Shown here: one piece after another, positions 1 to 64,000 of the stretch
Layout: each line of letters begins with the position of its first letter
How positions within the stretch are numbered: the first letter of the stretch is position 1
From: a virus
Reading direction: 5' to 3' (one strand)
IMG/VR virus record: IMGVR_UViG_3300020172_001601
Span: 64,198 to 128,197 of that record
Length of the DNA stretch: 64,000 bases
Notes under the pieces: model-generated
What the model saw: only the letters and a program-made list of their open reading frames with translations
The model's database searches: none
What the model was told of the DNA's origin: nothing
Program-made: the position numbers and the translations under genes

Positions 1-1
1 A

Positions 2-442
2 GTGCATCCTGGTTTTGTGGCTTGGGCGAAGAAGACCCAAGAGAACGCTTTGTATGCTACCGAGCGTACAACCAAGTTGAAGCCCGGTGCTACCTTCCGT
101 CGATTCTTGGCGACTGATAGCGGCGACAAGAATGGGTCGCAGTCCATTGTCAATAACCTCAAGCAAGAAATCATCACGGCGGTTGGAGCCATCGGTGGCG
201 ATATTCAATCCCTGTTGACCGCAGTGGACTTGGCTACTGAAAACCGTGAGAAGGCTCATGTTGAAACTCTCCAAGGCGTTCTGAAGGAAATCATTGTTCA
301 GGCATATGCTGAACTGTGGGAATACTTGCAGAAGCAACTTCAGGATGAGCGTGCCAAGCTGCAAAAGGAAATGCAGGAAGCCGCCAACAAGCTGAAGAAT
401 GATTTCGTGTATTACATGGACCAAAAGAAAAAGGTGTGGTAA
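2..442 (+). CDS. hypothetical protein, 5'-partial, helical/coiled-coil-like
   Basis: ORF runs in from window edge; Q/K/E-rich repeats; overlaps start of next ORF. Confidence 0.4.
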   Translation: MHPGFVAWAKKTQENALYATERTTKLKPGATFRRFLATDSGDKNGSQSIVNNLKQEIITAVGAIGGDIQSLLTAVDLATENREKAHVETLQGVLKEIIVQAYAELWEYLQKQLQDERAKLQKEMQEAANKLKNDFVYYMDQKKKVW

Positions 443-1482
443 TGGCCAATATCCAGGATACGATCCGTCGTATTCAGGAGGAAGCGAAACGCACGGTCGA
501 GGCTGCTCGTTTTAGCAAAAGCAAGCCGCCGATTCCCAAGGTCGCTGTTACTCCTGTCGCAAAGGTTCCCACGACTGATGAAGTCGTGGCGAGCCTTCGT
601 GAGCAGCTTTCTACGGCTATCGCTCAAGCATTGTCCACCAAGGCTGCACGCCGTTATATTGGCGACGTGACGGAAGAATTACAGGATATTGCTGCCGAAG
701 CTATTGAGAGCGCTCGGAACACAACCGACTTTGGTGGTGCTGTTAAGACTGGTGATAAAGTCATCATCTATCCCAACAATTGCAAACTTCTTGTGCAGAA
801 CGAGAATGGTCGTGGGTCTTTCATTATTGAGGAAGCCCCTCAATATCGAACAGTATTGACTCATAGTGGGCGAAAGCCACAGACCTATCGTATTCCCATG
901 CCATACATGGTTTACCTGATTGGTTTCCAATACCAAGGTGGTGAATATTACCATGCTGGTTCCGGTATTGGTTTTGGGAAAGAGCCGATTGATTCGATTG
1001 ACACTCGGATGCTTATGCCAAAGTTGCCGCACACCCAGGGCAATATGCACATTTGTCAGCCGATGAATAAAACCAATCACAAGACCGTAAAAGAGTTGGG
1101 CGAATATGTAGTTCAGACGTTTTGGAGTACCATCTTCCATTACTCGTTTGCACACTCACGTTGCCAATTCAAAGTCGATGGCAAGAGCATCAACAGTTTT
1201 GCTGATTGGGCTAAGATCAAAAATCCTCTTGATATTCTCAAGGGCGATTTTGAGCGGGGACAATCCGTTCAAGAAGTTTTGGGCCACTTTGGTCAAGTAC
1301 AAGAGACTCGTGGAACCAATACTGCCAATCACAAGATTCAGTCAGCGGTAACTCGTGTTGTAAACGGTGTCAACAGAAGCCTTTCGGCTGAAGAATTGTC
1401 GGATGTTATTCGCAGGACGGCAGAAGAAATCGTCAATGTTGCACTTCAAAATGCCATTGGCGATTCTGCTTTACAGCATTGA
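436..1482 (+). CDS. hypothetical protein directly upstream of the JAMM-E1-Ubl operon
   Basis: 348-aa ORF; no firm family match; contains segment LPHTQGNMHIC loosely reminiscent of a UBC-type HPN..C motif (speculative). Confidence 0.45.
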   Translation: MVMANIQDTIRRIQEEAKRTVEAARFSKSKPPIPKVAVTPVAKVPTTDEVVASLREQLSTAIAQALSTKAARRYIGDVTEELQDIAAEAIESARNTTDFGGAVKTGDKVIIYPNNCKLLVQNENGRGSFIIEEAPQYRTVLTHSGRKPQTYRIPMPYMVYLIGFQYQGGEYYHAGSGIGFGKEPIDSIDTRMLMPKLPHTQGNMHICQPMNKTNHKTVKELGEYVVQTFWSTIFHYSFAHSRCQFKVDGKSINSFADWAKIKNPLDILKGDFERGQSVQEVLGHFGQVQETRGTNTANHKIQSAVTRVVNGVNRSLSAEELSDVIRRTAEEIVNVALQNAIGDSALQH

Positions 1483-1498
1483 AAATCAGTGGTATAAT
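1470..1498 (+). promoter_or_regulatory. sigma70-type promoter TTTACA-N17-TGGTATAAT driving the JAMM-E1-Ubl operon
   Basis: -35 1470-1475, -10 1493-1498, 17-nt spacer; between upstream ORF stop and JAMM start. Confidence 0.6.
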
Positions 1499-1557
1499 CT
1501 TCCCACTCGATACGTTGTCGGTTTCAAGTTCAACAAGTTCTTTCACTGGAGTACCAA

Positions 1558-2481
1558 ATGGCAGACCAACCTCCTGTTCCCCTCGCACTGTTTCCGGTGT
1601 ATTTGTTCGATCATGAATTCGAGCCGCCGAAGACGGGAACGTATTATCTCGTCACCAAGACGGGCATCTATCTGCACAAAGAAACCAAGGCGGGCAATGC
1701 ACTCGTCAAGGTCGAAGGTATTCCTTGGTTGCAAGAGCCGACCATTGAATTCCGTCTCAAGCTGCCGAAGATTCCGGGGAGCATCATCGGTCAGGCCCTT
1801 ACCTTCTTTCGGAAGGTGTTTCAACAGTACAAGTCCGAAGCGTATGTGACGCTTTTGTACAGTGCCAAGTTGAATCAATATCGTCTCTGGTGTCCGGCAC
1901 AGAAGGTGTCCGCTGCCAGCGTCAACTACGACCGCACCGACCAGCCTTCGTTCGAGGATCGTCAGTCCAACGATTGGCAGATGTGTGGCACGATTCACTC
2001 GCACTGTGACTTCAGCGCCTATCACTCCGGCACGGATATTGGCGACGAAGCCAGCTTCGACGGTATCCACATTACCCTGGGCCACGTCAATCGGGCGCAG
2101 TTCAGTATGGAAGCCAGTGTCGCCATCAACGACAAGCGTGAGAAGTTGGAACCAGAAAACTGCTGCTCCGGCGTTATCCGGGTTTCCAACAAGGAAGTTG
2201 TTTCTCGCCCATACATGACCTGGGGTGAAAGTTGCTTCTTCGATCTCGAATTGTCGGAAGAAGACGCACAACAGCTTGTTGCTGATACGGCCATCATCAA
2301 CGCCGAGTGGATGCCCAAGGTCGAACACAATGGCTGGCAGGGCAACCAGATGGGCTTCTACGGTGGTGGAGGCAACTGGAAGGGCAAGGGGTCAAAAAAA
2401 AACGGAAACGATGATCTCTTCGACCAAGGCCCCGATGAAGGTACTGCCGACTGGTGGCGAAATCAGAATTTCATCGACTAA
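1558..2481 (+). CDS. JAMM/MPN+ family metalloprotease (deubiquitinase-like)
   Basis: Exact JAMM motif H-x-H-x7-S-x2-D in HSHCDFSAYHSGTD; GGAG RBS 9 nt upstream; first gene after promoter at 1470-1498. Confidence 0.75.
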   Translation: MADQPPVPLALFPVYLFDHEFEPPKTGTYYLVTKTGIYLHKETKAGNALVKVEGIPWLQEPTIEFRLKLPKIPGSIIGQALTFFRKVFQQYKSEAYVTLLYSAKLNQYRLWCPAQKVSAASVNYDRTDQPSFEDRQSNDWQMCGTIHSHCDFSAYHSGTDIGDEASFDGIHITLGHVNRAQFSMEASVAINDKREKLEPENCCSGVIRVSNKEVVSRPYMTWGESCFFDLELSEEDAQQLVADTAIINAEWMPKVEHNGWQGNQMGFYGGGGNWKGKGSKKNGNDDLFDQGPDEGTADWWRNQNFID

Positions 2482-2570
2482 TTGAACCTGATCGTCTTGA
2501 ACCTGATCGCCCTTTGGCTCTCTAGGTGTTTAGCAAAAACTCAATCTCCAATAACGAAGGGAATAGCCTC

Positions 2571-3341
2571 ATGGCAACAAAGAAGGCGGCGAAGGACGAA
2601 TCACCCGTCGCCAAGAAGCCGCTCAAGATTAAGGTGATTGGAACGGGCGGCATCGGCCTTTGCCTGCTTCCTTCGCTCTGTCGATACCTCAACTATAACG
2701 GCGAGAAATATCCCGCCGTGGAAGTGAGCCTGATCGACGGCGATACGTTCGAGGAACGCAATCGTGAGCGACAGGACTTTGTTGAGACGGGGCCGAAGGC
2801 GTCCATGACCGCTGCCGAATATCGGGGCAAATTCCCACGACTGATGTTTTGGGACCATCCGGTATACGTCGCCGATCACAACGTCATTCAGTTGATTCGG
2901 GAGAACGATATTGTTCTTCTCTGTGTGGATAATCACAAGACCCGCAAGCTGATTAGCGACCGGGCCGAAGAACTGAAGAATGTTACCGTCATCAGTGGCG
3001 GCAACGATTGGACTGATGGAAACGTGTTGCTTCATATTCGACGGGATGAGAAGAACCTGACGCCACCTTTGGCGAGCAAGTTTCACCCGGAGATTTTGAA
3101 TCCGACCGACGAGAACCCTGCCGACGTGGAACAGAAGGCAGAAGGTTGTGCAGAGTTGGCTGTTGCTGCACCGCAACTGCTGATTACGAACAACTACATT
3201 GCCGCCAACATGCTGGCGGGACTGTACAACGTGATTGACGAAGGGCGATACGAGAAGGTTCTCGCCGCTCCGCACAATTTCGCAGAGGTCTACTGTGATC
3301 TCTCCGTGATGAAGTCCATCCCACGAGAACGCAAGGTGTAA
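2571..3341 (+). CDS. E1-like adenylyltransferase (ThiF/MoeB/ubiquitin-activating family)
   Basis: Rossmann motif KVIGTGGIG; DGDTFEERNRERQ and CVDNHKTRK resemble ThiF/MoeB adenylation motifs; alternative GTG start at 2526. Confidence 0.7.
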   Translation: MATKKAAKDESPVAKKPLKIKVIGTGGIGLCLLPSLCRYLNYNGEKYPAVEVSLIDGDTFEERNRERQDFVETGPKASMTAAEYRGKFPRLMFWDHPVYVADHNVIQLIRENDIVLLCVDNHKTRKLISDRAEELKNVTVISGGNDWTDGNVLLHIRRDEKNLTPPLASKFHPEILNPTDENPADVEQKAEGCAELAVAAPQLLITNNYIAANMLAGLYNVIDEGRYEKVLAAPHNFAEVYCDLSVMKSIPRERKV

Positions 3342-3406
3342 TCCTTCGTTCGGTTCCACAAAACATACAGAAGTTTCTTTCTCAACCGTGACAGGAGTAA
3401 TTAGCA

Positions 3407-3739
3407 ATGGCTCAAGAGCAGAAAAAGCCGGGTGGTGGGTTTTCCAACAAGAAGGCGTCGAGCGAGACGCAGTTACCACAAGGTCAGACCAGCGCCCCAA
3501 GCGCTCAGGATGCCTTGGCAAAGCTGGACGCAGCCGTGAAGGTCATTCACGGTGCCAACGACGGGTCGTTCAATCTGGCTGGATCGAAGGTTTCGACCGT
3601 TCGAGCCTCGCTGGTGGACGCCTTCAATATTCCCGGTGACGCTCAAACCTTCGTCAACGGCGAACAGGTCGATGCCAACTACACGCTCCAGAGCAACGAC
3701 ACTCTGGAATTCGTGAAGCAGGCTGGAGTCAAGGGTTAA
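3407..3739 (+). CDS. ubiquitin-like beta-grasp protein (ThiS/MoaD-like), C-terminal Gly
   Basis: C-terminal VNGEQV..LQSNDTLEFVKQAGVKG resembles the ThiS/MoaD fold and ends in Gly; disordered N-terminus; AGGAG RBS; third gene of operon. Confidence 0.6.
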   Translation: MAQEQKKPGGGFSNKKASSETQLPQGQTSAPSAQDALAKLDAAVKVIHGANDGSFNLAGSKVSTVRASLVDAFNIPGDAQTFVNGEQVDANYTLQSNDTLEFVKQAGVKG

Positions 3740-3789
3740 GGACTCAGAATGAGCGCATAACTAAGGTGGTTATGCAGTGTTTCGATGGT

Positions 3790-3817
3790 TAACCACAGGC
3801 TCACAAGCCTGTGGTTA
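3790..3817 (+). terminator. perfect 12-bp hairpin after Ubl operon (no T-run)
   Basis: TAACCACAGGCT-CACA-AGCCTGTGGTTA. Confidence 0.35.
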
Positions 3818-3856
3818 CAACCATAGGTATGAGCCTATGTAGAAAGGGTATCTCAG

Positions 3857-4360
3857 ATGAGATTTATTGTAAGTTGTTTTGCTTTGATGGCTGTCATTCC
3901 AAGTGTATGTTTTGCTCAAACGTCATGTGTGAATGGCATTTGCAATACATCAAGGGTTGTTTCTAAACATGATCTTGGTGGATTTAATTTGGCCCCTGGA
4001 GAAACTTTGGTTTCTGTCAATGGAGTTCCAGTTTCTCAATTGCAAGGGCCTTTGGTTTCGGCGGCGCAAATTGTCAAAGGTTTTGTCGGTGCAGTTGATG
4101 CAATTAGTAGCCGCATAGTCAATCGTGACTCTGCTGCTTACAACCACGCATTACGAGAAGCGCAAATTCTGGCAAACAACAGGTGGAAAGGCCACCCGTT
4201 AGGAGTAGCCCCTGGTTGCTCTTACTCAGGAACGGGGACAAGTTCTCATCCTGAAGCCCCGAATCACTGTTACGCCGGAAGTTCAGAAAGTCGATTGGTG
4301 GCTAGAGCATGTGTGCTTGGATCAGATGGAAAGTATTATTGGTCTGCTCACTATCGTTAA
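3857..4360 (+). CDS. secreted protein of unknown function (signal peptide), AT-rich possible moron
   Basis: N-terminal MRFIVSCFALMAVIPSVCFAQ signal peptide; visibly lower GC than flanks. Confidence 0.5.
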   Translation: MRFIVSCFALMAVIPSVCFAQTSCVNGICNTSRVVSKHDLGGFNLAPGETLVSVNGVPVSQLQGPLVSAAQIVKGFVGAVDAISSRIVNRDSAAYNHALREAQILANNRWKGHPLGVAPGCSYSGTGTSSHPEAPNHCYAGSSESRLVARACVLGSDGKYYWSAHYR

Positions 4361-4397
4361 TTGGAAGTCACAGTGGAAGCCAATAAAATAAATGCAC

Positions 4398-4436
4398 AAG
4401 GCGGGCGTGCCATCAGTACGCCCGCCTTGTTTCGTT
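4398..4436 (+). terminator. rho-independent terminator
   Basis: AAGGCGGGCGT..ACGCCCGCCTT stem then GTTTCGTT. Confidence 0.6.
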
Positions 4437-4497
4437 ACAATTTCTTGTAGTTCATTGAAAGAGCATTGTATACAAATCTACTATTCCGTGGTAAGAT

Positions 4498-5190
4498 ATG
4501 TCCATGAAAACCACAGCACGCTTGATTTGCATAGGTGACATACATGGTTGTGCCAATACTCTTCGAGTAATATTGAAGGATATTGACCCACAACCAGAAG
4601 ACTCTTTCGTATTTCTCGGCGACTATATCAACCGTGGTCCTGACAGCAAGGGCGTGATCGACCAGATCATTGCTCTCGGCGAAAAGTGCCACGTCGATAC
4701 GATATTGGGAAATCACGAAGAAATGCTCTTGGGTGCATACCAAGGTGGCAAATCCGATCATGCGTTTTGGTGCAAGTTCGGCGGGGACCAAACGCTGGCA
4801 TCCTACGGAGTGAATAACGTCAAAGATATTCCCGGCCAGCATTTGTTGTTCATTGCTCATTGCAAAGAATATCTGGAAACAGATGACTTTATTTTCGTTC
4901 ACGCTGGTTGCGATCCTGATCTTCCGCTGGACAAGAATGACGGTGCCGCTTTGCGATGGAATAAATTGGATACCAAGCAGACCAAGAAGCACATGACAGG
5001 CAAGACTGTTGTGTGTGGTCACACAGTTCAGCGACAGATATTTGACTTGGGCTATATCTGTTGTATTGATACAGGGTGTGGCGTTTGGCCCGGTGGCCGA
5101 TTAACTGCGATTGACCTTCGCTCCGGCAAGATTTGGCAAGCCGGTGGAAGAAGCAAGAAGGCCACAATCAAGCAGAGGGAAAACACATGA
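4498..5190 (+). CDS. Ser/Thr protein phosphatase, PPP/calcineurin-like metallophosphoesterase (lambda-PPase-like)
   Basis: GDIHG, GDYINRG and GNHE motifs. Confidence 0.75.
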   Translation: MSMKTTARLICIGDIHGCANTLRVILKDIDPQPEDSFVFLGDYINRGPDSKGVIDQIIALGEKCHVDTILGNHEEMLLGAYQGGKSDHAFWCKFGGDQTLASYGVNNVKDIPGQHLLFIAHCKEYLETDDFIFVHAGCDPDLPLDKNDGAALRWNKLDTKQTKKHMTGKTVVCGHTVQRQIFDLGYICCIDTGCGVWPGGRLTAIDLRSGKIWQAGGRSKKATIKQRENT

Positions 5191-5624
5191 GCGGATTCAA
5201 GCCAGCAGGAGCCTTCGCATATAAAACCAAGGATGGTCAAGAAACCGTTGCAGCTACGGCGAGTATGGGTTTGGTGCATTGGTATATGAGATCGTTGCCT
5301 AAGTTGGGCGATGTTCCTGATCCTTTGCCGGTCCTCGAAGTGACACCGATGGCGAGGGAGTTTCCTGGGCCATATGAACCGAACTTTTTTACGGTCGTAA
5401 TCGGCTGCATCGAGAGAACTTATGGAACAGCGCCGGAAATCGCTTCTGAGTTTTTGAGTCGAGAATGGTACAATAATCTACCAGAACGCCTTAACGACCA
5501 TAAGATTGTTGTTCAGGCTCGTCGTGATGCCGACCCTAAAGTGGTCGCTTACGAGGAAGTTTGCCTGGGCATCCTCAAGTGGTTGGCAAAGTATGGAGAC
5601 ATTATTGACCTGGAGGAACCTTGA
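5187..5624 (+). CDS. hypothetical protein
   Basis: ORF with internal ATG start after preceding gene. Confidence 0.4.
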   Translation: MSGFKPAGAFAYKTKDGQETVAATASMGLVHWYMRSLPKLGDVPDPLPVLEVTPMAREFPGPYEPNFFTVVIGCIERTYGTAPEIASEFLSREWYNNLPERLNDHKIVVQARRDADPKVVAYEEVCLGILKWLAKYGDIIDLEEP

Positions 5625-5870
5625 GCGATTTGGTGATGTGGATATGTATCGGCACGATGCTGATCGTACTCACTGAGATTTTTGGTCCGCTTTATGTAAA
5701 GTATTTCTGGCATGATCCAGAACGCCGCCTCAAAGAAATTGAGCGGCAAAATGCTTTGCTTGACAGAATCGAAAACTTCTGATATTCTCTGAGCAGTGAA
5801 ATAAACCGGGGCAGCGATGCCCTGGTTCTTTTGAAAAACAAAAAGAAAGTCGCCAGAAACCCAAATCGAC

Positions 5871-5899
5871 TTTACAAGCCTTGAAGACCGTGGTAGAAT
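5871..5899 (+). promoter_or_regulatory. sigma70-type promoter TTTACA-N17-TGGTAGAAT, first of tandem pair
   Basis: -35 TTTACA 5871-5876, 17-nt spacer, extended -10 TGGTAGAAT. Confidence 0.6.
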
Positions 5900-5968
5900 G
5901 ATTGCACAACGCTGATGAAACCGACGACGGAATCAAAAAAGAAAAGTTGTCGGAAACCTGAAGTGGAC

Positions 5969-5997
5969 TTTACAAGGATGGAAAGCTGTGGTAGAAT
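5969..5997 (+). promoter_or_regulatory. sigma70-type promoter, second of tandem pair upstream of tRNA-like cluster
   Basis: TTTACA-N17-TGGTAGAAT; upstream block repeats sequence from first copy. Confidence 0.6.
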
Positions 5998-6127
5998 GAT
6001 GACACAACGGAAATGATCCAGCAACCTTGCAGCGATGGTTGATGGGTAACAAGGGTGTGTGAGGGAGGCGCTGTGACCTCCGCACTTAATGTAAACCTGT
6101 AAAATGGTTTCGCCCTTAAAACGATAT

Positions 6128-6218
6128 GGCGAGGTAGCTCAGTCTGTTAGAGCATTGTGAATAGGGGCCGAAAGGTCTACTAACGCAAGGGTCGGTGGTT
6201 AAAATCCATCCCTCGCCA
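6128..6218 (+). tRNA. oversized tRNA-like gene (91 nt); anticodon stem TTGTG/CGCAA encloses a 24-nt loop with GAAA-tetraloop hairpin
   Basis: Acceptor GGCGAGG/CCTCGCC, D-arm GCTC..GAGC, T-arm GGTGG-TTAAAAT-CCATC. Confidence 0.4.
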
Positions 6219-6295
6219 CTTTGTAAGTCAAATGCCGTCAGGACTACATTTGCAAAACGTAACGTCTTGGCAACCATTTGTTGACTTACATTTAT

Positions 6296-6410
6296 GGACT
6301 GTTAGCTCAGTGGCCTGTTTACAGGGAAGCCGGTTGTATTAGCCGAGAAATCGGATGATACAAACACTTCAGAGCGTCGTAGCAATACGAAGGTCGATGG
6401 TTCGATTCCA
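6296..6410 (+). tRNA. oversized tRNA-like gene (115 nt) with ~60-nt D-loop insertion and a 4-nt loop where the anticodon loop should be
   Basis: Acceptor GGACTGT/ACGGTCC, T-arm GATGG-TTCGATT-CCATC; internal GAAA/GCAA tetraloop hairpins. Confidence 0.4.
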
Positions 6411-6424
6411 TCACGGTCCACTAT

Positions 6425-6602
6425 GGGGAAGTAGTAGAATCCAACTCAGAGCAGTTGGAGTGGAAAAGCAGTTTAGGCTCACGGAGCAATCCGCATGTTG
6501 ATGGGGAAACCCATAAACATGAACCAAGAGGGGCGACCCTCGAACAACTGCCGAGAATACCGGGGTAACTCGGTGATGCTGGTTCGAGTCCAGCCTTCCC
6601 CA
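6425..6602 (+). tRNA. tRNA-like termini (GGGGAAG...CTTCCCC plus T-arm) separated by 178 nt; may be one interrupted gene or composite
   Basis: 5' acceptor/D-like start and 3' CTGG-TTCGAGT-CCAG T-arm with complementary acceptor strand. Confidence 0.25.
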
Positions 6603-6606
6603 CTAC

Positions 6607-6717
6607 GCAGCGGTAGCTCAAATAGAACCGTTTTACAGGTAGTGGCAACATTACTTGCATTTGGTAGAGCCTTCCGTAAGGAAGAGGTTGAAGGTGAGAG
6701 TCCTTCCCGCTGCACCA
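6607..6717 (+). tRNA. oversized tRNA-like gene (110 nt) with ~38-nt D-loop insertion and encoded CCA
   Basis: Acceptor GCAGCGG/CCGCTGC, D-stem GCTC/GAGC enclosing insert, T-arm GAAGG-TGAGAGT-CCTTC, ACCA end. Confidence 0.35.
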
Positions 6718-6880
6718 TGCTGGGGTAGTAGAATTGGAATGTATGACTAGGAAGCGACATGAGGTTGTAATGACCTTTAATTCGCCCCCATGACCATACA
6801 GAGAACGCTACAGTAATGTGGAAATGCAGGTTCGAGTCCTGCCCCCGGCACTTAACATTCAACACACAGGAGATTGCACG

Positions 6881-7351
6881 ATGGCATCAATTTCGCTTGC
6901 GAAGGCCCTGAAGCTGAAGAACCGTCTGGCTGGTCGTCTGAACAAAGTTCAGAATGATATTGTGACGTACAACTCAGTCCTGACCGAACAAGCGGGCAAA
7001 GTTGATGTTCCCGCTCTGTGCAAACTGCGTGATGAGATCGCCGACAACCTCATCGCATTGAAGACGAAGATCATCGTCTCCAATGCTGAGATTCAGGGCG
7101 ACCTGATTCGTCAGGGAGAATTGAAGTCCAAGTTGACGTGGCTTGCCACGCTCGACACCCGTGACGGCAAGGAACGTCATGGCTACCAAAACACCGAAGT
7201 AACCTGGACGGCCACGCTCAAGAAGAAAGACGTGGACGACGAAACCAGGAAGCTGGAAACCGAGATCGACGCCATCCAGGATAAGCTGGACAGCTTCAAC
7301 CACACGAAGAAAGTGGAAGTTGCTGATCGTTCGCTCGAACTCGCCAGCTAA
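6881..7351 (+). CDS. hypothetical protein (coiled-coil-like)
   Basis: AGGAG RBS then ATG at 6881; track ORF 6818 start trimmed because it began inside a tRNA-like gene. Confidence 0.45.
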   Translation: MASISLAKALKLKNRLAGRLNKVQNDIVTYNSVLTEQAGKVDVPALCKLRDEIADNLIALKTKIIVSNAEIQGDLIRQGELKSKLTWLATLDTRDGKERHGYQNTEVTWTATLKKKDVDDETRKLETEIDAIQDKLDSFNHTKKVEVADRSLELAS

Positions 7352-7392
7352 CGAGCCACCACGATCCGGGAGAGTAAGAGGGTCTGTGAGGA

Positions 7393-7440
7393 AACTATCG
7401 GGGGCTTCGGCCACCGATGGTCGTTTCTCCGAAAGGAGAG
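7393..7440 (+). terminator. two consecutive stable tetraloop hairpins (UUCG then GAAA) after ORF
   Basis: ATCGGGGGC-TTCG-GCCACCGAT and TCTCC-GAAA-GGAGA; contains GGGCTTCGGCCA 12-mer also found in tRNA-like inserts. Confidence 0.35.
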
Positions 7441-8146
7441 ACATTACATATTGTTCACGGTCAAGGTGACGCCTTATAGTTGAAACCTGATCGACTCAAA
7501 ATGTAAGCCTCAAGCTACAAAACTTTTCCCCTCCTGGCTTTCCCTTTTCCGGGTCGTGGCCTTTTCATGAACGGTAACTTCAGACGCTTAGTACGCAACC
7601 TTCGGAGGCAATCCATGAAGACTTACATCTTCACTCTCACAGATGAAGCGCAGGCAGAACCAGCACGGTTCTTGCCGTTCATCGAGAGCGAACTTGCTGC
7701 CCAGGGTTGTAGGAATTTCCAATACCTCACAGAAGTTGGTTGCATCACAGCCGACTTCCCAGGTGAACGGACTTTCGGCCCGATCAACGGTATCGGATCA
7801 GCGGAAGAAAGCGTCGATTGCACGACGCAAGCGTAACATGCCTTGGAAGGGGACCAGCATCCTCCCCAAAGTTGACTATATGTTGGTGATAGGTAGCATC
7901 TTCGGATGCCAACCCGCTTTAAGAACAAGCCAAACGTCTAGTGCCGAGTAGCTTGTTCTCCAACATGACTTCTACCTAAAAGGTGGAAGCGGCCCCTTCC
8001 AGGCACCTTATAACCCGATGGGCGTGGCGCAGCCCTAGTCAAAACGATATGCTCTACTGATTAGTAGTAGCTGGCGTATACTACGGGACACAATCAGTGG
8101 TGTATCTACCTTAAACGGTGGGCAGCAGCCCCCATCGGGTTCCTTC

Positions 8147-8452
8147 ATGACACTTGCTGAATTGAAAGACAACTGGCAAAAGTACGGCGTGGATATTCAA
8201 GGTCAGATCAGGCCCTTGAAAGATTGCTTTGTGATTTGTTGGGGACCGATGCCCGATATTCCCGATGCCCTGTTGTTCGATACAGGCGGCGAACAAGGCG
8301 CACCGGCATATGCGTTGAAGGTGGGAGAGAATGGGGAAGACCTGATTTCGGTCAACCCGGCCAATCCAGCCGAGACGACCGTGCTGGGGAAGTTGGTTCT
8401 TTTGGAAAATTCTGGAAATCGCAGTGAACCTTTTCCAGATTCGACTCTCTAG
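8147..8452 (+). CDS. hypothetical protein
   Basis: 101-aa ORF. Confidence 0.35.
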   Translation: MTLAELKDNWQKYGVDIQGQIRPLKDCFVICWGPMPDIPDALLFDTGGEQGAPAYALKVGENGEDLISVNPANPAETTVLGKLVLLENSGNRSEPFPDSTL

Positions 8453-8602
8453 TAATGTGCGGACGTGGAGGGCCGATATGTGTGGCTTTCTCTCGGCAGT
8501 CACATATGGTTAGCGAAGCCGGGAGTTTTTGAAAAAATAGATGACGAAAAAATTTCTTGGAAAAGTGAACCTTTTTTTGAAGTAAGTCGTCTATAATACT
8601 GT

Positions 8603-8673
8603 AGCGGGTTGGAGGAGTGGTTCCTTGCAAGGCTCATAACCTTGAGACACTGGTTCGAGTCCAGTACCCGCCA
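8603..8673 (+). tRNA. tRNA-Met/Ile2 (anticodon CAT); 1-72 unpaired (A1/C72)
   Basis: Anticodon arm CAAGG-CTCATAA-CCTTG; T-arm ACTGG-TTCGAGT-CCAGT. Confidence 0.7.
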
Positions 8674-8696
8674 CTAGGTCGAAAGACCTTATATAT

Positions 8697-8770
8697 CGTA
8701 GGGTGGAGCAGTCTGGTAGCTCGCAAGGCTCATAACCTTGAGGCCGCAGGTTCAAATCCTGCCCCTGCCA
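8697..8770 (+). tRNA. tRNA-Met/Ile2 (anticodon CAT), second copy; 1-72 unpaired (C1/C72)
   Basis: Same anticodon arm; D-arm GAGC..GCTC; T-arm GCAGG-TTCAAAT-CCTGC. Confidence 0.7.
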
Positions 8771-8771
8771 C

Positions 8772-8800
8772 TTTACAAGTCGAAAGACTTGTGGTAGAAT
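8772..8800 (+). promoter_or_regulatory. sigma70-type promoter TTTACA-N17-TGGTAGAAT
   Basis: Immediately 3' of tRNA; drives small ORF 8849-8986. Confidence 0.55.
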
Positions 8801-8848
8801 CTTGAAGTTCGATAAACAAACACACGGCTCGTTGCCGTGTCAGGAGAC

Positions 8849-8986
8849 ATGACAATGTTCGTTCAAATTACCAATATCGGTCGCTGGCATAATGGGCAAC
8901 AAGCCCAGCCACAGACAACGTGCGCCAAGCCCGCAGTGCGCACCGTCGTCGCCAATAAAGGTAATGAAGATACATTGCCTTCCTGA
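8849..8986 (+). CDS. small ORF (45 aa) with RBS and downstream terminator
   Basis: AGGAGA RBS, ATG 8849, followed by strong terminator at 9052. Confidence 0.3.
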   Translation: MTMFVQITNIGRWHNGQQAQPQTTCAKPAVRTVVANKGNEDTLPS

Positions 8987-9051
8987 CCGAACCATACAAG
9001 TTCGGCTCAGGATGCCTGAGCCGGACTGAAACAATATAAAGTTTCAGCAAA

Positions 9052-9089
9052 CCCCGCCCAGGCAAGAAAAGCCTGGGCGGGGTTTTTTT
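9052..9089 (+). terminator. rho-independent terminator
   Basis: CCCCGCCCAGGC..GCCTGGGCGGGG then TTTTTTT. Confidence 0.8.
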
Positions 9090-9103
9090 GTTGGATTTTT
9101 TAT

Positions 9104-9178
9104 TGCCGGGGGTTCTGTGCTGGTACGGAAACTTGACTCTGAATCAAGACGACGTAGGTTCGATTCCTACCCCGGCAG
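9104..9178 (+). tRNA. tRNA-Gln (CTG)
   Basis: U1-A72 acceptor TGCCGGG/CCCGGCA; anticodon arm CTTGA-CTCTGAA-TCAAG. Confidence 0.75.
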
Positions 9179-9242
9179 CTTCAAACTTGGGAGAATGATG
9201 ATGACAATGCACCGATATAAACGTGGAGCCATAACTGCATAT

Positions 9243-9315
9243 GGCTCCGACACCTTTAGTGGATGAGGCCCCGCCTTTTAAGCGGGTCAAGAGGGATCGT
9301 TACCCTACGGAGCCA
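9243..9315 (+). tRNA. tRNA-Lys(TTT)-like, atypical T-loop (possible pseudo-tRNA)
   Basis: Acceptor GGCTCCG/CGGAGCC, anticodon arm CCCGC-CTTTTAA-GCGGG; T-loop ATCGTTA. Confidence 0.45.
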
Positions 9316-9320
9316 CTTCT

Positions 9321-9405
9321 GCGCTCGACGCTGAATTGGTTGCAGCACCAGACTTTTAATCTGGTTTCCGCAAGGGACGTGTGGGTTCGAGTCCCACCGG
9401 GCGCA
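9321..9405 (+). tRNA. tRNA with anticodon TTT (Lys) carrying a 16-nt variable arm (85 nt)
   Basis: Acceptor GCGCTCG/CGGGCGC; anticodon arm CCAGA-CTTTTAA-TCTGG; T-arm GTGGG-TTCGAGT-CCCAC. Confidence 0.55.
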
Positions 9406-9430
9406 CTGTAACGAAATGAATGAACACTGA

Positions 9431-9856
9431 ATGAAACTGCAAGAATTGACGGGATTGAGTGACGCTGATCCGATTCATCGTTACTTAGGAATAGTGGATA
9501 GATTCCTTGGGGAACATGACTGGTTTGAAACTTGTCATAAACTCCAGAAGGACGAAGTGATTGAGGCGATGTGGTTGTGCCTCGGTCATCCAGTTCAATA
9601 TCCAATTGTTGAAGATTATTGTCTCGATAACTTCGAGGAATATCTTAAACAAAAAAGTGAACCTGAGATCGCCGATATTGTCTATAAGTTGAGGCGAAGG
9701 AAAGGGGAAGAAGGGATCGACAACCACGGGATTCGGGTAGTTATGATGTGGCTTATTGCCAATATCGACTATCTGAAAGAAAGATACTTGGAGGAAGGAT
9801 ACGGAAAACGCCATCGGAAAATAACAGCCGGTTGGTATCCAAGTATAGATGATTGA
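9431..9856 (+). CDS. hypothetical protein
   Basis: 141-aa ORF. Confidence 0.45.
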   Translation: MKLQELTGLSDADPIHRYLGIVDRFLGEHDWFETCHKLQKDEVIEAMWLCLGHPVQYPIVEDYCLDNFEEYLKQKSEPEIADIVYKLRRRKGEEGIDNHGIRVVMMWLIANIDYLKERYLEEGYGKRHRKITAGWYPSIDD

Positions 9857-9860
9857 ATAT

Positions 9861-9950
9861 TGTGAGATACGCTAGTTGGTAAGCGGCGAAGCTGTTAACT
9901 TCGTGCAATCCGTCTTGAACGGTACGCAGGTTCGACCCCTGCTCTCACAG
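9861..9950 (+). tRNA. tRNA with anticodon GTT (Asn) carrying a 22-nt variable arm (90 nt)
   Basis: Acceptor TGTGAGA/TCTCACA; anticodon arm CGAAG-CTGTTAA-CTTCG; T-arm GCAGG-TTCGACC-CCTGC. Confidence 0.55.
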
Positions 9951-9956
9951 CTTTCT

Positions 9957-10043
9957 ATTCCCGAACGGGAATAGAACGATCCCGAACGGGAATAATTTGA
10001 TGTTTTTGGCAACAGAATAGTCAAATTATTCCCGAACGGGAAT
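9957..10043. repeat. three copies of palindromic motif ATTCCCGAACGGGAAT within 90 bp between tRNA genes
   Basis: Copies at about 9957-9972, 9979-9993 (imperfect) and 10028-10043. Confidence 0.7.
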
Positions 10044-10047
10044 GAAA

Positions 10048-10121
10048 CGGGGTGTGGGCTAAAGGCGAGCCGCCTGCTTTGGGAGCAGGACAACGAGTGA
10101 GTTCGATTCTCACCACCCCGA
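10048..10121 (+). tRNA. tRNA-Pro (TGG)
   Basis: Acceptor CGGGGTG/CACCCCG; anticodon arm CCTGC-TTTGGGA-GCAGG. Confidence 0.75.
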
Positions 10122-10157
10122 CTCGGTTGGTTCTTTGACAATTTGGTGGCAAAAAAT

Positions 10158-10228
10158 GGGGTCGTGGTGAAACGGGATCACGTCTGCTTTGCAAGCAGAA
10201 ATTAAGGGTTCGATTCCCTTCGGCTCCA
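10158..10228 (+). tRNA. tRNA-Ala (TGC), G3:U70
   Basis: Acceptor GGGGTCG/CGGCTCC with G3:U70; anticodon arm TCTGC-TTTGCAA-GCAGA. Confidence 0.8.
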
Positions 10229-10240
10229 CTGGTTGATTGA

Positions 10241-10312
10241 CGGCGTATGTTGTAGTGGACTGCGAACTGCTCTGATAAGGCAGGAGTCCAGGTTCGATTC
10301 CTGGTACGCCGA
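10241..10312 (+). tRNA. tRNA-Ile (GAT)
   Basis: Acceptor CGGCGTA/TACGCCG; anticodon loop CTGATAA. Confidence 0.8.
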
Positions 10313-10318
10313 CTGAAT

Positions 10319-10386
10319 GGGGTAGCCTACGGGTAGGCTCTGTGCCTTGCAAGCACGGATATGGGGTTCAACTCCCCACTGCTCCA
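10319..10386 (+). tRNA. tRNA-Ala (TGC) second copy, shortened D-arm, G3:U70
   Basis: Acceptor GGGGTAG/CTGCTCC; anticodon arm TGTGC-CTTGCAA-GCACG. Confidence 0.6.
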
Positions 10387-10393
10387 CTGATAT

Positions 10394-10464
10394 AGGTGTG
10401 TGGTGTAGCGGTAGCACGCTGATCTCCAAAATCATCGGTGAGGGTTCGACTCCTTCCACACCTG
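10394..10464 (+). tRNA. tRNA-Trp (CCA)
   Basis: Acceptor AGGTGTG/CACACCT; anticodon loop CTCCAAA. Confidence 0.8.
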
Positions 10465-10517
10465 CTGAGTTTATTGGTTCTCGACAACTCTTCGGAGTAT
10501 AAAAACCAATACTGTAT

Positions 10518-10590
10518 TCCCTTGTAGCTCAATTGGTAGAGCGGCACGCTGTTAACGTGAAGGTTCTAGGTTCGAGTCCTAGCGAGGGAG
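10518..10590 (+). tRNA. tRNA-Asn (GTT)
   Basis: Acceptor TCCCTTG/CGAGGGA; anticodon loop CTGTTAA; standard class I. Confidence 0.8.
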
Positions 10591-10669
10591 CTTGGTTGAG
10601 AAATGTAGGTTCGATTCCTACCCTGAGTAAGAGTAGCATAATATGGCCTAATGCGACTCAACCAAATAT

Positions 10670-10745
10670 TGCCGGGTATTCGGTGTTGGTATCCGTTCTC
10701 TGCCTTTGAAGCAGAAGGTCGGTGGTTCGATTCCACCCCCGGCAG
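10670..10745 (+). tRNA. tRNA-Gln (TTG)
   Basis: Acceptor TGCCGGG/CCCGGCA; anticodon arm TCTGC-CTTTGAA-GCAGA. Confidence 0.75.
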
Positions 10746-10748
10746 CTA

Positions 10749-10995
10749 GAGAGTGTAGTGTGAATAGCCGCAGAGGTAAATTCACAAAAGTTGAAGGAAG
10801 TGCAAAGCTAAAACTGCAAGTAACAGTTGCAAAAGCTATAAAAACCGTGAGCGGCTGTAAGGGCCGACAGGCTTGGAGAAAATAACTTTGCATAGAGATC
10901 AATGAGTAGTGTTTCGAGATAAGCGGTAGGCAGCACAGAGGCTATAGCATTTGCAACCGGAGCCTCCAGTTTAGGTTCGAGTCCTAACGCTCTCA
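10749..10995 (+). tRNA. tRNA-like termini (GAGAGTG...CGCTCTC plus T-arm) flanking a ~170-nt structured insert (247 nt total)
   Basis: Complementary acceptor halves and TTAGG-TTCGAGT-CCTAA T-arm; no ORF inside; could be composite. Confidence 0.2.
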
Positions 10996-11008
10996 CTTGT
11001 TAGTTTAC

Positions 11009-11081
11009 GGTTCCGTGGTGTAGTGGTACTGCATACCTCCCTGTCACGGAGAAGGTACGAGTTCGATCCTCGTCGGAACCG
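11009..11081 (+). tRNA. tRNA-Asp (GTC)
   Basis: Acceptor GGTTCCG/CGGAACC; anticodon loop CTGTCAC. Confidence 0.8.
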
Positions 11082-11083
11082 CT

Positions 11084-11155
11084 GTGATTGAAGCCAAACG
11101 GTGCGGCGTCTCTTTGTGAAAGAGATAATAGTGGGTTCGACTCCCATCAATCACC
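11084..11155 (+). tRNA. tRNA-His (GTG), discriminator C73, no encoded G-1
   Basis: Acceptor GTGATTG/CAATCAC; anticodon loop TTGTGAA. Confidence 0.75.
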
Positions 11156-11167
11156 TGTTAGTTTTTT

Positions 11168-11240
11168 GGGCGTGGAGTTCGGTTGGTAGAACATCCCCCT
11201 GTCACGGGGAAGGCTGCGGGTTCAACTCCCGTCACGCTCG
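11168..11240 (+). tRNA. tRNA-Asp (GTC) second copy
   Basis: Acceptor GGGCGTG/CACGCTC; anticodon arm TCCCC-CTGTCAC-GGGGA. Confidence 0.8.
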
Positions 11241-11252
11241 CTAGTTAGTTTC

Positions 11253-11324
11253 GCCTTCGTGGTATAGTGGTATTACGCCTTCTTGGTAAGAAGGAAATCG
11301 TGAGTTCGATTCTCACCGAAGGCT
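11253..11324 (+). tRNA. tRNA-Thr (GGT)
   Basis: Acceptor GCCTTCG/CGAAGGC; anticodon arm CCTTC-TTGGTAA-GAAGG. Confidence 0.8.
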
Positions 11325-11327
11325 CTT

Positions 11328-11400
11328 GATCTTGAAGCTCAAATGGATGAGCGACCACTTGTCTAGTGGAAGGTTGTAGGTTCGACTCCTATTGAGATCG
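11328..11400 (+). tRNA. tRNA, anticodon ambiguous (loop TTGTCTA; GTC by position, pyrimidine at 37)
   Basis: Acceptor GATCTTG/TGAGATC; D-arm GCTC..GAGC; T-arm GTAGG-TTCGACT-CCTAT. Confidence 0.55.
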
Positions 11401-11467
11401 CTATGTTCATCAGGTCCGCTAACTTGGTGAACAGAAAGGTTGCGGCGAGTTTAGCGGCTCGTTTGAG

Positions 11468-11539
11468 GTTGTGTTCGTCTAGTGGTCTAGGATGCCGTCG
11501 TTGAAGACGGCGACATGGGTTCAAATCCCATACACAATC
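11468..11539 (+). tRNA. tRNA with non-canonical anticodon loop (6 or 8 nt, contains TTGAAG)
   Basis: Acceptor GTTGTGT/ACACAAT; T-arm ATGGG-TTCAAAT-CCCAT; anticodon stem GCCGTC/GACGGC. Confidence 0.5.
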
Positions 11540-11556
11540 TCGCAACTGAATTTTAT

Positions 11557-11635
11557 GGCCGTGGAAACGAAAGCTCCGTGGTGGGGCATCAGACTGCAAA
11601 TCTGACGTTAAGAGGTTCGACTCCTCCTGCGGCCT
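11557..11635 (+). tRNA. tRNA-Cys (GCA), enlarged D region
   Basis: Acceptor GGCCGTG/TGCGGCC; anticodon arm TCAGA-CTGCAAA-TCTGA. Confidence 0.65.
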
Positions 11636-11640
11636 CTCGA

Positions 11641-11708
11641 TTCGGGTTAGTGTAACGGTAGCACGGAGCCGTCAAAGGCTCCAGAGTGGTTCGACTCCAC
11701 ACCCTTAT
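11641..11708 (+). tRNA. tRNA-like gene, family member 1 of 3 (shared D-arm TAGTGTAACGGTAGCACG), anticodon-position loop only 6 nt
   Basis: T-arm AGTGG-TTCGACT-CCAC; stem GGAGCC/GGCTCC with loop GTCAAA. Confidence 0.4.
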
Positions 11709-11716
11709 CACAATAT

Positions 11717-11786
11717 GTTCTGTCCTGCGGATTCAGGCATTGAGTCTACGAAACTCGACTGGAAGGTTCGACTCCTTCACGGAACA
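11717..11786 (+). tRNA. tRNA-Arg (ACG)
   Basis: Acceptor GTTCTGT/ACGGAAC; anticodon arm TGAGT-CTACGAA-ACTCG. Confidence 0.75.
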
Positions 11787-11794
11787 CTTGATAT

Positions 11795-11865
11795 GCCCGG
11801 TTGATGAAATGGTATCGTGTCTGCATTACAAGCAGAATTCGGGGGTTCGATTCCCTCACCGGGTA
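11795..11865 (+). tRNA. tRNA-Val (TAC)
   Basis: Acceptor GCCCGGT/ACCGGGT; anticodon arm TCTGC-ATTACAA-GCAGA. Confidence 0.75.
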
Positions 11866-11878
11866 CTGGATTGAATAT

Positions 11879-11950
11879 GGCCCATTCGTCTACTGGCTAG
11901 GACCGCTGTTTTTCAGGCAGCAGAAGACGGATCGAAACCGTCATGGGTCA
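11879..11950 (+). tRNA. tRNA-Glu (TTC), T-loop ATCGAAA
   Basis: Acceptor GGCCCAT/ATGGGTC; anticodon loop TTTTCAG. Confidence 0.75.
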
Positions 11951-11955
11951 CTTAG

Positions 11956-12030
11956 TTGTTGGATAAATTAGTGTAACGGTAGCACGCCTCTCACCAAGGG
12001 GAAGATTGGTTCGATTCCAATACCAACAAC
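11956..12030 (+). tRNA. tRNA-like gene, family member 2 (extra ATAAATTA between acceptor and D-stem; 6-nt loop ACCAAG)
   Basis: Acceptor TTGTTGG/CCAACAA; D-arm GTGTAACGGTAGCAC; T-arm ATTGG-TTCGATT-CCAAT. Confidence 0.4.
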
Positions 12031-12032
12031 TA

Positions 12033-12105
12033 AATGAGACAAATTAGTGTAACGGTAGCACGCTCCCGTGGAGGGAGAAGATTGGTTCAACTCCAATACT
12101 CATTT
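12033..12105 (+). tRNA. tRNA-like gene, family member 3 (extra ACAAATTA; 5-nt loop GTGGA)
   Basis: Acceptor AATGAGA/ACTCATT; same D-arm; T-arm ATTGG-TTCAACT-CCAAT. Confidence 0.4.
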
Positions 12106-12107
12106 AC

Positions 12108-12180
12108 GCCGCTTTGAGCAGAGTGGGATTGCGCCTGTCTTGTAAACAGGAATGAGTGAGTTCGATTCTCACAGGCGGCT
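12108..12180 (+). tRNA. tRNA-Thr (TGT)
   Basis: Acceptor GCCGCTT/AGGCGGC; anticodon arm CCTGT-CTTGTAA-ACAGG. Confidence 0.8.
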
Positions 12181-12957
12181 CTGAAACATTTAACCTTTGG
12201 AGAAATACTATGGTGCGTCTTTGGCTCGAAACTGTGCGGATTTAGACCAACAGGTAGGTTACACCTGGGGCATTACTTCTCGGTGATTCAACCGGGACAA
12301 GCTGGGTGTACCGTACTGGTGGCAAACTATCATGCACCGGAGGTAAAGAATCTGGAAGTATCCGTGAACGCCTTACGGCAATACGGTGTCCAGACCATAG
12401 TGATTCAGAAGGACGTGTTTGACGCTGAGTTGTTCTTCCGACTATTGACGCTCGCTAAAATGGGCGACTTGAGCCGGATGACACAATTCAAGTCAACAGA
12501 AGAGGACGATAGGACTGGCCAATTGTTGACCTACCCTGTTCTCATGGCGCATGATGTTGCGGGTTACTCCGAAGTCATTGTGGGCCTGGATCAGAAGCAG
12601 CATTTGGAATATGCCAGAAAGCTGTTGAGAAAATACAACAGTGTATATGGCACGACATATCCAATCCCGATAGCGAATATCGTGGTGGGACGTGTCAAAG
12701 ATTTGCGTGACCCGACGAAGAAAATGTCGAAGTCATCACCACAAGGATGTTTATTCCTTGATGATAAGGTTGATGATATTCAACAAAAGATTCGGAAAGC
12801 GACCGCAGATGAAGAGGGCCTGAATAACTTGAAGTTTTTGTATGGGGAGTTTGTAAGAGAAACGCCTCCAACAAGTAATCAAGAACTAAAAGAAAAGCTG
12901 GCCGATGGTTTGGTGAAATGCTTTGCAAGCTGTAGTGGCACAGCATCCGGCTCTTAA
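12160..12957 (+). CDS. trpS: tryptophanyl-tRNA synthetase-like (short; no canonical start codon before the HIGH region)
   Basis: FRPTGRLHLGHY (HIGH region) at 12241-12276 lies upstream of first ATG/GTG; LTYPVLMAHDV and KMSKS present; frame opens at 12160 after TGA; 5' end abuts tRNA-Thr, 3' end overlaps tRNA-Lys. Confidence 0.6.
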   Translation, partial: VRFSQAALKHLTFGEILWCVFGSKLCGFRPTGRLHLGHYFSVIQPGQAGCTVLVANYHAPEVKNLEVSVNALRQYGVQTIVIQKDVFDAELFFRLLTLAKMGDLSRMTQFKSTEEDDRTGQLLTYPVLMAHDVAGYSEVIVGLDQKQHLEYARKLLRKYNSVYGTTYPIPIANIVVGRVKDLRDPTKKMSKSSPQGCLFLDDKVDDIQQKIRKATADEEGLNNLKFLYGEFVRETPPTSNQELKEKLADGLVKCFASCSGTASGS

Positions 12958-12992
12958 CCGGAAGGTTCAGGGTTCAAGTCCCTGGCGAAGCA
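12919..12992 (+). tRNA. tRNA-Lys (CTT); overlaps 3' end of TrpRS-like ORF
   Basis: Acceptor TGCTTTG/CGAAGCA; anticodon arm TCCGG-CTCTTAA-CCGGA. Confidence 0.7.
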
Positions 12993-12997
12993 CTCTT

Positions 12998-13079
12998 GCA
13001 GGTATGGCAGAACGGTTATGCACCTGACTCTTAATCAGGGATCGCAAGATCAACGTAGGTTCGACTCCTACTGCCTGCA
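12998..13079 (+). tRNA. tRNA with anticodon CTT by position but type-II-like scaffold (3-bp D-stem, 15-nt variable arm)
   Basis: Acceptor GCAGGTA/TGCCTGC; anticodon arm CCTGA-CTCTTAA-TCAGG; variable hairpin GATC-GCAA-GATC. Confidence 0.5.
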
Positions 13080-13087
13080 CTATTTAC

Positions 13088-13159
13088 GGCGTGTTCGACT
13101 TCTGGTGAGGTCATCTGCCTTTCAAGCAGATTAGATGGGATCGAAACCCATACACGTCA
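13088..13159 (+). tRNA. tRNA-Glu (TTC) second copy
   Basis: Acceptor GGCGTGT/ACACGTC; anticodon arm TCTGC-CTTTCAA-GCAGA; T-loop ATCGAAA. Confidence 0.7.
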
Positions 13160-13396
13160 CTTGTTGGTGGAAGAGTTCATATACAGTTGCCCAATACTAT
13201 TTGCCTTCTAAGCAAATATAGGGCTACCAGGGCCATATGAAGGTCAACTGAAAAAACTGGAATATCGGCCACCCGAAACCAACAAAACAAAAACGGTTAG
13301 AGGGTTTGTACTCGACGCCGTGGATTGCCAATCTTGGGTGGGCGGCATTCCGAAGGCTGGTCTTTGACAATTTGGTAGTTAAATTAAGGCCAAGAA

Positions 13397-13531
13397 GTGC
13401 CTGTGGTGTAAGCTGGTCGGCAGCGTCGTGGAAACACGAAACACTACATTGCACGTTAATCACATTTTCCGGCAAGACCGGCTCTGTGATTAGCGTATAA
13501 TGCCAATAGAGGTCGATTCCTCTCAGGCACA
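13397..13531 (+). tRNA. tRNA-like termini (GTGCCTG...CAGGCAC) flanking ~80-nt insert
   Basis: Complementary acceptor halves, GTGT D-like start, AGAGG..CCTCT T-like arm. Confidence 0.2.
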
Positions 13532-13710
13532 CTTCCCGGTCCAGAAATGGATCGGATTTTGGACTTGTCGTTCGTCTAAAATACGCTTCGGCGTATCTCA
13601 GGACGCCTGCACCGCCAATGCCGTTCGGCGGTTGATGATGTGATTGGTTGGGTTGGAATACTTCTCAAGCCAGGAAGCGCAAGCTGAACTTGCACGACAA
13701 GTCTCTTTAT

Positions 13711-13784
13711 GGTGATCGTAGTGTAGCGGCTCTGCACGTCTCCCTGTGAAGGAGAAAGTGGCGGTTCGACCCCGCTCGATCACC
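13711..13784 (+). tRNA. tRNA-His (GTG) with genome-encoded G-1 and C73
   Basis: G-1 then GTGATCG/CGATCAC; anticodon arm TCTCC-CTGTGAA-GGAGA. Confidence 0.8.
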
Positions 13785-13890
13785 CTTGATATTTTTCAAA
13801 TTGGGTCACTCTTTTAAGTCGGCATTGATCGACTACGAGATTTGGATATACTCATCTCGTCCCAAACTTCATTCAGGAAAGAGAGAAATT

Positions 13891-14697
13891 ATGGACCCAA
13901 AATATACCGTTGGCCAAAAGGTGCTTTTCGCCAATCAAGAAGCCATCATTCGTAAGCTCGAAGAGAGCGACGGAAAATTCAAGTATTACTGCGAAGTGGG
14001 CGGCGTCCCACTGACCATGTGGATTCCTGAAGATTCCCTTGATGTTGGAAATCCATCCGGCCCGCCATCAGTGTTCTTCAATCGAAGAATGCCACACTTG
14101 TTGATTGTGGATAACTTCTACAAAGACCCGGATGATGTGCGAGCCTTCGCCCTGGAGCAAGAGTTCAAGCCGAACTTGAGAAACTACAAGGGCGAAAGAA
14201 CTGATGAGCGATTCCTGTGGCCATTCCTCAAAGAAGAATTTGAGCGACTATTGGGCCGTCCGATTGTTGACTGGCTGAATCAGCCTTGCAACGGATGTTT
14301 CCAGATTACTGGTTTCAATGATCCGTTGGTGTGGCACTCCGACTTGCAGAGTTACGCCGCTGCTGTATATTTGACGCCAGATGCCCCGGTAAGTGCTGGG
14401 ACTAGCTTCTGGAAAGATACAAATCACGGAAGCCGTCGTCCACCAAATCACCCGCTTGAGTTCGACCGATTTGCTTCAGATGAAGCACGAGCTTTGGCGG
14501 CGAATGAGATTTACAGCGAATACAATATCCTTCACCCGGATAATTGGGAACTGGTCGATAAAGTTGGAGCCGTATATAACCGGCTTGCAATTTGGGATGC
14601 TCAAATGATCCACTCGGCAAGTTCCTACGAAGGCATGGTAAGTGGCGAGGCTGATAAGGCCCGACTTGTCCAATTGTTCTTCTTTACCGTAAGGTAA
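13891..14697 (+). CDS. hypothetical protein
   Basis: ATG 13891 after GAGAGAAATT; 268 aa. Confidence 0.5.
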   Translation: MDPKYTVGQKVLFANQEAIIRKLEESDGKFKYYCEVGGVPLTMWIPEDSLDVGNPSGPPSVFFNRRMPHLLIVDNFYKDPDDVRAFALEQEFKPNLRNYKGERTDERFLWPFLKEEFERLLGRPIVDWLNQPCNGCFQITGFNDPLVWHSDLQSYAAAVYLTPDAPVSAGTSFWKDTNHGSRRPPNHPLEFDRFASDEARALAANEIYSEYNILHPDNWELVDKVGAVYNRLAIWDAQMIHSASSYEGMVSGEADKARLVQLFFFTVR

Positions 14698-14702
14698 ACA
14701 AA

Positions 14703-14984
14703 ATGGCTTTCCGGTTGAGCAAAAAAGTCTCTCTCGAAGAGGGCGACAGGATACGAGTTTCAGGTGGTCCATACTTCCTCGCTCAATCTGGAAAAAAGAT
14801 CAGCATGGGTGAGCATGGGATTGGAACATTTGCTGGGGCAGAAGAAAATGGCGAAGCGATATACGTCAAGTTTGATCGCATGTCTGCTCCAAGATTTGTC
14901 TATATCGGGCCTGAGCGTTTGTCGGCATCAACTGGCACAACGCTCAGGCCCCATAAGATTGTCAAGCTGCGAAAGAAGGTGTGA
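14703..14984 (+). CDS. hypothetical protein
   Basis: 93-aa ORF. Confidence 0.4.
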   Translation: MAFRLSKKVSLEEGDRIRVSGGPYFLAQSGKKISMGEHGIGTFAGAEENGEAIYVKFDRMSAPRFVYIGPERLSASTGTTLRPHKIVKLRKKV

Positions 14985-15316
14985 CCATGTGGTATATTCT
15001 TGATGAAAATAATGATCCAGTTCCAGCCGACACATTGGTTGCAGCCCAATTCCTGGAAGATGGCAAGCGACGAACTGTTGCTTACGACGACATGCCTGAT
15101 GGCAGTTTGTTGTCCACGGTCTTCTTGTGTTTAGATCACGGCATGGGCCGGTCAGACGGTCCTGTGTTGTTTGAGTCGATGTGGTTTGGTGGTCCGCACG
15201 ATGGCCATCAGCGTCGGTACAAAACTTGGGACGAAGCCAAAGAAGGTCATGCCGATATGCTGGAGGCATATATGGAATATCAAAGATATAATGCGGAACA
15301 ATTGGCGAAGATGTAG
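14981..15316 (+). CDS. hypothetical protein
   Basis: 111-aa ORF overlapping previous stop. Confidence 0.4.
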   Translation: MTMWYILDENNDPVPADTLVAAQFLEDGKRRTVAYDDMPDGSLLSTVFLCLDHGMGRSDGPVLFESMWFGGPHDGHQRRYKTWDEAKEGHADMLEAYMEYQRYNAEQLAKM

Positions 15317-15320
15317 TTAT

Positions 15321-15392
15321 GCGACTATGGTGTAGGGGTTGTCACGCTTGCTTGCCATGCAAGAGGACAGGGTTCGAGTCCCTGTAGTCGCT
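15321..15392 (+). tRNA. tRNA-Gly (GCC)
   Basis: Acceptor GCGACTA/TAGTCGC; anticodon arm CTTGC-TTGCCAT-GCAAG. Confidence 0.8.
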
Positions 15393-15403
15393 CTGGTTTT
15401 TAT

Positions 15404-15475
15404 GCGGGTGTAGCTCAGTGGTAGAGCGTCACGTTGCCAACGTGGATGTCGTGGGTTCAAGTCCCATCACCCGCT
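15404..15475 (+). tRNA. tRNA-Gly (GCC) second copy
   Basis: Acceptor GCGGGTG/CACCCGC; anticodon loop TTGCCAA. Confidence 0.8.
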
Positions 15476-15479
15476 CTTT

Positions 15480-15550
15480 GCAGATATGATGTAGTGGTAG
15501 CCTTCGACTTTCCCAAAGTCGCTGTGTGAGTTCGATTCTCACTATCTGCT
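15480..15550 (+). tRNA. tRNA-Gly (CCC)
   Basis: Acceptor GCAGATA/TATCTGC; anticodon arm CGACT-TTCCCAA-AGTCG. Confidence 0.75.
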
Positions 15551-15561
15551 CTGTTCGATAT

Positions 15562-15701
15562 GCGTCTTTAGTGTAACTGTTAGAGCCGACCGACCTGAAA
15601 GGCCACCGGGCAACCGAGTTCTTCAGGCACGACAAGCGATAACGGCTGAAGCACGTCGCCTCTGGAGGGCAAGAGACTAGGTGCGAATCCTAGAGGACGC
15701 T
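15562..15701 (+). tRNA. tRNA-like termini (GCGTCTT...AGGACGC) with ~65-nt internal insert (140 nt)
   Basis: D-arm GTGT..GAGC; T-arm CTAGG-TGCGAAT-CCTAG. Confidence 0.3.
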
Positions 15702-15717
15702 CTTATAATGAAAGTAT

Positions 15718-15789
15718 GGCCCATTCGTCTAGCGGCTAGGACGTAACCCTCTCAAGGTTAAAACAGGAGTTCGATTCTCCTATGGGTCA
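15718..15789 (+). tRNA. tRNA-Glu (CTC)
   Basis: Acceptor GGCCCAT/ATGGGTC; anticodon arm TAACC-CTCTCAA-GGTTA. Confidence 0.8.
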
Positions 15790-15801
15790 CTGTTAATGAT
15801 T

Positions 15802-15926
15802 GCCGGGTTAGCTCAATGGTAGAGCGCCAAAAACTACTCTCAGCAATATTTGGGCTTCGGCCATGCTCGTTGGGAATACATTCCACTCGGAGGAGGAGGT
15901 CGTTGGTCCGATTCCAACACCCGGCA
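15802..15926 (+). ncRNA. tRNA-like RNA with ~50-nt structured insert at the anticodon-arm position; paralog of 41936-42058
   Basis: Perfect acceptor GCCGGGT/ACCCGGC, canonical D-arm, T-arm GTTGG-TCCGATT-CCAAC; insert has ATATTTGGGCTTCGGCCATGC (UUCG hairpin) and ATGCTCGTTGGGAATACATT hairpin. Confidence 0.5.
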
Positions 15927-15928
15927 CT

Positions 15929-16825
15929 ATGATTTGCGTTTACTTAGTAAATGAAGAACCGGCTTATATTGGGATGTTGTCCCTCAGCCTTAAAATGCTG
16001 CGACAGCATAACCCTAATGTGCCAGTTATTGTTTACTATGTCCAAGATGGCAAAAGGGATTCACGAAAAATCCCGCTCACTGAAATAACGAGAGCCTTGA
16101 ATAAGTTGCCAAACGACTATGCGTCGTTCAGTAATCTCTGCGAAGAACTCAATGTCGAGATTAGAGTTCGCAAGCCAAAACAAGAAGAAGCATATTACTC
16201 TCTGCATCGTTTGCTGTTGCAGGAGATCGAAGAAGAGACAGTGCTTCTGTTAGATGGCGACACCTTTATCTTCGGCAATATTGAGGAATTTCCCAAGATA
16301 TATGCTGGATACGATTTTGTCGCCACACCGAATTCTTGGGGCATGGTTCATCCGGTTCCTGGTTTAGACCCCAGCTTCAAGTCGTTCAACTCCGGCGTGG
16401 TGTTATGTCAGAACGGCATATTCAAGCGTTGGATGAATACAATAGGCGATTACTGTCAGAGATTATATGACGGTCGCCATCCACAGTCAGAATGGTTGTG
16501 GAGTGTAAGTTTAGAGTGTGCTGGCCGAGAAGAGTTGGCGGCGAGTTTGTTTGTTTTAGACAACGGTTTGAAGTACAGATACTTCGAGGATCAGCATGTG
16601 CAAATGGGGAGTTACGATGGCAACACCCGCATATTGCACACGCTAAGTCCTAGTTGGCATTCGTTGTATAACGAATGCTTCAAACCACAACGGCGAATGC
16701 TTTTTAAGCCACGCTTAAAAAATGATGCAGATGCCAGTCGTGAAGCAGATGATGATCTTGATTATCCACCAGAGGCCGATGGCAATACCGCCAACGCCCA
16801 GGCCGAACAACCAAGTTTTGAATGA
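15929..16825 (+). CDS. putative glycosyltransferase (GT8-like nucleotide-sugar transferase)
   Basis: LLDGDTFIF DxD-like motif; track start 15863 trimmed because it lay inside the tRNA-like RNA. Confidence 0.4.
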   Translation: MICVYLVNEEPAYIGMLSLSLKMLRQHNPNVPVIVYYVQDGKRDSRKIPLTEITRALNKLPNDYASFSNLCEELNVEIRVRKPKQEEAYYSLHRLLLQEIEEETVLLLDGDTFIFGNIEEFPKIYAGYDFVATPNSWGMVHPVPGLDPSFKSFNSGVVLCQNGIFKRWMNTIGDYCQRLYDGRHPQSEWLWSVSLECAGREELAASLFVLDNGLKYRYFEDQHVQMGSYDGNTRILHTLSPSWHSLYNECFKPQRRMLFKPRLKNDADASREADDDLDYPPEADGNTANAQAEQPSFE

Positions 16826-16909
16826 TTTAAGTTTAGAAATGAACTTGTCCTTGTCCATGTGTACCTCCTTGATACGATAAGGTATATATGCAACAATGAT
16901 GATGATTTT

Positions 16910-16985
16910 CAGGGTGTAGCTCAGTTTGGTAGAGCGCCTGGTTCGGGACCAGGAGGTTTCGGAGGTTCAAGTCCTCTCACCCTGA
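16910..16985 (+). tRNA. tRNA-Pro (CGG)
   Basis: Acceptor CAGGGTG/CACCCTG; anticodon arm CCTGG-TTCGGGA-CCAGG. Confidence 0.8.
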
Positions 16986-16998
16986 CTTGTAGAGACAA

Positions 16999-17018
16999 AT
17001 GCTAGTTGGGTTTACATT
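16999..17018 (+). repeat. copy of motif ATGCTAGTTGGGTTTACATT in 3' trailer of tRNA-Pro(CGG)
   Basis: Homologous to 15863-15882, 17182-17202, 42000-42018; region 16990-17092 bounded by inverted repeat AGAGACAA/TTGTCTCT. Confidence 0.55.
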
Positions 17019-17094
17019 GGATGCTAAGGCTCGGACCTAAAAGCTACCGCAAGGTGGCTGCAAAACAACTCAGCGCAATTTGTTGTCTCTATAT

Positions 17095-17169
17095 CAGGGT
17101 GTAGCTCAGTTTGGCTAGAGCGCCCGGTCTGGAACCGGGAGGCCGTAGGTTCAAGTCCTACTACCCTGA
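17095..17169 (+). tRNA. tRNA-Pro (TGG by position; C at 33)
   Basis: Acceptor CAGGGTG/TACCCTG; anticodon arm CCCGG-TCTGGAA-CCGGG. Confidence 0.7.
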
Positions 17170-17181
17170 CTTTTGTGACAA

Positions 17182-17202
17182 ATGCTCGTTTGGGATTACA
17201 TT
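17182..17202 (+). repeat. copy of motif ATGCTCGTTTGGGATTACATT in 3' trailer of tRNA-Pro(TGG)
   Basis: Region 17172-17300 bounded by inverted repeat TTTGTGACAA/TTGTCACAAA and contains a T-arm-like TTGG-TTCGACT-CCAA. Confidence 0.55.
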
Positions 17203-17327
17203 TGGTTCGACTCCAAGGGGCGGCTCTTTCAAAAACATGCCGCCCAACCAGCACAGGGCAACCTGGGGCTGGGGTCCGATCTCAGCACAATTTGTTGTCA
17301 CAAAATACACTTAAAAGAAAGATTGCT

Positions 17328-17699
17328 ATGCCAGAAAAATACAATTCGGTACTTTGGAAGGACTTTCCAACACTCGTTAAAAACGAACTGGAAAGAGCTA
17401 GGAATAAACACCCCGGCACTCAACATAACCTGCATGAAGGTTATGCGGTCATCCTTGAAGAAGTGGACGAATTTTGGGACATAGTAAAGAGCCAAAGGCC
17501 CGATCCGGTTCACGCCATTGAGGAATTGGTTCAAATCGCCGCTATGTGCCAAAGGACAGCGGAAGACTTGCTGTTGCGGAAAGAAAAGCGATGCAGTCGT
17601 TGCAATGTCCTATTGTCAGAAAACATTGCTAAGTATTGTGGCGATAGTGAAGAGAAAGAATCTCACAGATGGATGTCTGTTCCAGACGAGAAGACTTAA
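17328..17699 (+). CDS. MazG-like nucleotide pyrophosphohydrolase domain protein (putative)
   Basis: HEGYAVILEEVDEFWD resembles the MazG EExxE metal site; start trimmed to ATG 17328. Confidence 0.4.
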   Translation: MPEKYNSVLWKDFPTLVKNELERARNKHPGTQHNLHEGYAVILEEVDEFWDIVKSQRPDPVHAIEELVQIAAMCQRTAEDLLLRKEKRCSRCNVLLSENIAKYCGDSEEKESHRWMSVPDEKT

Positions 17700-17702
17700 T
17701 TC

Positions 17703-17776
17703 AGGCTGTAGCTCAGTTTGGCTAGAGCGCTTGCATGGGGTGCAAGAGGTCGGAGGTTCAAGTCCTCTCAGCCTGA
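17703..17776 (+). tRNA. tRNA-Pro (GGG)
   Basis: Acceptor CAGGCTG/CAGCCTG; anticodon arm CTTGC-ATGGGGT-GCAAG. Confidence 0.8.
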
Positions 17777-17963
17777 CTGAATTTCGTATTTTTTTTCTTA
17801 TTACGAATGCGACCATCGAGGCAACAAGAAAGGTGATGTAAGTGCAATGCTTACACTTAGCAAAAATTCTATATTAGCTGAAATGCAAAAATGCGATGTA
17901 AGATGTGTTCGTTGTCATCGTCTTAAAACAGCGAAAGAATTTGGCTATTACAAAATGATACTT

Positions 17964-18034
17964 GCTTCCTTGGTATAACGGTATTACGCCGCCCTCGTAA
18001 AGCGGAAATGAGTGTTCAATTCACTCAGGAAGCT
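17964..18034 (+). tRNA. tRNA-Thr (CGT)
   Basis: Acceptor GCTTCCT/AGGAAGC; anticodon loop CTCGTAA. Confidence 0.75.
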
Positions 18035-18043
18035 CTGATATAT

Positions 18044-18116
18044 GACAGCGAAGCCAAACGGCTCGGCGACAGTTTCATAAGCTGTTCATTAGTGGGTTCG
18101 ACTCCCACCGCTGTCA
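18044..18116 (+). tRNA. tRNA-Met/Ile2 (CAT) third copy
   Basis: Acceptor GACAGCG/CGCTGTC; anticodon arm ACAGT-TTCATAA-GCTGT. Confidence 0.65.
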
Positions 18117-18207
18117 CTTGGTTCAAATGCAGGCAGGATTACATTTATCGGGCGATGAGCCGAAAGGGTCGCTGGTTCGATTCCAGCCCCAGCAGCTTAG
18201 ATAGATT

Positions 18208-18789
18208 ATGTTGAAACCCACACGTTTAATTTGGCAAGACTTGGTTAGTCGGATTGTTCAATTGGGACATGATCGAGATCAAGTTGTGCATGGCTCAATG
18301 CCTGAAAGTACACTGGCTCTTTTGTCAAATGTATTGACAGGGAATGGTTTGCAAATTGGTGGATTTGTTGGCGTGTCTCATTGTTATTTGGCGTGGGCCT
18401 TGCGAGACAAAGGCTCGATATGCACTGTGGACCCCAATTTGAAACATCGTGGTATTGAAAATCCTTTCTTGGTTGCGACCAGGATGGTTTCTGAGTTTGG
18501 ATTATTGAAAAACTCAATGCTGATATGTGGATATGGCCTAAAACAAATGCGGTTGTTTGCGATCTTGGGAGTGAAATTTGATTTCATCATTTTGGATGGC
18601 AATCATGATTTTCAGATGGTGAATGATGAGATCGAGTGCGCCACACCGATATTGAAAGACGGTGGATATTTGGTCTTGGATGACATCGACCATTGGGACG
18701 GTCCAAAAAAGGTTTACAACAGCGGTCCAGCAGGGTATAATCGGATCGAACTGGATTCGAGGGCTGGACTTTTGCAGAAAATGGGGTAA
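18208..18789 (+). CDS. class I SAM-dependent methyltransferase (Methyltransf_24/TylF-like)
   Basis: ILDGNHDFQMV..LKDGGYLVLDDI matches the DGDHSYE..PGG..DD pattern. Confidence 0.5.
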   Translation: MLKPTRLIWQDLVSRIVQLGHDRDQVVHGSMPESTLALLSNVLTGNGLQIGGFVGVSHCYLAWALRDKGSICTVDPNLKHRGIENPFLVATRMVSEFGLLKNSMLICGYGLKQMRLFAILGVKFDFIILDGNHDFQMVNDEIECATPILKDGGYLVLDDIDHWDGPKKVYNSGPAGYNRIELDSRAGLLQKMG

Positions 18790-18865
18790 TTCGTCAGAGC
18801 ATCCTTTGAGAAGTGAAAAGAGAGTCTGCTGTACTTTTGCAGCACTTTTTTCAAAGGAGATTCAG

Positions 18866-19222
18866 ATGAAGATTTACCAAGTTGGTCCAGACGTTCCTTA
18901 CGATTTGCCTGGGGAGGACAACCAGCAGTTCGAGTGGGTAGTGTTCTGGTATGAGGACGGTGGATACGATGGTTCGGGTGAAGCAGTTGGACTGTGCAAG
19001 GATGACGGGCTGCTTTACATCAAGGACTTGGGACACTGTTTTTGCTACGGTCCAATGGACGGCGGGTTGGAATCCGGCGACAAGATGACCGTAGAGGATT
19101 TTTTGAAGCACAATGAAAGTGTACTTGCTTATGAACCCAAGGATGAAATCAAAAGCAAGGTAGCAGAACTACTTCAATGGAAGGCTCCGGTCTTCTTTGA
19201 AAAGTTTCACTTCCTTGGCTGA
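18866..19222 (+). CDS. hypothetical protein
   Basis: AAGGAG RBS and ATG 18866. Confidence 0.4.
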   Translation: MKIYQVGPDVPYDLPGEDNQQFEWVVFWYEDGGYDGSGEAVGLCKDDGLLYIKDLGHCFCYGPMDGGLESGDKMTVEDFLKHNESVLAYEPKDEIKSKVAELLQWKAPVFFEKFHFLG

Positions 19223-19284
19223 AATGTGATCGTGAATCCTAAATATTGTGGACTGCTTCGGTGGTCCATATTGTTTAGGAAAAT

Positions 19285-19359
19285 CGGGGTGTAGCTCAGT
19301 TTGGCTAGAGCGCCTGCTTTGGGAGCAGGAAGTCGCAGGTTCGAGTCCTGTCACCCCGA
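19285..19359 (+). tRNA. tRNA-Pro (TGG) further copy
   Basis: Acceptor CGGGGTG/CACCCCG; anticodon arm CCTGC-TTTGGGA-GCAGG. Confidence 0.8.
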
Positions 19360-19462
19360 CTTTCGCCTAAGACAACCAGTGCTGGTCTTGGATGACGTAA
19401 AATGCTGAAATTCTGCGGGGACTGATAAGGAAAACTAAAGAAGCTGGTCGAGGCGATCTATC

Positions 19463-19732
19463 ATGAAATTCAAACGTCGCAAAACTGACAAGGGATTCCT
19501 GTACATATTCTGGTGTCCAGGTTGTCGAGCAAACCACACATTTGATGTGCGGGATGGCGAATGGGAATTCGATGGTGATTGGGAAAATCCAACTTTCTCT
19601 CCATCACTGAATCTCATTCCTCAAGGCGGTCGATGCCACTTGTTTGTCAAGAACGGCATCATTGAGTTCTTAGGTGATTGCAAACATCATTTGTGTGGGC
19701 AACATATTCCAATGGTGGAATTGCCTGAATAA
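19463..19732 (+). CDS. small Cys-rich (zinc-ribbon-like) protein
   Basis: WCPGC...C..HLCGQH. Confidence 0.35.
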   Translation: MKFKRRKTDKGFLYIFWCPGCRANHTFDVRDGEWEFDGDWENPTFSPSLNLIPQGGRCHLFVKNGIIEFLGDCKHHLCGQHIPMVELPE

Positions 19733-19733
19733 T

Positions 19734-19806
<73 letters not shown>

Positions 19807-20030
19807 CTACCTCTGGTTGTTTTACGACCGGAAGGCTGAATCAACAGTGTATCGGTCGTATTACGACTGATGGGGTTTCGGATCAGACCGGCTTTGGATT
19901 AAGCTAACCCGCAGGGCGTAGCCTCGTGCAACATCTGTCCCGGCAAAACCGTTCTTCGGGTGCCTAGCGAGGGCTGTAGTGAGTGTCAGTCACCCACCCT
20001 GGGGAATCAACGAGTTGTTCCGAATTTTAT

Positions 20031-20101
20031 GGTCGATTGGTGAAACGGTATCACGCTACTATGACACGGTAGACTCAGAGGTTCGACTCCTCTATCGACC
20101 A
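20031..20101 (+). tRNA. tRNA-Val (GAC)
   Basis: Acceptor GGTCGAT/ATCGACC; anticodon loop ATGACAC. Confidence 0.8.
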
Positions 20102-20106
20102 CTATC

Positions 20107-20445
20107 TTGAATACGACATGGCTACTCACAATTCCAGCATTCATCGTCTTCTGTGCCGGTGCTTATTGCACATATACTAAAGGCATCCGGGAGTCGTGGG
20201 TATATTTGCCTGCGTATATTGGCCTGTCTCTCATTTCTTCGTTTATTTGGGTTGTCGTCGCTCGCCGACTTGACACGACAAATAACCTTCTCTTGTTCTC
20301 TTTGGTTTGGGATGTATTGATGGTCTTGGCGTATTACGCCGGGCCTCTCATCTTCAAAGGCGAGAACCTAAGTTGGCAGGCATATGCTGCTGCCGCCCTC
20401 ACTGTGACCGGCATATGTTGGTTCAAAATCGCCACGGGCGATTAG
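20107..20445 (+). CDS. small integral membrane protein
   Basis: Three hydrophobic segments. Confidence 0.4.
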   Translation: MNTTWLLTIPAFIVFCAGAYCTYTKGIRESWVYLPAYIGLSLISSFIWVVVARRLDTTNNLLLFSLVWDVLMVLAYYAGPLIFKGENLSWQAYAAAALTVTGICWFKIATGD

Positions 20446-20476
20446 TTTGTAATTGTCACCATCAAAGGATTCTGGT

Positions 20477-20749
20477 ATGAATACCGCTGACAAATGCGAA
20501 GCCATCATTCGACGTATCGTTGAACTGGCGAATGCAGGGAAGCCTGTTACATTTGAAGAAGATTGGGGAGGCAATTCGTTGACCATTAACGTGGGATCAG
20601 GACATACCCATGTCGGTTACGATGATGCTCCATTTGATCTTCTTGTTGATAATCTTTACAACACGCTTCATGGTGGTCCAGGTTTGTCTTGGGCCGGTCC
20701 TGGCCCTGACGATGAAGTTGATCCAAGCCCCGGCCAATTAGTCTCGTAG
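20477..20749 (+). CDS. hypothetical protein
   Basis: ATG 20477 (track start 20453 is TTG). Confidence 0.35.
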   Translation: MNTADKCEAIIRRIVELANAGKPVTFEEDWGGNSLTINVGSGHTHVGYDDAPFDLLVDNLYNTLHGGPGLSWAGPGPDDEVDPSPGQLVS

Positions 20750-20756
20750 GTGATAA

Positions 20757-21089
20757 ATGCTTCCTAGTGATATTGGTATTCAAAGAATGATCCGCAGGGA
20801 AGCGGCAAATGGAATGGCGGTAGCTGAGTTGGAATATCTCGGTCTATCTTTGCGAGTCATCAATACACTTGAAGAAAAGGTTGGCATTGTCTATATCAAG
20901 CAATTGATCGAAAAATCAAAAGAAGACCTGCTCGATATTCGCCAACTCGGATCAGGCGCAGTCAAACAAATCATTGCAGCCTTGGAACGCTTTCCAGAGC
21001 TTGAAAGCGAGCGACAACGCTGGCACCAAGGCTCAGAAAGAACTGAGTATTACAAGACCCGAATCAATATCAGAGCCATTCTTGCGTGA
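20757..21089 (+). CDS. hypothetical protein with RNA polymerase alpha-CTD-like helix-hairpin-helix (putative)
   Basis: LEYLGLSLRVINTLEE...DLLDIRQLGSGAVKQIIAAL resembles alpha-CTD. Confidence 0.3.
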   Translation: MLPSDIGIQRMIRREAANGMAVAELEYLGLSLRVINTLEEKVGIVYIKQLIEKSKEDLLDIRQLGSGAVKQIIAALERFPELESERQRWHQGSERTEYYKTRINIRAILA

Positions 21090-21099
21090 AGGGTAAATC

Positions 21100-21927
21100 A
21101 TGGCAGTCAATCTTGGTCCCCTCGGTCCTTCTGGTCCTCCAGGTTTACTTGGTCCTGTTGGAGTTGATCCAACATGGTATCAACCTTGTCGTGGGGCCGA
21201 AGATGGCGGCTATACAATTCGCATCTGCCCGCCATTGAAGGGCAGAAAGTTTTGCTTGCGAACTCGCAATCATCGAGTTGGCAGCAAGACGTTTCAATGT
21301 CACAAAGAGGTCGTTGACAATAAATGGCAAGGCGAATGTGCCATTTGCGATCAATATAGCAAGTTGTGGAAAGAGTATTTGGGCGATGGCTTTGAAATGC
21401 TGTCTTCTACTCCTATGTCCAAGCCAAGATTCTTCCCAGGAAGTCTCGAAGACTTTAAGCGTGAACTCACCGCAATTAAACCCAACGAACGATATTACTT
21501 CAACATTATTGTTCGTGACGAAGAAGAACGTGGCGTTGTTAAATGGTCCTGCGGCAAGACCATATACACCAAAATCCTTGAAGGCATTGTGGGAAACGAA
21601 AGCAACCCAAATGTGCCTCGGCTTGGTGATATAACCGATCCCAAAAAGGGATATGATCTGCATATCCGAAAGATTGCAAAGAATGGCGGTGGCTCTCACG
21701 GGTGGCCAGATTATTCTGCTTCTCAGTTCTTGCCATCTACGCCGCTGGGTAAACCTAAACAAATCAAATTGTGGTTATCGCAATTGCATGATTTGTCTGC
21801 GTTGCGTATATTGTCTTCTAAGGAGAGCATGGAATCTGCTCTCGAAGACGTGTTTGGGCATCTCGGTGCTGTGAACCCAAAACAAAAATATCGCTCTCTG
21901 ACCGACCCATTTGAACCAGCGTGGTAA
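21100..21927 (+). CDS. hypothetical protein, short collagen-like G-x-y N-terminus; ends KYRSLTDPFEPAW
   Basis: GPLGPSGPPGLLGPVG N-terminus; shared C-terminal motif. Confidence 0.45.
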   Translation: MAVNLGPLGPSGPPGLLGPVGVDPTWYQPCRGAEDGGYTIRICPPLKGRKFCLRTRNHRVGSKTFQCHKEVVDNKWQGECAICDQYSKLWKEYLGDGFEMLSSTPMSKPRFFPGSLEDFKRELTAIKPNERYYFNIIVRDEEERGVVKWSCGKTIYTKILEGIVGNESNPNVPRLGDITDPKKGYDLHIRKIAKNGGGSHGWPDYSASQFLPSTPLGKPKQIKLWLSQLHDLSALRILSSKESMESALEDVFGHLGAVNPKQKYRSLTDPFEPAW

Positions 21928-21937
21928 TAGATAACAT

Positions 21938-22351
21938 ATGCTCCCTAGCAAGCTAAAACTCTTTTTTGATGGGTCATGCGAGCCAAAAAACCCCGGTGGA
22001 ATAGCTGGGTATGGATGGCGTCTAGTTGACATGGATGGCAACGAGGTCGGGACAGACCGTGGTGAGGTCTGCCGGGGTCCGGGAGCAACAAACAATATTG
22101 CAGAATGGGCAGGTGTAACGAATGGATTGCGTTACCTAAAAGAAAAAGAATGGCAAGGCACGCTGGAAATACTCGGCGACTCTCAGCTTGTCATTCGACA
22201 ATTGCTTGGTGAATATAAGGTTCGCAAAGATACCTTAATCCCTTATCATCAAGAGTGCATGGGCCTACTGAAAGACCTTCAGTGGAAGGCAACGTGGATT
22301 CCACGAGAACAAAATGAGGAATGTGACCGGCTTTCTAAGCACGGAGATTGA
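21938..22351 (+). CDS. rnhA: ribonuclease H (RNase HI-like)
   Basis: FFDGSCEPKNPGGIAGYGW matches the RNase H1 TDGSC.GNPG.GG.G motif. Confidence 0.55.
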   Translation: MLPSKLKLFFDGSCEPKNPGGIAGYGWRLVDMDGNEVGTDRGEVCRGPGATNNIAEWAGVTNGLRYLKEKEWQGTLEILGDSQLVIRQLLGEYKVRKDTLIPYHQECMGLLKDLQWKATWIPREQNEECDRLSKHGD

Positions 22352-22409
22352 TCGAGGTATATCCTTCCCATATAATTGAACATTCCAGCTTCAAATATGG
22401 GAGATCAAT

Positions 22410-23657
22410 ATGCAGGTCAATTATCGTGTTTCAGCATCGGGCTATCCTGTTTACCATGTTCAAATGAAAGATGCCTCAGTATGTGAGGCGCATATCGTGT
22501 CTAACTGTGGGTCTGCCCACGAAGACGCTGATTCTTGGGGCGTGGCACACTTCCTGGAGCATATGTGCTTCCAAGGAACTCCCACTAAGAACAAACATCA
22601 AGTAAGCCGTGAACAGTCCTTGATTGGTTCGTACAACGCATACACAAACCAATTCAATACTGTCTATCACTTCGACGCACTTAACGAAGACTTTGAGAAA
22701 GGTTTTGTTCTTCTTAAAGAAGCCGTCTTCGATTCTTGTTATCCTGAAAAGGAATTCGAGAAGGAAAAGAGTGTTATTGTCGAAGAGTGGAGGATGTATG
22801 ACAATTATCCTTCCGAACACTTTTCTGACTATGTGATCGAGAAGTGCTTTGGGGCCGAAGAAGGCCACCCAATCATCGGCACAGAAGAGTCTATTCGGGG
22901 CATGAATCCCGAAAAGCTGCACAGATTCAGAAACAAGTGGTACGGCAAAAACAATATCTTTGTTGTTATTGTTGGTAACTTGGATTTTGAAAAGGTGATG
23001 GAAGTCGTTGACAAAACACTCCCGCCAGCACCAGAAGTAGAAACCAGCCCTGTATGTTTGAACGGCGTCTTTGCAGATCAACCGAAGTACACTTTCGAGA
23101 CTGATCGCTTTGAACAAGCTGCATTCGGCATGGTTCGCAAGTGGTCATCGCCAAAAGAGGTTTACAAGAACCGCTATATTGCGAGCTTCTTTTCCTCTGC
23201 TTTGTCTAAGTATATGTACGAGTATATTCGAGACGACCTGGGCTTGTGCTATGGTGTCTGGAGCAGTCGCTTCCGTCACTTCGATAATTCCAATTTGATG
23301 ATCTCGATGCTCACCAATAATGGATACTTGGAGAAGGCCGAAACTGAACTGGCGAATTTGTTTTCCAAAATTAAATCAGAGGGCTTCCCGAACGAAGTCT
23401 TTGAGATTGCCAAGAAGAGTTTGACTTATAACCAAGTCAAAACGCTTGATAACGTGGGCGGCATCGCTGGCTCAGTGGTTTTTGGTGTGCTTGGCTCGTC
23501 TGACAAAGACTGGTTCTTGACTGAAGGACAAAAGGGCATGGACCCTGTTTGGCTCAAGTCTGTGGCCGCACAACTGACCCAGGAAGACCTGAAGGAATTT
23601 GCTAACACTTGGCTCGGCGACTTCACGAAGTTCGCTATGGTTTCAACCAAGAAGTAA
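22410..23657 (+). CDS. M16 (pitrilysin/insulinase) family zinc peptidase
   Basis: HFLEHMCFQGT contains the inverted zincin HxxEH motif. Confidence 0.65.
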   Translation: MQVNYRVSASGYPVYHVQMKDASVCEAHIVSNCGSAHEDADSWGVAHFLEHMCFQGTPTKNKHQVSREQSLIGSYNAYTNQFNTVYHFDALNEDFEKGFVLLKEAVFDSCYPEKEFEKEKSVIVEEWRMYDNYPSEHFSDYVIEKCFGAEEGHPIIGTEESIRGMNPEKLHRFRNKWYGKNNIFVVIVGNLDFEKVMEVVDKTLPPAPEVETSPVCLNGVFADQPKYTFETDRFEQAAFGMVRKWSSPKEVYKNRYIASFFSSALSKYMYEYIRDDLGLCYGVWSSRFRHFDNSNLMISMLTNNGYLEKAETELANLFSKIKSEGFPNEVFEIAKKSLTYNQVKTLDNVGGIAGSVVFGVLGSSDKDWFLTEGQKGMDPVWLKSVAAQLTQEDLKEFANTWLGDFTKFAMVSTKK

Positions 23658-23661
23658 GTGC

Positions 23662-23690
23662 TTTACAGGTCAGTTGATTTGTGGTACTAT
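23662..23690 (+). promoter_or_regulatory. sigma70-type promoter TTTACA-N17-TGGTACTAT
   Basis: Upstream of ORF 23714. Confidence 0.5.
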
Positions 23691-23713
23691 CAGACGTAAG
23701 GAACGGAGATACC

Positions 23714-24217
23714 ATGAAGTACGTCGAAGCATTCTCAATGGAACACCCGGCTCAATATCGAGGCGGGCCTCTAGGCAATATCGTCCCAGGCGAAAACAGT
23801 TTATTCCTGGGCGGTGGCATCACGGGCTGTTTTGATTGGCAGGCCGAAATGTGTCGCCTATTGAAAGATGTGGACGACCTCGTGGTACTCAATCCTCGGC
23901 GCAAGAACTGGCCGATGAACGACCCTAGCGCCACTGACAAGCAAATCAAGTGGGAATACGAACATCTTCAGACAGCGAACATGATTATGTTCTGGTTCGC
24001 CCCTGAGACGCTGTGTCCCATCACTCTGTTTGAATATGGCAAGTGGTTGGTTCGCAACAAACCACTGTTCGTCGGTTGTGATCCGCAATATAAGCGGCTT
24101 CTCGACGTGCAGGTTCAGACTGCTCTGGAGCGACCCTTCCAGAAAGTTCATACGAGTCTTGAAGAAGTGGCAGATAGCATTCTGCTACATATCGACAGAT
24201 ACACGGCGACTGAGTGA
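23714..24217 (+). CDS. hypothetical Rossmann-like protein (nucleoside 2-deoxyribosyltransferase-like, tentative)
   Basis: SLFLGGGITGCFDWQ glycine-rich motif; ATG 23714 after GGAGA. Confidence 0.3.
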   Translation: MKYVEAFSMEHPAQYRGGPLGNIVPGENSLFLGGGITGCFDWQAEMCRLLKDVDDLVVLNPRRKNWPMNDPSATDKQIKWEYEHLQTANMIMFWFAPETLCPITLFEYGKWLVRNKPLFVGCDPQYKRLLDVQVQTALERPFQKVHTSLEEVADSILLHIDRYTATE

Positions 24218-24427
24218 CCATGCTAGTTACGACTATTGAAGAGTTGTGGCGTGAAGTCATGAAGGACGAAGTGCCGGGTTCAAAAGCCTACTACAAGGCT
24301 GAATACTATATGGGGCAAGCTGTTGCTTTGTATGGAGCCGAAACGCTCATTAAGGCTCATAATGAGCGAGAATTGGAAGCAAAGGTTTTTGATGATCCTT
24401 TTAATTTCTTGGTAAATAGATAAATAT

Positions 24428-24496
24428 GTCTCGGCCTGCGGATCAGGCGTTGGGCCTCCGAAGCCCGAATGAAAGGTTCGACTCCTTTCCGGGATA
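24428..24496 (+). tRNA. tRNA-Arg (CCG)
   Basis: Acceptor GTCTCGG/CCGGGAT; anticodon arm TGGGC-CTCCGAA-GCCCG. Confidence 0.7.
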
Positions 24497-24499
24497 CTT

Positions 24500-24567
24500 G
24501 CCCCTGGTGATGGACACAGCAGATCGTTCTAAGGTCAGCGTTGAGGGTTCGATTCCTTCCGGGGGCG
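24500..24567 (+). tRNA. tRNA, anticodon unresolved (loop region GTTCTAAGG; possibly TCT)
   Basis: Acceptor GCCCCTG/CGGGGGC; T-arm GAGGG-TTCGATT-CCTTC. Confidence 0.5.
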
Positions 24568-24697
24568 CTTGGGTCAAATGCCATGATGGGAGTACATTCT
24601 GTTAAAATGACCCCTCTCATCGAATAATTTGTTGACCCATTTTTTAGAAATTGTGCCTACCATTGGCACTTACTCAAGCTAAGGGTACGGGCGTGTA

Positions 24698-25126
24698 ATG
24701 GCAGTCAAGAAGAGGTTTGTCGAGTGTGAATGCGGCGAGGTATTCATAGAAGGCAAAAATAATCAACTTGAAGGCAATACAGCATTAGGTCCGTGGCGTC
24801 TCAAAGACAATCGCAAGCGTCAAGGCAAGACTACACAGCAGGGCGATATTTTAGCGGCTATATTTGAACGCAGTGTATTCTGCATCAAATGTAAAAATGA
24901 ACTAATGCGAGAAAAACGTCAGTACGAACTGACGCCGCCAGTCACACAGTCTGATGAACCAGTTACATCGTATTCGACTCGTGAGTTTGTGTATCGACAG
25001 GCTCCAAAGCCAACTGCGAGTGACTTGAGCGCTGTGAACATCAGTGTTTCGTCAGAAGGATACAATGCTGGTGAGTTGATCGCCGTAGATCAAGTCATAG
25101 CTGGATATGGTAAACATGGCTCGTAA
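24698..25126 (+). CDS. hypothetical protein
   Basis: 142-aa ORF; 3' end overlaps tRNA-Arg(TCG). Confidence 0.4.
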   Translation: MAVKKRFVECECGEVFIEGKNNQLEGNTALGPWRLKDNRKRQGKTTQQGDILAAIFERSVFCIKCKNELMREKRQYELTPPVTQSDEPVTSYSTREFVYRQAPKPTASDLSAVNISVSSEGYNAGELIAVDQVIAGYGKHGS

Positions 25127-25188
25127 GTGTACCGGAAACACGCTGGTCTTCGGAACCAGAAAAGCAGGTTCGATTCCTGCACGGGCTA
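25118..25188 (+). tRNA. tRNA-Arg (TCG)
   Basis: Acceptor GGCTCGT/ACGGGCT; anticodon arm CTGGT-CTTCGGA-ACCAG. Confidence 0.7.
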
Positions 25189-25191
25189 CTC

Positions 25192-25530
25192 ATGAAATAT
25201 GAAAAGATGGAAAACTTGCGACCCTGGGAAAAGAATCCTAAACAATATCTGTTATGCAGAAAGCATAGCATGGTGTTCTTAGAGGGTTGGGAGTGTCCAG
25301 ATTGTGAGCGGTCCCAGGCTCGAAACATATTCGATCCTTGGGAGCCGAGCGTTGAACAAGATCAACAAGAAGAAAACCACGACCCGCTCATTCTGAGTAT
25401 GGTCGCAGCGGCAGCAGAAGAAAAGATTCCTATGCCGGGCGTTTACAAACTTGAAGTATGTCCTCTACACAACTTACAATATGTGGCGGGGCTAAATGAA
25501 TGCCCGGAATGTAAATGTTGGGCCTCATGA
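25192..25530 (+). CDS. zinc-finger protein (two CxxC pairs)
   Basis: CPDCERS and CPECKC. Confidence 0.4.
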   Translation: MKYEKMENLRPWEKNPKQYLLCRKHSMVFLEGWECPDCERSQARNIFDPWEPSVEQDQQEENHDPLILSMVAAAAEEKIPMPGVYKLEVCPLHNLQYVAGLNECPECKCWAS

Positions 25531-25601
25531 TTCGGTAACTCAATTGGCAGAGTAGCAGACTCTTAATCTGTTTGTTGTGGGTTCGACTCCCACCCGGATC
25601 A
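25529..25601 (+). tRNA. tRNA-Lys (CTT) further copy
   Basis: Acceptor GATTCGG/CCGGATC; anticodon arm GCAGA-CTCTTAA-TCTGT. Confidence 0.75.
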
Positions 25602-25828
25602 CTATGGAAAACTTCAAAGGCATATTGGCTGGAGTTGGAATAAACGACCTACAGATGTTAGGCCGAGCCGTCAGGCCCTTGAACAACAAGGACGTTACTT
25701 GGAATGGCTCTCAATATTCCATCAATGCCTTTTTCGATCAATTTGGATACGAAACGCCGATTCATTTGACGATAAAGAAAAAGAAAAAGTATCGCTCGAT
25801 TGACGAACCGTTCGAGCCGAGTTGGTAA
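25577..25828 (+). CDS. small protein ending KKKKKYRSIDEPFEPSW
   Basis: 83-aa ORF with shared C-terminal motif; 5' region overlaps tRNA-Lys, true start may be downstream. Confidence 0.35.
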   Translation: MGSTPTRITMENFKGILAGVGINDLQMLGRAVRPLNNKDVTWNGSQYSINAFFDQFGYETPIHLTIKKKKKYRSIDEPFEPSW

Positions 25829-25831
25829 TAT

Positions 25832-25904
25832 AGTCGCATAGCTCAGTTGGCAGAGCATCACCCTGATAAGGTGGGGGTCGGTGGTTCAAGTCCACCTGCG
25901 ACTA
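25832..25904 (+). tRNA. tRNA-Ile (GAT) second copy
   Basis: Acceptor AGTCGCA/TGCGACT; anticodon arm TCACC-CTGATAA-GGTGG. Confidence 0.8.
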
Positions 25905-25909
25905 CTTGA

Positions 25910-25938
25910 TTTACAATGCCACCCATTCGTGGTACAAT
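25910..25938 (+). promoter_or_regulatory. sigma70-type promoter TTTACA-N17-TGGTACAAT
   Basis: Upstream of ORF 25965. Confidence 0.5.
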
Positions 25939-25964
25939 AAAGCATTCGTAGCTTTAACCATTGA

Positions 25965-26507
25965 GTGAGTTCGATGAATACTCAGTATTTCTTCATCCAT
26001 GTAATCCTGCTTGGGATTTTGACAGTTGTTGCATTCGTTGCCGCAGTGATTCTAGCAATCATTTGGTATAACGAAAAAGAAGAAAATCCAAGTTGGATGA
26101 TTGGCTCAAGAACAAAATGGGGCATAGCGTCTGTGCTTTGTTTTCTTTTGTTCGGCGGCGGTCTTGGTTGGTGGATTGCTTCTGGCAACGAGCCGTGGCG
26201 TCATGAATATACGTCCCTGCACGATATTAAGGACGTGACGTTCCCTGATGGAACGAAAGTGCAGATGTTTACTTGTGACAATACCCATCACAATGTAACG
26301 TCCATGTTCGGCAAAGTGATTGACGAGAAGGAATGGCAGATTCGCCGAGTTCGGTGGAGTCCGTTATACCTGGGAGTGAGTTGGTCTTGTTGTACAAGGT
26401 GTCAACAAGGCGATCACTATTTTCTTGAACATAAAAAGGGCGAACAACCCTCTATTGAATTGCAGGATAATCTTCCAGCAGAAAAGCTGCCTCCACCGGC
26501 TAAATAA
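25965..26507 (+). CDS. membrane protein
   Basis: Two N-terminal hydrophobic helices. Confidence 0.4.
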   Translation: MSSMNTQYFFIHVILLGILTVVAFVAAVILAIIWYNEKEENPSWMIGSRTKWGIASVLCFLLFGGGLGWWIASGNEPWRHEYTSLHDIKDVTFPDGTKVQMFTCDNTHHNVTSMFGKVIDEKEWQIRRVRWSPLYLGVSWSCCTRCQQGDHYFLEHKKGEQPSIELQDNLPAEKLPPPAK

Positions 26508-26615
26508 GTTGAACCCGGTCTGCTAGTGGTGGGCGTTTTTGCTGTTTCCTGCTCCGGTATCAGTTTGAATGTCTCCCGAAGATTAACAGCGTCAGGAGCA
26601 TTACGGGTTTAAGAA

Positions 26616-26688
26616 GCGGAATGCGCATAATGGCTGTTGCCCCTGATTTCCAATCAGGTCTGAATGGGTTCGATTCCCATATTCCGCA
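26616..26688 (+). tRNA. tRNA-Gly (TCC)
   Basis: Acceptor GCGGAAT/ATTCCGC; anticodon arm CCTGA-TTTCCAA-TCAGG. Confidence 0.75.
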
Positions 26689-26692
26689 CTAT

Positions 26693-26764
26693 GCGGGTGT
26701 AACTCAATGGTAGAGTACCTGCCTTCCAAGCAGGTTGTTGTGGGTTCGAGTCCCATCGCCCGCT
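26693..26764 (+). tRNA. tRNA-Gly (TCC) second copy
   Basis: Acceptor GCGGGTG/CGCCCGC; anticodon arm CCTGC-CTTCCAA-GCAGG. Confidence 0.8.
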
Positions 26765-26847
26765 CTAATCACCCTCCATGCCTCTTTTTGTGATTGCAAG
26801 TAGCAACGCTACCGATTACAATTACGCACACTTTGGAGGGTTTTTTC

Positions 26848-27231
26848 ATGAAACAAGAAACTGAAGATAAGATAGTTGCAGAGTTCCCGGAATACTTTCC
26901 TGATTTCCGTGGCGATCCGACCAAGACTTGCCTTGCGTGGGGCCTAGCTGTTGGCGAAGGCTGGAGTAACTTGTTCCACCAGTTGTGTCGTGATATAAAA
27001 GCAACCAACCCACCCGAAGGTTTCAAGTTCGAGCAGGTCAAGGAAAAGTTCGGCGGTTTGCGAGTGTACGCTTCTGGCGGCACGAGCGAGATCGGCAAAT
27101 TGATTGATGCCGCCGAAAACGATTCCTATACGATATGCGAAAATTGTGGAACTAAAGACGGCGTGAAGTCCGAGGGTGCTTGGATTACTACCTTGTGTGG
27201 CAATTGTCGTGGAACGATCAAAGCTGTATGA
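26848..27231 (+). CDS. hypothetical protein
   Basis: GGAGGG RBS, ATG 26848; Cys-rich C-terminus. Confidence 0.45.
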   Translation: MKQETEDKIVAEFPEYFPDFRGDPTKTCLAWGLAVGEGWSNLFHQLCRDIKATNPPEGFKFEQVKEKFGGLRVYASGGTSEIGKLIDAAENDSYTICENCGTKDGVKSEGAWITTLCGNCRGTIKAV

Positions 27232-27237
27232 GTAAAT

Positions 27238-27310
27238 GCCGGTGTAACTCAGTTGGTAGAGTAGCAGTTTTGTAAACTGCCTGTCGTGGGTTCGACTCCC
27301 TCCACCGGCT
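27238..27310 (+). tRNA. tRNA-Thr (TGT) second copy
   Basis: Acceptor GCCGGTG/CACCGGC; anticodon arm GCAGT-TTTGTAA-ACTGC. Confidence 0.75.
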
Positions 27311-27314
27311 CTTT

Positions 27315-27524
27315 TTGACAAGTCTGATTTGTGACCTATGCTTCAAGCAGGAGGCCACAATGAAAGTGATATGTGCTTGGTGCAAAAAAGATATGGGGCA
27401 AAAGGAACCGTTAGAAGATGATTTGATCTCTCACGGTATTTGCCCCATTTGTGCTTCTGCTATTGAGGCAGAAATACATACTCTTCAGGATATTTGCCCT
27501 GTGGGTTATTGCGATCCACAATAG
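27315..27524 (+). CDS. small Cys-rich protein
   Basis: CDLC..CAWC..CPIC motifs. Confidence 0.3.
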   Translation: MTSLICDLCFKQEATMKVICAWCKKDMGQKEPLEDDLISHGICPICASAIEAEIHTLQDICPVGYCDPQ

Positions 27525-28374
27525 GCAGAAATGGTACACCCGACTTTCCAAATATCGTGAAGTCGCCGCTCTTAGCGTGTACTCGACTGCCATAGGAGCC
27601 GTTGATGTTATTCATAAATGCCCTCAGTTCTGTGGCAGCAATCTTTCCATCCCCGTTCGGGTCGATGGCACTACTCTTCTCAGCCATAGCGTTGAATATC
27701 TTTGCCATGATATTTCCTTGAACATATGCAGCGCTTGTCTCGCTTGCCGATGAAGTAGCAAATATGGTTATGAGTTCTTGCTGGCGAGGCGACAAACTTC
27801 CAATATCAGGAAGCCCGGCACTCGCATAGCAACTCAGTTGCCACCAGAATATCTTCTGATTGTTCTTCTCAGCAATATCGGCGATGACCTTGAGGACATC
27901 TGATCTGCGTCCCATGTTGTCTAAGCTGCCACCAGGGAAACCGTGTCCAATAGTGAATAGAATCAATGTGTCGCCCGGTGTTGCATCGGTCTTGATATAC
28001 TGGTTCAGATATTGTGACAATGTTTCAATGGAGTACATTCTATCGACGGTTTCTGGATCATTATTTTGGAAGCCCATATACCGACCATCTACGAAGTGGT
28101 TGCCGACCACCTTGATGTTCAGGCCCTTTTCAGAAGCCTTCTGAGCGGCTTTAATGGCTAGATTGGCATCGCCGTCAGCCATGTGTTCTCTGGAGTGCTT
28201 GATGCACAACAAGCGAATCTTGGGGGTTGGTGCTTCGGCACCGTAGTACCGAGTTTGCACCGTGGGCTGTTGAATAGAATTGACATTGCTACAGCCGACA
28301 ATGCCGAATATAAACACAAGCGGAAGTATCCACCCGAATAGGCGTCGATCCATCGTATACCTCATTTTGAACAA
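27460..28374 (-). CDS. lipoprotein, clan CD cysteine peptidase-like (C11/C13/caspase-like His-Cys dyad)
   Basis: Lipobox IVGCS after signal peptide; FTIGHGFPGG (His) and WWQLSCYASAG (Cys); one of three minus-strand genes in the window. Confidence 0.5.
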   Translation of the reverse strand: MFKMRYTMDRRLFGWILPLVFIFGIVGCSNVNSIQQPTVQTRYYGAEAPTPKIRLLCIKHSREHMADGDANLAIKAAQKASEKGLNIKVVGNHFVDGRYMGFQNNDPETVDRMYSIETLSQYLNQYIKTDATPGDTLILFTIGHGFPGGSLDNMGRRSDVLKVIADIAEKNNQKIFWWQLSCYASAGLPDIGSLSPRQQELITIFATSSASETSAAYVQGNIMAKIFNAMAEKSSAIDPNGDGKIAATELRAFMNNINGSYGSRVHAKSGDFTIFGKSGVPFLPIVDRNNPQGKYPEEYVFLPQ

Positions 28375-28414
28375 TCCTTGTTGCTACATCTAGTTATGAA
28401 AGTGGGGACGATAA

Positions 28415-28807
28415 ATGGTAATCGTCGGTAGAATATCCTTAGTCGATCATCCTACGGCTGCTCACCTACAAGTTGGCACAATTCAGGGCAAAACCGTTGT
28501 TGTGGGTCGCCACTATGACGAAGGCACCTTTGGATTTTTCATTCCAAATGGGGCGATTGTGCCGGACAAGCTGGCTGATGAGATGTGGGTGAAGGGCAAA
28601 TTGTCCGGCAAAAACAAGGATCGGGTCAAAGCCAGGGAGATGCACGGCGTTTTTTCCGAAGGGCTGTTTTACGGCAGTCGGTACTTTGTGGTACAATCTG
28701 GAGAAAAGGTCTACATCGACACGCCAAGCTGGAACCCTGCCTGGGTTGAGGGTCAAGATGTAGCGAATGAAGTGGGCGTTCTTGAAAGTGGCCCACTATC
28801 AACTTAA
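28415..28807 (+). CDS. hypothetical protein
   Basis: 130-aa ORF. Confidence 0.4.
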   Translation: MVIVGRISLVDHPTAAHLQVGTIQGKTVVVGRHYDEGTFGFFIPNGAIVPDKLADEMWVKGKLSGKNKDRVKAREMHGVFSEGLFYGSRYFVVQSGEKVYIDTPSWNPAWVEGQDVANEVGVLESGPLST

Positions 28808-28850
28808 AATACTGAGTCAGTAGTCCATACATAAGGAGTAGTGCTTCAAT

Positions 28851-29189
28851 ATGAGTGAAACAATAACGCTCCCGGAGCCAAAAGAGAAAGTAGATAACAA
28901 GACTGATAATAAGACTAAGCGTCAACCGCCATATAACGTCATTCTGATGAATGACGACGATCATACGGTCGAATATGTCGTGACGTTGTGCCAAAAAATA
29001 TTTGGCTTTCCAATAGAGAAGGGTCTATTGAAAGCCAAAGAGGTTCACGAACAGGGTCGGTCTATTTTGTGGACTGGCGCTCTCGAATTGGCCGAGTTGA
29101 AGCAAGAACAAATTCACGCTGTTGGCAAAGACCCGCAGATTAAACGCTGCAAGGGTAGTATGACTGCGGTACTGGAACCGGCAGCGTAA
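28851..29189 (+). CDS. clpS: ATP-dependent Clp protease adaptor ClpS
   Basis: YNVILMNDDDHTVEYVVTLCQKIFGF...EVHEQG aligns with the ClpS core [24 protein letters not shown]...AVHYQG. Confidence 0.8.
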   Translation: MSETITLPEPKEKVDNKTDNKTKRQPPYNVILMNDDDHTVEYVVTLCQKIFGFPIEKGLLKAKEVHEQGRSILWTGALELAELKQEQIHAVGKDPQIKRCKGSMTAVLEPAA

Positions 29190-29199
29190 CAGGAGAACA

Positions 29200-29661
29200 A
29201 TGAGAGGAATATTGGTTTCGCTGGCCGTTGTATTCGGTTTTATAATCGTGGTCGCTCTCGTGTATCAAAAACCAAGCGAGCCACAACAGATTGCTGTTAT
29301 ATCAACAGAATCACCCATCCCCGCTCCCACACAAGTTGAGCCTCAAGTAAAAATAGATAATCCTCCGGCTGTTAAAATGCCGGAGCCAATGGTAATCACG
29401 TCATATAAAGACGTGAATCGCATTCCAGATGCGGGTCTTCGCACCTTTGTTCGCCGCAAGGCAGATTTTCGTCACGATAATGTTCTCTTCTTTGAGTGGA
29501 AGGGCATTTCTGGTGACAAGATGACTGGTGAGGTTAAAGACAAAAAATACACGATCACTTTGCATCCTGCACATACCGTCATGTTTGGACAAGAAGTTGT
29601 GCATCGCCAGATATTTGTGATTCCAGCTTCGTACCCTTATGTTTGCGAAGTCGCCAAGTGA
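29200..29661 (+). CDS. secreted or membrane-anchored protein
   Basis: N-terminal hydrophobic segment. Confidence 0.4.
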   Translation: MRGILVSLAVVFGFIIVVALVYQKPSEPQQIAVISTESPIPAPTQVEPQVKIDNPPAVKMPEPMVITSYKDVNRIPDAGLRTFVRRKADFRHDNVLFFEWKGISGDKMTGEVKDKKYTITLHPAHTVMFGQEVVHRQIFVIPASYPYVCEVAK

Positions 29662-29683
29662 GTGAATGTCTATACTGTAGATC

Positions 29684-29917
29684 ATGAACCTTTGGCTTAA
29701 ACTCGCCGTCGCAAGAAGGATTGCAGCGGAACTACAAATCAAGTATTGTGGCGTTCCTTACGGCGACGACTCCGAGCCTATCGAAGACGAGATGATCGAA
29801 CATCTCTGGAACCATCCAGAATACGATGAGGATATGTGGCTCAACGTCCATTGGGACGACTTCGATTGTGTTTGCTGGGTCCAGATTGGGGTCGGTCTTG
29901 AACTCGTTCCGAGATAA
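29684..29917 (+). CDS. small acidic hypothetical protein
   Basis: 77-aa ORF. Confidence 0.3.
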   Translation: MNLWLKLAVARRIAAELQIKYCGVPYGDDSEPIEDEMIEHLWNHPEYDEDMWLNVHWDDFDCVCWVQIGVGLELVPR

Positions 29918-29919
29918 AC

Positions 29920-30189
29920 ATGGCAAGAATCAGTAAAATCATTTGGATCGAAGATGATGATGGGACGATTTCTTTGGACACAATTCCTGGCATGACTCGT
30001 CAGGATATATTCCAAGCATCCCTTATCATGACCGATAAAGGCCGCATTCTGAAAAATCGTACTGGTCCGGCCAATCAAATGATTCCGTCATTCGAGCTTG
30101 TGAAGCAAGCGGTCAAGCCGCCCAAGAAAAAAACCAAGACCAAATATCGTTCGATATACGATTCGATGGATGTGAAAGCTGAATTATGA
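29920..30189 (+). CDS. small protein with C-terminal KKKTKTKYRSIYDS (partial shared motif)
   Basis: 89-aa ORF. Confidence 0.35.
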   Translation: MARISKIIWIEDDDGTISLDTIPGMTRQDIFQASLIMTDKGRILKNRTGPANQMIPSFELVKQAVKPPKKKTKTKYRSIYDSMDVKAEL

Positions 30190-30437
30190 GTGATTCAATT
30201 TGGCTGGAAGCATCGGTCAAGTTTCTCAAGACTTCATGGGAAGAAGTCCAAGACGGTGATGTGGTATATTACCAAATCATTCGGCGTCATCACGATAACA
30301 ATGCCCACGGGCCATTTATCGTTGTCGATAAAACCCGTGGCAGATTGCGGAATGGAAATGGGGTTGAATTGAATTTCAATTCTGATAATCTGCAACTATT
30401 GAAGTTCGACCTTGTGTCGATATTGATGGGCGATTAG
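30186..30437 (+). CDS. small hypothetical protein
   Basis: 83-aa ORF; stop overlaps tRNA-Val start. Confidence 0.3.
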   Translation: MSDSIWLEASVKFLKTSWEEVQDGDVVYYQIIRRHHDNNAHGPFIVVDKTRGRLRNGNGVELNFNSDNLQLLKFDLVSILMGD

Positions 30438-30501
30438 CTCAGTTGGCTAGAGCGCCACGCTTACACCGTGGATGTCGCAGGTTCGAGTCCTGCATCGCCC
30501 A
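30428..30501 (+). tRNA. tRNA-Val (TAC) second copy
   Basis: Acceptor GGGCGAT/ATCGCCC; anticodon arm CCACG-CTTACAC-CGTGG. Confidence 0.8.
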
Positions 30502-30507
30502 CTCGAA

Positions 30508-30536
30508 TTTACAAGTCATCAATTTCGTGGTATAGT
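30508..30536 (+). promoter_or_regulatory. sigma70-type promoter TTTACA-N17-TGGTATAGT
   Basis: Upstream of ORF 30546. Confidence 0.5.
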
Positions 30537-30545
30537 TCCATCACT

Positions 30546-31013
30546 ATGGCACAGAAACTTTTTATTCCGAATCTCGGAACGCTGATGATTTTGGCTGAAG
30601 ATTGGACCTTCAAGCTCTATTTTGAGGGTCGCAACTCCACCTTGTTAGAGGCGTTCGGCGGCGAAAAGAAGGCATGGTGGTCCCAACATCGTGGGTTGGA
30701 CCCCAAATACTTCGTGAACGGTGAAATCCCGTCCTGTGTCGAGTACGAGAAGGCCATGTCGGAAGAAGAGTTGGGTGAAGCCTACCAATCCTTCCGGGCC
30801 ACGAATGCCAGGGACAACCCGTTTATCCGGGTCACGTTTCCCAAAGGCACTCAACTCAAGGTTGACCGAATCTATATTCGCCGAGGCGGTGAATCATTCA
30901 GTTCTGTGACGTTTCGTACCACCAAGATTTCTCCTGATAAGCGCTTCGCAAGCAAGCGATTTTGGGTTAAACTTCGTGAAGCTAATGAAATTGTTGCTGA
31001 CGTTATTGGGTAG
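30546..31013 (+). CDS. hypothetical protein
   Basis: ATG 30546; track start 30468 lay inside tRNA. Confidence 0.4.
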   Translation: MAQKLFIPNLGTLMILAEDWTFKLYFEGRNSTLLEAFGGEKKAWWSQHRGLDPKYFVNGEIPSCVEYEKAMSEEELGEAYQSFRATNARDNPFIRVTFPKGTQLKVDRIYIRRGGESFSSVTFRTTKISPDKRFASKRFWVKLREANEIVADVIG

Positions 31014-31057
31014 TTCGCCCAAGCTATAAGCAACATACTCAAATTTGGAGACAGTTT

Positions 31058-33004
31058 GTGGAACAGCTAGTGTTTTATGCGGTCGCAGCAGGCGTTGTCC
31101 TACTCAGTGGTTTGTTTTTGTTTTGGCTCGGCTTCCGATATATCCCCAACCCAAAAGTGGGCATCGTCGAAAAGCTATGGTCCCGCAAGGGATCATTGAG
31201 TGAAGGCAACATCGTTGCCCTCAACGGCGAGGCCGGTTTCGAGGCTGATATTCTTCGAGGCGGTTTTCATTTTGGATATTGGCGGTGGCAGTATTCCGTG
31301 CATAAACGGCCTCTGATTACCATCAAGCAGGGCAAGATGGGTTACGTCTTTGCTCGCACTGGCGAAGCACTAGGCCCTAGCCAAACGCTTGCCAAGGTCG
31401 TGGATTGCAATCACTTCCAAAACGTGCAAGCGTTCCTAGAACATGGCCAGAAAGGTCGTCAACGAGCCATTCTTCGTGAAGGCGTATACGCCATCAACTT
31501 GGCTGTATTCAGCGTCATTACCGAAGACGGTATTTTCGCTATTGACGCCGACCGTGATCTGGCCGAATGGCAGCAACACTTGGCAGAAATCAACGGCTTC
31601 GATCCAGTTGTGATTGGCAGTAATGCCGAGAACAAAACTGACAATATCGGCGTCGTAACTACGCATGATGGGCCTTCCTGCCAACAGGGAGAAATCATTG
31701 CTCCTCCTGTCGGCAATGAAGTTGGTGATGAAAACTATCACAACAACTTCCAGGACGTTGAAGCCTTCTTGAAAGCTGGTGGTCGTCGTGGAAAGCAATA
31801 CGCCAGCTTGATCGACGGCACATACTTCATCAATCGTTGGTTTGCCACGATTGAGCTTATCCAGAAGGAAACCATCGAGATCGGCGAAGTCGGTGTCGTG
31901 GTGAGTTACTTCGGTAAGCAGGGCGACGATACATCCGGCAAGCAGTTCCGACACGGCGAACGAGTCCATCAGGGCGAGCGTGGTGTGTGGGACAATACGC
32001 TGGGGCCGGGCAAGTATCCGTTCAATACTTATGCTGGCAAGATCATCCGTGTGCCTACGACAAACTTCGTATTGCACTGGATCACCGGCAAGTCCGAAGG
32101 TCACAAGTATGATGAGAGCCTGAAGTCCATCGACTTGATTACGAAGGATGCCTACGAGCCGATTCTACCGCTTTCCGTGGTGGTGCATATCGACTACCAG
32201 AAGGCTCCGAACGTCATTCAGCGATTTGGCGACGTGAAGAAGTTGATTACGCAGACCATCGACCCGATGTTGTCGGCGTACTTCCGAGACGTGGCGCACA
32301 AGAAGACTATGTTGGAACTTGTCCATAGCCGTGATGAAATCCAGCAGCAGGCTCGGAATGAACTCAAGGCGAAGTTTGAACAGTTCGACATTCAGTGTGT
32401 GGACGTGCTGATCGGTAAGCCCGAAAGCAAGTCGGACGATGGCAAGATTGAGAATTTGCTCGAACAGCTTCGTCTCCGTCAGTTGTCGTTGGAGCAGATC
32501 GAAACCTACGGCAAGCAAGAGGCGGCAGCGGCTAAACGTCAGACGTTGAATGAAGCCAACGCTAAGTCTGAAATGCAGGCAGAATTGACTCAATCCTCAA
32601 TTCAGATCAGCATTCAGACGAACGAGGCTGAAGCACAACTGGCACGAGCCAGGAAAGACGCCGAGCGTAAGGTCGTTACGGCCAAAGCCGACAGCGAAAG
32701 TATTTCGCTTGAAGGCAAGGGTCAATCCGACAAGATCAGCTTGGTTGGTACGTCCGAAGCTGACGTGCTTCGCAAGAAGGTCGAATCGTTCGGCGATGGA
32801 AAGTTGTACGCTTTGTCCTTGGTGGCTGATGCACTGTCTCATAGCGAGCAACCGCTTGTGCCTGAGACGGTTCTTGGTGGCTCAGGTGACAATGGCGGCA
32901 TGATGGCAACTTTGATCGGTTTGATTACCGCCGAGAAACTTGGCGTTAAGATCGGGCCGATTCAGAAACCGGAAGTGCAACCTGCCGAGGCCGAAAAGGT
33001 CTAA
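31058..33004 (+). CDS. SPFH/band-7 (flotillin-like) membrane protein with long coiled-coil C-terminus
   Basis: N-terminal TM helix then GFRYIPNPKVGIVEKLWS... SPFH-like; E/Q/A/K-rich coiled coil. Confidence 0.6.
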   Translation: MEQLVFYAVAAGVVLLSGLFLFWLGFRYIPNPKVGIVEKLWSRKGSLSEGNIVALNGEAGFEADILRGGFHFGYWRWQYSVHKRPLITIKQGKMGYVFARTGEALGPSQTLAKVVDCNHFQNVQAFLEHGQKGRQRAILREGVYAINLAVFSVITEDGIFAIDADRDLAEWQQHLAEINGFDPVVIGSNAENKTDNIGVVTTHDGPSCQQGEIIAPPVGNEVGDENYHNNFQDVEAFLKAGGRRGKQYASLIDGTYFINRWFATIELIQKETIEIGEVGVVVSYFGKQGDDTSGKQFRHGERVHQGERGVWDNTLGPGKYPFNTYAGKIIRVPTTNFVLHWITGKSEGHKYDESLKSIDLITKDAYEPILPLSVVVHIDYQKAPNVIQRFGDVKKLITQTIDPMLSAYFRDVAHKKTMLELVHSRDEIQQQARNELKAKFEQFDIQCVDVLIGKPESKSDDGKIENLLEQLRLRQLSLEQIETYGKQEAAAAKRQTLNEANAKSEMQAELTQSSIQISIQTNEAEAQLARARKDAERKVVTAKADSESISLEGKGQSDKISLVGTSEADVLRKKVESFGDGKLYALSLVADALSHSEQPLVPETVLGGSGDNGGMMATLIGLITAEKLGVKIGPIQKPEVQPAEAEKV

Positions 33005-33106
33005 GCAACTCTGACAATTGTTGAATTCAACCGATCCCGTGGTCAAACTGCGGGATCGGTTTTTCGCTGTAAAAAAGACGAAAATTCGTGGTACAATGGA
33101 GGACAT

Positions 33107-33358
33107 ATGAAAGAGCCATTGAGAGGACCGAACCTGGAAGGTTTTTCAGTTGGTGCGTGGTGTCCGACACCAGATGGCACGGGGAAACCTACAGCGGTCG
33201 CCATCACTTTGCAGGTGAAGGGATTGGGAGATTTGGTTATGCGACTAAAATCTCCAGAACGTGTCGATGAAATGGTGCGATTGCTCCTACAATATAAGCA
33301 GGAGGTTTGGCCGAAACCGACAACGGATGGTCAGCATAGGCACGCAAGCCTCAACTGA
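33107..33358 (+). CDS. small hypothetical protein
   Basis: 83-aa ORF after promoter-like TGGTACAAT at about 33089. Confidence 0.35.
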   Translation: MKEPLRGPNLEGFSVGAWCPTPDGTGKPTAVAITLQVKGLGDLVMRLKSPERVDEMVRLLLQYKQEVWPKPTTDGQHRHASLN

Positions 33359-33361
33359 TAT

Positions 33362-33432
33362 TGCCCGATGGTGTAATGGTAGCACAATTGACTTTGACTC
33401 AATTAGACCAAGTTCGAGTCTTGGTTGGGCAA
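33362..33432 (+). tRNA. tRNA-Gln (TTG) second copy
   Basis: Acceptor TGCCCGA/TTGGGCA; anticodon arm ATTGA-CTTTGAC-TCAAT. Confidence 0.75.
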
Positions 33433-33621
33433 CTATGGCAAGATCACTACATAAAGATCAAAGCATCACTCAAAAGAATGATGCCAGCAGCATTGGGAAC
33501 AAGCGTCGGAAGGCTCGTAAGGCCAAGACGAATTCCAATAAACGTGACCGTCAATTTCTAAACAAAGACCTAAAGGAACAGATCATGAGCTTGTGCTAAC
33601 TTAAACGAAGCCCGGTCCTCG

Positions 33622-34092
33622 ATGGACAAGGCGTTTGAATTTTTCCGTGACCAAATGCGAGGCATCAGGCATGGAGAAATCTCCACTGGCCTCATCGACA
33701 CAATCCGGGTGGAAGCATACGAGCAGCGATTGCCGCTCAAGCAACTGGCCTGGACCTCACCAGATAAAAACAACCGAATCCTAGTGTCACCGTATGACAC
33801 GGCTTTATTGGGAGCAATTGATCGTGCCATTAAAGCAGAAGGGTTCAACTCCTATGTTTTCTCCAAAACCCAGGTGGTAGTCAATTGTCCGGTTCGTAGT
33901 GGTGAAGATACAGAACGGGTGATCCAACAGATCAATAAGCTGGCCGAAGAAGCCAGAGTTGTGATTAGGAATATCCGAAAGAAGATTCGCCAAAAAGCCG
34001 AAGAGGATATAGACAAACCACTTCAAAAGTTGACGGATGAAAAGATCAAAGAAATCAATGATCTCGTTGACTACAAGGTGAAGTGCTTATGA
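33622..34092 (+). CDS. frr: ribosome recycling factor (RRF/Frr)-like
   Basis: GLIDTIRVEAYEQRLPLKQLA..ILVSPYD..IDRAIKA..ARVVIRNIRKK follows the RRF pattern. Confidence 0.7.
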   Translation: MDKAFEFFRDQMRGIRHGEISTGLIDTIRVEAYEQRLPLKQLAWTSPDKNNRILVSPYDTALLGAIDRAIKAEGFNSYVFSKTQVVVNCPVRSGEDTERVIQQINKLAEEARVVIRNIRKKIRQKAEEDIDKPLQKLTDEKIKEINDLVDYKVKCL

Positions 34093-34520
34093 CGCATCCG
34101 AATATGATCCCGGTCAGTTGTGCCAACTTAGACGAAATGCGTATGCTGGCACAGCAGATGCGTGCCTTGTGTCTCGTGGACCCTGATAAAGTCGAAGGAT
34201 ATACGGCCTCGACTACTAAGGAAGAATGCGACAAGCGTTCTTTGGATGTTCAGGCAGACATAATCGCAAGTGGTCATTTGCGATTCATTCACTACCCACC
34301 AGATGGTCGTATTGTGAATGTTGTATGCACGCTATTGGAACCTGAGAGTGGCGAAAAGGAATGGAACCTTTCCATGAGCCATGCCACTCTTGCCGGGCCG
34401 AGGCGAGTTGAAGACGATCTTGCCAAGATGATTTGTGAAGCGTTCTTGGATGACTTTTACCAAGAAGTTGATCCCAAGGCGTATTGGAAAAACGTGAGGC
34501 ATTTCATCAAGGCTGCGTGA
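34083..34520 (+). CDS. hypothetical protein
   Basis: 145-aa ORF overlapping RRF stop. Confidence 0.4.
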   Translation: MLMTHPNMIPVSCANLDEMRMLAQQMRALCLVDPDKVEGYTASTTKEECDKRSLDVQADIIASGHLRFIHYPPDGRIVNVVCTLLEPESGEKEWNLSMSHATLAGPRRVEDDLAKMICEAFLDDFYQEVDPKAYWKNVRHFIKAA

Positions 34521-35159
34521 AAAACACGATGGTTGGTTTTGGTTTGCGTCAATTATATTATGATTGACTGCTAAACCAGGGATAGGAACCGATGATGGAC
34601 TCTTTAGTGTAAGCAACACGCCCAGAGATGGCTTCAAAGGGAAATGCTTGGTAAATCCAATAGGCCACCAGTTCGCTGGGTTCTATGGGCTAGTCCGAGA
34701 GAGAGCGAGTCAAAGGGTGGTATTCCCTGTACGCAAATTGACAACGCCTACGGGATTAACGACCGGGGCCGATAGTCTAGCAGTCCTTCGGCAGTGGGTT
34801 TGACCCCCACAGGGACCAGCCATCGTGCTTTTAAGAAACGTGCCTACCATTGGCACATATGGAAAGGATCAATGGATATTTACAAACCTATTCGTGACGG
34901 GCCAAACAGCATTTTAATGCTCGTTTGGAGCTACGTTGAGAATCTAATGCCAACAATCTCAATGAGATTAGTTTGGATGCTCCCTGGCCACCGGAAAACC
35001 GAGATCAGGGTCAATGATTTGAGTGGTTCTTGGCACTGGCAGGCTGTCATGAGTGGGGATTCTGTCATAGAATAGCCGAACTAAGGTTCGCTCAAAGGGA
35101 GTGGACTCGAATAAGGCGAATAAAGGCAGAGCGGGACCACAGATTATCTGCTAACTATG

Positions 35160-35229
35160 CCCCGTCCGTTGGATAGCGGCGTCGAGTTTCCTAAACTTGA
35201 TAAATTGGTTCGATTCCAATACGGGGTAC
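35160..35229 (+). tRNA. tRNA-Arg (CCT), short D-arm
   Basis: Acceptor GCCCCGT/ACGGGGT; anticodon arm CGAGT-TTCCTAA-ACTTG. Confidence 0.6.
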
Positions 35230-35483
35230 TTTGGTTTGTCGGAAAGGATTGCCATGAAATATTGCACTTACGTTAGATTCCAAGGCATCCTGGGTTGGTT
35301 GCATGGATGGTTCTTAGTCGGTATTTCCGACGAACAACGAACATCTGGATATGTGACCGAGTTTGCCCACTTTGGAATCAAAGTGTTGCTGCTCGAAATG
35401 CAACCTCCACTAACGCCAAGATTTCATTTCGTTCCCAAGGGAGCGAAGATCATGGGATCAGGGACCATATCGGTATACAGAAT

Positions 35484-35831
35484 ATGAAAACAATTTTCGA
35501 TTACCTCGATCAACATGGCGTCATTGACGATGAGTCGGTGGCTTATGCGAAACCCGGTGACTATCCGTTCTCTCTGGAAGAGTTCAGGGCATTCACGGAT
35601 AAGATATGGGACGATGCAGGCGGCTGGGATTCATCCGACAAGTACGTTGTCGAAGGTGCATGTTTCGAGACGTATTACATTCCATTCGATATGGAAGGCA
35701 AAAAGTATTGTCTTCACATCATGTATGGACAAGGCTCTGCTTGGACCGTCTTTACGGAGGCCGAGCATATCGAAGCCGCCAAGCGACTTGCTGAATTGGA
35801 CCTGAAACTGGAGTTGGAAGACGATGAATAA
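35484..35831 (+). CDS. hypothetical protein
   Basis: ATG 35484; track start 35295 lay in tRNA region. Confidence 0.4.
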   Translation: MKTIFDYLDQHGVIDDESVAYAKPGDYPFSLEEFRAFTDKIWDDAGGWDSSDKYVVEGACFETYYIPFDMEGKKYCLHIMYGQGSAWTVFTEAEHIEAAKRLAELDLKLELEDDE

Positions 35832-36018
35832 GTGGCTTATATTTGCTCTCTTTTGTTTGTTGTTATTGGGATGCAAACACAAACCAACCAAGGTGACGAA
35901 TCCAACTCCTGGCGGCATTATTGTTGTAGACGAAGAAGGCAACGAATCAGAGTTCCTTCCTTTGACTGAAGATGAGTTTAAGAAACTCCAAGACGATTTG
36001 CGAAAGCAAAAACCATGA
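35824..36018 (+). CDS. small lipoprotein
   Basis: MNKWLIFALFCLLLLGC lipobox. Confidence 0.4.
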   Translation: MNKWLIFALFCLLLLGCKHKPTKVTNPTPGGIIVVDEEGNESEFLPLTEDEFKKLQDDLRKQKP

Positions 36019-36227
36019 ATCAATATGTGATCTACAAAAAGCCCAAGGACTACCCAACCAAGTTCGTGGTGCGGCTATGGATCATTGGTCCTGGAACGGC
36101 ACAAGCAGGACCATTGATCTGTACCGCAGATACAATTGAGGAAGCACGAGCGAGTATGCCAGATGGCGTCGATCAGCTTCCTACGTTTGATTCCGACGAT
36201 CCGGTGATCGCCGAAGTTTGGATGTAA
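36015..36227 (+). CDS. small hypothetical protein
   Basis: 70-aa ORF. Confidence 0.3.
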   Translation: MNQYVIYKKPKDYPTKFVVRLWIIGPGTAQAGPLICTADTIEEARASMPDGVDQLPTFDSDDPVIAEVWM

Positions 36228-36232
36228 GCTAT

Positions 36233-36309
36233 GTCCCCATAGCTCAACTGGATAGAGCAACAGCCTTCTAAGCTGTAGGTTGCAGGTTCGAGTCCTGCTG
36301 GGGATACCA
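36233..36309 (+). tRNA. tRNA-Arg (TCT) with encoded CCA
   Basis: Acceptor GTCCCCA/TGGGGAT; anticodon arm ACAGC-CTTCTAA-GCTGT; A73-CCA. Confidence 0.8.
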
Positions 36310-36327
36310 TAAAGAAAGAAAATAAAT

Positions 36328-36702
36328 ATGTCTTGGGAAGGAAAGCCAAAATGGAACGGAGAGTATGCCAGCTTCGGAAAAATAATGGGCAAACTTTTTC
36401 CTGTGATGGGTGTAGAGCCATTCGTGATTGCCATTGAAGGCAGCGACGATATGTTCTTTATGCTTTTCTCCGATGAGGAAAAGCTGCGAGAAACCAGCAC
36501 GAAATTCCTCAAGAAATTGGGCGCACCAGAGAACCTTTTGAGTGTGGGTCGTGTCACAAGTGAAGAGTTTGTCGATGCCATGATTTCAATGGGGATTCGA
36601 CTCATGTGCGATCCGGTGGTGATTGACGACCACCATACAAAATGGTTGGAGATCGTTCGCCAGGGCGACGTTTACAAATATGTCGATGCCCAATCCAATT
36701 GA
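36328..36702 (+). CDS. hypothetical protein
   Basis: 124-aa ORF. Confidence 0.4.
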   Translation: MSWEGKPKWNGEYASFGKIMGKLFPVMGVEPFVIAIEGSDDMFFMLFSDEEKLRETSTKFLKKLGAPENLLSVGRVTSEEFVDAMISMGIRLMCDPVVIDDHHTKWLEIVRQGDVYKYVDAQSN

Positions 36703-36821
36703 TGCTGGTTTGCAAATTTCCAAATCATATTTGGAAAGTATTGAGTCTGGGCGAAGGATTCAAAGCAAAACAATAGATAATTACCTGCGGCTGTTTTTCG
36801 TAAGAGAGATAGCTTTTGCAC

Positions 36822-36924
36822 GGTCGGGTAACTCAGCGGCAGAGTCATCAGTGAATCCGGGTGGTTTTATAGTTGCCATTGCGGAAAGCTGATGAGGTCG
36901 CAGGTTCGAGTCCTGCCCCGGCCA
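36822..36924 (+). tRNA. tRNA (possibly Phe, TGAA in loop) with ~30-nt insertion in the anticodon loop (103 nt)
   Basis: Acceptor GGTCGGG/CCCGGCC; D-arm ACTC..GAGT; anticodon stem CATCA/TGATG enclosing GTGAA-[TCCGGG...GCGGA]-AAGC; T-arm GCAGG-TTCGAGT-CCTGC. Confidence 0.5.
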
Positions 36925-36943
36925 CTTGTTATAATGGAGTGAT

Positions 36944-37025
36944 GGGGGTGAACCCAAATGGTTGCGGGAACCGCCTTATAAGCGGCTTACAGTCAGATAA
37001 ACTGAGTATACAAGGTTCGATTCCT
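36944..37025 (+). tRNA. type-II-like tRNA (3-bp D-stem, 24-nt variable arm) with anticodon TAT by position
   Basis: Acceptor GGGGGTG/CACCCCT; anticodon arm CCGC-CTTATAA-GCGG; T-arm CAAGG-TTCGATT-CCTTG. Confidence 0.5.
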
Positions 37026-37331
37026 TGCACCCCTACTCAAAGTTGCAATGGGCAAGAACAACAAATACCATAAATTCCCTCCCCGCAAGCAGGTTCCTGT
37101 CGGCGGGGTTTGTCTTTTGTGTCAATGCAATAGACAAGTGCGAATGGCAGCACGACCCTTCGTTAAGGGCAAGTCGATTTCTCATGCCCTTGGTTTTCCG
37201 GCTGCGATGCCTTTGCTTTCTCCCGGAATGATATTCAAAGGCGTCAATAACTTGACAGGTGAAGAAGAATCATTCAAAGTACAATGTGTATTGATTTTGA
37301 ATCCAGAACGTAGTTCAGTAGAAAGAATAAA

Positions 37332-38240
37332 ATGAACATCACACGCATTGCTCCGTCGCCGACCGGCGATATGCACATTGGCACTGCCAGAACCGCATAT
37401 TTCAACTGGCTCGCAGCACGGGCCAGCGGTGGTAAGTTCATTCTTCGGGTGGACGACACCGATCAGAAGCGAAACGATCCAGCCTATACAGAAGTCATTC
37501 TGTCCACAATGAAGTGGCTAGGTTTGGACTACGATGAGATCGTCTTCCAGAGTTCCAGATTCGACGTATACAAGGCCGCAGCGGGCTTGTTGATCCATGA
37601 AGGCTGGGCCGTTCCAAAAGATGGAGCCACGGTTTTTAACTTGAAGAAGGACCATGTTTTTCCTTCTCATTGGAAGGACGAAATCAAGGGCGACATCAAG
37701 ATCAGCGATGATGACATATCCCATATGGATGGGATGGTTCTCATTAAGTCTGATGGGAGTCCATCTTATAACTTTTGTTCGATTGTTGATGATTTGCACA
37801 TGGGGGTCAACCTAATCATCCGTGGAGTGGATCATATAACAAACACAGCAAAGCAGGTGATGCTTTGGGATGTCCTCAATAGCGGACAGACGATACCAAG
37901 GTTTGCCCACCTGGGTCTTATTTGCATTGATGGAAAGCCTATGTCCAAAAGAGACGGGGCATCGAGCATGTTGAATTACATGAACGCCGGATATGATTCC
38001 GACGCCATGTTGAATTTTCTTGCACGCCTTGGTTGGGGGCCAACAAAGGACGACAAGTCCACAACCCTATTGCCGAGAGACAAGATGCTTGAAATGTTTC
38101 TAACTTCGGGTAAGATGAGGAGTCAGCCAGCTAGTTTCGATTCTGGCAAATTGGAGTCGTTCGACCGCAAGTACAAGGCCCGTAAGGGGACTTGGCGAAC
38201 GGGCGACAAGTTGATTTCTGACACTAACAAAGAGGCATAG
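37332..38240 (+). CDS. glutamyl-tRNA synthetase catalytic core lacking the anticodon-binding domain (GluQRS-like architecture)
   Basis: APSPTGDMHIGTARTAYFNWL (HIGH region), RVDDTDQKRN, KPMSKRDG (KMSKS); 302 aa, ends where GluRS anticodon-binding domain would begin. Confidence 0.7.
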   Translation: MNITRIAPSPTGDMHIGTARTAYFNWLAARASGGKFILRVDDTDQKRNDPAYTEVILSTMKWLGLDYDEIVFQSSRFDVYKAAAGLLIHEGWAVPKDGATVFNLKKDHVFPSHWKDEIKGDIKISDDDISHMDGMVLIKSDGSPSYNFCSIVDDLHMGVNLIIRGVDHITNTAKQVMLWDVLNSGQTIPRFAHLGLICIDGKPMSKRDGASSMLNYMNAGYDSDAMLNFLARLGWGPTKDDKSTTLLPRDKMLEMFLTSGKMRSQPASFDSGKLESFDRKYKARKGTWRTGDKLISDTNKEA

Positions 38241-38242
38241 GC

Positions 38243-38527
38243 ATGAACGAGGGAACTAAACCTGACATTGAACTGGCAAAGGATAAGGCGTGCGAGCAAT
38301 TCGTTCGTCGTTGTCGGTATGCCATTTGTATCGAGAAGATCGACAACGCCGGTCTACATGCTGGTGCGCCGATGTACTTCTACTGCAAGGACTGTGGCAT
38401 TCCTACAGAAGTTTTGCCCGAAGACTATCTGTTTACGCCATTGCGTCAGTGTAGCCAATGCCAAGGTCTTCACCAACAAGGCTGGCTGGACCATGCCAAG
38501 TCTATGGCGAAGGATGACGACCTGTAG
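38243..38527 (+). CDS. small zinc-ribbon protein
   Basis: CKDCGI...CSQCQG. Confidence 0.35.
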   Translation: MNEGTKPDIELAKDKACEQFVRRCRYAICIEKIDNAGLHAGAPMYFYCKDCGIPTEVLPEDYLFTPLRQCSQCQGLHQQGWLDHAKSMAKDDDL

Positions 38528-38579
38528 TATCGAATGAATATCTCAGGGATATGTTATACCCCGGACATACTTTCGGTGC

Positions 38580-38607
38580 TTGACCGATAGTTAGTCCGGG
38601 GTATAAT
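38580..38607 (+). promoter_or_regulatory. sigma70-type promoter TTGACC-N16-GGGTATAAT inside a 12-bp inverted repeat
   Basis: Inverted repeat TATACCCCGGAC/GTCCGGGGTATA flanks the -35 region. Confidence 0.45.
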
Positions 38608-38615
38608 TATTTACT

Positions 38616-38849
38616 ATGGATAATGAACAAGTCGTAGAGACAGAAAAGAAACCTCTGACACTCAGAGATGTATGCTTGGGAGTGTTGGGCGTATTCGTGA
38701 TTCTGGCGATATTTGCCTTGCCTATTATGTTTCTGATGAATTTCCTGTTACCAGTTTTCGGTGTAGAGCGGCAGATTGACTACCAGCACTCGTTGGCGTT
38801 TGCGGTTCTTCTGTTTTGCATGGGGCGTTGCTTCAGCCCAGCCAAGTGA
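38616..38849 (+). CDS. small membrane protein
   Basis: Two hydrophobic helices. Confidence 0.35.
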   Translation: MDNEQVVETEKKPLTLRDVCLGVLGVFVILAIFALPIMFLMNFLLPVFGVERQIDYQHSLAFAVLLFCMGRCFSPAK

Positions 38850-38850
38850 T

Positions 38851-38879
38851 TTTACAACTGAAGCAAATCAGGGTATAAT
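38851..38879 (+). promoter_or_regulatory. sigma70-type promoter TTTACA-N17-GGGTATAAT
   Basis: Supports ATG 38890 as the real start of the next gene. Confidence 0.5.
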
Positions 38880-38889
38880 CCGGGCTGTC

Positions 38890-39258
38890 ATGAAAAAAAC
38901 CGATGCCTACAAATTCTTGAATTCGTTGGTGGAAAAGTATCCGAGCGATGCGGCTCCGATGCTGATTGACATCATTGTGGACTATTTGCTGTTCCCAAAA
39001 GGTGACGGCACCAGTCCCCAACTTACTGGCATTGACCAAAAAGTTGCTGAAATGATGGTTGATTCGAGTCGCAAGATTGAGGCTGTGAAATACGTTCGGG
39101 AGCAACTGCAATGTGGTCTTAAAGAAGCCAAGGACTATGTTGAGCAACGAGTGTGGCCTGCTGGCGTCGGTCCTCAAAGTGAAAAGGCTTTAGAACTACA
39201 ATCCCGATATGTACAATCGGTTTTGGACAAAATTCGTGTTGATTATAACGTAGGGTGA
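38890..39258 (+). CDS. protein with ribosomal protein bL12 (L7/L12) C-terminal domain
   Basis: IEAVKYVREQLQCGLKEAKDYVEQ aligns with bL12 CTD [25 protein letters not shown]; N-terminal half unrelated. Confidence 0.5.
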   Translation: MKKTDAYKFLNSLVEKYPSDAAPMLIDIIVDYLLFPKGDGTSPQLTGIDQKVAEMMVDSSRKIEAVKYVREQLQCGLKEAKDYVEQRVWPAGVGPQSEKALELQSRYVQSVLDKIRVDYNVG

Positions 39259-39264
39259 TATTGC

Positions 39265-39837
39265 ATGGCTGGATCGTTAGAAAGATTCGACTTCCAAGGT
39301 CGAAGTCTTGTGCGTGATGTATTCATTGAAACTGGCACTTACCTGGGCCAGACTTCGGAGAATGCGGCTCGTGCGGGGTTCAAGCATGTCCATACCATCG
39401 AAGTCTCCGACAGGATATTTGCACTGGCTCAAGAGCGATTTGCAGGCCGAACAGACGTGACGCCACATCACGGCTCCAGCCCTAATGTGCTGCCAAGCCT
39501 TTGCGATCCTAAATTGTCAACTGTGTTTTATCTGGACGGCCATTACCAAGGTGGGCCGCTTGATGAAAATGATCCGTTGGTTGGGGAATGTCCTCTGATA
39601 TTGGAGTTGGATATTATTCGAGCGGTGGCTTGGGAAAAGTTGCCAGTCATCATAATTGATGACTCGAAGATATTCACTATTGCGGCTGAAAGTCGTGATG
39701 ACTATTTGAAAAACTGTCATCTTGATCCGGTCTTTTGGCCAAGTTATCAACAGGTGATTGATGCGTTGGGACCGGCCTATACGGTCTACGAAGAAGATGA
39801 TAGGCTGTACTGCATACCTGGGGATGACAATGAGTGA
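39265..39837 (+). CDS. putative SAM-dependent methyltransferase (TylF/Methyltransf_24-like)
   Basis: ETGTYLG glycine motif and VFYLDGHYQGG. Confidence 0.35.
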   Translation: MAGSLERFDFQGRSLVRDVFIETGTYLGQTSENAARAGFKHVHTIEVSDRIFALAQERFAGRTDVTPHHGSSPNVLPSLCDPKLSTVFYLDGHYQGGPLDENDPLVGECPLILELDIIRAVAWEKLPVIIIDDSKIFTIAAESRDDYLKNCHLDPVFWPSYQQVIDALGPAYTVYEEDDRLYCIPGDDNE

Positions 39838-40090
39838 CATGCCAAGGGCGTCTTGGATTCATCGTGTTGATGCCCGCCGATTTCATTCGGCGGCAAGAAT
39901 GATGGAAGACGATTTGGAAGGTGCCTACTTGACCTGTAGGGAAAAGTACGGTGCAGAAGTGGCTGGAGTAGTGTTGGTCACAATACTCCGACAAAAATTG
40001 AACAACAATCAAGACCAATGGCCTCCACCGGAAGACCTTATTCGCAAGGTGAACAACTTTCTCGTGGAACACGGCTTAATGATTGATTGA
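39824..40090 (+). CDS. hypothetical protein
   Basis: ATG 39824 overlapping previous stop. Confidence 0.35.
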   Translation: MTMSDMPRASWIHRVDARRFHSAARMMEDDLEGAYLTCREKYGAEVAGVVLVTILRQKLNNNQDQWPPPEDLIRKVNNFLVEHGLMID

Positions 40091-40134
40091 ATTTGTTGAC
40101 TGGATGTGGGGTGCGAACCTCACCATGACATAGT

Positions 40135-41880
40135 GTGTCTGGTCAAATAACTCGAAAGGCAATGGTGATTACGATGGCTAACAAGAATCTATTCAAGTCT
40201 GAGCGTGGCTCAATTGTTCCAGCAACGGACGTTCTCAACGAAGCTGGTGGTGTTGCATACAAGATGAGTGCAAAGCAGGCCCTTGCGCAGTACGTCTGCA
40301 CTGGCTGCTTGAACGGCACCTACTACACGTCTGCCAAGACGCAACTGGACACTGTTCGTCAGTTGCTTACTGAAGTCGAGCCTGAGTTCCTTGGTCAGTT
40401 GGCTGTGTACTCGCACGAAAAGTCCTTCATGAAGGACTTGCCTGCTCTGTTGGTCGCATTCCTCGCATCCGACAAGGGTGCTGGTGGTGGTCCAACTACG
40501 GCTACGCAGGAGCGAAAGCTGAAGACGCTCCGTAAGGTTTTCCATCGTGTCATCGACAGCGGCAACATGCTGCGCAACTTTGTGCAGATGATCCGTTCGG
40601 CAGCATTCGGTCGCAAGTCATTCGGTGAAGTGCCTCGCAAGCTGATTCGTGACTGGTTCGAGAATAAGTCTCCGGCTGGTATTTTCTTCCAGAGCATTGG
40701 CAATAGCCCATCCCTGGCAGATATTATCAAGCTGACCAAGCCGAAGCCGAACACGCCTGAAAAGGCGGCTGTATTGGCGTATCTGCTTGGTGCAGAAACC
40801 GTTGACGGCGAAGATGGCAAGTTGCTTGTTCGCAAGTATCTTGACCGTGCCGACAAGCAGGTGAAGGTTGCGTACTCGCAGCCTTACGACAACCTGCCGG
40901 AAATCATTCGTGAATACGAAGCGTGGAAGAAGGACAAGAGCCTCCCGGTTCCTGCCATCAACTTCCGCTTCCTGGACAACGAGAAGCTGTCAACTGCTCA
41001 GTGGGCAGATATTGCTTCCAAGGCAAACTGGCTTACGACCCTGAAGAACCTCAACGCATATGCCGACCACGGCGTATTCGGCGTTGAAGGCATGACTGAC
41101 ATGATCGCCGCACGTCTCAGCAATGCTGATGAAGTGCGTAAGGTTCGGGTATTCCCATACCAGATCATGATGGCCTACCTCGCAACCGATACGGAAGCGA
41201 AAGTACCGCCCAAGGTCCGTAACGCCATTCAGGATGCTATGGAAGTGGCATGTGAAAACGTACCAGCGTTGGGAAAGGTTAAGTTCTTCCCGGACGTGTC
41301 TGGTTCGATGAGGAGCGCTGCTATTACGGGCGACCGTGGTTCGGCGACTTCTAAGGTTCGGTGTGTTGACGTGGCTGCTCTGTTCGCAGTGGCAATGCTT
41401 CGTCGCAACCCGGAAGCGGAAGTAATTCCGTTCGAGCAGACGGTTCGTGAACTTACACTGAACCCTCGTGACAGCATCATGACCAACGCTACTCGCCTCG
41501 CAGCGATTGGCGGTGGTGGAACCAACTGTTCGGCCCCACTTGCTTTGCTCAACGCAAAGAAGGATTGGTCGGCAGACGTGTTGGTGTATATTTCGGACTA
41601 TGAGTCCTGGGTGGATAGCACTGGCTACCACGCTGGTAATGGCAACGGTACAGCACTGCTCAATGAGTGGGTGAAGTACAAGAGCCATAACAAGAATGCC
41701 AAGCTGATTTGCATCGACTTGACCCCTCGTGCAAACCATCAGGTCAAGGAACGTGATGATATTCTCCAGGTCGGTGGATTCTCGGACAACGTATTCAACG
41801 TGATCGCAAGGTTCGTTGAAGGCGGCTGGTCGAAGGATTTTTGGGTCAAGGAGATTGAAAGCGTTCAACTGGATACTTAA
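40135..41880 (+). CDS. rsr: Ro60 ortholog (Rsr): TROVE domain plus vWA domain with MIDAS
   Basis: NEAGGVAY..LAQYVCTGCLNGTYY matches Ro60 N..GG...L..F..G..GTYY; VRVFPYQIMMAY; MIDAS DVSGSM; GGGGTNCSAPL. Confidence 0.85.
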   Translation: MSGQITRKAMVITMANKNLFKSERGSIVPATDVLNEAGGVAYKMSAKQALAQYVCTGCLNGTYYTSAKTQLDTVRQLLTEVEPEFLGQLAVYSHEKSFMKDLPALLVAFLASDKGAGGGPTTATQERKLKTLRKVFHRVIDSGNMLRNFVQMIRSAAFGRKSFGEVPRKLIRDWFENKSPAGIFFQSIGNSPSLADIIKLTKPKPNTPEKAAVLAYLLGAETVDGEDGKLLVRKYLDRADKQVKVAYSQPYDNLPEIIREYEAWKKDKSLPVPAINFRFLDNEKLSTAQWADIASKANWLTTLKNLNAYADHGVFGVEGMTDMIAARLSNADEVRKVRVFPYQIMMAYLATDTEAKVPPKVRNAIQDAMEVACENVPALGKVKFFPDVSGSMRSAAITGDRGSATSKVRCVDVAALFAVAMLRRNPEAEVIPFEQTVRELTLNPRDSIMTNATRLAAIGGGGTNCSAPLALLNAKKDWSADVLVYISDYESWVDSTGYHAGNGNGTALLNEWVKYKSHNKNAKLICIDLTPRANHQVKERDDILQVGGFSDNVFNVIARFVEGGWSKDFWVKEIESVQLDT

Positions 41881-41905
41881 AATATATCCAGCTAGGTTTG
41901 GCTGG

Positions 41906-41937
41906 GGACCGGGTTGCCGGTCCTCGGCCTGCTTTTT
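41906..41937 (+). terminator. hairpin plus T-run after Ro60 gene
   Basis: GGACCGG-GTTG-CCGGTCC then TCGGCCTGCTTTTT. Confidence 0.45.
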
Positions 41938-42058
41938 GGCGGTAGCTCAATGGTAGAGCAAAAGTAAAAACAAATCTAAGCGATATTTGGGCTTCGGCCA
42001 TGCAGTTTGGATTACATTATCCAACTTTAGGTTGTGTGTTCGATTCACACCCCGCCAG
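41936..42058 (+). ncRNA. tRNA-like RNA with ~55-nt structured insert, about 55 nt downstream of Ro60 stop (Y-RNA-like candidate; alternatively an intron-bearing tRNA)
   Basis: Acceptor TTGGCGG/CCGCCAG, canonical D-arm GCTC-AATGGTA-GAGC, T-arm GTGTG-TTCGATT-CACAC; helix AAAGT/ACTTT encloses insert with ATATTTGGGCTTCGGCCATGC and ATGCAGTTTGGATTACATT hairpin, homologous to 15802-15926. Confidence 0.5.
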
Positions 42059-42205
42059 CTTCCAGCAGACTTTTATTTTCAGGTGATATATGGCTAAAGG
42101 CAATAACTCTCAGAAGAATGACAAGAAAGACAAAAAGCAACCCAAGAACGCTAAGAAGGCAGCAGCAAATCAGCCCGCTGTTATTGGCAAGTCTAAGGGT
42201 AAGTA

Positions 42206-42511
42206 ATGCCGAAAAGGACAAAACATCCTGACGGCTCTTTGTGTCTTGAAGGAATTCGCAGCATTCGTCGCAACAAGCAAGTCTGTTGCGACGAATTTTA
42301 CTTCCGCACTGCAACTTGTGTTTACGACATTAGGTATCAGTGGTATAATCGCCACAAGACTTGGGGCATTCCTGTTTGCGATGGCGGGAGTAGCTTCATT
42401 GCCATAACCTTCTGTCCACACTGCGGAGCGAAATGTGATCCCCGTCAAAGAAGACAAACTCCGACCAGTCCTGGCCACAATGACAGGGACCAGAGCCGAA
42501 GGCTTGCTTAG
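42206..42511 (+). CDS. small zinc-ribbon protein
   Basis: C..C...CPHCGAKC. Confidence 0.35.
   Translation: MPKRTKHPDGSLCLEGIRSIRRNKQVCCDEFYFRTATCVYDIRYQWYNRHKTWGIPVCDGGSSFIAITFCPHCGAKCDPRQRRQTPTSPGHNDRDQSRRLA
42321..42349 (+). promoter_or_regulatory. sigma70-type promoter TTTACG-N17-TGGTATAAT
   Basis: Conserved architecture; inside previous small ORF, upstream of 42435. Confidence 0.45.
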
Positions 42512-43289
42512 GTTCCACGACGATCACATCAGCGAAATCTTATCTGCCAAAGGCTCATCGGGCGGCAATCATCAAGCCTGGAGCGGCGGTCTTCACGACC
42601 ATCTTGTGCATTGCTTTGTATTAGCACAAGACCTCTATAAGCTCTTTCATGAGCGTATCGGCCCTGGTCCTCATGCCGGGCAACTCATCAATGGCGTGTA
42701 CGATCCACGTCCAATCCCGTTTTCTCTTGAAAGCGCAATCATTGTGCTTTATTTTCATGACATAGAGAAAATCTTCAAATACGGAAACAAGCCAGAGCGT
42801 TATCCTCAGCGGCTCATTGAAGCTAAGGACGCATGGTATCTTGGTATTTTGCCAACCAAATACGGTATTGTATTTGACGATCAAGAATATAACGCATTGA
42901 AGTACGCCCACGGCGAAGGCGATGACCATCGTAAAGATCAAAGAGTTGCCAGTCCCTTGGCGGGCTTCATTCATGCCATAGATTATCTATCGGCACGAGT
43001 TCTGTGGCAGATCAAAGATTTTGATTATGGTCTGGTCCCCAGGGAGCCAGTCTTGCCAGAAGCCGTTCAGAGCCTTCATTCCACTTGCTGTAAGGCAGTG
43101 GGCAAGCGTGTTAGGTACACCGGCACCAATGGCGATGAATACGACAAAATCAGGCATGGCCTCTTTGTCGAGGGCGAAGGGTTGTGTACAGAGCAACATG
43201 ACAGTCATGGACTGTGCATTATTGTTCAGCACGATGATCGCACTACCATTTGTGTTGATCCCATTACCGTCGAAATTCTCGGTGACTAA
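42435..43289 (+). CDS. hypothetical protein, possible HD-domain phosphohydrolase (tentative)
   Basis: GGLHDHLVH, YFHDIEK and HGEGDDH spaced like an HD domain; weak. Confidence 0.3.
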   Translation: MIPVKEDKLRPVLATMTGTRAEGLLRFHDDHISEILSAKGSSGGNHQAWSGGLHDHLVHCFVLAQDLYKLFHERIGPGPHAGQLINGVYDPRPIPFSLESAIIVLYFHDIEKIFKYGNKPERYPQRLIEAKDAWYLGILPTKYGIVFDDQEYNALKYAHGEGDDHRKDQRVASPLAGFIHAIDYLSARVLWQIKDFDYGLVPREPVLPEAVQSLHSTCCKAVGKRVRYTGTNGDEYDKIRHGLFVEGEGLCTEQHDSHGLCIIVQHDDRTTICVDPITVEILGD

Positions 43290-43624
43290 TGTTTAAGATC
43301 AAGCATGATTCTTTTGTCTATATTGACGACGCAAAGCGTATTGGCGAATGTCGCTATGACGTTATTGCAACTATTGATTCACGATGGATTGTGGTGTTCA
43401 CGGAATTGTTGAAGAATCCAGGGCCGAGCGTCACAAACGCTATTGAGTCTATTGTTCCACAATTTTGCCGATGCACTAGCCTCAAGCCAGAGGAAGTGAT
43501 GTTTATTGAGCGATACCAAACACATCCAGATGATCTTGATGTGATAAACTATCAGCCCGATGGCACAACGAGTTGGAGTAGGCTTCCAGAAGATCAAGCT
43601 CGTCCAATCTTGGAGTTGCTATGA
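43289..43624 (+). CDS. hypothetical protein
   Basis: 111-aa ORF. Confidence 0.35.
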   Translation: MFKIKHDSFVYIDDAKRIGECRYDVIATIDSRWIVVFTELLKNPGPSVTNAIESIVPQFCRCTSLKPEEVMFIERYQTHPDDLDVINYQPDGTTSWSRLPEDQARPILELL

Positions 43625-43690
43625 TTCCGTTGCCGGTAATAAAAGTGGACTATCCTTTGTCTGTGGTTCCGGCGTGGTGCCGGATGCCTA

Positions 43691-44416
43691 TTGAATATCA
43701 CCAAGATGGCATTGGTGGTTGTTGGGGAATCTATCACGGGGAAGTGGCAAAATATGGCGAAGCGCATTGCCAAACTTGCGAGTATAAAGCCGCAAGTACA
43801 AATGATCGAAAGTAATTTCTCTCCCATGTACAACGAAGGCGTTACTGTTATTTCACAGCCGCCCACTCGTCGTATTGTTCAAATCAATATGGAGTATCGT
43901 GGTGATGATGAAGACGAAGAGGGATACAACGGAAACTTCTTCCTGAGTTTTCCCTTGATGTATTTTCGTATTCAATACAAAAGATACTTTGAGAAAAACA
44001 AAGAACAATTTGTTGCATCGTCGCTTCACGTCATTTTTGCTGTTGCCGACAACAAAAGCAAAGCATTCATTCCACCACTTCCAAATGTTGACGACTCGAT
44101 GCGAGTTTGCATCGAGTTGCCAAAGAAGCGATTTTCAAATATTGACGACCTCTACAAAGAGGTTATTGCTTGCTTTTGGTCAACAGACTTCAATGATGGA
44201 ATGTACGACGCTTACGAACAATATGATTGGGAATCCTTGTTGGGCGATCACCGTAAATGGCAAAAGAAAACAAAGAAGCAGCCCACCTGGATTCCAAATG
44301 GTCGCAGCTTGAAGCCAATTGAAAATTTCGACAAGAAGTTTTTCTATGGAGCGTCCTTCAAAAAGAACATCCAGCCAGAAGACTGTTCCGATGACTACGA
44401 CGACGATGGTTACTGA
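43691..44416 (+). CDS. hypothetical protein with acidic C-terminus
   Basis: 241-aa ORF ending DDYDDDGY. Confidence 0.4.
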   Translation: MNITKMALVVVGESITGKWQNMAKRIAKLASIKPQVQMIESNFSPMYNEGVTVISQPPTRRIVQINMEYRGDDEDEEGYNGNFFLSFPLMYFRIQYKRYFEKNKEQFVASSLHVIFAVADNKSKAFIPPLPNVDDSMRVCIELPKKRFSNIDDLYKEVIACFWSTDFNDGMYDAYEQYDWESLLGDHRKWQKKTKKQPTWIPNGRSLKPIENFDKKFFYGASFKKNIQPEDCSDDYDDDGY

Positions 44417-44445
44417 TTTACAACCAGACAAGATTGCGGTATAAT
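44417..44445 (+). promoter_or_regulatory. sigma70-type promoter TTTACA-N17-GCGGTATAAT upstream of IleRS
   Basis: Conserved architecture. Confidence 0.55.
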
Positions 44446-44474
44446 CCCTCCTACTCTTTACTTGCGAGGGATCA

Positions 44475-47036
44475 ATGGGTTCGTTCAAAGATACGCTGCA
44501 ACTCCCGAAAACCGATATGCCCATCGCTGCCAACTTACCGGCCAGCGAACCCGCCGTTTACGCATCCTGGGGCAACGTCTATTCCCGCTTGAAGCGAGAC
44601 GGGAAGAACCCTTTCATTCTTCATGATGGCCCGCCGTATGCTAACGGCGATATTCATATCGGCCATGCTCTCAATAAAATCCTCAAAGACTTCGTTGTGA
44701 AGTTCCAATACTTCAACGGGCGAGCCGTCGAGTTTGTCCCCGGCTGGGACTGTCACGGACTTCCGATTGAATCGAAGGTTTATTCCATCATCCGAGTTGG
44801 CGGCGGCAATCCCAGCAAAGAGCCGTTGGAATTAGTCCAACGCATGTGTCGGAAATATGCCGGTGAGCAAATTGCTAAACAAAAAGAGCAATTTCAAACC
44901 CTGGGCGTAATCGCCGATTGGGAAAACCACTACGAGACGATGAGTCCGTGGTTTGAAAACATGATCTCTCAGCGACTTGCTGAATTGCGGGATCATGGAT
45001 ATTTGGTTCGCCGCAAGAAGCCTGTCTATTGGTCTTGGTCTTATGGCACTGCACTGGCTGAGGCAGAAGTCGAATATCGTGACCGAGTAGATAATTCGGT
45101 GTATGTCGTATTCAAAACTGATAAGTTCCCTTGGGGGCTTTTGGTTTGGACCACAACGCCGTGGACACTTCCGGCCAACGTCGCCGTGGCATTGAACCCC
45201 AAGATGAAATATCTTGCTGTTCGTGTGCGAGATTACAATCTCCCCGTGCTAGTAGCTGCCGATCTTGTCAAGACCTTGACAGATAAAGGAATCATTGAGC
45301 ATGTCTTTGACCTTTATAGTGCGCAAGGCGACGAGTTCAATGGTTGGCAATTTCAACATCCTGTTTATCCCGACCAAACCGTGCCGTGCGTAATGGCCGA
45401 CTTTGTGTCCGCTGATAGCGGCACTGGTTGTGTACATATCGCCCCTGGTCATGGAGAAGAAGACTATCGAGTAGGGTTGGCGAATAATCTTCCGGTCGTC
45501 ATGCCTGTTGACGGAACGGGCAGATACACCGAGGGCAAATACGAAGGTCAATGGATTTTTGATGAAACTGACGGTTCGTATAAAGAATACAACTCGAATC
45601 CCAATATCCTTGCTGATTTAAGGGAGCGTGGTCTATTGGTTCATACTGAGAAGATCACTCACAGCTATCCCTATTGCAGCCGATCTGGAACGCCGGTCAT
45701 CTTCCGTGCTACTGAACAGTGGTTCTTGGACTTGGACAAGATTCGCAATCTGATCTTGGGGCCGATGACTGCTATTGAGAATGTGCAGTTCTATCCAGAG
45801 CATTCCAAGAACCGTATGGTTCCGATGCTGGAGAACCGCCCTGACTGGTGCATCAGTCGCCAGCGAGTATGGGGCGTGCCGATCTTTGAAGGACCGGACA
45901 TTCTTGACGTATGGTTTGATTCAGGATTGACGTGGAACATCCTGGGAGATCGTCAGGCTGACGTTTATCTGGAAGGCAACGATCAGCACCGTGGATGGTT
46001 CCAGAGCAGCCTATGGCTGTCTGTGGCCCTTCAGGGCGTTGCGCCATACAAGAAGGTCATCACGCATGGCTTTGTTGTCGATCAAGACGGCAAAAAGATG
46101 GCTAAGTCCAAGGGCAATGTCGTGTCGCCATTGGAAGTGACTCAAAAGCAGGGAGCAGAAGTGCTTCGCTATTGGGTTGCGAGCATTGACTATACGAAGG
46201 ATGCGCAGTGCAGCCCGGAGATCATGAAGCGTGCTGCCGAGGGCCACAAGAAACTTCGTAATACTTTCAGATTCCTAGTGGCAAATATGCCCAAGGAATC
46301 TCCGTATAAGAACGACCAGAATATGGTTTTCCTGCCGGTCAATCGTTGGATTTACGAAAAGACTCAGAAGGTCTTTTCTGAAGTCCATCAGTTGTTTGCC
46401 GACAACCTGTTCCATGCTGGTCTGCAAAAGTTGACGGAGTATATCAATACTGATTTGAGCGGTATTTACATGAACGCCGTCAAAGACTGCTTGTATTGTG
46501 ATGCTGTCGATAGTGTGTCCCGAAAGAATGTTGTTCACGTCATGAGTAAAATCCTCAAGGCGATGATGACGCTTGTGGCTCCGTTGTTTACCTACACGGC
46601 GCAGGAAGTGTTCAATTATTGTCCTGAATGGGTGAAGGGTGACGCCAAGGATATTTTCGATCTTCAATACGAAGCATTGCCAGACTTGCCGCCACACTTG
46701 GCTCGGATGGACGAAGCGTATTGGAAAGAGGCGTTGTCCGCATTCCATACTGAGTTCGACAAGATCAAGACCGCAGGCAAGGCTCGTGATACTTTGGAAG
46801 TCGTTATTGAATCGACTTCTGGTGATACGTTCTTTGTCGGGGCTGAAGATTGGTTTGTCGTAAGTCATTGGGCATCACATCCTTCAACCTGTGAGGCCCT
46901 GGGGGAATTCTCGGTGGGCGACAAGGTTTATCGGATTGTCAAGAGTCAGAAGAATAAGTGCGAACGATGCTGGAAACGCAATGCAGAACAGGAGTTATGT
47001 CCTCGCTGTCTCGGTGTGGTGAATCCGCAGGTTTGA
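44475..47036 (+). CDS. ileS: isoleucyl-tRNA synthetase
   Basis: PPYANGDIHIGHALNKILKD (HIGH region), KMAKSKGN (KMSKS), C-terminal zinc finger CERCWKR..CPRC; 853 aa. Confidence 0.9.
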   Translation: MGSFKDTLQLPKTDMPIAANLPASEPAVYASWGNVYSRLKRDGKNPFILHDGPPYANGDIHIGHALNKILKDFVVKFQYFNGRAVEFVPGWDCHGLPIESKVYSIIRVGGGNPSKEPLELVQRMCRKYAGEQIAKQKEQFQTLGVIADWENHYETMSPWFENMISQRLAELRDHGYLVRRKKPVYWSWSYGTALAEAEVEYRDRVDNSVYVVFKTDKFPWGLLVWTTTPWTLPANVAVALNPKMKYLAVRVRDYNLPVLVAADLVKTLTDKGIIEHVFDLYSAQGDEFNGWQFQHPVYPDQTVPCVMADFVSADSGTGCVHIAPGHGEEDYRVGLANNLPVVMPVDGTGRYTEGKYEGQWIFDETDGSYKEYNSNPNILADLRERGLLVHTEKITHSYPYCSRSGTPVIFRATEQWFLDLDKIRNLILGPMTAIENVQFYPEHSKNRMVPMLENRPDWCISRQRVWGVPIFEGPDILDVWFDSGLTWNILGDRQADVYLEGNDQHRGWFQSSLWLSVALQGVAPYKKVITHGFVVDQDGKKMAKSKGNVVSPLEVTQKQGAEVLRYWVASIDYTKDAQCSPEIMKRAAEGHKKLRNTFRFLVANMPKESPYKNDQNMVFLPVNRWIYEKTQKVFSEVHQLFADNLFHAGLQKLTEYINTDLSGIYMNAVKDCLYCDAVDSVSRKNVVHVMSKILKAMMTLVAPLFTYTAQEVFNYCPEWVKGDAKDIFDLQYEALPDLPPHLARMDEAYWKEALSAFHTEFDKIKTAGKARDTLEVVIESTSGDTFFVGAEDWFVVSHWASHPSTCEALGEFSVGDKVYRIVKSQKNKCERCWKRNAEQELCPRCLGVVNPQV

Positions 47037-47065
47037 TTTACAACCATCAAAAATCGTGGTAGAAT
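47037..47065 (+). promoter_or_regulatory. sigma70-type promoter TTTACA-N17-TGGTAGAAT
   Basis: Overlaps IleRS stop; upstream of 47089. Confidence 0.55.
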
Positions 47066-47088
47066 CCCTGTAGGAAGGGAATAGAAAA

Positions 47089-47616
47089 ATGCAAAAGCAC
47101 AATGATCCAGAAGGTTGCAGGTGCGCTCGGTGTGAGGCTATTGCCGGGGGCATGACACCTGATGAAGCTGCCGCTGCTCAAACTGAGTGGGAGAACAAGG
47201 CGTTGGCCGAACGTGGATTTTATGTTCACTACGTCGGTGCCGATTCTTCTTCTCCGACAAACTTTAATGCCCATACTCATGGTATGCAGGCATTTGACAA
47301 TCATCTGGATTTTCAGCTTATTGTCCCTCTGCCGCCAGAATCCGCTCACAATATCATTTGCACACTTGCCGAACGAGTAAAGGCTGGTGAGCGGTTTGTG
47401 TCTGGTCAGAGGTTGGACAAGATTATTCGAGGATTTGAAATCAAGCTGGTCGAGGCTCCTGAAGACGACCGCAAGGTTCTTCGGATTGTATTGCCAGACC
47501 CGGATGGTAAATTGGAGCCTGAAGAAATCAACGAACAATACGCCGTCCAATACAAGGACGTTGAAGGGGTGAAGCTCCCGAAGCGTCCTTGGATGGCCTA
47601 CAAGCCAAGGCGATAA
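47089..47616 (+). CDS. hypothetical protein
   Basis: 175-aa ORF. Confidence 0.4.
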   Translation: MQKHNDPEGCRCARCEAIAGGMTPDEAAAAQTEWENKALAERGFYVHYVGADSSSPTNFNAHTHGMQAFDNHLDFQLIVPLPPESAHNIICTLAERVKAGERFVSGQRLDKIIRGFEIKLVEAPEDDRKVLRIVLPDPDGKLEPEEINEQYAVQYKDVEGVKLPKRPWMAYKPRR

Positions 47617-47620
47617 AGTT

Positions 47621-47911
47621 ATGACAGAAGACCCTCGTAATGTTGGCTGGTTGTGTCCCGACCACTCACCCAAGCCTGACCCGCAGTATTTCGACAAGCC
47701 CTTTGAATGGTTTGTCGGAAAGAATTGCAAATTGGGTTTTCCAACGGGTCGCACTGAGGCTCCGTTCACTGAGTTCATGTGGGTTTATGTCACTGGTCAA
47801 GAGAAAGACTTCCTGGTTGGCAGGTTGAATAACGATCCTTTATTCGTCGAAGAATATAAGGATGGTGATGGAGTTGCCTTCGAGCGTCATGAAATCTGTG
47901 CCGTTGAATAG
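47621..47911 (+). CDS. hypothetical protein
   Basis: 96-aa ORF. Confidence 0.35.
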   Translation: MTEDPRNVGWLCPDHSPKPDPQYFDKPFEWFVGKNCKLGFPTGRTEAPFTEFMWVYVTGQEKDFLVGRLNNDPLFVEEYKDGDGVAFERHEICAVE

Positions 47912-47920
47912 GAAGTTTTT

Positions 47921-48511
47921 ATGACCGTAATACTTGACTTTTACCGTGATGAGGCGGCTTGGGATAAAACCAAGACTCCGAACCCTAGCGGCTACACACA
48001 TTTTGACATTGTGAGGAATTGGTCAGACGACCAATGGGAAGGCGTACACGATTTCATTCAGTGGGTCTTTCCACTCAAGGAAGAATCAGCATTCAATCCA
48101 GATGCTCCATTGTTGACTGACGAAGACATAGCGATTTTTCGGGCCGATGACGAATTGAAGCAAGCCTTGTTTCTTTCGTTTCATCGGTTCCTTCGTTTTT
48201 TGGGTCTTCGTTGTCGATACGATCAACCAACCAACAAATGGATCACAACTCCTGTCGCAGCCAATGAACACGGTATTGGCGACGAGTTTTTGACCAAAGC
48301 GGAAATTGAAGAAAAACAAAAGGTGTGGGCATATCCGAACCATAATTGGTTGAGGATCACACGCTGCCTGCACAGCTTGCGTCTCCTGGGATTGGAGTAT
48401 GCTGCTGATTCCTTTTTTGATTCACTGTGTAAGTTGTATGACGAGAACCGAGGCATTACGCCAGATACATTCAAGTATTGGCAAGACGCCGCACAAGGAG
48501 GATTAGAATGA
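47921..48511 (+). CDS. hypothetical protein
   Basis: 196-aa ORF. Confidence 0.4.
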   Translation: MTVILDFYRDEAAWDKTKTPNPSGYTHFDIVRNWSDDQWEGVHDFIQWVFPLKEESAFNPDAPLLTDEDIAIFRADDELKQALFLSFHRFLRFLGLRCRYDQPTNKWITTPVAANEHGIGDEFLTKAEIEEKQKVWAYPNHNWLRITRCLHSLRLLGLEYAADSFFDSLCKLYDENRGITPDTFKYWQDAAQGGLE

Positions 48512-49017
48512 ACCTATTGCGTGATGTTGTGACCGAGTACGATGAGATACCGATCCAAGAGATCGGCAACGAGTTGAAGCCGGGCATGACTAAAGTGTTT
48601 TTCCCCGCTGAGACAAGGCGGTATGTTCACGTTAGCCGCTCGGCTATTATCCACAATACAAAGAATGGTCGCAATCATCCGACCATTCTGGTTGTGGACG
48701 AAAAAGGCAATAAACTCGCCTTTCATGCTGTGGTCCTGCGAGGGCCAGCAGCCTTGAAGTTTTCGCTGAATGAACCGGGTGTTGATGCCAATGCTTTCCT
48801 TGTTACCAAGGCTGGCATTGAAGCATACACCGACCCTTTTGGGGATGCTCCTGTCAAAGAAGTTCCCTTGTCTGGCGAATTGCCTACTGACAAGGAACCT
48901 TTCTCAATAGGGCGACTTCTTGTAAGGTCTGCCCGGCGAACTAAGCTGGGTGTCTGGAGATTCTTCTCCAGAATTCCTGTTGCATCCTGTTTGTTGCCAG
49001 ACCCACCGAGGGACTAA
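48508..49017 (+). CDS. hypothetical protein
   Basis: AGGAGG RBS then ATG 48508. Confidence 0.4.
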   Translation: MNLLRDVVTEYDEIPIQEIGNELKPGMTKVFFPAETRRYVHVSRSAIIHNTKNGRNHPTILVVDEKGNKLAFHAVVLRGPAALKFSLNEPGVDANAFLVTKAGIEAYTDPFGDAPVKEVPLSGELPTDKEPFSIGRLLVRSARRTKLGVWRFFSRIPVASCLLPDPPRD

Positions 49018-49019
49018 AC

Positions 49020-49571
49020 GTGCGAAGGCTAAATGACAGTCTGAAGTTCAATGAGGGTGAAGAACCTGAAAACGACATGCCGCATATTCACTACGCCACT
49101 GACGGCAAGGGCCGTTGGTGGAAGACTGAGTACAAGCGGCAATGTCCTGAAGGCGTCTTCTTGCGTGGTCGTTGTCAAGGCGTCGAAGGTCATTTAGGGG
49201 TTCACTGGAGCTATGATGCTCACGGTAGCTTCTGTTATGACGACAACGACAATGATCCAAGTGAAGGTGGCTGTTCTGGCAGTATCCCGCCAGACCATAA
49301 GAGCTATCGAACGCCATTAGAAATGTCGAGCCATTATTACATGAGTCATAGCACTCATGTTGAAGTGGTTGATCCCGCTGAGATTGCTCGGTTGGAAGCC
49401 GACGACGTTACTGAAGGTGAATCAGTAAGTCGTCCGGTCGATATGTCGAAACTTTCTCCTGAATATGCTGCCGAGTTACGGCAGCGTTCGGAAGAATACA
49501 AAGAAAACAAACCCAAGCGTCAGAATCCTTGGTGGGCATTCTGGCGTGCTGAAAAACCAAAGATCAACTAA
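49020..49571 (+). CDS. hypothetical protein
   Basis: 183-aa ORF. Confidence 0.4.
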   Translation: MRRLNDSLKFNEGEEPENDMPHIHYATDGKGRWWKTEYKRQCPEGVFLRGRCQGVEGHLGVHWSYDAHGSFCYDDNDNDPSEGGCSGSIPPDHKSYRTPLEMSSHYYMSHSTHVEVVDPAEIARLEADDVTEGESVSRPVDMSKLSPEYAAELRQRSEEYKENKPKRQNPWWAFWRAEKPKIN

Positions 49572-49593
49572 CCTTTCTCAGAGAAAGAACACG

Positions 49594-50970
49594 ATGTTTG
49601 ACTTCCTCAAGAATACGTTCTTGAACCGTGGCCGATACAAGACGCACTCCGAGGCAGTCGTTGTATCGTGTTTTTACAATCCTCAGAACAGCCCATACCG
49701 ACTTCTGGCCTTCCAGAAGTGGTATCACAGCATCAAGCACTTGAACTATCGCATCATCGAGTGCTTGATCGGTGATGCTAAGTCTCAACTCCCGGATGAT
49801 CCCAATATCATCCAGGTGCAAACCGACTCTGTTCTATGGCACAAAGAGTCGCTGTTGAACAAGGTCATTGCAGAGCTTCCCGAAAAGTTCAAGTATGTTT
49901 TTTGGGTGGACGCCGACGTATTGTTCACCAACGATAACTGGCTGGTCGATTCCGTGAAGGAACTCGAACGTGGTGCCAATATCGTTCAGCCCTTTGAGTA
50001 TTGTGTTCACTTGGAACGCAATCAACTCAAGCCTGGGTTTGATGTGGAAATGGCCAAGAAGACTGCTGGCATGACCAACAAGGAATTGGACAAGAAGAAG
50101 CGTCTCTGGCGTAGCTTCTGTGCCAACATTGTTGATATGCCTCAGCGTGGCAACGACAAAGACTATGACCGCCACGGTCACGTTGGGTTCGCCTGGGGCG
50201 CACGACGAGAAGTGCTGGAAGCGTGTCCTTTGTTCGACCGTGCCTTAATTGGCGGGGCCGACCATATTATTGCTCACGCAGCAGCCGGTCAAGTTCCTCA
50301 TACCTGCATCACCAACGGCTTTGCCGACAATATTGATGAAGTATTGGAATGGTCCAAGAACTTCTATCGTGTTGTTCAGGGCCAAATCGGATATGCTCCT
50401 GGTGATCTGTATCATATTTGGCACGGCGATATTGCCGCTCGCCAATATCTGAAGCGGATTCAGGATTTCACCGATCAGACGACGAAGATCAAAACTCGTG
50501 ACAAGAACGGTCTGCATGTGTCTGGTGGTCGGGATGGTTATGTCCGTCGATACTACCAAGATCGAGAAGTGGCCTATGTAGACGGCTATGACTACGAGGG
50601 CTTCGACGCAGGCTTCTACGAAGACATGGGGTATATGATTGCCGACATTGTTTATATGTTCGGCCAGCCCCAATATTATGACGAAGCAGCGGCTCCAGAC
50701 TATCAGCCCAACGACTTCTTGCCTTTCGATCAGGGTGGTGTTCCTGATTTTCAACAGAACGATCAGGTGCCTTTCGATCAGGGCGGCGCAGGCATCCCGG
50801 ATGATGGGCGTCATATCATCACTGATGAAATGCTTCAGGAAGCAACGATTTCTGGCGATGACGCTGAGTTGGAGACTGCCATCCATCACGCCAGTCAGCC
50901 GGACGATCAGCCAGACTTCACGCCAGCCGATGCTCTCGATCCTGCTGATGATGGTGGTAATTTCTCATGA
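49594..50970 (+). CDS. putative glycosyltransferase (DxD-type) with C-terminal acidic repeats
   Basis: VFWVDADVLF DxD-like motif; tandem PFDQGG peptide repeat from an 18-nt direct repeat at about 50718 and 50769. Confidence 0.35.
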   Translation: MFDFLKNTFLNRGRYKTHSEAVVVSCFYNPQNSPYRLLAFQKWYHSIKHLNYRIIECLIGDAKSQLPDDPNIIQVQTDSVLWHKESLLNKVIAELPEKFKYVFWVDADVLFTNDNWLVDSVKELERGANIVQPFEYCVHLERNQLKPGFDVEMAKKTAGMTNKELDKKKRLWRSFCANIVDMPQRGNDKDYDRHGHVGFAWGARREVLEACPLFDRALIGGADHIIAHAAAGQVPHTCITNGFADNIDEVLEWSKNFYRVVQGQIGYAPGDLYHIWHGDIAARQYLKRIQDFTDQTTKIKTRDKNGLHVSGGRDGYVRRYYQDREVAYVDGYDYEGFDAGFYEDMGYMIADIVYMFGQPQYYDEAAAPDYQPNDFLPFDQGGVPDFQQNDQVPFDQGGAGIPDDGRHIITDEMLQEATISGDDAELETAIHHASQPDDQPDFTPADALDPADDGGNFS

Positions 50971-51194
50971 GATTCCGCAAAGGTCGAGGCAAGGTCAAAG
51001 ACAAAGTATCTCTTACTGAAGGCGAAATCGTGCAAGCCTGTCACGATTTCCTTGAGAAGAAGGGATACCGTCTTTCCAATGTCAGTTATTTGAAAATTCC
51101 CATCAGGGATAACGTGGATTCTTTAGGCCGCAAGAAACGACGAGGGATCGAATTCCAAGTCGATATTGAGGGTCACGAAGAACCAGAAAGATAG
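50967..51194 (+). CDS. small hypothetical protein
   Basis: 75-aa ORF. Confidence 0.3.
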   Translation: MRFRKGRGKVKDKVSLTEGEIVQACHDFLEKKGYRLSNVSYLKIPIRDNVDSLGRKKRRGIEFQVDIEGHEEPER

Positions 51195-51197
51195 GCC

Positions 51198-51413
51198 ATG
51201 ACTTCAATTTATGAAAAACATAAACTTGAAGAGAAAGAGCTAGAGTCTCGTCACCAAAAAGAGCGAGAACAACTTAGGCTCTCTCTGAAAGCAAAACAAG
51301 CCTTATGTCCGCATCCATCATGGACACGATATGAGGAACTATTTTATGCTTTGGGCGAAACGTGTCCCGGTGAAATGTGTGACGAATGTGGGCAACAAAG
51401 ACACATTGGCTAA
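51198..51413 (+). CDS. small hypothetical protein
   Basis: 71-aa ORF. Confidence 0.3.
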   Translation: MTSIYEKHKLEEKELESRHQKEREQLRLSLKAKQALCPHPSWTRYEELFYALGETCPGEMCDECGQQRHIG

Positions 51414-51475
51414 AAGCACCAACTGGTCGTGGATTACAAGCCACGACCAGTTGGCGACCAACAAACCAGCAGGAG

Positions 51476-51934
51476 TTACTGGCAGATCACAGGTTTGATG
51501 TAGCTTTGAGTATTGAACATGCTGACAACTGCGTTGTCACGAGTTTCAGCGACCCAATACGGAAGCGACGTGTTGGGCTTCCAAAGGGCAAACTTTGTTT
51601 CATGGTCTTCGACCGATGGAACTTCAGTTCGCCCTTTGTTCGCATTGCGGAACTGGTAGTTGTGCATAAGTTCGTCAATGTACTTAGCACAAATACTGGT
51701 TGGGCTTAGACGATGACCGATGGCATCATGCTCGATAGGCACATTCAACTTGAGGTCGATCCTCTTGAAGTGTTTACAGTCTGCCACATCAGAATACTTG
51801 TTCTCGGTGAAGCGTGTTGTTCGTACAATGTCGCTATGAACAACGACTCCAGGTTGAATGGTGTCGATCCATTCTTTCACAGAGGTTACGTTGCCCTGAA
51901 GATTCAGGGTGAGATTGATAATCATTCTATCCAT
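51476..51934 (-). CDS. hypothetical protein (minus strand)
   Basis: 152-aa ORF co-oriented with the T5orf172 gene. Confidence 0.4.
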   Translation of the reverse strand: MDRMIINLTLNLQGNVTSVKEWIDTIQPGVVVHSDIVRTTRFTENKYSDVADCKHFKRIDLKLNVPIEHDAIGHRLSPTSICAKYIDELMHNYQFRNANKGRTEVPSVEDHETKFALWKPNTSLPYWVAETRDNAVVSMFNTQSYIKPVICQ

Positions 51935-51942
51935 ATTACTTC

Positions 51943-52722
51943 CTAATTTTTGATGTTAAAGGACTTTGAAACCGTGGTTAAACCATCTGCTGAATCAATT
52001 GCGATTCGTACTTTGCCAAGCACGGCATCTTGGCTAAGTGTCAGATTCACTCGTTCCAGAGGATCAAAACTCTGTACGAATTCCTGCACCATCTGAATCA
52101 GAAAGGAAGGGGTTATGCCCGGCAGCAATAACTCCTGTTGGTGCATTTGTTTTTTACGAATCTCCAACACCTGAGAGCGTGTATATCTTCGGTGGCCTTT
52201 TGTGGTATACTGTGGTTCAATCTTGCCCTGTTCTTCCCAATTTCTGAGAGTTTGTGACGAGATGCCAAGCAACCTAGCCGCCGAGTCAATACTCATGAGT
52301 TCTTCTGGTTCATCGCTCACCGGCAGGTTATTTGCGATTTTGATCCAGTTGTGGCATTCTTTGCCTTCACTCGTAGCGTCCTTACCCTTGAACTCCTTGA
52401 TGGCACGTCTCAGGTTAATTGGAGTATTCGCTTCCTTACTAACCCGCCCGATGAAATCGAGCAGTTCGGGTTCGGACTTATACCATTCCCCTTTGATGCG
52501 AAGACCGCTGAAGCGTTGGTGTAGCTTCATTTCTTCTGATATATCACCGGGAACAGCGCCCAATACTCTAAAGTTTGTGTCGTTGATTTTCACCGAATTG
52601 AAGCCGATCTGTATTGCTCCGGCCTCGATCTTAGTTGAGTTTTCACCACACCCGCAACAGAACTCGCTTAGGGCCTGGATGAAATAAATTGTCTTCTTCA
52701 TTGGTGAATTTCCTTCTTTCAT
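51943..52722 (-). CDS. T5orf172 (MUG113, GIY-YIG-related) domain protein fused to a MerR-type HTH (minus strand)
   Basis: N-terminus KTIYFIQ..KIGFNSVKI..RFSGLRIKGEWY fits T5orf172; MSIDSAARLLGISSQTLRNWEEQGKI is a MerR HTH; start may be the second Met at 52701. Confidence 0.55.
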   Translation of the reverse strand: MKEGNSPMKKTIYFIQALSEFCCGCGENSTKIEAGAIQIGFNSVKINDTNFRVLGAVPGDISEEMKLHQRFSGLRIKGEWYKSEPELLDFIGRVSKEANTPINLRRAIKEFKGKDATSEGKECHNWIKIANNLPVSDEPEELMSIDSAARLLGISSQTLRNWEEQGKIEPQYTTKGHRRYTRSQVLEIRKKQMHQQELLLPGITPSFLIQMVQEFVQSFDPLERVNLTLSQDAVLGKVRIAIDSADGLTTVSKSFNIKN

Positions 52723-52792
52723 TTGAGGTATCTATACATCACTTGAGAAAAATTCTCAATATTGTGTAGATTTTATCTAAAAGGATTAGAGT

Positions 52793-53233
52793 ATGAACGT
52801 AATCAATTTCTACAGCACCAAGGGCGAATATGGGTGCTTCTCCAATTTCTCCCGACATTCGGTGAAATTGGACGGCGAAGAATGGCCGACCACGGAGCAT
52901 TATTTCCAGGCGAAGAAGTTCGAGGGAACTCATCACGAGACAGAGCTTCGCAAGGCGTCGTCTGCAATGGAAGTGGCCAAGATGGGACGTGATCGCAAGC
53001 GTCCATTGCGGGCCGATTGGGAGCAAGTTAAGGACGACGTAATGCGAACGGCTGTGCGTGCCAAGTTTACTCAGCATAAGTCGCTTCAGGAAACCTTATT
53101 GTCCACTGGTGATGCCATATTGGTTGAGCATACGGTGAACGATTCGTATTGGGGCGATGGTGGTGATGGAACTGGCAAGAATATGCTGGGGAAGATTTTG
53201 GTGGAGATCAGGGAGGAATTGAAAAAGAAATAG
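52793..53233 (+). CDS. ybiA: NADAR/YbiA (DUF1768) family protein
   Basis: INFYSTKGEYGCFSNF..WPTTEHYFQAKKF..GRDRKRPLRADWE..LVEHTVNDSYWGDGGDGTGKN aligns along its length with E. coli YbiA. Confidence 0.85.
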   Translation: MNVINFYSTKGEYGCFSNFSRHSVKLDGEEWPTTEHYFQAKKFEGTHHETELRKASSAMEVAKMGRDRKRPLRADWEQVKDDVMRTAVRAKFTQHKSLQETLLSTGDAILVEHTVNDSYWGDGGDGTGKNMLGKILVEIREELKKK

Positions 53234-53268
53234 CTCGTATATCTTCATCCCTAATCAGAGAGGTTTGC

Positions 53269-53496
53269 GTGAAGAATTATCATGACCAATATATGAGGAC
53301 CGAAGAACTTGATTGGCAATGGAGTTTTGACTCCAAGTCCAAGACTCATACACTGAAGTTGACATATTTGCCCACCAATCAGTCTGTGAGTGGATCAATC
53401 GCTGAAGCGAGAGGGCGAAACCCTCTGTATCAGCGCAAGCGGGAACTACACGATTCGTTAAACGAACAATTGGAAAAACTGGTTTTTGGAGAATGA
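53269..53496 (+). CDS. small hypothetical protein
   Basis: 75-aa ORF. Confidence 0.3.
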   Translation: MKNYHDQYMRTEELDWQWSFDSKSKTHTLKLTYLPTNQSVSGSIAEARGRNPLYQRKRELHDSLNEQLEKLVFGE

Positions 53497-53830
53497 AATG
53501 AGCGAACCAAATGGGGTTTTCAAGGTCCAGGTTATTCCGTATCCTAACAACGGCGGTCCTGCTCCAGATGGTCCTGCTCCGAGAGTAGAATCAGGGGCCA
53601 TTCAGTTTGGCAATGATTGGCCGGGGATGTTTCTTCGTGGCGACAATGCTTTTGCAATCGCCATGACGATTGATGAGATTGGCGCATTTTTGAATGCGAT
53701 CCCGGACAAGCTGAAGGTTGAATGTGGTGGTGTTGGTTTGGCGATGGCATTCATGCGACTGAAGAGTTTGCGTGATACCATCATGACTGATGTTGTAAAA
53801 ATGGAACCGAAAAATGAAGACGGTAATTGA
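53486..53830 (+). CDS. hypothetical protein
   Basis: 114-aa ORF. Confidence 0.35.
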   Translation: MENEMSEPNGVFKVQVIPYPNNGGPAPDGPAPRVESGAIQFGNDWPGMFLRGDNAFAIAMTIDEIGAFLNAIPDKLKVECGGVGLAMAFMRLKSLRDTIMTDVVKMEPKNEDGN

Positions 53831-54230
53831 ACAACTGGCCGATTTCATTAAGTCCTCCGAGGACAGCCACACGAACAACCTGTGGTTGCAGGACGATATA
53901 ATGAAGGTGTACGTCCGCAAAGGTCGGCACATGGTATATCCAGGCAAGCTCTCTACGACTCTGGATATTGCCGCCGTCGAAGTGGATGAAGACAAGCAAA
54001 GTCAGGGACATTGGACGGCTTTTCTCGATAAGGCCCACGAAATGAATCCGTGGGAGGCAACCTATGTCGAGAATACGTTGAACCCTATTCTTGCTACATC
54101 CCTCATTCGACATGGGTGGATGCCGGTTCCGGGTGCGTATCCAGAATCCTTCTTCATGCCGAAAGATTCGGCAAAGTATTTCGAGCAACAGTTTTTACAA
54201 CAAAAGTTTTCTAAGAGAAATGTCTACTGA
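53814..54230 (+). CDS. hypothetical protein
   Basis: 138-aa ORF. Confidence 0.35.
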   Translation: MKTVIEQLADFIKSSEDSHTNNLWLQDDIMKVYVRKGRHMVYPGKLSTTLDIAAVEVDEDKQSQGHWTAFLDKAHEMNPWEATYVENTLNPILATSLIRHGWMPVPGAYPESFFMPKDSAKYFEQQFLQQKFSKRNVY

Positions 54231-54510
54231 AACACCAGTTTGCATGGGTTGCTTTGTGAGCAACCCAAATTCTTGGCATCCGTATATGTCGCCGCCAATC
54301 TTTGGTGCAACCGAGCGACCCGGTTTGACCGCCGACGAGAAATTATGTCTCAAGCATTTAGCTGATGCTTGGAGTGTGTTCGTCGATATGGCCGCAAAGC
54401 ATCCAGACGACAACAGCGAATTCCATACAGCAATACATGACGCACAAAAAATGATTGCTCTGCGGGTTGCCCGTCGAGTGGACACAGACGTATGGAAGCA
54501 GCCAGAATGA
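54220..54510 (+). CDS. hypothetical protein
   Basis: ATG 54220 within the longer track ORF. Confidence 0.3.
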   Translation: MSTETPVCMGCFVSNPNSWHPYMSPPIFGATERPGLTADEKLCLKHLADAWSVFVDMAAKHPDDNSEFHTAIHDAQKMIALRVARRVDTDVWKQPE

Positions 54511-55001
54511 TGAAAGTAATATCCGGTGGACAAAACGGTGCGGACCAAGCCGGTATTCGAGCGGCGAAGGCGTGCGGTTTTGAAACTGGAGGATGGTTGC
54601 CTCAAGGCTGTAAAACGCTTGATGGGCCACGACCAGACCTATTGACAGAATACGGCATGAAAGAGCATAGTAGTTCTCTCTACCCGCCCAGGACTGAGGC
54701 GAACGTCAAGGACAGTTGTGGCACCATAAGGTTTGCCAGGACATTCTCTTCAGCCGGGGAAAAGTGTACTCTCCGTGCGATCAAGTGGTTCAATCGTCCG
54801 TATTTGAACGTGGATATAAATAAGCCGATAGATAAACAAGAAGTATTGTCTTGGCTTAAAGAGCATGATATAAAGACTCTCAACATTGCTGGGAACTCTG
54901 AGGAAACCGCTCCCGGTATTGGTGATTTTGTCTTTAAGTATCTCATGGGTGTCTTTTCCGACTTAAAAAACGGGCTTGACAACATGACCCATACGGAGTA
55001 A
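54492..55001 (+). CDS. SLOG-superfamily, putative molybdenum-cofactor-carrier-like (LOG-fold) protein
   Basis: MKVISGGQNGADQAGIRAAKACGFETGGWLPQG...PPRTEANV matches ISGGQTG.D.A...A...G...GGW.P.G...RTE.NV. Confidence 0.6.
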   Translation: MEAARMMKVISGGQNGADQAGIRAAKACGFETGGWLPQGCKTLDGPRPDLLTEYGMKEHSSSLYPPRTEANVKDSCGTIRFARTFSSAGEKCTLRAIKWFNRPYLNVDINKPIDKQEVLSWLKEHDIKTLNIAGNSEETAPGIGDFVFKYLMGVFSDLKNGLDNMTHTE

Positions 55002-55006
55002 AACTG

Positions 55007-55324
55007 ATGTTGGACAAATTGAGAAGTCTGTTTACGACCCCTATCCAAAAGGAAGAACCGATGGCTGTGACTGCAACGACTGCAACGACCCCGACCCAAA
55101 CTCAGTCTCAAAAGACTTGCCCCGTTCAAGGAGCAGTTGAGCAATTGAGCGCTACATCCGAAACTTGTGAAAACACCGGATGCTGCGAGAACACTCTTTG
55201 CCAGGAGTCCGTCCGAGAGCGGGCTTATCTGCTGTGGGAGAAGGCTGGCTACCCAATCGGCGATGGCGTGGATTTCTGGATCACCGCCGAGCAAGAACTG
55301 TTGGCCGATGCCACTGCCGAGTAA
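55007..55324 (+). CDS. hypothetical protein
   Basis: 105-aa ORF. Confidence 0.35.
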   Translation: MLDKLRSLFTTPIQKEEPMAVTATTATTPTQTQSQKTCPVQGAVEQLSATSETCENTGCCENTLCQESVRERAYLLWEKAGYPIGDGVDFWITAEQELLADATAE

Positions 55325-55388
55325 ACCGGCCTGCCTTGATTCTTGGGGCGGGGTTTGGCGAGAGCTAAACCCTGCCTTTTTTTTTGAT

Positions 55389-55418
55389 TTTACAGAATGG
55401 TAGGCTCCGTGGTATAAT
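55389..55418 (+). promoter_or_regulatory. sigma70-type promoter TTTACA-N18-TGGTATAAT
   Basis: Conserved architecture. Confidence 0.45.
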
Positions 55419-55685
55419 CCACTGAAAATCTATGAAAGGCGTTCATGGAAAATATAGCCTATTTTTTCGCTGATATTGAGGTTCACAATGCTCGAATCAT
55501 GGCAATGGCTGTTTTTCTTCAATTTCCCGTGTCTTTTTTTGAATTTACTCGGCATGTACTTGTCGGTGTTTTCAATAAACGACGAGAAATTGGCCAAAAG
55601 ATGCTACTGGATAAATTCGGCGTGCATGTGCATGTCCATTGCGAACATACTGTCAAATTCTTTTTCCGTGGTCGCTACATAGGGC

Positions 55686-56033
55686 ATGGGCAAGAATGAT
55701 ACTTTGGTTGAAGGACTTCACTACTACATTGACGCAAAGGGCAAGTGGGTATTTACCTCTTACTTTTTGCTCAATCGTGGGTATTGCTGTCACAACGGTT
55801 GTCTTAACTGTCCATATGGTGCTAACATGAAAATCGAACCGGGTCAATATATCTGGAGATCGAAAGATACAGACCTTCCAGTAACAGTTGTTGAGTCCAT
55901 TGGCAAAGGCTCGGACGGGCGGTCCTATGTAAAAATCGCCGGTAGCACTACAGCCGTTCCAGCCGATGAACTCATAAAGGTTCCGAATGTGGCACAAGAA
56001 TCACGAAGACCCCAACCGAAGAGACTCTTTTGA
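55686..56033 (+). CDS. Cys-rich hypothetical protein
   Basis: GYCCHNGCLNCPYG. Confidence 0.35.
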   Translation: MGKNDTLVEGLHYYIDAKGKWVFTSYFLLNRGYCCHNGCLNCPYGANMKIEPGQYIWRSKDTDLPVTVVESIGKGSDGRSYVKIAGSTTAVPADELIKVPNVAQESRRPQPKRLF

Positions 56034-56154
56034 CGACTTGGTGATTGGGGGTTTACTTATTGTTACCCTTATCCTGTTGGGCGTTATGTCTTTTTATATG
56101 ATGATCTCGTTCATGACAATGACTCGTATTCATCCCATGTAGGCTATATACGGT

Positions 56155-56568
56155 ATGAAAAGGATATGCACATTCAACGAATTCATGGTCTTGAAGGAAG
56201 ATGATCGACGAACTGGTGGAAAGACTGGTTTGTATCCTCTTGGATATGGCGGCATTGGTCTATATCCAGATGCGGACATGATGACTCAATCTGCTGATGC
56301 TGTATTTTATCTGTCTATTGACAATAGATTGTTCAGCAATGGAGATGCAGCGCCTTTTAGCATTGCCCATTTGCCCGGACATAAACAATATGACAATCCA
56401 AATTCGGGCGAGAGTGAGCCATTTGACATTCGCCATCTCCCTGGTGATGCTGTTCCTCCGAAAGATAGCCCGTTGGCGGGTAAGTCCATACCGTTCAAGA
56501 GTTTTGTCAAGTTGGTAGAAAAACCAAAAGAAATTTCCCCGCCAGATTCCCCGAACCTTCCCAGGTAG
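56155..56568 (+). CDS. hypothetical protein
   Basis: 137-aa ORF. Confidence 0.35.
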   Translation: MKRICTFNEFMVLKEDDRRTGGKTGLYPLGYGGIGLYPDADMMTQSADAVFYLSIDNRLFSNGDAAPFSIAHLPGHKQYDNPNSGESEPFDIRHLPGDAVPPKDSPLAGKSIPFKSFVKLVEKPKEISPPDSPNLPR

Positions 56569-56581
56569 TTAGGGTCTTGTC

Positions 56582-56953
56582 ATGAAGCGTAATCCGATTG
56601 CCAACTACTGTAAGCAACAAGTAGAGGGCTGGGACAAGCTGCCAGAGTTCATGAATTTCGCCCCTCCTGGCGAAGAGAACTTTTGTTGCAGTTTTCTTCG
56701 TCGTGCTGACGGTATTCAAATGTTGGCGTCGGTGAAAGACCTGAATGCCCTTAATACCATCCATGTCTCTTTGGCTCCTATTCGAGATTGCCGCAAAGAC
56801 TGGACAGATGACGAACACAGCGGACACATATTCGATGTGGCCTTTGAAGTGGTTGAATCCTTTTTCCCCGGTCGAAGGTTTGCACGGCAACCTGATGATC
56901 CCCGCAGACCACAAGTGAAGCATTACTTCGCCATCCTGGAGGCCAATGAATGA
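56582..56953 (+). CDS. hypothetical protein
   Basis: 123-aa ORF. Confidence 0.35.
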   Translation: MKRNPIANYCKQQVEGWDKLPEFMNFAPPGEENFCCSFLRRADGIQMLASVKDLNALNTIHVSLAPIRDCRKDWTDDEHSGHIFDVAFEVVESFFPGRRFARQPDDPRRPQVKHYFAILEANE

Positions 56954-58599
56954 ACGAATTCCATATTTCGGAAAAAGACAACAACACCACGTTCGTCACA
57001 ACGGCGATTGATTATCCGAACGCTCTGCCACATATCGGCACAGCATTCGAGAAGATCGGCGCTGACGTATACGCCCGGTTCCGTCGTTTCCAGGGTCGTG
57101 ATGTATATTTCACGATGGGCAACGACGAGAACACTGTGAAGGTTCTCAAAGCAGCAAAAGCCGTAGACAAGCATCCTCAGCCATATGTCGATGAAATGGC
57201 CGATGCGTTTAAGGCTGTGTGGAAAGAACTCAACATTTCCTTTGACGACTTCATTCAGACCAGTGAAGATCGACACCTGTTGGGTGTTCAGAGATTCCTG
57301 CGTGCTGTGAATTCCGCTGGTTATATTGAGAAGCGACCATACAAGGCTTTGTATTGTGAGGGCTGTGAAGAGTTCAAGAGTCCAAATAGCTTGGACTATG
57401 CAAAGCGATGCCCGAACCATACTGGCACACCTTTGGTGGAACGGGAGGAAGAGAATTACTTCTTTCTTCTGTCTGCATTCAAGCAGCGTGTGGCTGATTT
57501 GATTTATCCCACTCCATTCCTCACTGCCTTCCTGAGTATTGAGCCTGAGTCTCGCTACAACGAAGTCACTAAGTTCATCGACACGGAACTGACGGATATT
57601 TCCATCAGTCGCCGTAATGAAGGCTGGGGCATTCCAATTCCGTGGGACGACACCCAAGCCACCTATGTCTGGTTCGACGCTTTGTTGAACTATTTGACTG
57701 TGATTGGTTTTGGGAACGATTGGGAGAAATTCCAAAAGTATTGGCCTGCTGAAGTTCACTTCATTGGCAAGGACATTACTCGGTTCCACTGTGCATTGTT
57801 CCCGGCAATGTGCATGGCCTATAACGAAGGATGTGATAAGCTGGGTGAGCCTCAATACAAGTTGAAGGCTTTTCCTCAGCGTGTATTTGCACACGGCTTC
57901 GTCAATCAAAAGAAGGGAAGTCAGGTTGTCAAGATTTCCAAGAGCGGAGATTCAATCCGACCTGGAGAACTGATTGAGCAGTTCGGGTCGGATGCGTACA
58001 GATACTATTTCTTGTCGAAGTTCAACTACGATACGGACGGTGAATATAGCCTGGACCACTTTAGAGAAGTGTATAACGCCGACCTCGCCAACTCCTTGGG
58101 CAACCTTGTGAGTCGCACCGTAGGAATGTCGTTGCAGTATTTCGACGGGAAGATTCCACCGATGGTCGCAGAAGGCCAGCCTTGGCTTGATGAGAAGACG
58201 GCGTTGGAATACGAGCAATTTATTGTTGATTGTTGTTCGTATCGGCACGCTATTGAATGGACGTGGAAGATCATCTTCAACGCCAACAAGTTGATCGAGA
58301 ATTCAAAGCCGTGGGAATTGGTTAAGTTGCCCGGCAACACCTGTGGTCAGGTGTTGGGCCAACTTGTGGGCAGTCTGAGAATCATCAGTCTGTTGATCCG
58401 ACCGTTCACGCCAGCGGTGGCCGAGAAGATTTACACGACGTTTCAGTGGGCTGAAGGATGGAATGAAGTTGATTGGGAGTTCGTTAAGAAGTTGGCGACG
58501 AACAACTTCCTGGGACTCGAAAACGGTATTGCCATCAACAGGAATGTTTTAGATAATGCTGGAAAGTTTCCGGTGCTTTTTCCGAGAGTCAAATCATGA
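56950..58599 (+). CDS. metS: methionyl-tRNA synthetase
   Basis: PNALPHIGTAFEKIGADVYARFRRFQG (HIGH region), CPNHTGTP zinc knuckle, KISKSGD (KMSKS); 549 aa. Confidence 0.85.
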   Translation: MNEFHISEKDNNTTFVTTAIDYPNALPHIGTAFEKIGADVYARFRRFQGRDVYFTMGNDENTVKVLKAAKAVDKHPQPYVDEMADAFKAVWKELNISFDDFIQTSEDRHLLGVQRFLRAVNSAGYIEKRPYKALYCEGCEEFKSPNSLDYAKRCPNHTGTPLVEREEENYFFLLSAFKQRVADLIYPTPFLTAFLSIEPESRYNEVTKFIDTELTDISISRRNEGWGIPIPWDDTQATYVWFDALLNYLTVIGFGNDWEKFQKYWPAEVHFIGKDITRFHCALFPAMCMAYNEGCDKLGEPQYKLKAFPQRVFAHGFVNQKKGSQVVKISKSGDSIRPGELIEQFGSDAYRYYFLSKFNYDTDGEYSLDHFREVYNADLANSLGNLVSRTVGMSLQYFDGKIPPMVAEGQPWLDEKTALEYEQFIVDCCSYRHAIEWTWKIIFNANKLIENSKPWELVKLPGNTCGQVLGQLVGSLRIISLLIRPFTPAVAEKIYTTFQWAEGWNEVDWEFVKKLATNNFLGLENGIAINRNVLDNAGKFPVLFPRVKS

Positions 58600-58781
58600 G
58601 TAGGTTGTCGTTGGTTCTCGGATTAGTCATTGGGTTTTGGGCGGGCCATTGGTTCGCCCGAACTTCATGGCATCAAAGATGGTACGCTCAGTGGTATGAG
58701 GGGTTTCTCAACGGCGCTGTTGTTGCAGCAATACTGGTAGGCATCTACTTTATTGTCATAAGAAGCCGTAATCAATCTTAG
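58596..58781 (+). CDS. small membrane protein
   Basis: Two hydrophobic helices. Confidence 0.35.
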   Translation: MSRLSLVLGLVIGFWAGHWFARTSWHQRWYAQWYEGFLNGAVVAAILVGIYFIVIRSRNQS

Positions 58782-58790
58782 TGGTATAAT
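58781..58790 (+). promoter_or_regulatory. extended -10 element GTGGTATAAT (weak -35)
   Basis: Same extended -10 as other promoters; upstream of 58799. Confidence 0.35.
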
Positions 58791-58798
58791 TAAACACT

Positions 58799-59563
58799 AT
58801 GAGAATCGCATCCGAATTCCACGACTACTACGATGTAGGCATGGCTGAGGGCCAGGATCAATCCTTGGTCTATCAGCGATACCCTATCGTAGAGGAACGG
58901 GAGCATTACCCGTTCGGTTCAATGTATTCAGGCTACAGCCTGAATGCTCGATCTCTTTACGTCCGCTCATATACCATTGGGTTCTGTGGCAAAATGTACA
59001 AGGTATTGGAACTCAATACCTTGGAGAACGGTTCACGCAACGACAAGGAAGGTCGATCTACTCGTAAGTGGGCATACAACCTGCGGGATGTTGACACTTA
59101 CATCCGTCACCATTATCCTAAGCAATACGCTGACTATTTAGAAAAGAATTGGCGGCGTGGCAATGGCTGGTCTGGCGAACAGCGTCAGCACGCCTTTGAT
59201 TCATTCTTCAATGGTCGTAATCAGTGGGATCGCAAGCCTACCGAAGAGGAATTGAACAAGAATGAAGAGTGGCGTCGAAGCTGGTTCGAGAAGCATCGCA
59301 GTCCTATATTCGTAGCTGAGTATTCTACTGTCGCCAACAAATACGGCGGTAGGATCACATATAACGCCCAACTGAAGCCATTTGAGTTTTATCGGGTGTT
59401 CGATCCTTATCAGGCTTATCAGGAAGTCGCCATGTGGCTTTCTAATCAAGCTGTTCCGATCAAGCCGATTCCAGAGCTTGATGATGTGACAATGGCTGAG
59501 AGCAAAGGTTTCAATAAGTTTAGTTTTAGAAAAGACCCCAGCAGCAAAAAGCGAAAGCACTAG
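58799..59563 (+). CDS. hypothetical protein
   Basis: 254-aa ORF. Confidence 0.45.
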   Translation: MRIASEFHDYYDVGMAEGQDQSLVYQRYPIVEEREHYPFGSMYSGYSLNARSLYVRSYTIGFCGKMYKVLELNTLENGSRNDKEGRSTRKWAYNLRDVDTYIRHHYPKQYADYLEKNWRRGNGWSGEQRQHAFDSFFNGRNQWDRKPTEEELNKNEEWRRSWFEKHRSPIFVAEYSTVANKYGGRITYNAQLKPFEFYRVFDPYQAYQEVAMWLSNQAVPIKPIPELDDVTMAESKGFNKFSFRKDPSSKKRKH

Positions 59564-59639
59564 GGGTTGAACGGTGAGTCCAATCGGTAAGGCGCAAGTC
59601 GCTCCGATGTAACTGAGGGTTCGATTCCCTCCAACTCCA
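59563..59639 (+). tRNA. tRNA-like gene with G3:U70 acceptor, non-canonical core
   Basis: Acceptor GGGGTTG/CAACTCC, T-arm GAGGG-TTCGATT-CCCTC; internal nested hairpins ATCGG..CCGAT. Confidence 0.45.
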
Positions 59640-59641
59640 CT

Positions 59642-59926
59642 ATGAATGAAAAACCAGCAGATGGCGTCCGAGGCTTTTTTCTTTACAGTCCGTTTTCGCA
59701 TCGGCACTTCTTCCGTGTTTACGGAGAAGTCGATCCGACGACGGGCCATAAGACGTTCACTGATTACAAGGTGTGCGCCGAAGATATAGAAGTCACTATT
59801 GAAGCAAATGGGTTGTCCCTGTATGAAGGGGATGAAGATAAAAACCGTCTCGATTGGTCCAGTCGTGTCTTAGGAAGAGATGGCAAAGACCACCTGGATG
59901 TGCGAACACCAAAAAAGGAACAGTAA
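59642..59926 (+). CDS. hypothetical protein
   Basis: 94-aa ORF. Confidence 0.35.
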   Translation: MNEKPADGVRGFFLYSPFSHRHFFRVYGEVDPTTGHKTFTDYKVCAEDIEVTIEANGLSLYEGDEDKNRLDWSSRVLGRDGKDHLDVRTPKKEQ

Positions 59927-60414
59927 TGGGACTTGCATTGCGTGTAGATGGAAATACTTATGCTGAGTGGGCATATTCTGGATATGGTCAATTCAGGAAG
60001 AAGATTGCCGCTCAGGTCGGAATTGATCTCCATCAAATGGAAGGATTTCACAATGTTGATAAGTCAATATTGTCCATTCAGGGTTGGGAAGCCTACCGAG
60101 AAGCAATTGAAACCGATCTGTCCCAGGAGAAGATTAGCTGGGACACAGTGAATGATCCCATCAAGATTTTGCTGAATCATTCTGATTGTGAGGGAGAAAT
60201 CCCGGCTGAGGATTGCAAAGTCTTGGCTGACCGGCTTGAGCAAATCATTAAGGAATGGCCTGAGCGGGTTAAATTGAAGACCGATCCTTTCTGGCAGGAT
60301 CGAGGCTATCCAGCAGAATTAGACCTGGATGCTTACGACACAACACAGGCAAAGGGTCTTATTGCGGGTTTGCGAGAAGCTGCTAAAATTGGCAAGCCCG
60401 TAGAATTTTCCTGA
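59926..60414 (+). CDS. hypothetical protein
   Basis: AAAGGAACAGTA-ATG start overlapping previous stop. Confidence 0.4.
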   Translation: MGLALRVDGNTYAEWAYSGYGQFRKKIAAQVGIDLHQMEGFHNVDKSILSIQGWEAYREAIETDLSQEKISWDTVNDPIKILLNHSDCEGEIPAEDCKVLADRLEQIIKEWPERVKLKTDPFWQDRGYPAELDLDAYDTTQAKGLIAGLREAAKIGKPVEFS

Positions 60415-60467
60415 TACGATCACTCCTTTATTATGTCTGAAAGATATAATGAACCAAGGAGTAAATC

Positions 60468-60683
60468 ATGGACAAAGACTACGCAAAAGCTGTTTCCAAC
60501 TTCGAGCAAGCGGGAGCGCACCTGGGAAACTTCGCCACATTATTGTTCACATATCATAAATCGCTATGTGAATCCGGCTTCCAGAGAGACGAAGCATTGG
60601 AATTGGTGAGAGAACTCCAGACGACCTTATTTGCACAGGCTTTTAATTTCGGCCCACAACCGAGTCAAGATGATGACGACTAA
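60468..60683 (+). CDS. small hypothetical protein
   Basis: 71-aa ORF. Confidence 0.3.
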   Translation: MDKDYAKAVSNFEQAGAHLGNFATLLFTYHKSLCESGFQRDEALELVRELQTTLFAQAFNFGPQPSQDDDD

Positions 60684-60764
60684 AGTAATCATTGTTAAGC
60701 CAGAAAGATTTGCAGGAACGGTCGCTGTTTATAGGCGACCGTTTTTCGTTACCGGAGCAATACA

Positions 60765-61022
60765 ATGAGTGACTGTGAAGTAGCCCAATTCAAAAGAATA
60801 AGCATTCCTTTGATGAGGAGGATATATCCTCAGCTTATTGCCAACCAGATATGCAGTGTTCAGCCATTGGCTGGCCCAACTGGTTTAGTGCATTATTTGC
60901 GATATAAATATTCTGAGAACAAGGGTGGCATCATCAACACTGATGGCTGGACCATCAAACCCAAGAAGAAAAAGATTTGGCGTGACATCAACGATCCGTG
61001 GGAGCCTTCTAGCAATGGCTAA
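60765..61022 (+). CDS. small protein ending KKKKIWRDINDPWEPSSNG
   Basis: 85-aa ORF with shared C-terminal motif. Confidence 0.4.
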   Translation: MSDCEVAQFKRISIPLMRRIYPQLIANQICSVQPLAGPTGLVHYLRYKYSENKGGIINTDGWTIKPKKKKIWRDINDPWEPSSNG

Positions 61023-61269
61023 GAATATATGGTATCGTATACGCAAGACGCTTGGGATGTTGTCCTATGAGGAACGTCGCCTTGAATCGACTGAGTGGGC
61101 AAGGAACTCGATCAGGGCGCAAATGATACATCCTGATGTTGTTTTGGACGCATCCAAGATTACAAAGGGGGCCGAGAATATTCCCGGTCCTCAACCCGTT
61201 CCCAAAAAAGAGAAAGTGCGGCCCAGGTCAATTCTCGAAGATTGGGAAGTAACCCAAGATTCGGGCTGA
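61015..61269 (+). CDS. small hypothetical protein
   Basis: ATG 61015 in the frame of track ORF 60925. Confidence 0.3.
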   Translation: MAKNIWYRIRKTLGMLSYEERRLESTEWARNSIRAQMIHPDVVLDASKITKGAENIPGPQPVPKKEKVRPRSILEDWEVTQDSG

Positions 61270-61313
61270 ACCTTTTGGCAGTGGCGCTCTCTAGGAGTGC
61301 AAGGAGAAATATC

Positions 61314-61718
61314 ATGGCAGTAAAGCAAGTTATCGTTTGGCGACACGATTTGGGTTGTCGAGTCGGGAAGAAGATGTCGCAAGCGGGTCATGCTGCTTTG
61401 GCCGACTTGTCGAACACGATTCGTGACAATGTTGATGCCGAAGGTAATGTATCGTTCAAGCTGTCGCCTGCACAGTTTGAGTGGTATTTGACGAACTTCC
61501 GCAAGATCGTTCTCCGTGTTGACAGTGAGGCCGACCTGTTGCTTCTGTACCATCGGGCGCAGGAAGTGGGGTTGCCGACTGAACTCATCATCGACAGCGG
61601 TTTGACGGAATGGGATCAGCCCACAAAGACTTGCATCGCTATCGGGCCAGCAGAAGATGCCGAGATTGACGAGATCACTGGCGAACGTGGCCCTTTGGGA
61701 AGATTGAAGTTGATGTGA
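61314..61718 (+). CDS. pth2: peptidyl-tRNA hydrolase, PTH2 family
   Basis: KQVIVWRHDLGCRVGKKMSQAGHAAL matches PTH2 K.V.VVR.DL.MGKGK.AAQ..HAA; AGGAGA RBS, ATG 61314. Confidence 0.55.
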   Translation: MAVKQVIVWRHDLGCRVGKKMSQAGHAALADLSNTIRDNVDAEGNVSFKLSPAQFEWYLTNFRKIVLRVDSEADLLLLYHRAQEVGLPTELIIDSGLTEWDQPTKTCIAIGPAEDAEIDEITGERGPLGRLKLM

Positions 61719-61720
61719 CC

Positions 61721-61750
61721 TTTACTGAATGGTGATTTTTGTGGTATATA
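61721..61750 (+). promoter_or_regulatory. sigma70-type promoter TTTACT-N18-TGGTATATA
   Basis: Upstream of ORF 61761. Confidence 0.45.
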
Positions 61751-61760
61751 ATACAATACC

Positions 61761-62270
61761 ATGATTGCAACCATCATAATTGCCGCAGCGACCTTTTTCG
61801 TCCTGATAGCCTTAACGTATTGCTGCCTACGTTTATGGTCGGCACGGAATGCTTTACAACATAAACTTTCCGTGGTAGAATCGACAGTAGCGGAGCAGGC
61901 AAGATGCCTTAGTGCATTTGGAGAGCGACTGTCTAGTGTTGAGGCTGCTCAAGAAGAAGAATTGACGCAAGATCAGGCCGAATACAGAGATCAGCTACAG
62001 GCACAATACGCTGCCCTGTTCAAGCAGATCGAAGACAACATGAAGAACGATCTGAAGACGGCGAGAACCGAAACTTCAGACTTGGTGAAGAAAAGTCGTG
62101 CTGAATTCGACAAGAAGTTGAAGGACGAGTTCGAGAAAGCCTGCGAACAAATCAAGTTCAACGAAATCGAATACAAGCGAACAATCACCAAAAAGCGGAA
62201 AGAATTCAGTCGCAAAAATGCAAAGAACGCCAAACCTCAGAGGATATGGCGATACATAGATGAAGAATAA
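61761..62270 (+). CDS. membrane-anchored coiled-coil protein
   Basis: N-terminal TM helix then charged helical region. Confidence 0.4.
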   Translation: MIATIIIAAATFFVLIALTYCCLRLWSARNALQHKLSVVESTVAEQARCLSAFGERLSSVEAAQEEELTQDQAEYRDQLQAQYAALFKQIEDNMKNDLKTARTETSDLVKKSRAEFDKKLKDEFEKACEQIKFNEIEYKRTITKKRKEFSRKNAKNAKPQRIWRYIDEE

Positions 62271-62384
62271 CCCGTATAAAAGCGGGGTCGAGTGAACCCC
62301 GTTCATGCGGGCATTGTCCCTTTGAACGCAGAGGAAAAAATGGGTCCGTAGATACACGAAAGGAACCATCAACCGGAGGTCAGT

Positions 62385-62999
62385 ATGTCATTAGCACAGA
62401 GAAAAGTCTTAGTTTTGAACAAGTCGTGGACTGCCATTGGCGTCGTCACGTTGGAAAAGGCACTCAAGAAAGTCGCCGGAACCTACAAAGACGGTACACC
62501 GAAGGCACGCATCATCGACGCACTTCATGACTTTGCTATGCTGACCTGGGATGATTGGGCAAAACTCCGTCCAGCGGAAAACGAGCCAGCAATGCGTTCT
62601 GTGAACGCAGTGTTCCGTATTCCTGAAGTTATCCAGTACACTCGATACGACAAGCTGCCTTCACAGAAGGTCCACTACAACCGTAGGACTATCTACCGGC
62701 GTGATGGTAACATCTGCCAGTATTGTGGAAAGCAGAAGCCGGGCAGTGAGTTGTCATTGGACCACGTTATCCCACGTTGCCAGGGTGGTTTGACCACCTG
62801 GGAAAACATTGTCGTGGCTTGCACTGACTGCAACGCACGGAAGGCTGGTCGTACTCCGAAGGAAGCCAATATGAAGTTGCTCTCTGTGCCTAAGAAGCCA
62901 AAGCACAACTTCTTCCCTGGTGATGTTCGGGTGAAGTCTTGGGAGCAATTCCTTGGCGAAGCGTACTGGCTCACAGAGCTAGAACATGACGGTGACTAG
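62385..62999 (+). CDS. HNH endonuclease
   Basis: CQYCGK..LSLDHVIPRCQGGLTTWENIVVACTDCNARK. Confidence 0.75.
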   Translation: MSLAQRKVLVLNKSWTAIGVVTLEKALKKVAGTYKDGTPKARIIDALHDFAMLTWDDWAKLRPAENEPAMRSVNAVFRIPEVIQYTRYDKLPSQKVHYNRRTIYRRDGNICQYCGKQKPGSELSLDHVIPRCQGGLTTWENIVVACTDCNARKAGRTPKEANMKLLSVPKKPKHNFFPGDVRVKSWEQFLGEAYWLTELEHDGD

Positions 63000-63022
63000 C
63001 TGTCTACGGATTGCTAAACAAT

Positions 63023-63062
63023 AGCCTCTGGCGTGTGGCGACATGCGCCAGAGGCTTTTTTA
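63023..63062 (+). terminator. rho-independent terminator after HNH gene
   Basis: AGCCTCTGGCG..CGCCAGAGGCT then TTTTTTATT. Confidence 0.8.
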
Positions 63063-63483
63063 TTCTTCATGGTGCGATATGGAAAAGTTATCACCCGCAG
63101 TTCAAAAACTCATTGCTATCCGCACCAAGTTGGAAGACGAGCGGCATCAATTTGCCCTGAAGCATGGCTTTGCATACAAGCGGGCGCAGGACTTCAAAAG
63201 CTGCGTAGTCATCCGTTGGAAAACATCTCGGAAGAAATACGAAATCAATTATCCTCGTCTCGATGAGTATGGCAAAATAACCCATGAACTCTCGGAAAAG
63301 TACGACCTGTACGTTGAGGAATATCCACTGCTTAGTGCGGACCTTCGATTGTTGAAGGCAGGCATTTACGTTTTCTCATCATGGGATTATCAGGCATGGG
63401 CCATCCCAAATGAAAACAAGGAAATTCAGGACTATGTTCTGAGCAAGTTACCTAAATGGGTCAAAGTGAGTGTGAAGAAATGA
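63043..63483 (+). CDS. hypothetical protein
   Basis: 146-aa ORF; its start overlaps the terminator, so true start may be downstream. Confidence 0.35.
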   Translation: MRQRLFYSSWCDMEKLSPAVQKLIAIRTKLEDERHQFALKHGFAYKRAQDFKSCVVIRWKTSRKKYEINYPRLDEYGKITHELSEKYDLYVEEYPLLSADLRLLKAGIYVFSSWDYQAWAIPNENKEIQDYVLSKLPKWVKVSVKK

Positions 63484-64000
63484 TTCGCCCTATTCCGCTA
63501 TCTCATGGCGTTGGGTTTTTCTCAATGCAGCAATTGCCTCAATTTGCAGGCAAGTACCGTGAGGAAAATGTCGGTCGCTATTGGAACTACTATGTCACTC
63601 CAGAGTGCCAGGAATGGCCCGAAGCTGTGACGTATAAGGGTCCGTATGTAATCGACGGGTTCTCCCCAAACCTCAACAAGAGTCTGCACGTCGGGCATCT
63701 ACGTCAATTGGCCTTGGCCAAGTCTTTGGAGAGCATTATGAACTTTGCTCAACCTAAGCCTAATGCCAAGTTCGTTTCCCTATTGGGAGCTTCACAAGGC
63801 GTTTTTCAATACGCTACTGAGCAACTGAATGGATGGTTCGATTTCTTGAACTTCCATCCAGAGTTGCACTATGACGTATTGATGCCACGAGATCAGGAGA
63901 TCGTTCCTCGTTACAAAACCAAGGTGCCGGTCAAAGACCCTATTTCGACTGACATTAACGGCAAGCCTTTCGAGCATGAAGAAGAATGTGAAGTATGGGA
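63480..64000 (+). CDS. argS: arginyl-tRNA synthetase-like, 3'-partial (runs off window)
   Basis: Open frame from ATG 63480 to window end, not in ORF track; GFSPNLNKSLHVGHLRQLALAKSL matches ArgRS HIGH region (E. coli NVAKEMHVGHLRS). Confidence 0.55.
   Translation, partial: MIRPIPLSHGVGFFSMQQLPQFAGKYREENVGRYWNYYVTPECQEWPEAVTYKGPYVIDGFSPNLNKSLHVGHLRQLALAKSLESIMNFAQPKPNAKFVSLLGASQGVFQYATEQLNGWFDFLNFHPELHYDVLMPRDQEIVPRYKTKVPVKDPISTDINGKPFEHEEECEVW

Follow-up and report, generated by a model that had tools for sequence, protein, structure and literature searches.

A short peptide tail common to a predicted single-strand DNA-binding protein and many small proteins of a huge-phage clade

Why do proteins of unrelated sequence, encoded in one stretch of viral DNA, share the same short peptide? 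The question arises from a 64,000-nt stretch of a viral genome (IMGVR_UViG_3300020172_001601:64198-128197; hereafter the window), in which an earlier note had pointed out a Lys-rich tail on four ORFs, 21100–21927, 25577–25828, 60765–61022 and 29920–30189. All four are present at these coordinates with the endings described, and the shared tail was recognized correctly; the note missed, however, the identity of the first ORF as a single-strand DNA-binding protein (SSB), the position of its tail at the canonical tip site of such proteins, and the origin of the third carrier as a piece of the major capsid protein (MCP).

Definition and distribution of the motif

The core motif consists of a run of Lys or Arg followed by [YFW]-R-x-[IL]-x-[DE]-[PD]-[WF]-[ED], with a final P-x-W before the stop codon that is present or absent. 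In the six-frame translation of the window, [DE]P[FW]EP is observed four times against 0.06 expected (at least four copies in 0/2000 shuffles), and a broad regular expression of the motif six times against 0.03 expected; a chance origin of the copies is excluded. Every copy in the window sits in a + strand gene. The motif occurs at C-termini, at one N-terminus (L031:8839-9132) and internally (25192–25530; L058), often preceded by Lys- or Pro-rich linkers. In each carrier family the tail is the best conserved part, and the tail segments are unstructured in AlphaFold models, as seen for the SSB tail and for a 74-aa carrier predicted to be disordered throughout.

A 532-kb relative encodes at least 10 motif carriers alongside an intact MCP. 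Around P0035, a mini-gene for a capsid fragment in L050, a stretch of 20 kb contained no further carrier. No true match was found in three related-phage controls, namely 1.19 Mb flanking distant gp32 genes, 0.52 Mb around 80 MCP genes, and the complete 595-kb sister genome LR756511. Cellular genomes yielded just three matches, all in short ORFs without the lysine run, which we read as chance. The motif is specific to this huge-phage clade. Since the SSB of LR756511 lacks the tail and its genome contains no copy of the motif, the tail on the SSB co-occurs with the copies elsewhere. We found no precedent for such a shared tail in the literature searched.

Comparison of codons for the same residue inside the motif reveals that 222 of 454 pairs differ, the invariant Arg being encoded by CGN in some copies and by AGA in others, and no nucleotide identity between copies was found outside the motif. 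Because synonymous codons differ among the copies, selection acts on the peptide, and the motif is not a DNA repeat. Together with the conserved, unstructured tails, this agrees with the earlier proposal that unrelated proteins have acquired one short linear motif. The differing codons speak against its alternative, a recent recombination-borne duplication. The motif also survives the test that the note had named for it, that the copies might be fragments of one duplicated gene, as nucleotide identity does not extend beyond the motif and codons differ.

The SSB and its C-terminal tail

The first carrier and its neighbours are as follows.

20757–21089, + strand: RNAP alpha-CTD-like (HhH)2 protein, directly upstream of SSB (Pfam PF03118, E 8e-10)
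21100–21927, + strand: predicted gp32-type SSB, 275 aa (Pfam gp32 PF08804, E 1.8e-12; PHROG SSB families)
21880–21924, + strand: SSB tail KQKYRSLTDPFEPAW, then the stop codon (alignment of 15 SSBs; AF2)
21938–22351, + strand: RNase HI-type nuclease, directly downstream of SSB (Pfam RVT_3/RNase_H; PHROG RNase H)
22410–23657: M16 peptidase gene, two genes downstream of SSB

Judged by its sequence, ORF 21100–21927 is a gp32-family SSB of 275 residues and not the "small protein" it had been taken for: the PF08804 match lies above the cut-off, and the alignment shows no substitution at the Zn-binding residues H58, C67, C80 and C83. In the AF2 model the core has a pLDDT >90, and the tail has a pLDDT of about 56–58 and no secondary structure. 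The tail is kept in 15/15 SSB orthologues (44–86% identity), with R265, P273 and W275 invariant and F271 nearly so. In 78 more distant gp32 relatives, a conserved acidic tip ending in LADDDFMKELEGM stands in its place, and the motif is absent from their loci. These comparisons indicate that a peptide of about 15 residues has replaced the canonical acidic partner-binding tip of the SSB in this clade. Furthermore, the N-termini of the clade SSBs are variable, some being only about 12 residues long; these proteins lack a conserved basic domain at that end as well as an acidic domain at the C-terminus.

Known SSB tips are acidic, as exemplified by E. coli SSB-Ct (..DDDIPF) and T4 gp32 (..DLDDLLNDL), whose acidic C-terminal domain contacts other replication and recombination proteins, and the acidic, aromatic-ended tail type of T7 gp2.5 is also found on the gp4 helicase. 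The tail described here resembles these tips in that a short, conserved peptide closes the protein and sits on a flexible segment. Its place is that of the conserved acidic tip in related gp32 proteins, it finishes with aromatic and acidic residues (D-P-F-E-P-x-W-COOH), and, as with T7 gp2.5, the tail type is not confined to the SSB. Unlike them, it begins with a Lys/Arg run, is unrelated in sequence and is not acidic overall: KQKYRSLTDPFEPAW contains three basic and two acidic side chains and the mini-protein tails four to six Lys each, as compared with the acidic tip ..ADDDFMKELEGM of gp32 relatives. It also differs in having been copied onto at least 12 other proteins, including at N-terminal and internal sites, and in that its partner is putative.

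Synteny with the SSB gene is kept for the alpha-CTD-like gene in L001, L031, L033 and L035 and for the nuclease gene in all relatives; we regard both as context, and their products as candidate partners only.

Capsid-protein pieces and other carriers

Apart from the SSB, the carriers are for the most part mini-proteins, either disordered or derived from fragments. Those in the window are listed below; three of them (25192–25530, 61015–61269 and 61761–62270) go beyond the four ORFs named earlier.

25192–25530, + strand: 112-aa double Zn-ribbon-like protein, internal copy ARNIFDPWEPS at 25318–25350 (homologues)
25604–25828, + strand: predicted disordered mini-protein of 74 aa, orf25577 family, with tail KKKKKYRSIDEPFEPSW at 25775–25825 (identical to database protein P0024)
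29920–30189, + strand: 89-aa protein, variant tail KKKTKTKYRSIYDSMDVKAEL at 30124–30186 (homologues in L031, L033 and L035)
60765–61022, + strand: 85-aa mini-protein, an excised N-proximal MCP piece plus tail KKKKIWRDINDPWEPSSNG at 60963–61019 (Pfam Gp23 positions 1–51, E 5e-15)
61015–61269, + strand: 84-aa protein ending in KKEKVRPRSILEDWEVTQDSG, tail at 61204–61266 (gene call in L048; fits the broad motif)
61761–62270, + strand: 169-aa protein, N-terminus hydrophobic, middle part long and charged, short form KPQRIWRYIDEE at 62232–62267 (sequence)

The start assigned earlier to ORF 25577–25828 falls inside a tRNA-Lys, and the real gene is 25604–25828. Its family (P0019–P0031) has FRGILAG and ITIP..PNFTWNGSQYS in common in addition to the tail, the tail providing the invariant columns, and its AF2 model has a mean pLDDT of 60 and a pTM of 0.14. 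The internal copy in the Zn-ribbon-like protein is conserved as RNIFD[PA]WEPSVEQD in homologues from L031 and L035 (94% and 55% identity). The tail of 29920–30189, counted with the others in the earlier note, is indeed conserved, with KTKTKYRSI[YF]D[PS]xD..L before the stop codon kept in L031, L033 and L035, but represents a divergent variant without the aromatic residue. The segment ..DPWEVTQD.. of 61015–61269 recurs at the N-terminus of L031:8839-9132. The 61761–62270 protein is probably membrane-anchored, as suggested by its hydrophobic N-terminus, and its membership in the motif family is weaker than that of the others; in the 532-kb phage, a protein with a similar N-terminus (L143) ends in ..KYRSIDEPWEKK, and another ends in ..KKKKHRSIDDE (L058).

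The 60765–61022 mini-protein is 78% identical to residues 68–118 of the intact LR756511 MCP and aligns with T4 gp23 residues 94–133, thereby covering the Gol region, which we take to span about gp23 residues 93–122. In T4, the Gol peptide of gp23 binds EF-Tu and triggers the Lit protease. According to a published description, no other region of gp23 is as conserved as the Gol region, which contacts domains II and III of EF-Tu (PMC3014915). The mini-protein resembles the Gol peptide in aligning over this region and differs in being encoded by a separate gene, in carrying the tail and in lying in a translation-related gene cluster; EF-Tu binding by it is putative.

In the window and its relatives, tailed pieces correspond to MCP residues 68–118, 254–330, 331–381, 407–459 and 449–476, and relatives further encode tailed pieces of PrkA (PrkA_C positions 116–218) and of the SSB core (residues 120–166). 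The pieces have their own start codons, and the parent MCP gene is intact. This arrangement is reminiscent of microProteins, small proteins of plants and animals that derive from a single interaction domain of a larger parent and regulate that parent via non-productive complexes. Homology to a larger protein is found for the MCP pieces, for which the intact parent is also present, and for the PrkA and SSB pieces, and several carriers are likewise excised pieces of larger proteins with a start codon of their own. Unlike microProteins, the pieces bear a common extra tail, and a regulatory role for them would be by analogy. We found no phage precedent for microProteins in the literature searched.

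Candidate roles of the shared peptide

The presence of the same peptide on the SSB and on many tiny proteins, several of them MCP pieces, most likely marks it as an address tag for one putative partner. We infer that the tail binds a protein, the same for all carriers, and we assign a probability of about 0.5 to a portable docking peptide for one common partner, founded on the SSB tip. Points in its favour are the enrichment, the selection on the peptide, the 15/15 SSB tails, the co-occurrence, the flexibility and the variable position; points against it are that the tail lacks the overall acidity of known SSB tips, that capsid-protein fragments sharing a partner with the SSB go unexplained, and that P0035 has no other carrier in its 20-kb surroundings. 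Among the genes of the window, which form a translation-related module (tRNAs, aminoacyl-tRNA synthetases, PTH2), no receptor gene stands out. For the Ubl machinery, one of the partners suggested earlier, nothing specific was found, the presence of BubE and JAB genes being the only link.

In a special case of docking, the SSB itself would be the receptor, the tail acting as a self-association tag that docks on the core of an adjacent SSB molecule. The clade SSBs, with neither conserved terminal domain, would suit this arrangement, and the acidic, aromatic second half of the tail could mimic ssDNA, a mimicry already suggested for the tails of T7 gp2.5 and E. coli SSB. T4 gp32 has a LAST motif (PMC8549804). 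Its sequence is KRKST, which the tail start, K-x-K-Y-R-S, resembles. However, the tail is not docked on the core of the same molecule in the AF2 model, and self-association gives no reason for bringing capsid or PrkA fragments to ssDNA, which leaves it unlikely in our view.

A degron or processing site, by which a phage or host protease (M16 peptidase; Clp/Lon-type) would time the lifetime of the carriers or cleave off the tail, appears improbable. The M16 gene lies near the SSB gene also in L031 and L033, ClpS is encoded nearby in L031, L033 and L035, and rapid turnover would be plausible for many tiny carriers. The basic run with Arg and then a hydrophobic residue resembles M16/MPP-type recognition; yet the Ser and the residues around the putative cleavage site vary. 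Moreover, an abundant, stoichiometric SSB is an odd substrate for degradation, although the tail is present in every orthologue. The tail is also unlike the C-terminal ClpX tags of the LAA (ssrA) or MuA type (..LAA, ..RRKKAI), as its endings vary (W, SSNG, EV, QDSG..) and the motif is also internal or N-terminal. ClpS reads N-termini, and the earlier suggestion of ClpS/ClpX docking is accordingly weak.

We consider it very doubtful that the peptide directs proteins into the capsid, or into some other compartment made by the phage, as a targeting signal serving co-injection or localisation. A genome with many unrelated carriers has the look of one using an address tag, carriers include capsid-protein pieces, and the [IL]-x-[DE] of the motif recalls the T4 prohead-protease site, L/I-x-E. 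However, the T4 capsid-targeting sequence is an N-terminal signal of about 10 residues that is cut off by this protease, whereas the motif is mostly C-terminal, with Asp and Glu equally frequent where cleavage would fall. In addition, the hydrophobic, probably membrane-anchoring N-termini of L143 and 61761–62270 are hard to square with packaging.

Just as doubtful is a sliding-clamp-binding tail, like the T4 gp43/gp55/gp33 SLDFL[FY] or PIP boxes, that would tether the carriers to the DNA-loaded clamp. T4 gp43 (..KASLDFLFG) and gp55 (..SPSLDFLYEAND; SLDFLYEAND) are unrelated proteins with a common C-terminal tail and provide a precedent for one docking tail on phage proteins of different origin, including small ones. 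The RB69 tail (KKASLFDMFDF) likewise follows basic residues, and the S-[LI]-D-x-x-aromatic spacing equals that of RS-I-D-[DE]-P-[WF]. The earlier idea of clamp docking has only this spacing resemblance in its favour. The two middle residues, hydrophobic in T4, are replaced here by acidic residues or Pro. The carriers have no Q and no paired aromatic or Leu positions, and conform neither to the PIP box (Qxx[ILM]xx[FY][FY]) nor to the bacterial beta-clamp motif QL[SD]LF. Furthermore, T4-type gp43, gp45, gp44 and gp55 were not detectable by tblastn in the complete sister genome LR756511, leaving it without a detectable T4-type polymerase or clamp; the SSB is among the carriers here, and to our knowledge SSBs do not use clamp motifs.

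Finally, although capsid-gene pieces lie near an HNH endonuclease gene (62385–62999) and two of them occupy adjacent ORFs in L054, collinear with the capsid gene, chance likeness, a repeat in the DNA, the end of a mobile element and translation running on into an intron of a broken gene can all practically be dismissed, given the shuffle statistics, the differing codons without flanking nucleotide identity, an Rfam search that found no RNA family except tRNA in the window, the coexisting intact MCP, the start codon of each mini-gene, and the conservation of the families across clusters of <50% identity.

Returning to the docking peptide, its founding copy would be the flexible C-terminal tip of the gp32-type SSB, where it displaced the canonical acidic tip. 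From there the peptide would have been copied onto the other proteins: disordered mini-proteins, pieces of MCP, PrkA and the SSB core, the Zn-ribbon protein, and proteins that look membrane-anchored by their hydrophobic N-termini. Every carrier would bind one common phage-encoded receptor, the core of the SSB or one of its binding partners being a candidate. The mini-proteins may then serve as adaptors that bring the binding target of their fragment to the receptor or, alternatively, may compete with the SSB and drive it off the receptor; if the tail instead mediates self-association, it would tether the carriers to ssDNA coated with SSB or let them cap SSB filaments.

Motif carriers and their genomic setting

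The motif consists of a Lys/Arg run followed by [YFW]-R-x-[IL]-x-[DE]-[PD]-[WF]-[ED], with or without a closing P-x-W-stop, as in the 20-mer TIKKKKKYRSIDEPFEPSW. The four ORF endings in which the earlier note saw a common peptide read as it gave them, and the window holds the following carriers:

21100–21927, + strand: gp32-type single-strand DNA-binding protein (SSB), 275 aa
25192–25530, + strand: double Zn-ribbon-like protein with the motif mid-protein, conserved in two relatives
25604–25828, + strand: 74-aa carrier of the orf25577 family, the true extent of the ORF first placed at 25577
29920–30189: carrier whose variant tail, without the aromatic residue, is conserved in its family
60765–61022, + strand: 85-aa mini-protein made of a major capsid protein (MCP) fragment plus the tail, a free-standing gene among tRNA, synthetase and PTH2 genes
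61015–61269: ORF matching a broader form of the motif
61761–62270: ORF ending in a short form of the motif

The 8 kb past the window edge contain no further carrier. The longest ORF at 25577–25828 starts with a GTG inside tRNA-Lys (25529–25602), and in the database the protein of this 74-aa carrier begins with an ATG (25604) lying two bases past the tRNA. Genes and tRNAs in this stretch are packed nearly without spacers, the next tRNA beginning at 25832. Proteins of the orf25577 family (74–112 aa) have in common a few short motifs and the tail, and the 74-aa carrier is predicted to be disordered (AF2 pLDDT 60, pTM 0.14). The family has no match in Pfam or PHROG, and a suggested likeness to the YeaH/DUF444 N-terminus is unsupported (hhalign probability 0.1%).

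In a six-frame scan of the window, the core [DE]P[FW]EP occurs four times, always inside + strand genes; the copies at 21904, 25805 and 60993 each lie at most 10 codons from a stop, and that at 25333 is internal. Shuffled translations gave an expectation of 0.06, with four copies reached in 0/2000 shuffles. The broad pattern R-[SDNKT]-[ILV]-x-[DE]-[PDES]-[WFM]-[ED], which brings in 29920–30189 and 61015–61269, was observed six times in the window against 0.03 expected. DNA repeats do not account for the motif copies. Among 11 tails from 7 sequences, identical residues were compared 454 times and had different codons in 222 cases; for the invariant Arg, most copies have CGN and one has AGA. The copies are thus not fragments of one duplicated gene with nucleotide-level identity beyond the motif, which argues against a recent form of the recombination-borne duplication raised in the earlier note. 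Rfam matched no structured RNA other than tRNAs in the window, indicating that the motif sites do not derive from an intron or from another structured RNA.

The window is identical to ENA contig ERZ25042327 NODE_1 (390,142 nt) across the 12 kb in common and is a portion of a huge-phage genome; megablast of 12 kb of it found no match among GenBank phages, and hence no close relative there. It is a translation-related module, with nearly every gene on the + strand. ARAGORN finds 49 tRNA genes and Rfam three more, and the window also codes for four aminoacyl-tRNA synthetase-like genes and PTH2, along with an M16 peptidase, an SPFH protein and the following:

8603–37036, plus 6128–6218, 6719–6850 and 18044–18116, all + strand: tRNA genes (ARAGORN, Rfam)
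40135–41880: Ro60/TROVE-vWA protein, near the tRNA/synthetase set
28851–29189: ClpS homologue, near the tRNA/synthetase set
19463–19732: BubE/DUF6527 protein
1558–2481: Prok-JAB protein
14306–14764 of database locus L048, just past the window edge, alongside the tRNA/synthetase set: RF-1-domain protein

Several of the tRNA genes are unusually long (83–93 nt, and 132 nt for one Rfam match) and may have introns or long variable arms, and ARAGORN reports an unreadable two-base anticodon in two (11467–11541 and 11639–11711). The usual companion of Ro60 is Y RNA, for which an Rfam gathering scan of the window returned nothing. The BubE/DUF6527 family has been shown to be a Ser-His peptidase from the ubiquitination-like (Bub) operons found in bacteria (bioRxiv 10.1101/2024.11.21.623953). 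The phage BubE and JAB proteins may act in counter-defence, removing Ubl conjugates of the host.

The SSB tail and its distribution

ORF 21100–21927 encodes a gp32-family SSB (Pfam E 1.8e-12), the core of which is modelled at high confidence and the tail of which (residues 253–275) is modelled as flexible by AF2. Neither the SSB nor the 74-aa carrier, each modelled alone, adopts a docked tail conformation. All 15 SSB orthologues found (44–86% identity) have the C-terminus K-x-K-[YFW]-R-x-[IL]-x-x-[PAT]-[FW]-x-P-x-W-stop, in which three residues never vary: the Arg, the Pro two residues from the end and the last Trp. BubE stands upstream of the SSB, two to three genes away, in all relatives, and the order BubE, x, alpha-CTD-like protein (20757–21089 in the window), SSB, RNase H (21938–22351) is conserved in four.

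The 78 more distant gp32 homologues in IMG/VR (27–39% identity) have another conserved, acidic tip, [LM]ADD[DE]F[LM]KEL.G[MIL]-stop, and the SSB tail occupies the exact place of this tip. SSB tips are known interaction hubs, and T4 gp32's acidic C-terminal domain is the one contacted by other T4 proteins. This domain also regulates DNA binding (PMC8549804). The acidic tip is common to most gp32-type SSBs of a large related group of uncultured phages (loci L062–L139), where it is found on the SSB only, within 10 kb on each side; it is strongly conserved and has the look of a defined peptide for partner binding.

No copy of the window motif was found in the 1.19 Mb flanking the 78 distant gp32 genes, nor in 80 MCP loci (0.52 Mb). 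The SSB of LR756511, the complete 595-kb genome of a sister phage, has an acidic tail, and this genome contains no strict copy of the motif and a single, spurious broad copy. Three matches in cellular genomes, short ORFs without a lysine run and none a plausible carrier, are read as chance. For [DE]P[FW]EPxW, scans of IMG/VR gave one near-identical contig (L002) and, beyond it, only noise in non-coding frames of high GC; three true matches came from a JGI metagenome scan and just two from a tandem-tail profile search. The SSB tail and the copies on other proteins thus co-occur, in one clade.

Capsid-fragment mini-proteins and other carriers in relatives

The product of 60765–61022 is an excised MCP piece that matches Pfam Gp23 positions 1–51, is 78% identical to residues 68–118 of the intact 491-aa MCP of LR756511 and aligns with T4 gp23 residues 94–133. 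We take this T4 stretch to cover the Gol region, which triggers the Lit protease. The Gol region has been described as the best conserved part of gp23 and as EF-Tu-binding (PMC3014915). The product of 60765–61022 may act on translation factors, a suggestion prompted by the tRNA, synthetase and PTH2 genes that surround its gene.

A profile search of 1.84 billion representative proteins identified a diverse family of 72–116-aa proteins built from an MCP middle piece (T4 gp23 residues 255–325; Pfam Gp23 positions about 131–206), a Lys run, [YF]RSI[DT]D[PD]W[ED] and a further 0–7 residues. An intact 478-aa MCP is also coded by a 532-kb IMG/VR contig (3300049215_000771) and by a second contig holding two mini-genes, indicating that the MCP pieces are extra genes and not a broken capsid gene. 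The 532-kb contig alone has at least 10 carriers:

MCP pieces 270–321, 331–381, 421–453 and 449–476
a PrkA_C piece
an SSB-core piece bearing a motif copy close to its N-terminus
a protein with an internal motif
a protein with a hydrophobic N-terminus, probably membrane-anchoring
others, of unassigned origin

At another locus (L035), a PrkA_C piece (Pfam positions 116–218, E 6e-15) ending in KYRRIDDPWEQAW and a stop lies directly 3' of the SSB gene; the Pfam match is clear, although BLASTP against E. coli YeaG was not significant. In one protein of locus L031 the motif forms an N-terminal extension absent from the homologues; with the internal and C-terminal copies, the motif is thus found at all three positions, in different proteins.

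Contig L055 (IMGVR_UViG_3300016662_000096) codes for a 168-aa carrier ending in AQYRSIDDPWEPVEYFAED and a stop, and for a 411-aa ORF that is putatively TnpB/IS605 OrfB-like, judged by eye from sequence; L187, a contig from the same metagenome, has the conserved capsid gene. Another rearranged capsid-fragment protein from the representative search (P0046, 208 aa, without the tail) joins a DUF2934 segment to MCP C-terminal and middle pieces in permuted order.

A proposed common docking peptide and its possible roles

The motif is strongly conserved on variable or disordered bodies, stands in a flexible context after Lys-rich or Pro-rich linkers, varies in position and recurs on many unrelated carriers. 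These properties fit a short linear docking motif and bear out the proposal of a short linear motif appended to unrelated proteins. Docking tails common to unrelated phage proteins are known from the clamp tails of T4 and from gp2.5 and gp4 of T7. The tail sits where gp32 relatives keep their acidic tip, the contact domain in T4; the best explanation, to which we assign a probability of about 0.5, is that the SSB tip was replaced in this clade by a new peptide recognized by a common receptor, and that the same peptide was then reused on mini-proteins, which would serve as adaptors or competitors.

One candidate receptor is the SSB core itself. Other readings, among them a function as degron or processing site and targeting to the capsid, are less probable and fit the data less well than docking. 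The idea of a sliding-clamp-binding tail, based on a spacing that the motif shares with the T4 tails SLDFLFG and SLDFLYEAND as read from the T4 genome, meets a sister genome without T4-type clamp or polymerase: tblastn of T4 gp43, gp44, gp45, gp55 and gp62 against the complete LR756511 found nothing significant, indicating replication machinery of another type. The capsid protein of LR756511 is T4-like and its SSB gp32-like.

We tentatively consider, as a proposition clearly less probable than tip replacement, a modular adaptor system with a library of mini-proteins, in each of which a piece of a core protein (capsid protein, including the EF-Tu-binding Gol region, SSB or PrkA), a lysine linker and the common tail would address a single hub shared with the SSB, so that the phage could bring, hold or remove chosen proteins at one place. 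Besides the phage's own proteins, the targets could be proteins of hosts, of competitors or of defence sensors. If true, such a system would amount to PROTAC-like bifunctional adaptor or decoy logic in a viral, genetically encoded version.

We found no precedent in the literature searched for the motif, for gp32 tails of this kind in jumbo phages or for capsid-derived microproteins. The motif sequence, the replacement of the canonical gp32 tip and the spread to at least a dozen proteins are new, as are, above all, the tagged mini-proteins made from excised capsid-protein, SSB and PrkA pieces. Gene annotation would normally dismiss this class of mini-proteins, which carry one tag and are conserved among distant relatives. 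Within a lineage, a gp32-type SSB can exchange its partner-binding tip wholesale, and the new tip can go on to spread to many other proteins. A synthetic 15–20-mer should pull down the receptor, giving a clean experimental entry to how uncultured huge phages work. Bacterial immune sensors are frequently triggered by capsid proteins and SSBs; the reading as adaptors or decoys, if right, would constitute a new kind of viral system and would bear on how capsid proteins and SSBs are managed during infection.

What the first reader, a model, noticed from the sequence alone, without database searches (positions are those of the whole stretch)
28851..29189. Phage-encoded ClpS (N-degron adaptor)
The ClpS core is clearly conserved: YNVILMNDDDHTVEYVV..VHEQG. 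A virus-encoded ClpS could redirect host ClpAP toward or away from N-degron substrates. It sits near an M16 peptidase, a clan-CD peptidase-like lipoprotein and the Ubl/JAMM module, so the window is enriched for proteolysis and tagging functions.
Basis: partly seen in the sequence, partly recalled or inferred. Interest (0 to 1): 0.55.

Follow-up and report, generated by a model that had tools for sequence, protein, structure and literature searches.

The report
ClpS adaptor gene in huge phage
This is a real, well-conserved copy of the bacterial ClpS protein (which marks proteins for destruction by their first amino acid), carried by an uncultivated 390-kb phage that probably took it from its planctomycete host; ClpS genes have already been reported in jumbo phages, so it is a new example, not a new kind of thing.

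Summary
The ORF at 28851..29189 (+, 112 aa) exists as described and is a genuine ClpS. Its Pfam PF02617 match has E=3.4e-15, and its AlphaFold model matches every solved ClpS (TM 0.8-0.95). It keeps N34, D35, D36 and H66, the docking residues E79/E82/K84, and a disordered 26-residue N-terminal extension.

The window belongs to a 390,142-bp contig with 49 tRNA genes, aaRS genes, RRF, L7/L12, a T4-type gp32 and RNase H, so it is a huge phage. Syntenic relatives of 299-603 kb carry the same gene under strong purifying selection (dN/dS 0.04-0.08).

The closest cellular ClpS proteins are almost all from Planctomycetota, mainly Gemmataceae (52-66% identity). The phage copies nest inside them, which points to capture from the host.

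The gatekeeper position (E. coli M40) is Val here, against Tyr/Phe in all 57 high-GC Planctomycetota genome-bin (MAG) copies. Val is not unique to phages, however.

The most likely mechanism is docking on the host ClpA/ClpC-type unfoldase, which switches or extends its N-degron substrate choice. This is inferred, not shown.

Phage ClpS was already noted in jumbo phages (Iyer et al. 2021) and is annotated in PA5oct, Atu_ph07 and GAP32. Verdict: new member of a known kind, modest interest. The claim that the window is enriched for proteolysis is weak; the window is mainly a translation-gene island.

The parts
28851..29189 (+). clpS coding sequence (112 aa plus stop)
   Evidence: ORF list. Pfam PF02617 E=3.4e-15. 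PDB ClpS chains E=2.5e-8. AF2 model matches ClpS structures with TM 0.8-0.95.
28834..28839 (+). Shine-Dalgarno-like AAGGAG, 11 nt upstream of the ATG
   Evidence: Read directly from the sequence.
28782..28810 (+). Sigma-70-like promoter match (TTGAAA-17-TAAAAT, 10 of 12). This is weak evidence.
   Evidence: Consensus scan. The number of such sites in the region is not above the shuffled expectation.
28851..28928 (+). N-terminal extension (residues 1-26), predicted disordered, ending in the KRQPP junction before the core
   Evidence: pLDDT is below 50 for residues 1-20. The MSETITLP start and the PP junction are conserved in phage and Gemmataceae homologues. In E. coli the extension is threaded into the ClpA pore (PMC9663308).
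28893..28916 (+). 12-nt tandem duplication inside the extension (GATAACAAGACT / GATAATAAGACT, giving DNKT-DNKT)
   Evidence: Sequence. It is present in the window and L087 only; relatives L003 and L004 have one copy.
28950..28979 (+). N-degron pocket motif N34-D35-D36-D37-H38-T39-V40-E41-Y42-V43 (E. coli [10 protein letters not shown]). V40 sits at the gatekeeper position.
   Evidence: Ungapped alignment to E. coli ClpS. Column statistics.
29046..29048 (+). H66 codon, the alpha-amino ligand of the N-degron in E. coli ClpS
   Evidence: Alignment. H in 72 of 77 phage-clade sequences, against D in 45 of 57 cellular Planctomycetota sequences.
29085..29117 (+). Helix alpha3 segment E79-LAELKQEQIH89, the unfoldase N-domain docking surface (E79, E82, K84)
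   Evidence: E79, A81, E82, K84 and H89 are invariant, or within one sequence of invariant (E82 76 of 77), in 77 phage-clade and 57 cellular sequences. The equivalent acidic residues stabilise ClpA binding in E. coli.

Best explanation
The gene encodes a functional ClpS-family N-recognin carried by an uncultivated huge phage (390 kb). It was most probably captured from a Planctomycetota (Gemmataceae-like) host and has since been kept by a broad group of 200-600-kb phages. During infection the protein would dock by its invariant alpha3 surface on the N-domain of the host's ClpA- or ClpC-type unfoldase. It would bind proteins with a bulky hydrophobic N-terminal residue in its pocket and hand them over for degradation by ClpP after its disordered N-terminal extension is pulled into the pore. 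Like E. coli ClpS, it would also act as a specificity switch, lowering degradation of other ClpA substrates such as ssrA-tagged chains. Its pocket entrance has Val at the gatekeeper position, where most planctomycete ClpS have Tyr or Phe. It probably therefore recognises a different or wider set of N-termini than the resident ClpS. Shown here: family membership, fold, residue conservation, phage context, purifying selection and planctomycete affinity. Inferred: partner binding, substrate delivery, altered specificity and benefit to the phage.
For: Identity: Pfam ClpS E=3.4e-15. The alignment to E. coli ClpS is ungapped and keeps N34, D35, D36, H66, E79, E82 and K84. The AF2 model has the order beta1-alpha1-alpha2-beta2-alpha3-beta3 with a disordered extension. 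It matches solved ClpS structures, with rmsd 0.9 A to M. smegmatis ClpS and 1.3 A to AtClpS1, and TMt 0.78-0.88 for most E. coli ClpS chains.

Phage context: the contig is 390,142 bp with 49 tRNAs, gp32-type SSB and RNase H PHROG hits, and aaRS genes, RRF and Ro60. Syntenic relatives of 299-603 kb and an IMG/VR contig carry the same gene. More distant phage-like contigs also carry ClpS.

Selection: dN/dS is 0.04-0.08 among phage copies with dS of 0.2-2.

Origin: nearly all of the best 80 genome hits are Planctomycetota, mostly Gemmataceae, Limnoglobus or Fimbriiglobus, at 45-70% identity. In a neighbour-joining (NJ) tree the phage-context sequences fall in one 77-leaf clade that contains no high-GC MAG sequence and is nested in a ladder of planctomycete sequences.

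Docking surface: E79-A81-E82-K84-H89 is invariant (E82 in all but one sequence) in both phage and cellular sets.

Pocket: V40 occurs in 73 of 77 phage-clade sequences, against Y or F in 57 of 57 high-GC MAG sequences. The gatekeeper controls N-degron selectivity in E. coli (Met40) and in Arabidopsis ClpS1 (Arg).

Switch function of ClpS and the role of the extension: PMC9663308.
Against: No binding or degradation data exist for any phage ClpS that I could find.

The partner unfoldase was not identified. No Clp ATPase Walker motifs were found in the window or within 6 kb of 90 clpS loci. The rest of the 390-kb genome could not be read, so a phage-encoded partner is not excluded.

Three pocket positions differ from E. 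coli (T38->H, M40->V, M62->A).

All NCBIfam ClpS equivalog models score far below their cut-offs (best 44 bits against 117).

Val40 is not a phage invention. A V40/H66 ClpS sits on a 60% GC cellular-looking contig, and a phage-like contig carries F40/H66.

The tree is neighbour-joining on 89 columns without support values.
Confidence: 0.6

Rival explanations
1. The protein is a decoy or inhibitor rather than an adaptor. It occupies the N-domains of the host ClpA/ClpC unfoldase and slows its ATPase, which protects phage proteins (or ssrA-tagged phage translation products) from degradation. Delivery of N-degron substrates would not be the selected function.
For: E. coli ClpS inhibits degradation of ssrA-tagged substrates and suppresses ClpAP ATPase activity (PMC9663308). 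The docking helix is the most invariant part of the protein. The gene lies in a translation island with RRF, tRNAs and aaRS genes.
Against: The alpha-amino ligands N34, D35 and H66 and the pocket residues are as strongly conserved in the phage clade as the docking helix: N34 and D35 in 77 of 77, H66 in 72 of 77, V43 in 75 of 77 and V65 in 73 of 77. A pure N-domain blocker would not need these.
Confidence: 0.2
2. The phage ClpS works with a phage-encoded Clp unfoldase or ClpP located elsewhere in the 390-kb genome, forming an autonomous viral degradation system instead of hijacking the host enzyme.
For: Some jumbo phages encode ClpP (PMC7824862). Only 64 kb of the 390 kb could be inspected.
Against: The docking helix is identical to that of cellular planctomycete ClpS, as expected if the host unfoldase is the partner. 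The window contains no Clp_N, AAA_2 or ClpP domain. [quoted passage not shown]
Confidence: 0.1
3. The gene is a passenger: a recently captured host gene with no role for the phage, or host DNA joined to the phage by misassembly.
For: The protein is 52-66% identical to Gemmataceae ClpS and has the same N-terminus, MSETITLP.
Against: The gene is kept at the same position in phages whose neighbouring genes have diverged to 45-90% identity. dN/dS is 0.04-0.08. Synonymous sites are saturated against the Gemmataceae gene (pS 0.92). The window has 48% GC, against 58-72% in the high-GC planctomycete loci. The same sequence occurs on three independent contigs.
Confidence: 0.03
4. The protein is an L7/L12 C-terminal-domain-like ribosomal or translation factor, not a protease adaptor. 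ClpS and the L7/L12 C-terminal domain share a fold, and the gene sits in a translation island.
For: The fold search also returns L7/L12 structures at low rank (E 0.01-0.2). A Vibrio phage homologue is annotated 'ribosomal protein L7/L12/ClpS-like adaptor protein'.
Against: All 36 structural matches at E<=0.001 are ClpS chains. The ClpS-specific NDD...H motif and the docking residues are present. A separate L12-like gene exists at 38776-39258.
Confidence: 0.03

Closest known systems
E. coli ClpS (YljA; PDB 1MBU, 2W9R, 3O2B), N-recognin adaptor of ClpAP
   Same: Both are about 106-112 aa with a roughly 26-residue disordered extension ending in a PP junction, followed by a beta-alpha-alpha-beta-alpha-beta core. 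Residues 17-93 align without a gap (29% identity in the structural alignment). N34, D35, D36, V43, V65, H66, E79, E82 and K84 are identical.
   Different: T38->H, M40->V (gatekeeper) and M62->A. The alpha3-beta3 loop is 5-6 residues longer. The gene is not next to clpA. The protein is encoded by a phage and belongs to a planctomycete-type subfamily.
Cellular ClpS of Planctomycetota (Gemmataceae, Limnoglobus, Fimbriiglobus; e.g. MFN4259891.1)
   Same: 52-66% identity over the full length. The N-terminus MS(E/D)T(I/L)TLP is the same. The motifs NDDDH, AELKQEQIH and GSM(T/S)A are invariant. Both are stand-alone genes without an adjacent Clp ATPase.
   Different: Cellular copies have Y40/D66 (42 of 57) or F40/H66 (11 of 57), together with L47 and T76. 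The phage clade has V40/H66, C47, W74 and G76. Phage genes sit in 36-52% GC DNA, against 58-72% in the high-GC cellular loci.
ClpS genes of cultured jumbo phages (Pseudomonas PA5oct group, Agrobacterium Atu_ph07, Sinorhizobium Phosso, Cronobacter GAP32, Yersinia fHe-Yen9-04, Vibrio 2.275.O, Erwinia Kaldavass), noted by Iyer et al. 2021 (PMC7824862)
   Same: All are small ClpS-domain proteins encoded by phages of 284-490 kb. They were already interpreted as adaptors that bring targets to the host ClpAP. PHROGs holds two such families, phrog_27368 and phrog_15940, which the window protein matches.
   Different: These are proteobacterial-type ClpS. The window protein finds none of them by tblastn at E<=1e-3, so it represents an independent capture from a different host phylum. 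None of them, as far as my searches show, has been characterised experimentally.
ClpS variants with altered gatekeepers: Arabidopsis ClpS1 (Arg; PDB 7D34), C. crescentus M53A (PDB 3G1B, 3G3P) and Synechococcus ClpS2
   Same: The residue at the E. coli M40 position differs from Met. In these proteins that residue sets which N-terminal residues are accepted. The AF2 model superposes on AtClpS1 at 1.3 A.
   Different: The residue here is Val. The specificity of a Val gatekeeper has not been measured.

Membership tests
ClpS (Pfam PF02617, ATP-dependent Clp protease adaptor) | Sequence match to the family profile above the curated threshold | tested here: met
   56 bits against a gathering score of 23, E=3.4e-15, covering profile positions 1-69 of 80.
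ClpS (Pfam PF02617) | ClpS fold: three helices packed on a three-stranded antiparallel sheet | tested here: met
   The AF2 model (core pLDDT 78-87) has E28-33, H40-51, H55-68, E70-76, H78-91 and E106-110. All 36 Foldseek hits at E<=0.001 are ClpS chains, with TMt up to 0.95.
ClpS (N-recognin function) | Residues that hold the alpha-amino group of the N-degron (E. coli N34, D35, T38, H66) | tested here: met
   N34, D35 and H66 are identical. Position 38 is His, invariant in all 199 aligned planctomycete-type and phage sequences and able to form hydrogen bonds. That His replaces Thr functionally is inferred.
ClpS (N-recognin function) | Hydrophobic pocket with a Met gatekeeper (E. coli M40) and M62, V43, V65 | tested here: inconclusive
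   V43 and V65 are kept. The gatekeeper is Val and position 62 is Ala. Other functional ClpS proteins also lack Met here, for example Arg in AtClpS1. The pocket is therefore plausible, but its specificity is unknown.
ClpS (adaptor function) | Surface that docks on the ClpA/ClpC N-domain (E. coli E79, E82, K84) | tested here: met
   All three residues are identical and lie in the invariant AELKQEQIH helix. The role of K84 rests on my knowledge of the Zeth/Guo 2002 structures.
ClpS (adaptor function) | Disordered N-terminal extension long enough to reach the unfoldase pore, with a Pro-rich junction | tested here: met
   The extension is 26 residues, with pLDDT below 50 for residues 1-20, and has a KRQPP junction. 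The requirement is described in PMC9663308.
ClpS (adaptor function) | Physical binding to a Clp unfoldase and stimulation of N-degron substrate degradation | not testable with these tools
   This needs biochemistry or at least a complex model. The structure tool folds single chains only.
NCBIfam ClpS equivalogs (NF009563, NF000670 and others) | Score above the equivalog cut-off | tested here: not met
   The best score is 43.9 bits against a cut-off of 117, and all ten models are below their cut-offs. These models are lineage-specific, so the result shows that the protein is outside the modelled lineages, not outside the ClpS family.
clpS-clpA operon (proteobacterial arrangement) | clpS immediately upstream of clpA | tested here: not met
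   No Clp-type Walker A motif occurs in the window or within about 6-8 kb of clpS in the 90 loci searched. This feature is typical of Proteobacteria and does not define the family.
Huge/jumbo phage | Genome over 200 kb with phage replication or structural genes | tested here: met
   The contig is 390,142 bp. It has a gp32-type SSB and RNase H, 49 tRNAs, and relatives in IMG/VR. No capsid or terminase gene lies inside this window, so virion genes were not seen directly.

The most novel reading that the evidence does not exclude
The phage ClpS carries a pocket entrance (V40/H66 with C47, W74 and G76) that reads a different N-terminal code from the host's own ClpS (Y40/D66 or F40/H66). On this reading, infection rewrites the host N-degron rule. 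Possibly acting together with the phage M16 endopeptidase, which would create new N-termini, it would channel host proteins into the host Clp protease and feed amino acids to the phage's own translation island of 49 tRNAs, aaRS genes and RRF.
Probability: 0.12. Interest if true: 0.7.

Novelty: new member of a known kind. Interest (0 to 1): 0.3.

Why it matters
The finding adds an independent, well-populated lineage of virus-encoded ClpS. More than 90 sequences from 200-600-kb phages carry it under strong purifying selection. This shows that control of the N-degron pathway is a recurrent need of very large phages across host phyla, not a curiosity of a few proteobacterial phages.

It also gives a host clue (Planctomycetota, Gemmataceae-like) for a group of huge phages that have no cultured representative.

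Finally, it provides natural variants of the pocket entrance (Y/D, F/H, V/H) that could be used to study how ClpS specificity is set. No function has yet been demonstrated for any phage ClpS, so a simple binding and degradation experiment would be new.

Tried and rejected
1. A megablast of window 20-40 kb against 50,697 phage records matched only a tRNA-Arg. A tblastn of the ClpS against the same set found nothing. There is therefore no close cultured relative.

2. Two look-ups of other window proteins, intended to annotate more of the contig, failed because my start codons differed from the recorded gene calls.

3. I searched for a Clp ATPase next to clpS in the window and 89 loci using the Walker A motifs G[ED][PSA]GVGKT and GP[TS]GVGKT. 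There were no hits, so the partner remains unidentified.

4. A literature search for Clp systems of Planctomycetes found nothing useful.

5. I first read Val40 as a phage-specific innovation, since it occurs in 73 of 77 phage-clade sequences against 0 of 57 MAG sequences. I rejected that strong form after finding a V40 ClpS on a 60% GC cellular-looking contig and an F40 ClpS on a phage-like contig.

6. I considered M16 peptidase and ClpS as a conserved gene pair. M16 lies within 8 kb only in the closest relatives (L004, L005, L087) and not in L003, L090, L091, L092 or L094.

7. I wanted to measure the pocket on the AF2 model, but coordinates are not exposed.

8. The promoter and terminator scan around the gene gave nothing above the shuffled expectation.

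Full report
**Observation**

The ORF exists exactly as reported: ATG at 28851, stop codon ending at 29189, + strand, 112 aa. An AAGGAG ribosome-binding site lies 11 nt upstream. The quoted motif, YNVILMNDDDHTVEYVV...VHEQG, is present.

The match is not a chance resemblance.
- Pfam ClpS (PF02617) scores 56 bits against a gathering score of 23, with E=3.4e-15.
- E. coli ClpS chains in the PDB match at E=2.5e-8 over residues 17-93 without a single gap.
- 612 database proteins match at E<=1e-3, and all those listed carry PF02617.
- The ten NCBIfam ClpS equivalog models all fall below their cut-offs (best 44 against 117 bits). I read this as 'outside the modelled lineages', not as 'outside the family'.

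**Anatomy of the protein**

The alignment to E. coli ClpS is ungapped from residue 17 to 93, so E. coli numbering applies directly.
- Kept: N34, D35, D36, V43, V65, H66 (pocket and alpha-amino ligands) and E79, E82, K84 (the surface that docks on the ClpA N-domain).
- Changed: T38->H, M40->V (the 'gatekeeper' that excludes beta-branched residues in E. coli) and M62->A.

An AlphaFold2 model built on 82 homologues shows a disordered N-terminal extension (residues 1-20, pLDDT below 50). The core has the order beta1(28-33)-alpha1(40-51)-alpha2(55-68)-beta2(70-76)-alpha3(78-91)-beta3(106-110), with pLDDT 78-87. In a Foldseek search of the PDB, all 36 hits at E<=0.001 are ClpS chains. The rmsd is 0.9 A to M. 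smegmatis ClpS, 1.3 A to Arabidopsis ClpS1 and 2.4-2.8 A to most E. coli ClpS chains.

The extension is 26 residues long and ends in KRQPP. This is the Pro-rich junction described for ClpS extensions, which are threaded into the ClpA pore during delivery (PMC9663308). The window copy has a 12-nt tandem duplication in the extension (DNKT-DNKT, 28893-28916). It is shared only with the nearly identical L087 copy; the relatives L003 and L004 have one copy.

**Genomic context: a huge phage**

The exact protein is encoded on a 390,142-bp metagenomic contig (ENA ERZ25042327 NODE_1) and on two further contigs.

The window holds the following.
- 49 tRNA genes by ARAGORN and 44 by Rfam.
- An 853-aa class I Ile/Leu/Val-type aaRS, a MetRS, a GluRS/GlnRS-like gene and a Trp/TyrRS fragment.
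- RRF, an L7/L12-like gene and a Ro60/TROVE protein.
- A T4 gp32-type SSB, RNase H and an M16 peptidase.

Genes are short and almost all lie on one strand. No capsid or terminase gene lies inside the 64 kb.

Syntenic relatives carry clpS at the same place: a 602,679-bp contig (L003), contigs of 299,534 and 462,616 bp (L004, L005), and an IMG/VR contig (L087). More divergent phage-like contigs also carry a ClpS of this type:
- L090: 299 kb, 36% GC.
- L091: 146 kb, in IMG/VR.
- L092: 210 kb.
- L094: 46 kb.
- The P0114 contig: 46 kb.

RRF lies within 5 kb of clpS in five of these lineages. The M16 peptidase is nearby only in the closest relatives.

**Selection**

Among phage copies with dS between 0.2 and 2, dN/dS is 0.04-0.08. 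Against the Gemmataceae gene, synonymous sites are saturated (pS 0.92). The gene is therefore an old, maintained part of these phage genomes and not a fresh passenger.

**Origin and probable host**

A scan of one genome per species (GTDB) returned 132 relatives. Of the 80 kept, almost all are Planctomycetota, mainly Gemmataceae, Limnoglobus, Fimbriiglobus and Urbifossiella, at 45-70% identity. The few labelled Alcaligenaceae, Neisseriaceae, Bacteroidales or Nitrospirales are MAG contigs and are probably binning errors.

The N-terminus MSETITLP and the motifs NDDDH, AELKQEQIH and GSMTA are shared with these cellular proteins.

In a neighbour-joining tree of 199 sequences (89 core columns, rooted on E. 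coli, no support values), all sequences with a verified phage context fall in one 77-leaf clade. That clade contains no high-GC MAG sequence and is nested in a ladder of planctomycete sequences. The simplest reading is capture from a Gemmataceae-like host followed by vertical spread among these phages. This also makes Planctomycetota the likely host phylum.

In the planctomycete loci clpS is a stand-alone gene. No Clp ATPase motif was found within about 6-8 kb in the 90 loci searched, or in the window. I could not determine whether the partner is ClpA or ClpC. ClpS uses ClpA in Proteobacteria and ClpC in cyanobacteria, actinobacteria and plastids.

**What differs between phage and cellular copies**

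Column statistics for the 77 phage-clade sequences against the 57 high-GC MAG sequences show two patterns.
- The docking helix (E79, A81, E82, L83, K84, Q85-H89) is invariant or nearly invariant in both sets.
- The pocket side differs. Position 40 is V in 73 of 77 phage-clade sequences and Y or F in 57 of 57 cellular ones. Position 44 is V against I, position 47 is C against L, position 74 is W, and position 76 is G against T.

By helical periodicity, positions 40, 43/44 and 47 lie on one face of alpha1, and 59, 62 and 65/66 lie on one face of alpha2. These faces bound the pocket (inference; the pocket is described as bounded by beta1, alpha1, alpha2 and the alpha3-beta3 loop).

Positions 40 and 66 co-vary across the family: Y40 always occurs with D66 (69 of 69), F40 mostly with H66 (32 of 39), and V40 mostly with H66 (83 of 89). 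This argues that the two residues act together at the pocket entrance.

I first took V40 to be a phage innovation, but that is too strong. A V40/H66 ClpS lies on a 60% GC cellular-looking contig next to a transposase, and an F40/H66 ClpS lies on a phage-like contig. The fair statement is that the phage clade and its nearest cellular sister share a Val gatekeeper that most planctomycete ClpS lack.

**Mechanism**

The best-supported model is that the phage protein docks on the N-domain of the host ClpA/ClpC-type unfoldase through the unchanged alpha3 surface. It would bind N-terminal hydrophobic residues in a pocket with a smaller gatekeeper, and it would be engaged through its extension so that substrates are handed to the protease.

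As in E. coli, it should also act as a specificity switch that reduces degradation of ssrA-tagged and other direct substrates.

Shown here: family, fold, residue conservation, phage context, selection and phylogenetic affinity. Inferred: binding, delivery, altered specificity and the benefit to the phage. I put about 0.6 on the adaptor/switch model.

The rivals are:
- A pure decoy or inhibitor (0.2). This is weakened because the pocket ligands are as conserved as the docking helix.
- A phage-encoded partner elsewhere in the genome (0.1).
- A passenger gene or misassembly (0.03).
- An L7/L12-like translation role (0.03).

**Comparison with what is known**

Phage-encoded ClpS is not new. [quoted passage not shown]

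A tblastn search with E. coli ClpS finds annotated ClpS genes in the following phages, all of 284-490 kb:
- the Pseudomonas PA5oct group
- Agrobacterium Atu_ph07
- Sinorhizobium Phosso
- Cronobacter GAP32
- Yersinia fHe-Yen9-04
- Vibrio 2.275.O
- Erwinia Kaldavass

PHROGs has two such families, which the window protein matches. The window protein does not match any of these phage genes by tblastn. It is therefore a separate capture from another host phylum. I found no paper that tests a phage ClpS experimentally.

The M16 peptidase is real (22410-23657). The 'clan-CD lipoprotein' (27460-28374, minus strand) has no Pfam or PHROG support beyond weak EF-hand hits. The JAB domain hit (1558-2481) is below threshold (24.3 against 25 bits) and lies 26 kb away. 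The window is better described as a translation-gene island into which a proteostasis gene is embedded.

**Verdict**

The gene is a new member of a known kind, a ClpS of a huge phage. Its added value is the planctomycete affinity, which gives a host clue, and a natural series of pocket-entrance variants. Interest is modest (0.3).

Noticed in passing
window 6128-37036: There is a very large tRNA array: 49 genes by ARAGORN and 44 by Rfam, all on the + strand. It includes two genes with abnormal anticodon loops (11467-11541, 11639-11711) and several over-long ones that may carry introns or long variable arms (9861-9951 Asn, 91 nt; 9321-9406 Lys, 86 nt; 36944-37036 Ile-tat, 93 nt)..
   Followed up: partly
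window 44475-47036, 56950-58599, 37332-38240, 12283-12957, 33622-34092, 38776-39258: A translation-gene island: a class I Ile/Leu/Val-type aaRS (853 aa), MetRS (549 aa), a GluRS/GlnRS-like gene (302 aa), a Trp/TyrRS fragment (224 aa), RRF, and an L7/L12-like protein.
   Followed up: partly
window 40135-41880: A Ro60/TROVE-like protein with a vWA domain (Pfam vWA_Ro60 E=7e-16; phrog_850). Ro60 proteins usually act with Y-RNA-like small RNAs. Rfam at gathering threshold found none nearby.
   Followed up: partly
alignment of 199 ClpS sequences (window residues 40 and 66): In planctomycete-type ClpS the gatekeeper and the alpha-amino ligand co-vary: Y40 with D66 (69 of 69), F40 with H66 (32 of 39), V40 with H66 (83 of 89). 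Most cellular Planctomycetota ClpS thus lack the 'canonical' His66.
   Followed up: partly
L093 8001-8327 (ENA ERZ28533575 NODE_17767): A V40/H66 ClpS of the phage-like type lies in a 60% GC, cellular-looking neighbourhood (ECF sigma factor, PfkB, methyltransferase). A DDE transposase lies about 0.8 kb upstream. This could be the donor lineage, or a transfer back from phage to cell.
   Followed up: partly
L018, L020, L022, L030, L037, L072, L082 (genome-contig loci): MAG contigs labelled Neisseriaceae (33% GC; it also carries a homologue of the phage nucleoside deoxyribosyltransferase-like gene), Alcaligenaceae, Bacteroidales and Nitrospirales carry planctomycete-type ClpS. These are likely binning errors or mis-binned phage contigs.
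   Followed up: partly
window 27460-28374 (-): A 304-aa predicted lipoprotein (signal peptide ending in IVGC) with a weak EF-hand-like motif. It is conserved in L003 (70%) and L087 (93%).
   Followed up: partly
window 28415-28807 and 29200-29661: These are the immediate neighbours of clpS. The upstream 130-aa protein weakly resembles the N-terminal part of phage RNA ligases (phrog_968, E=3e-5). The downstream 153-aa protein has an N-terminal membrane helix, starts 11 nt after the clpS stop, and is conserved with clpS in L003, L004 and L087 (53-95% identity). Its function is unknown.
   Followed up: partly
window 1558-2481: A Prok-JAB domain hit just below the Pfam cut-off (24.3 against 25 bits).
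   Followed up: no
window 47921-48511; L092 4636-5115; L094 2886-3371: An OGFr_N-domain protein recurs in several of these ClpS-carrying phage contigs. L092 also carries an AcrVA2-like gene.
   Followed up: no
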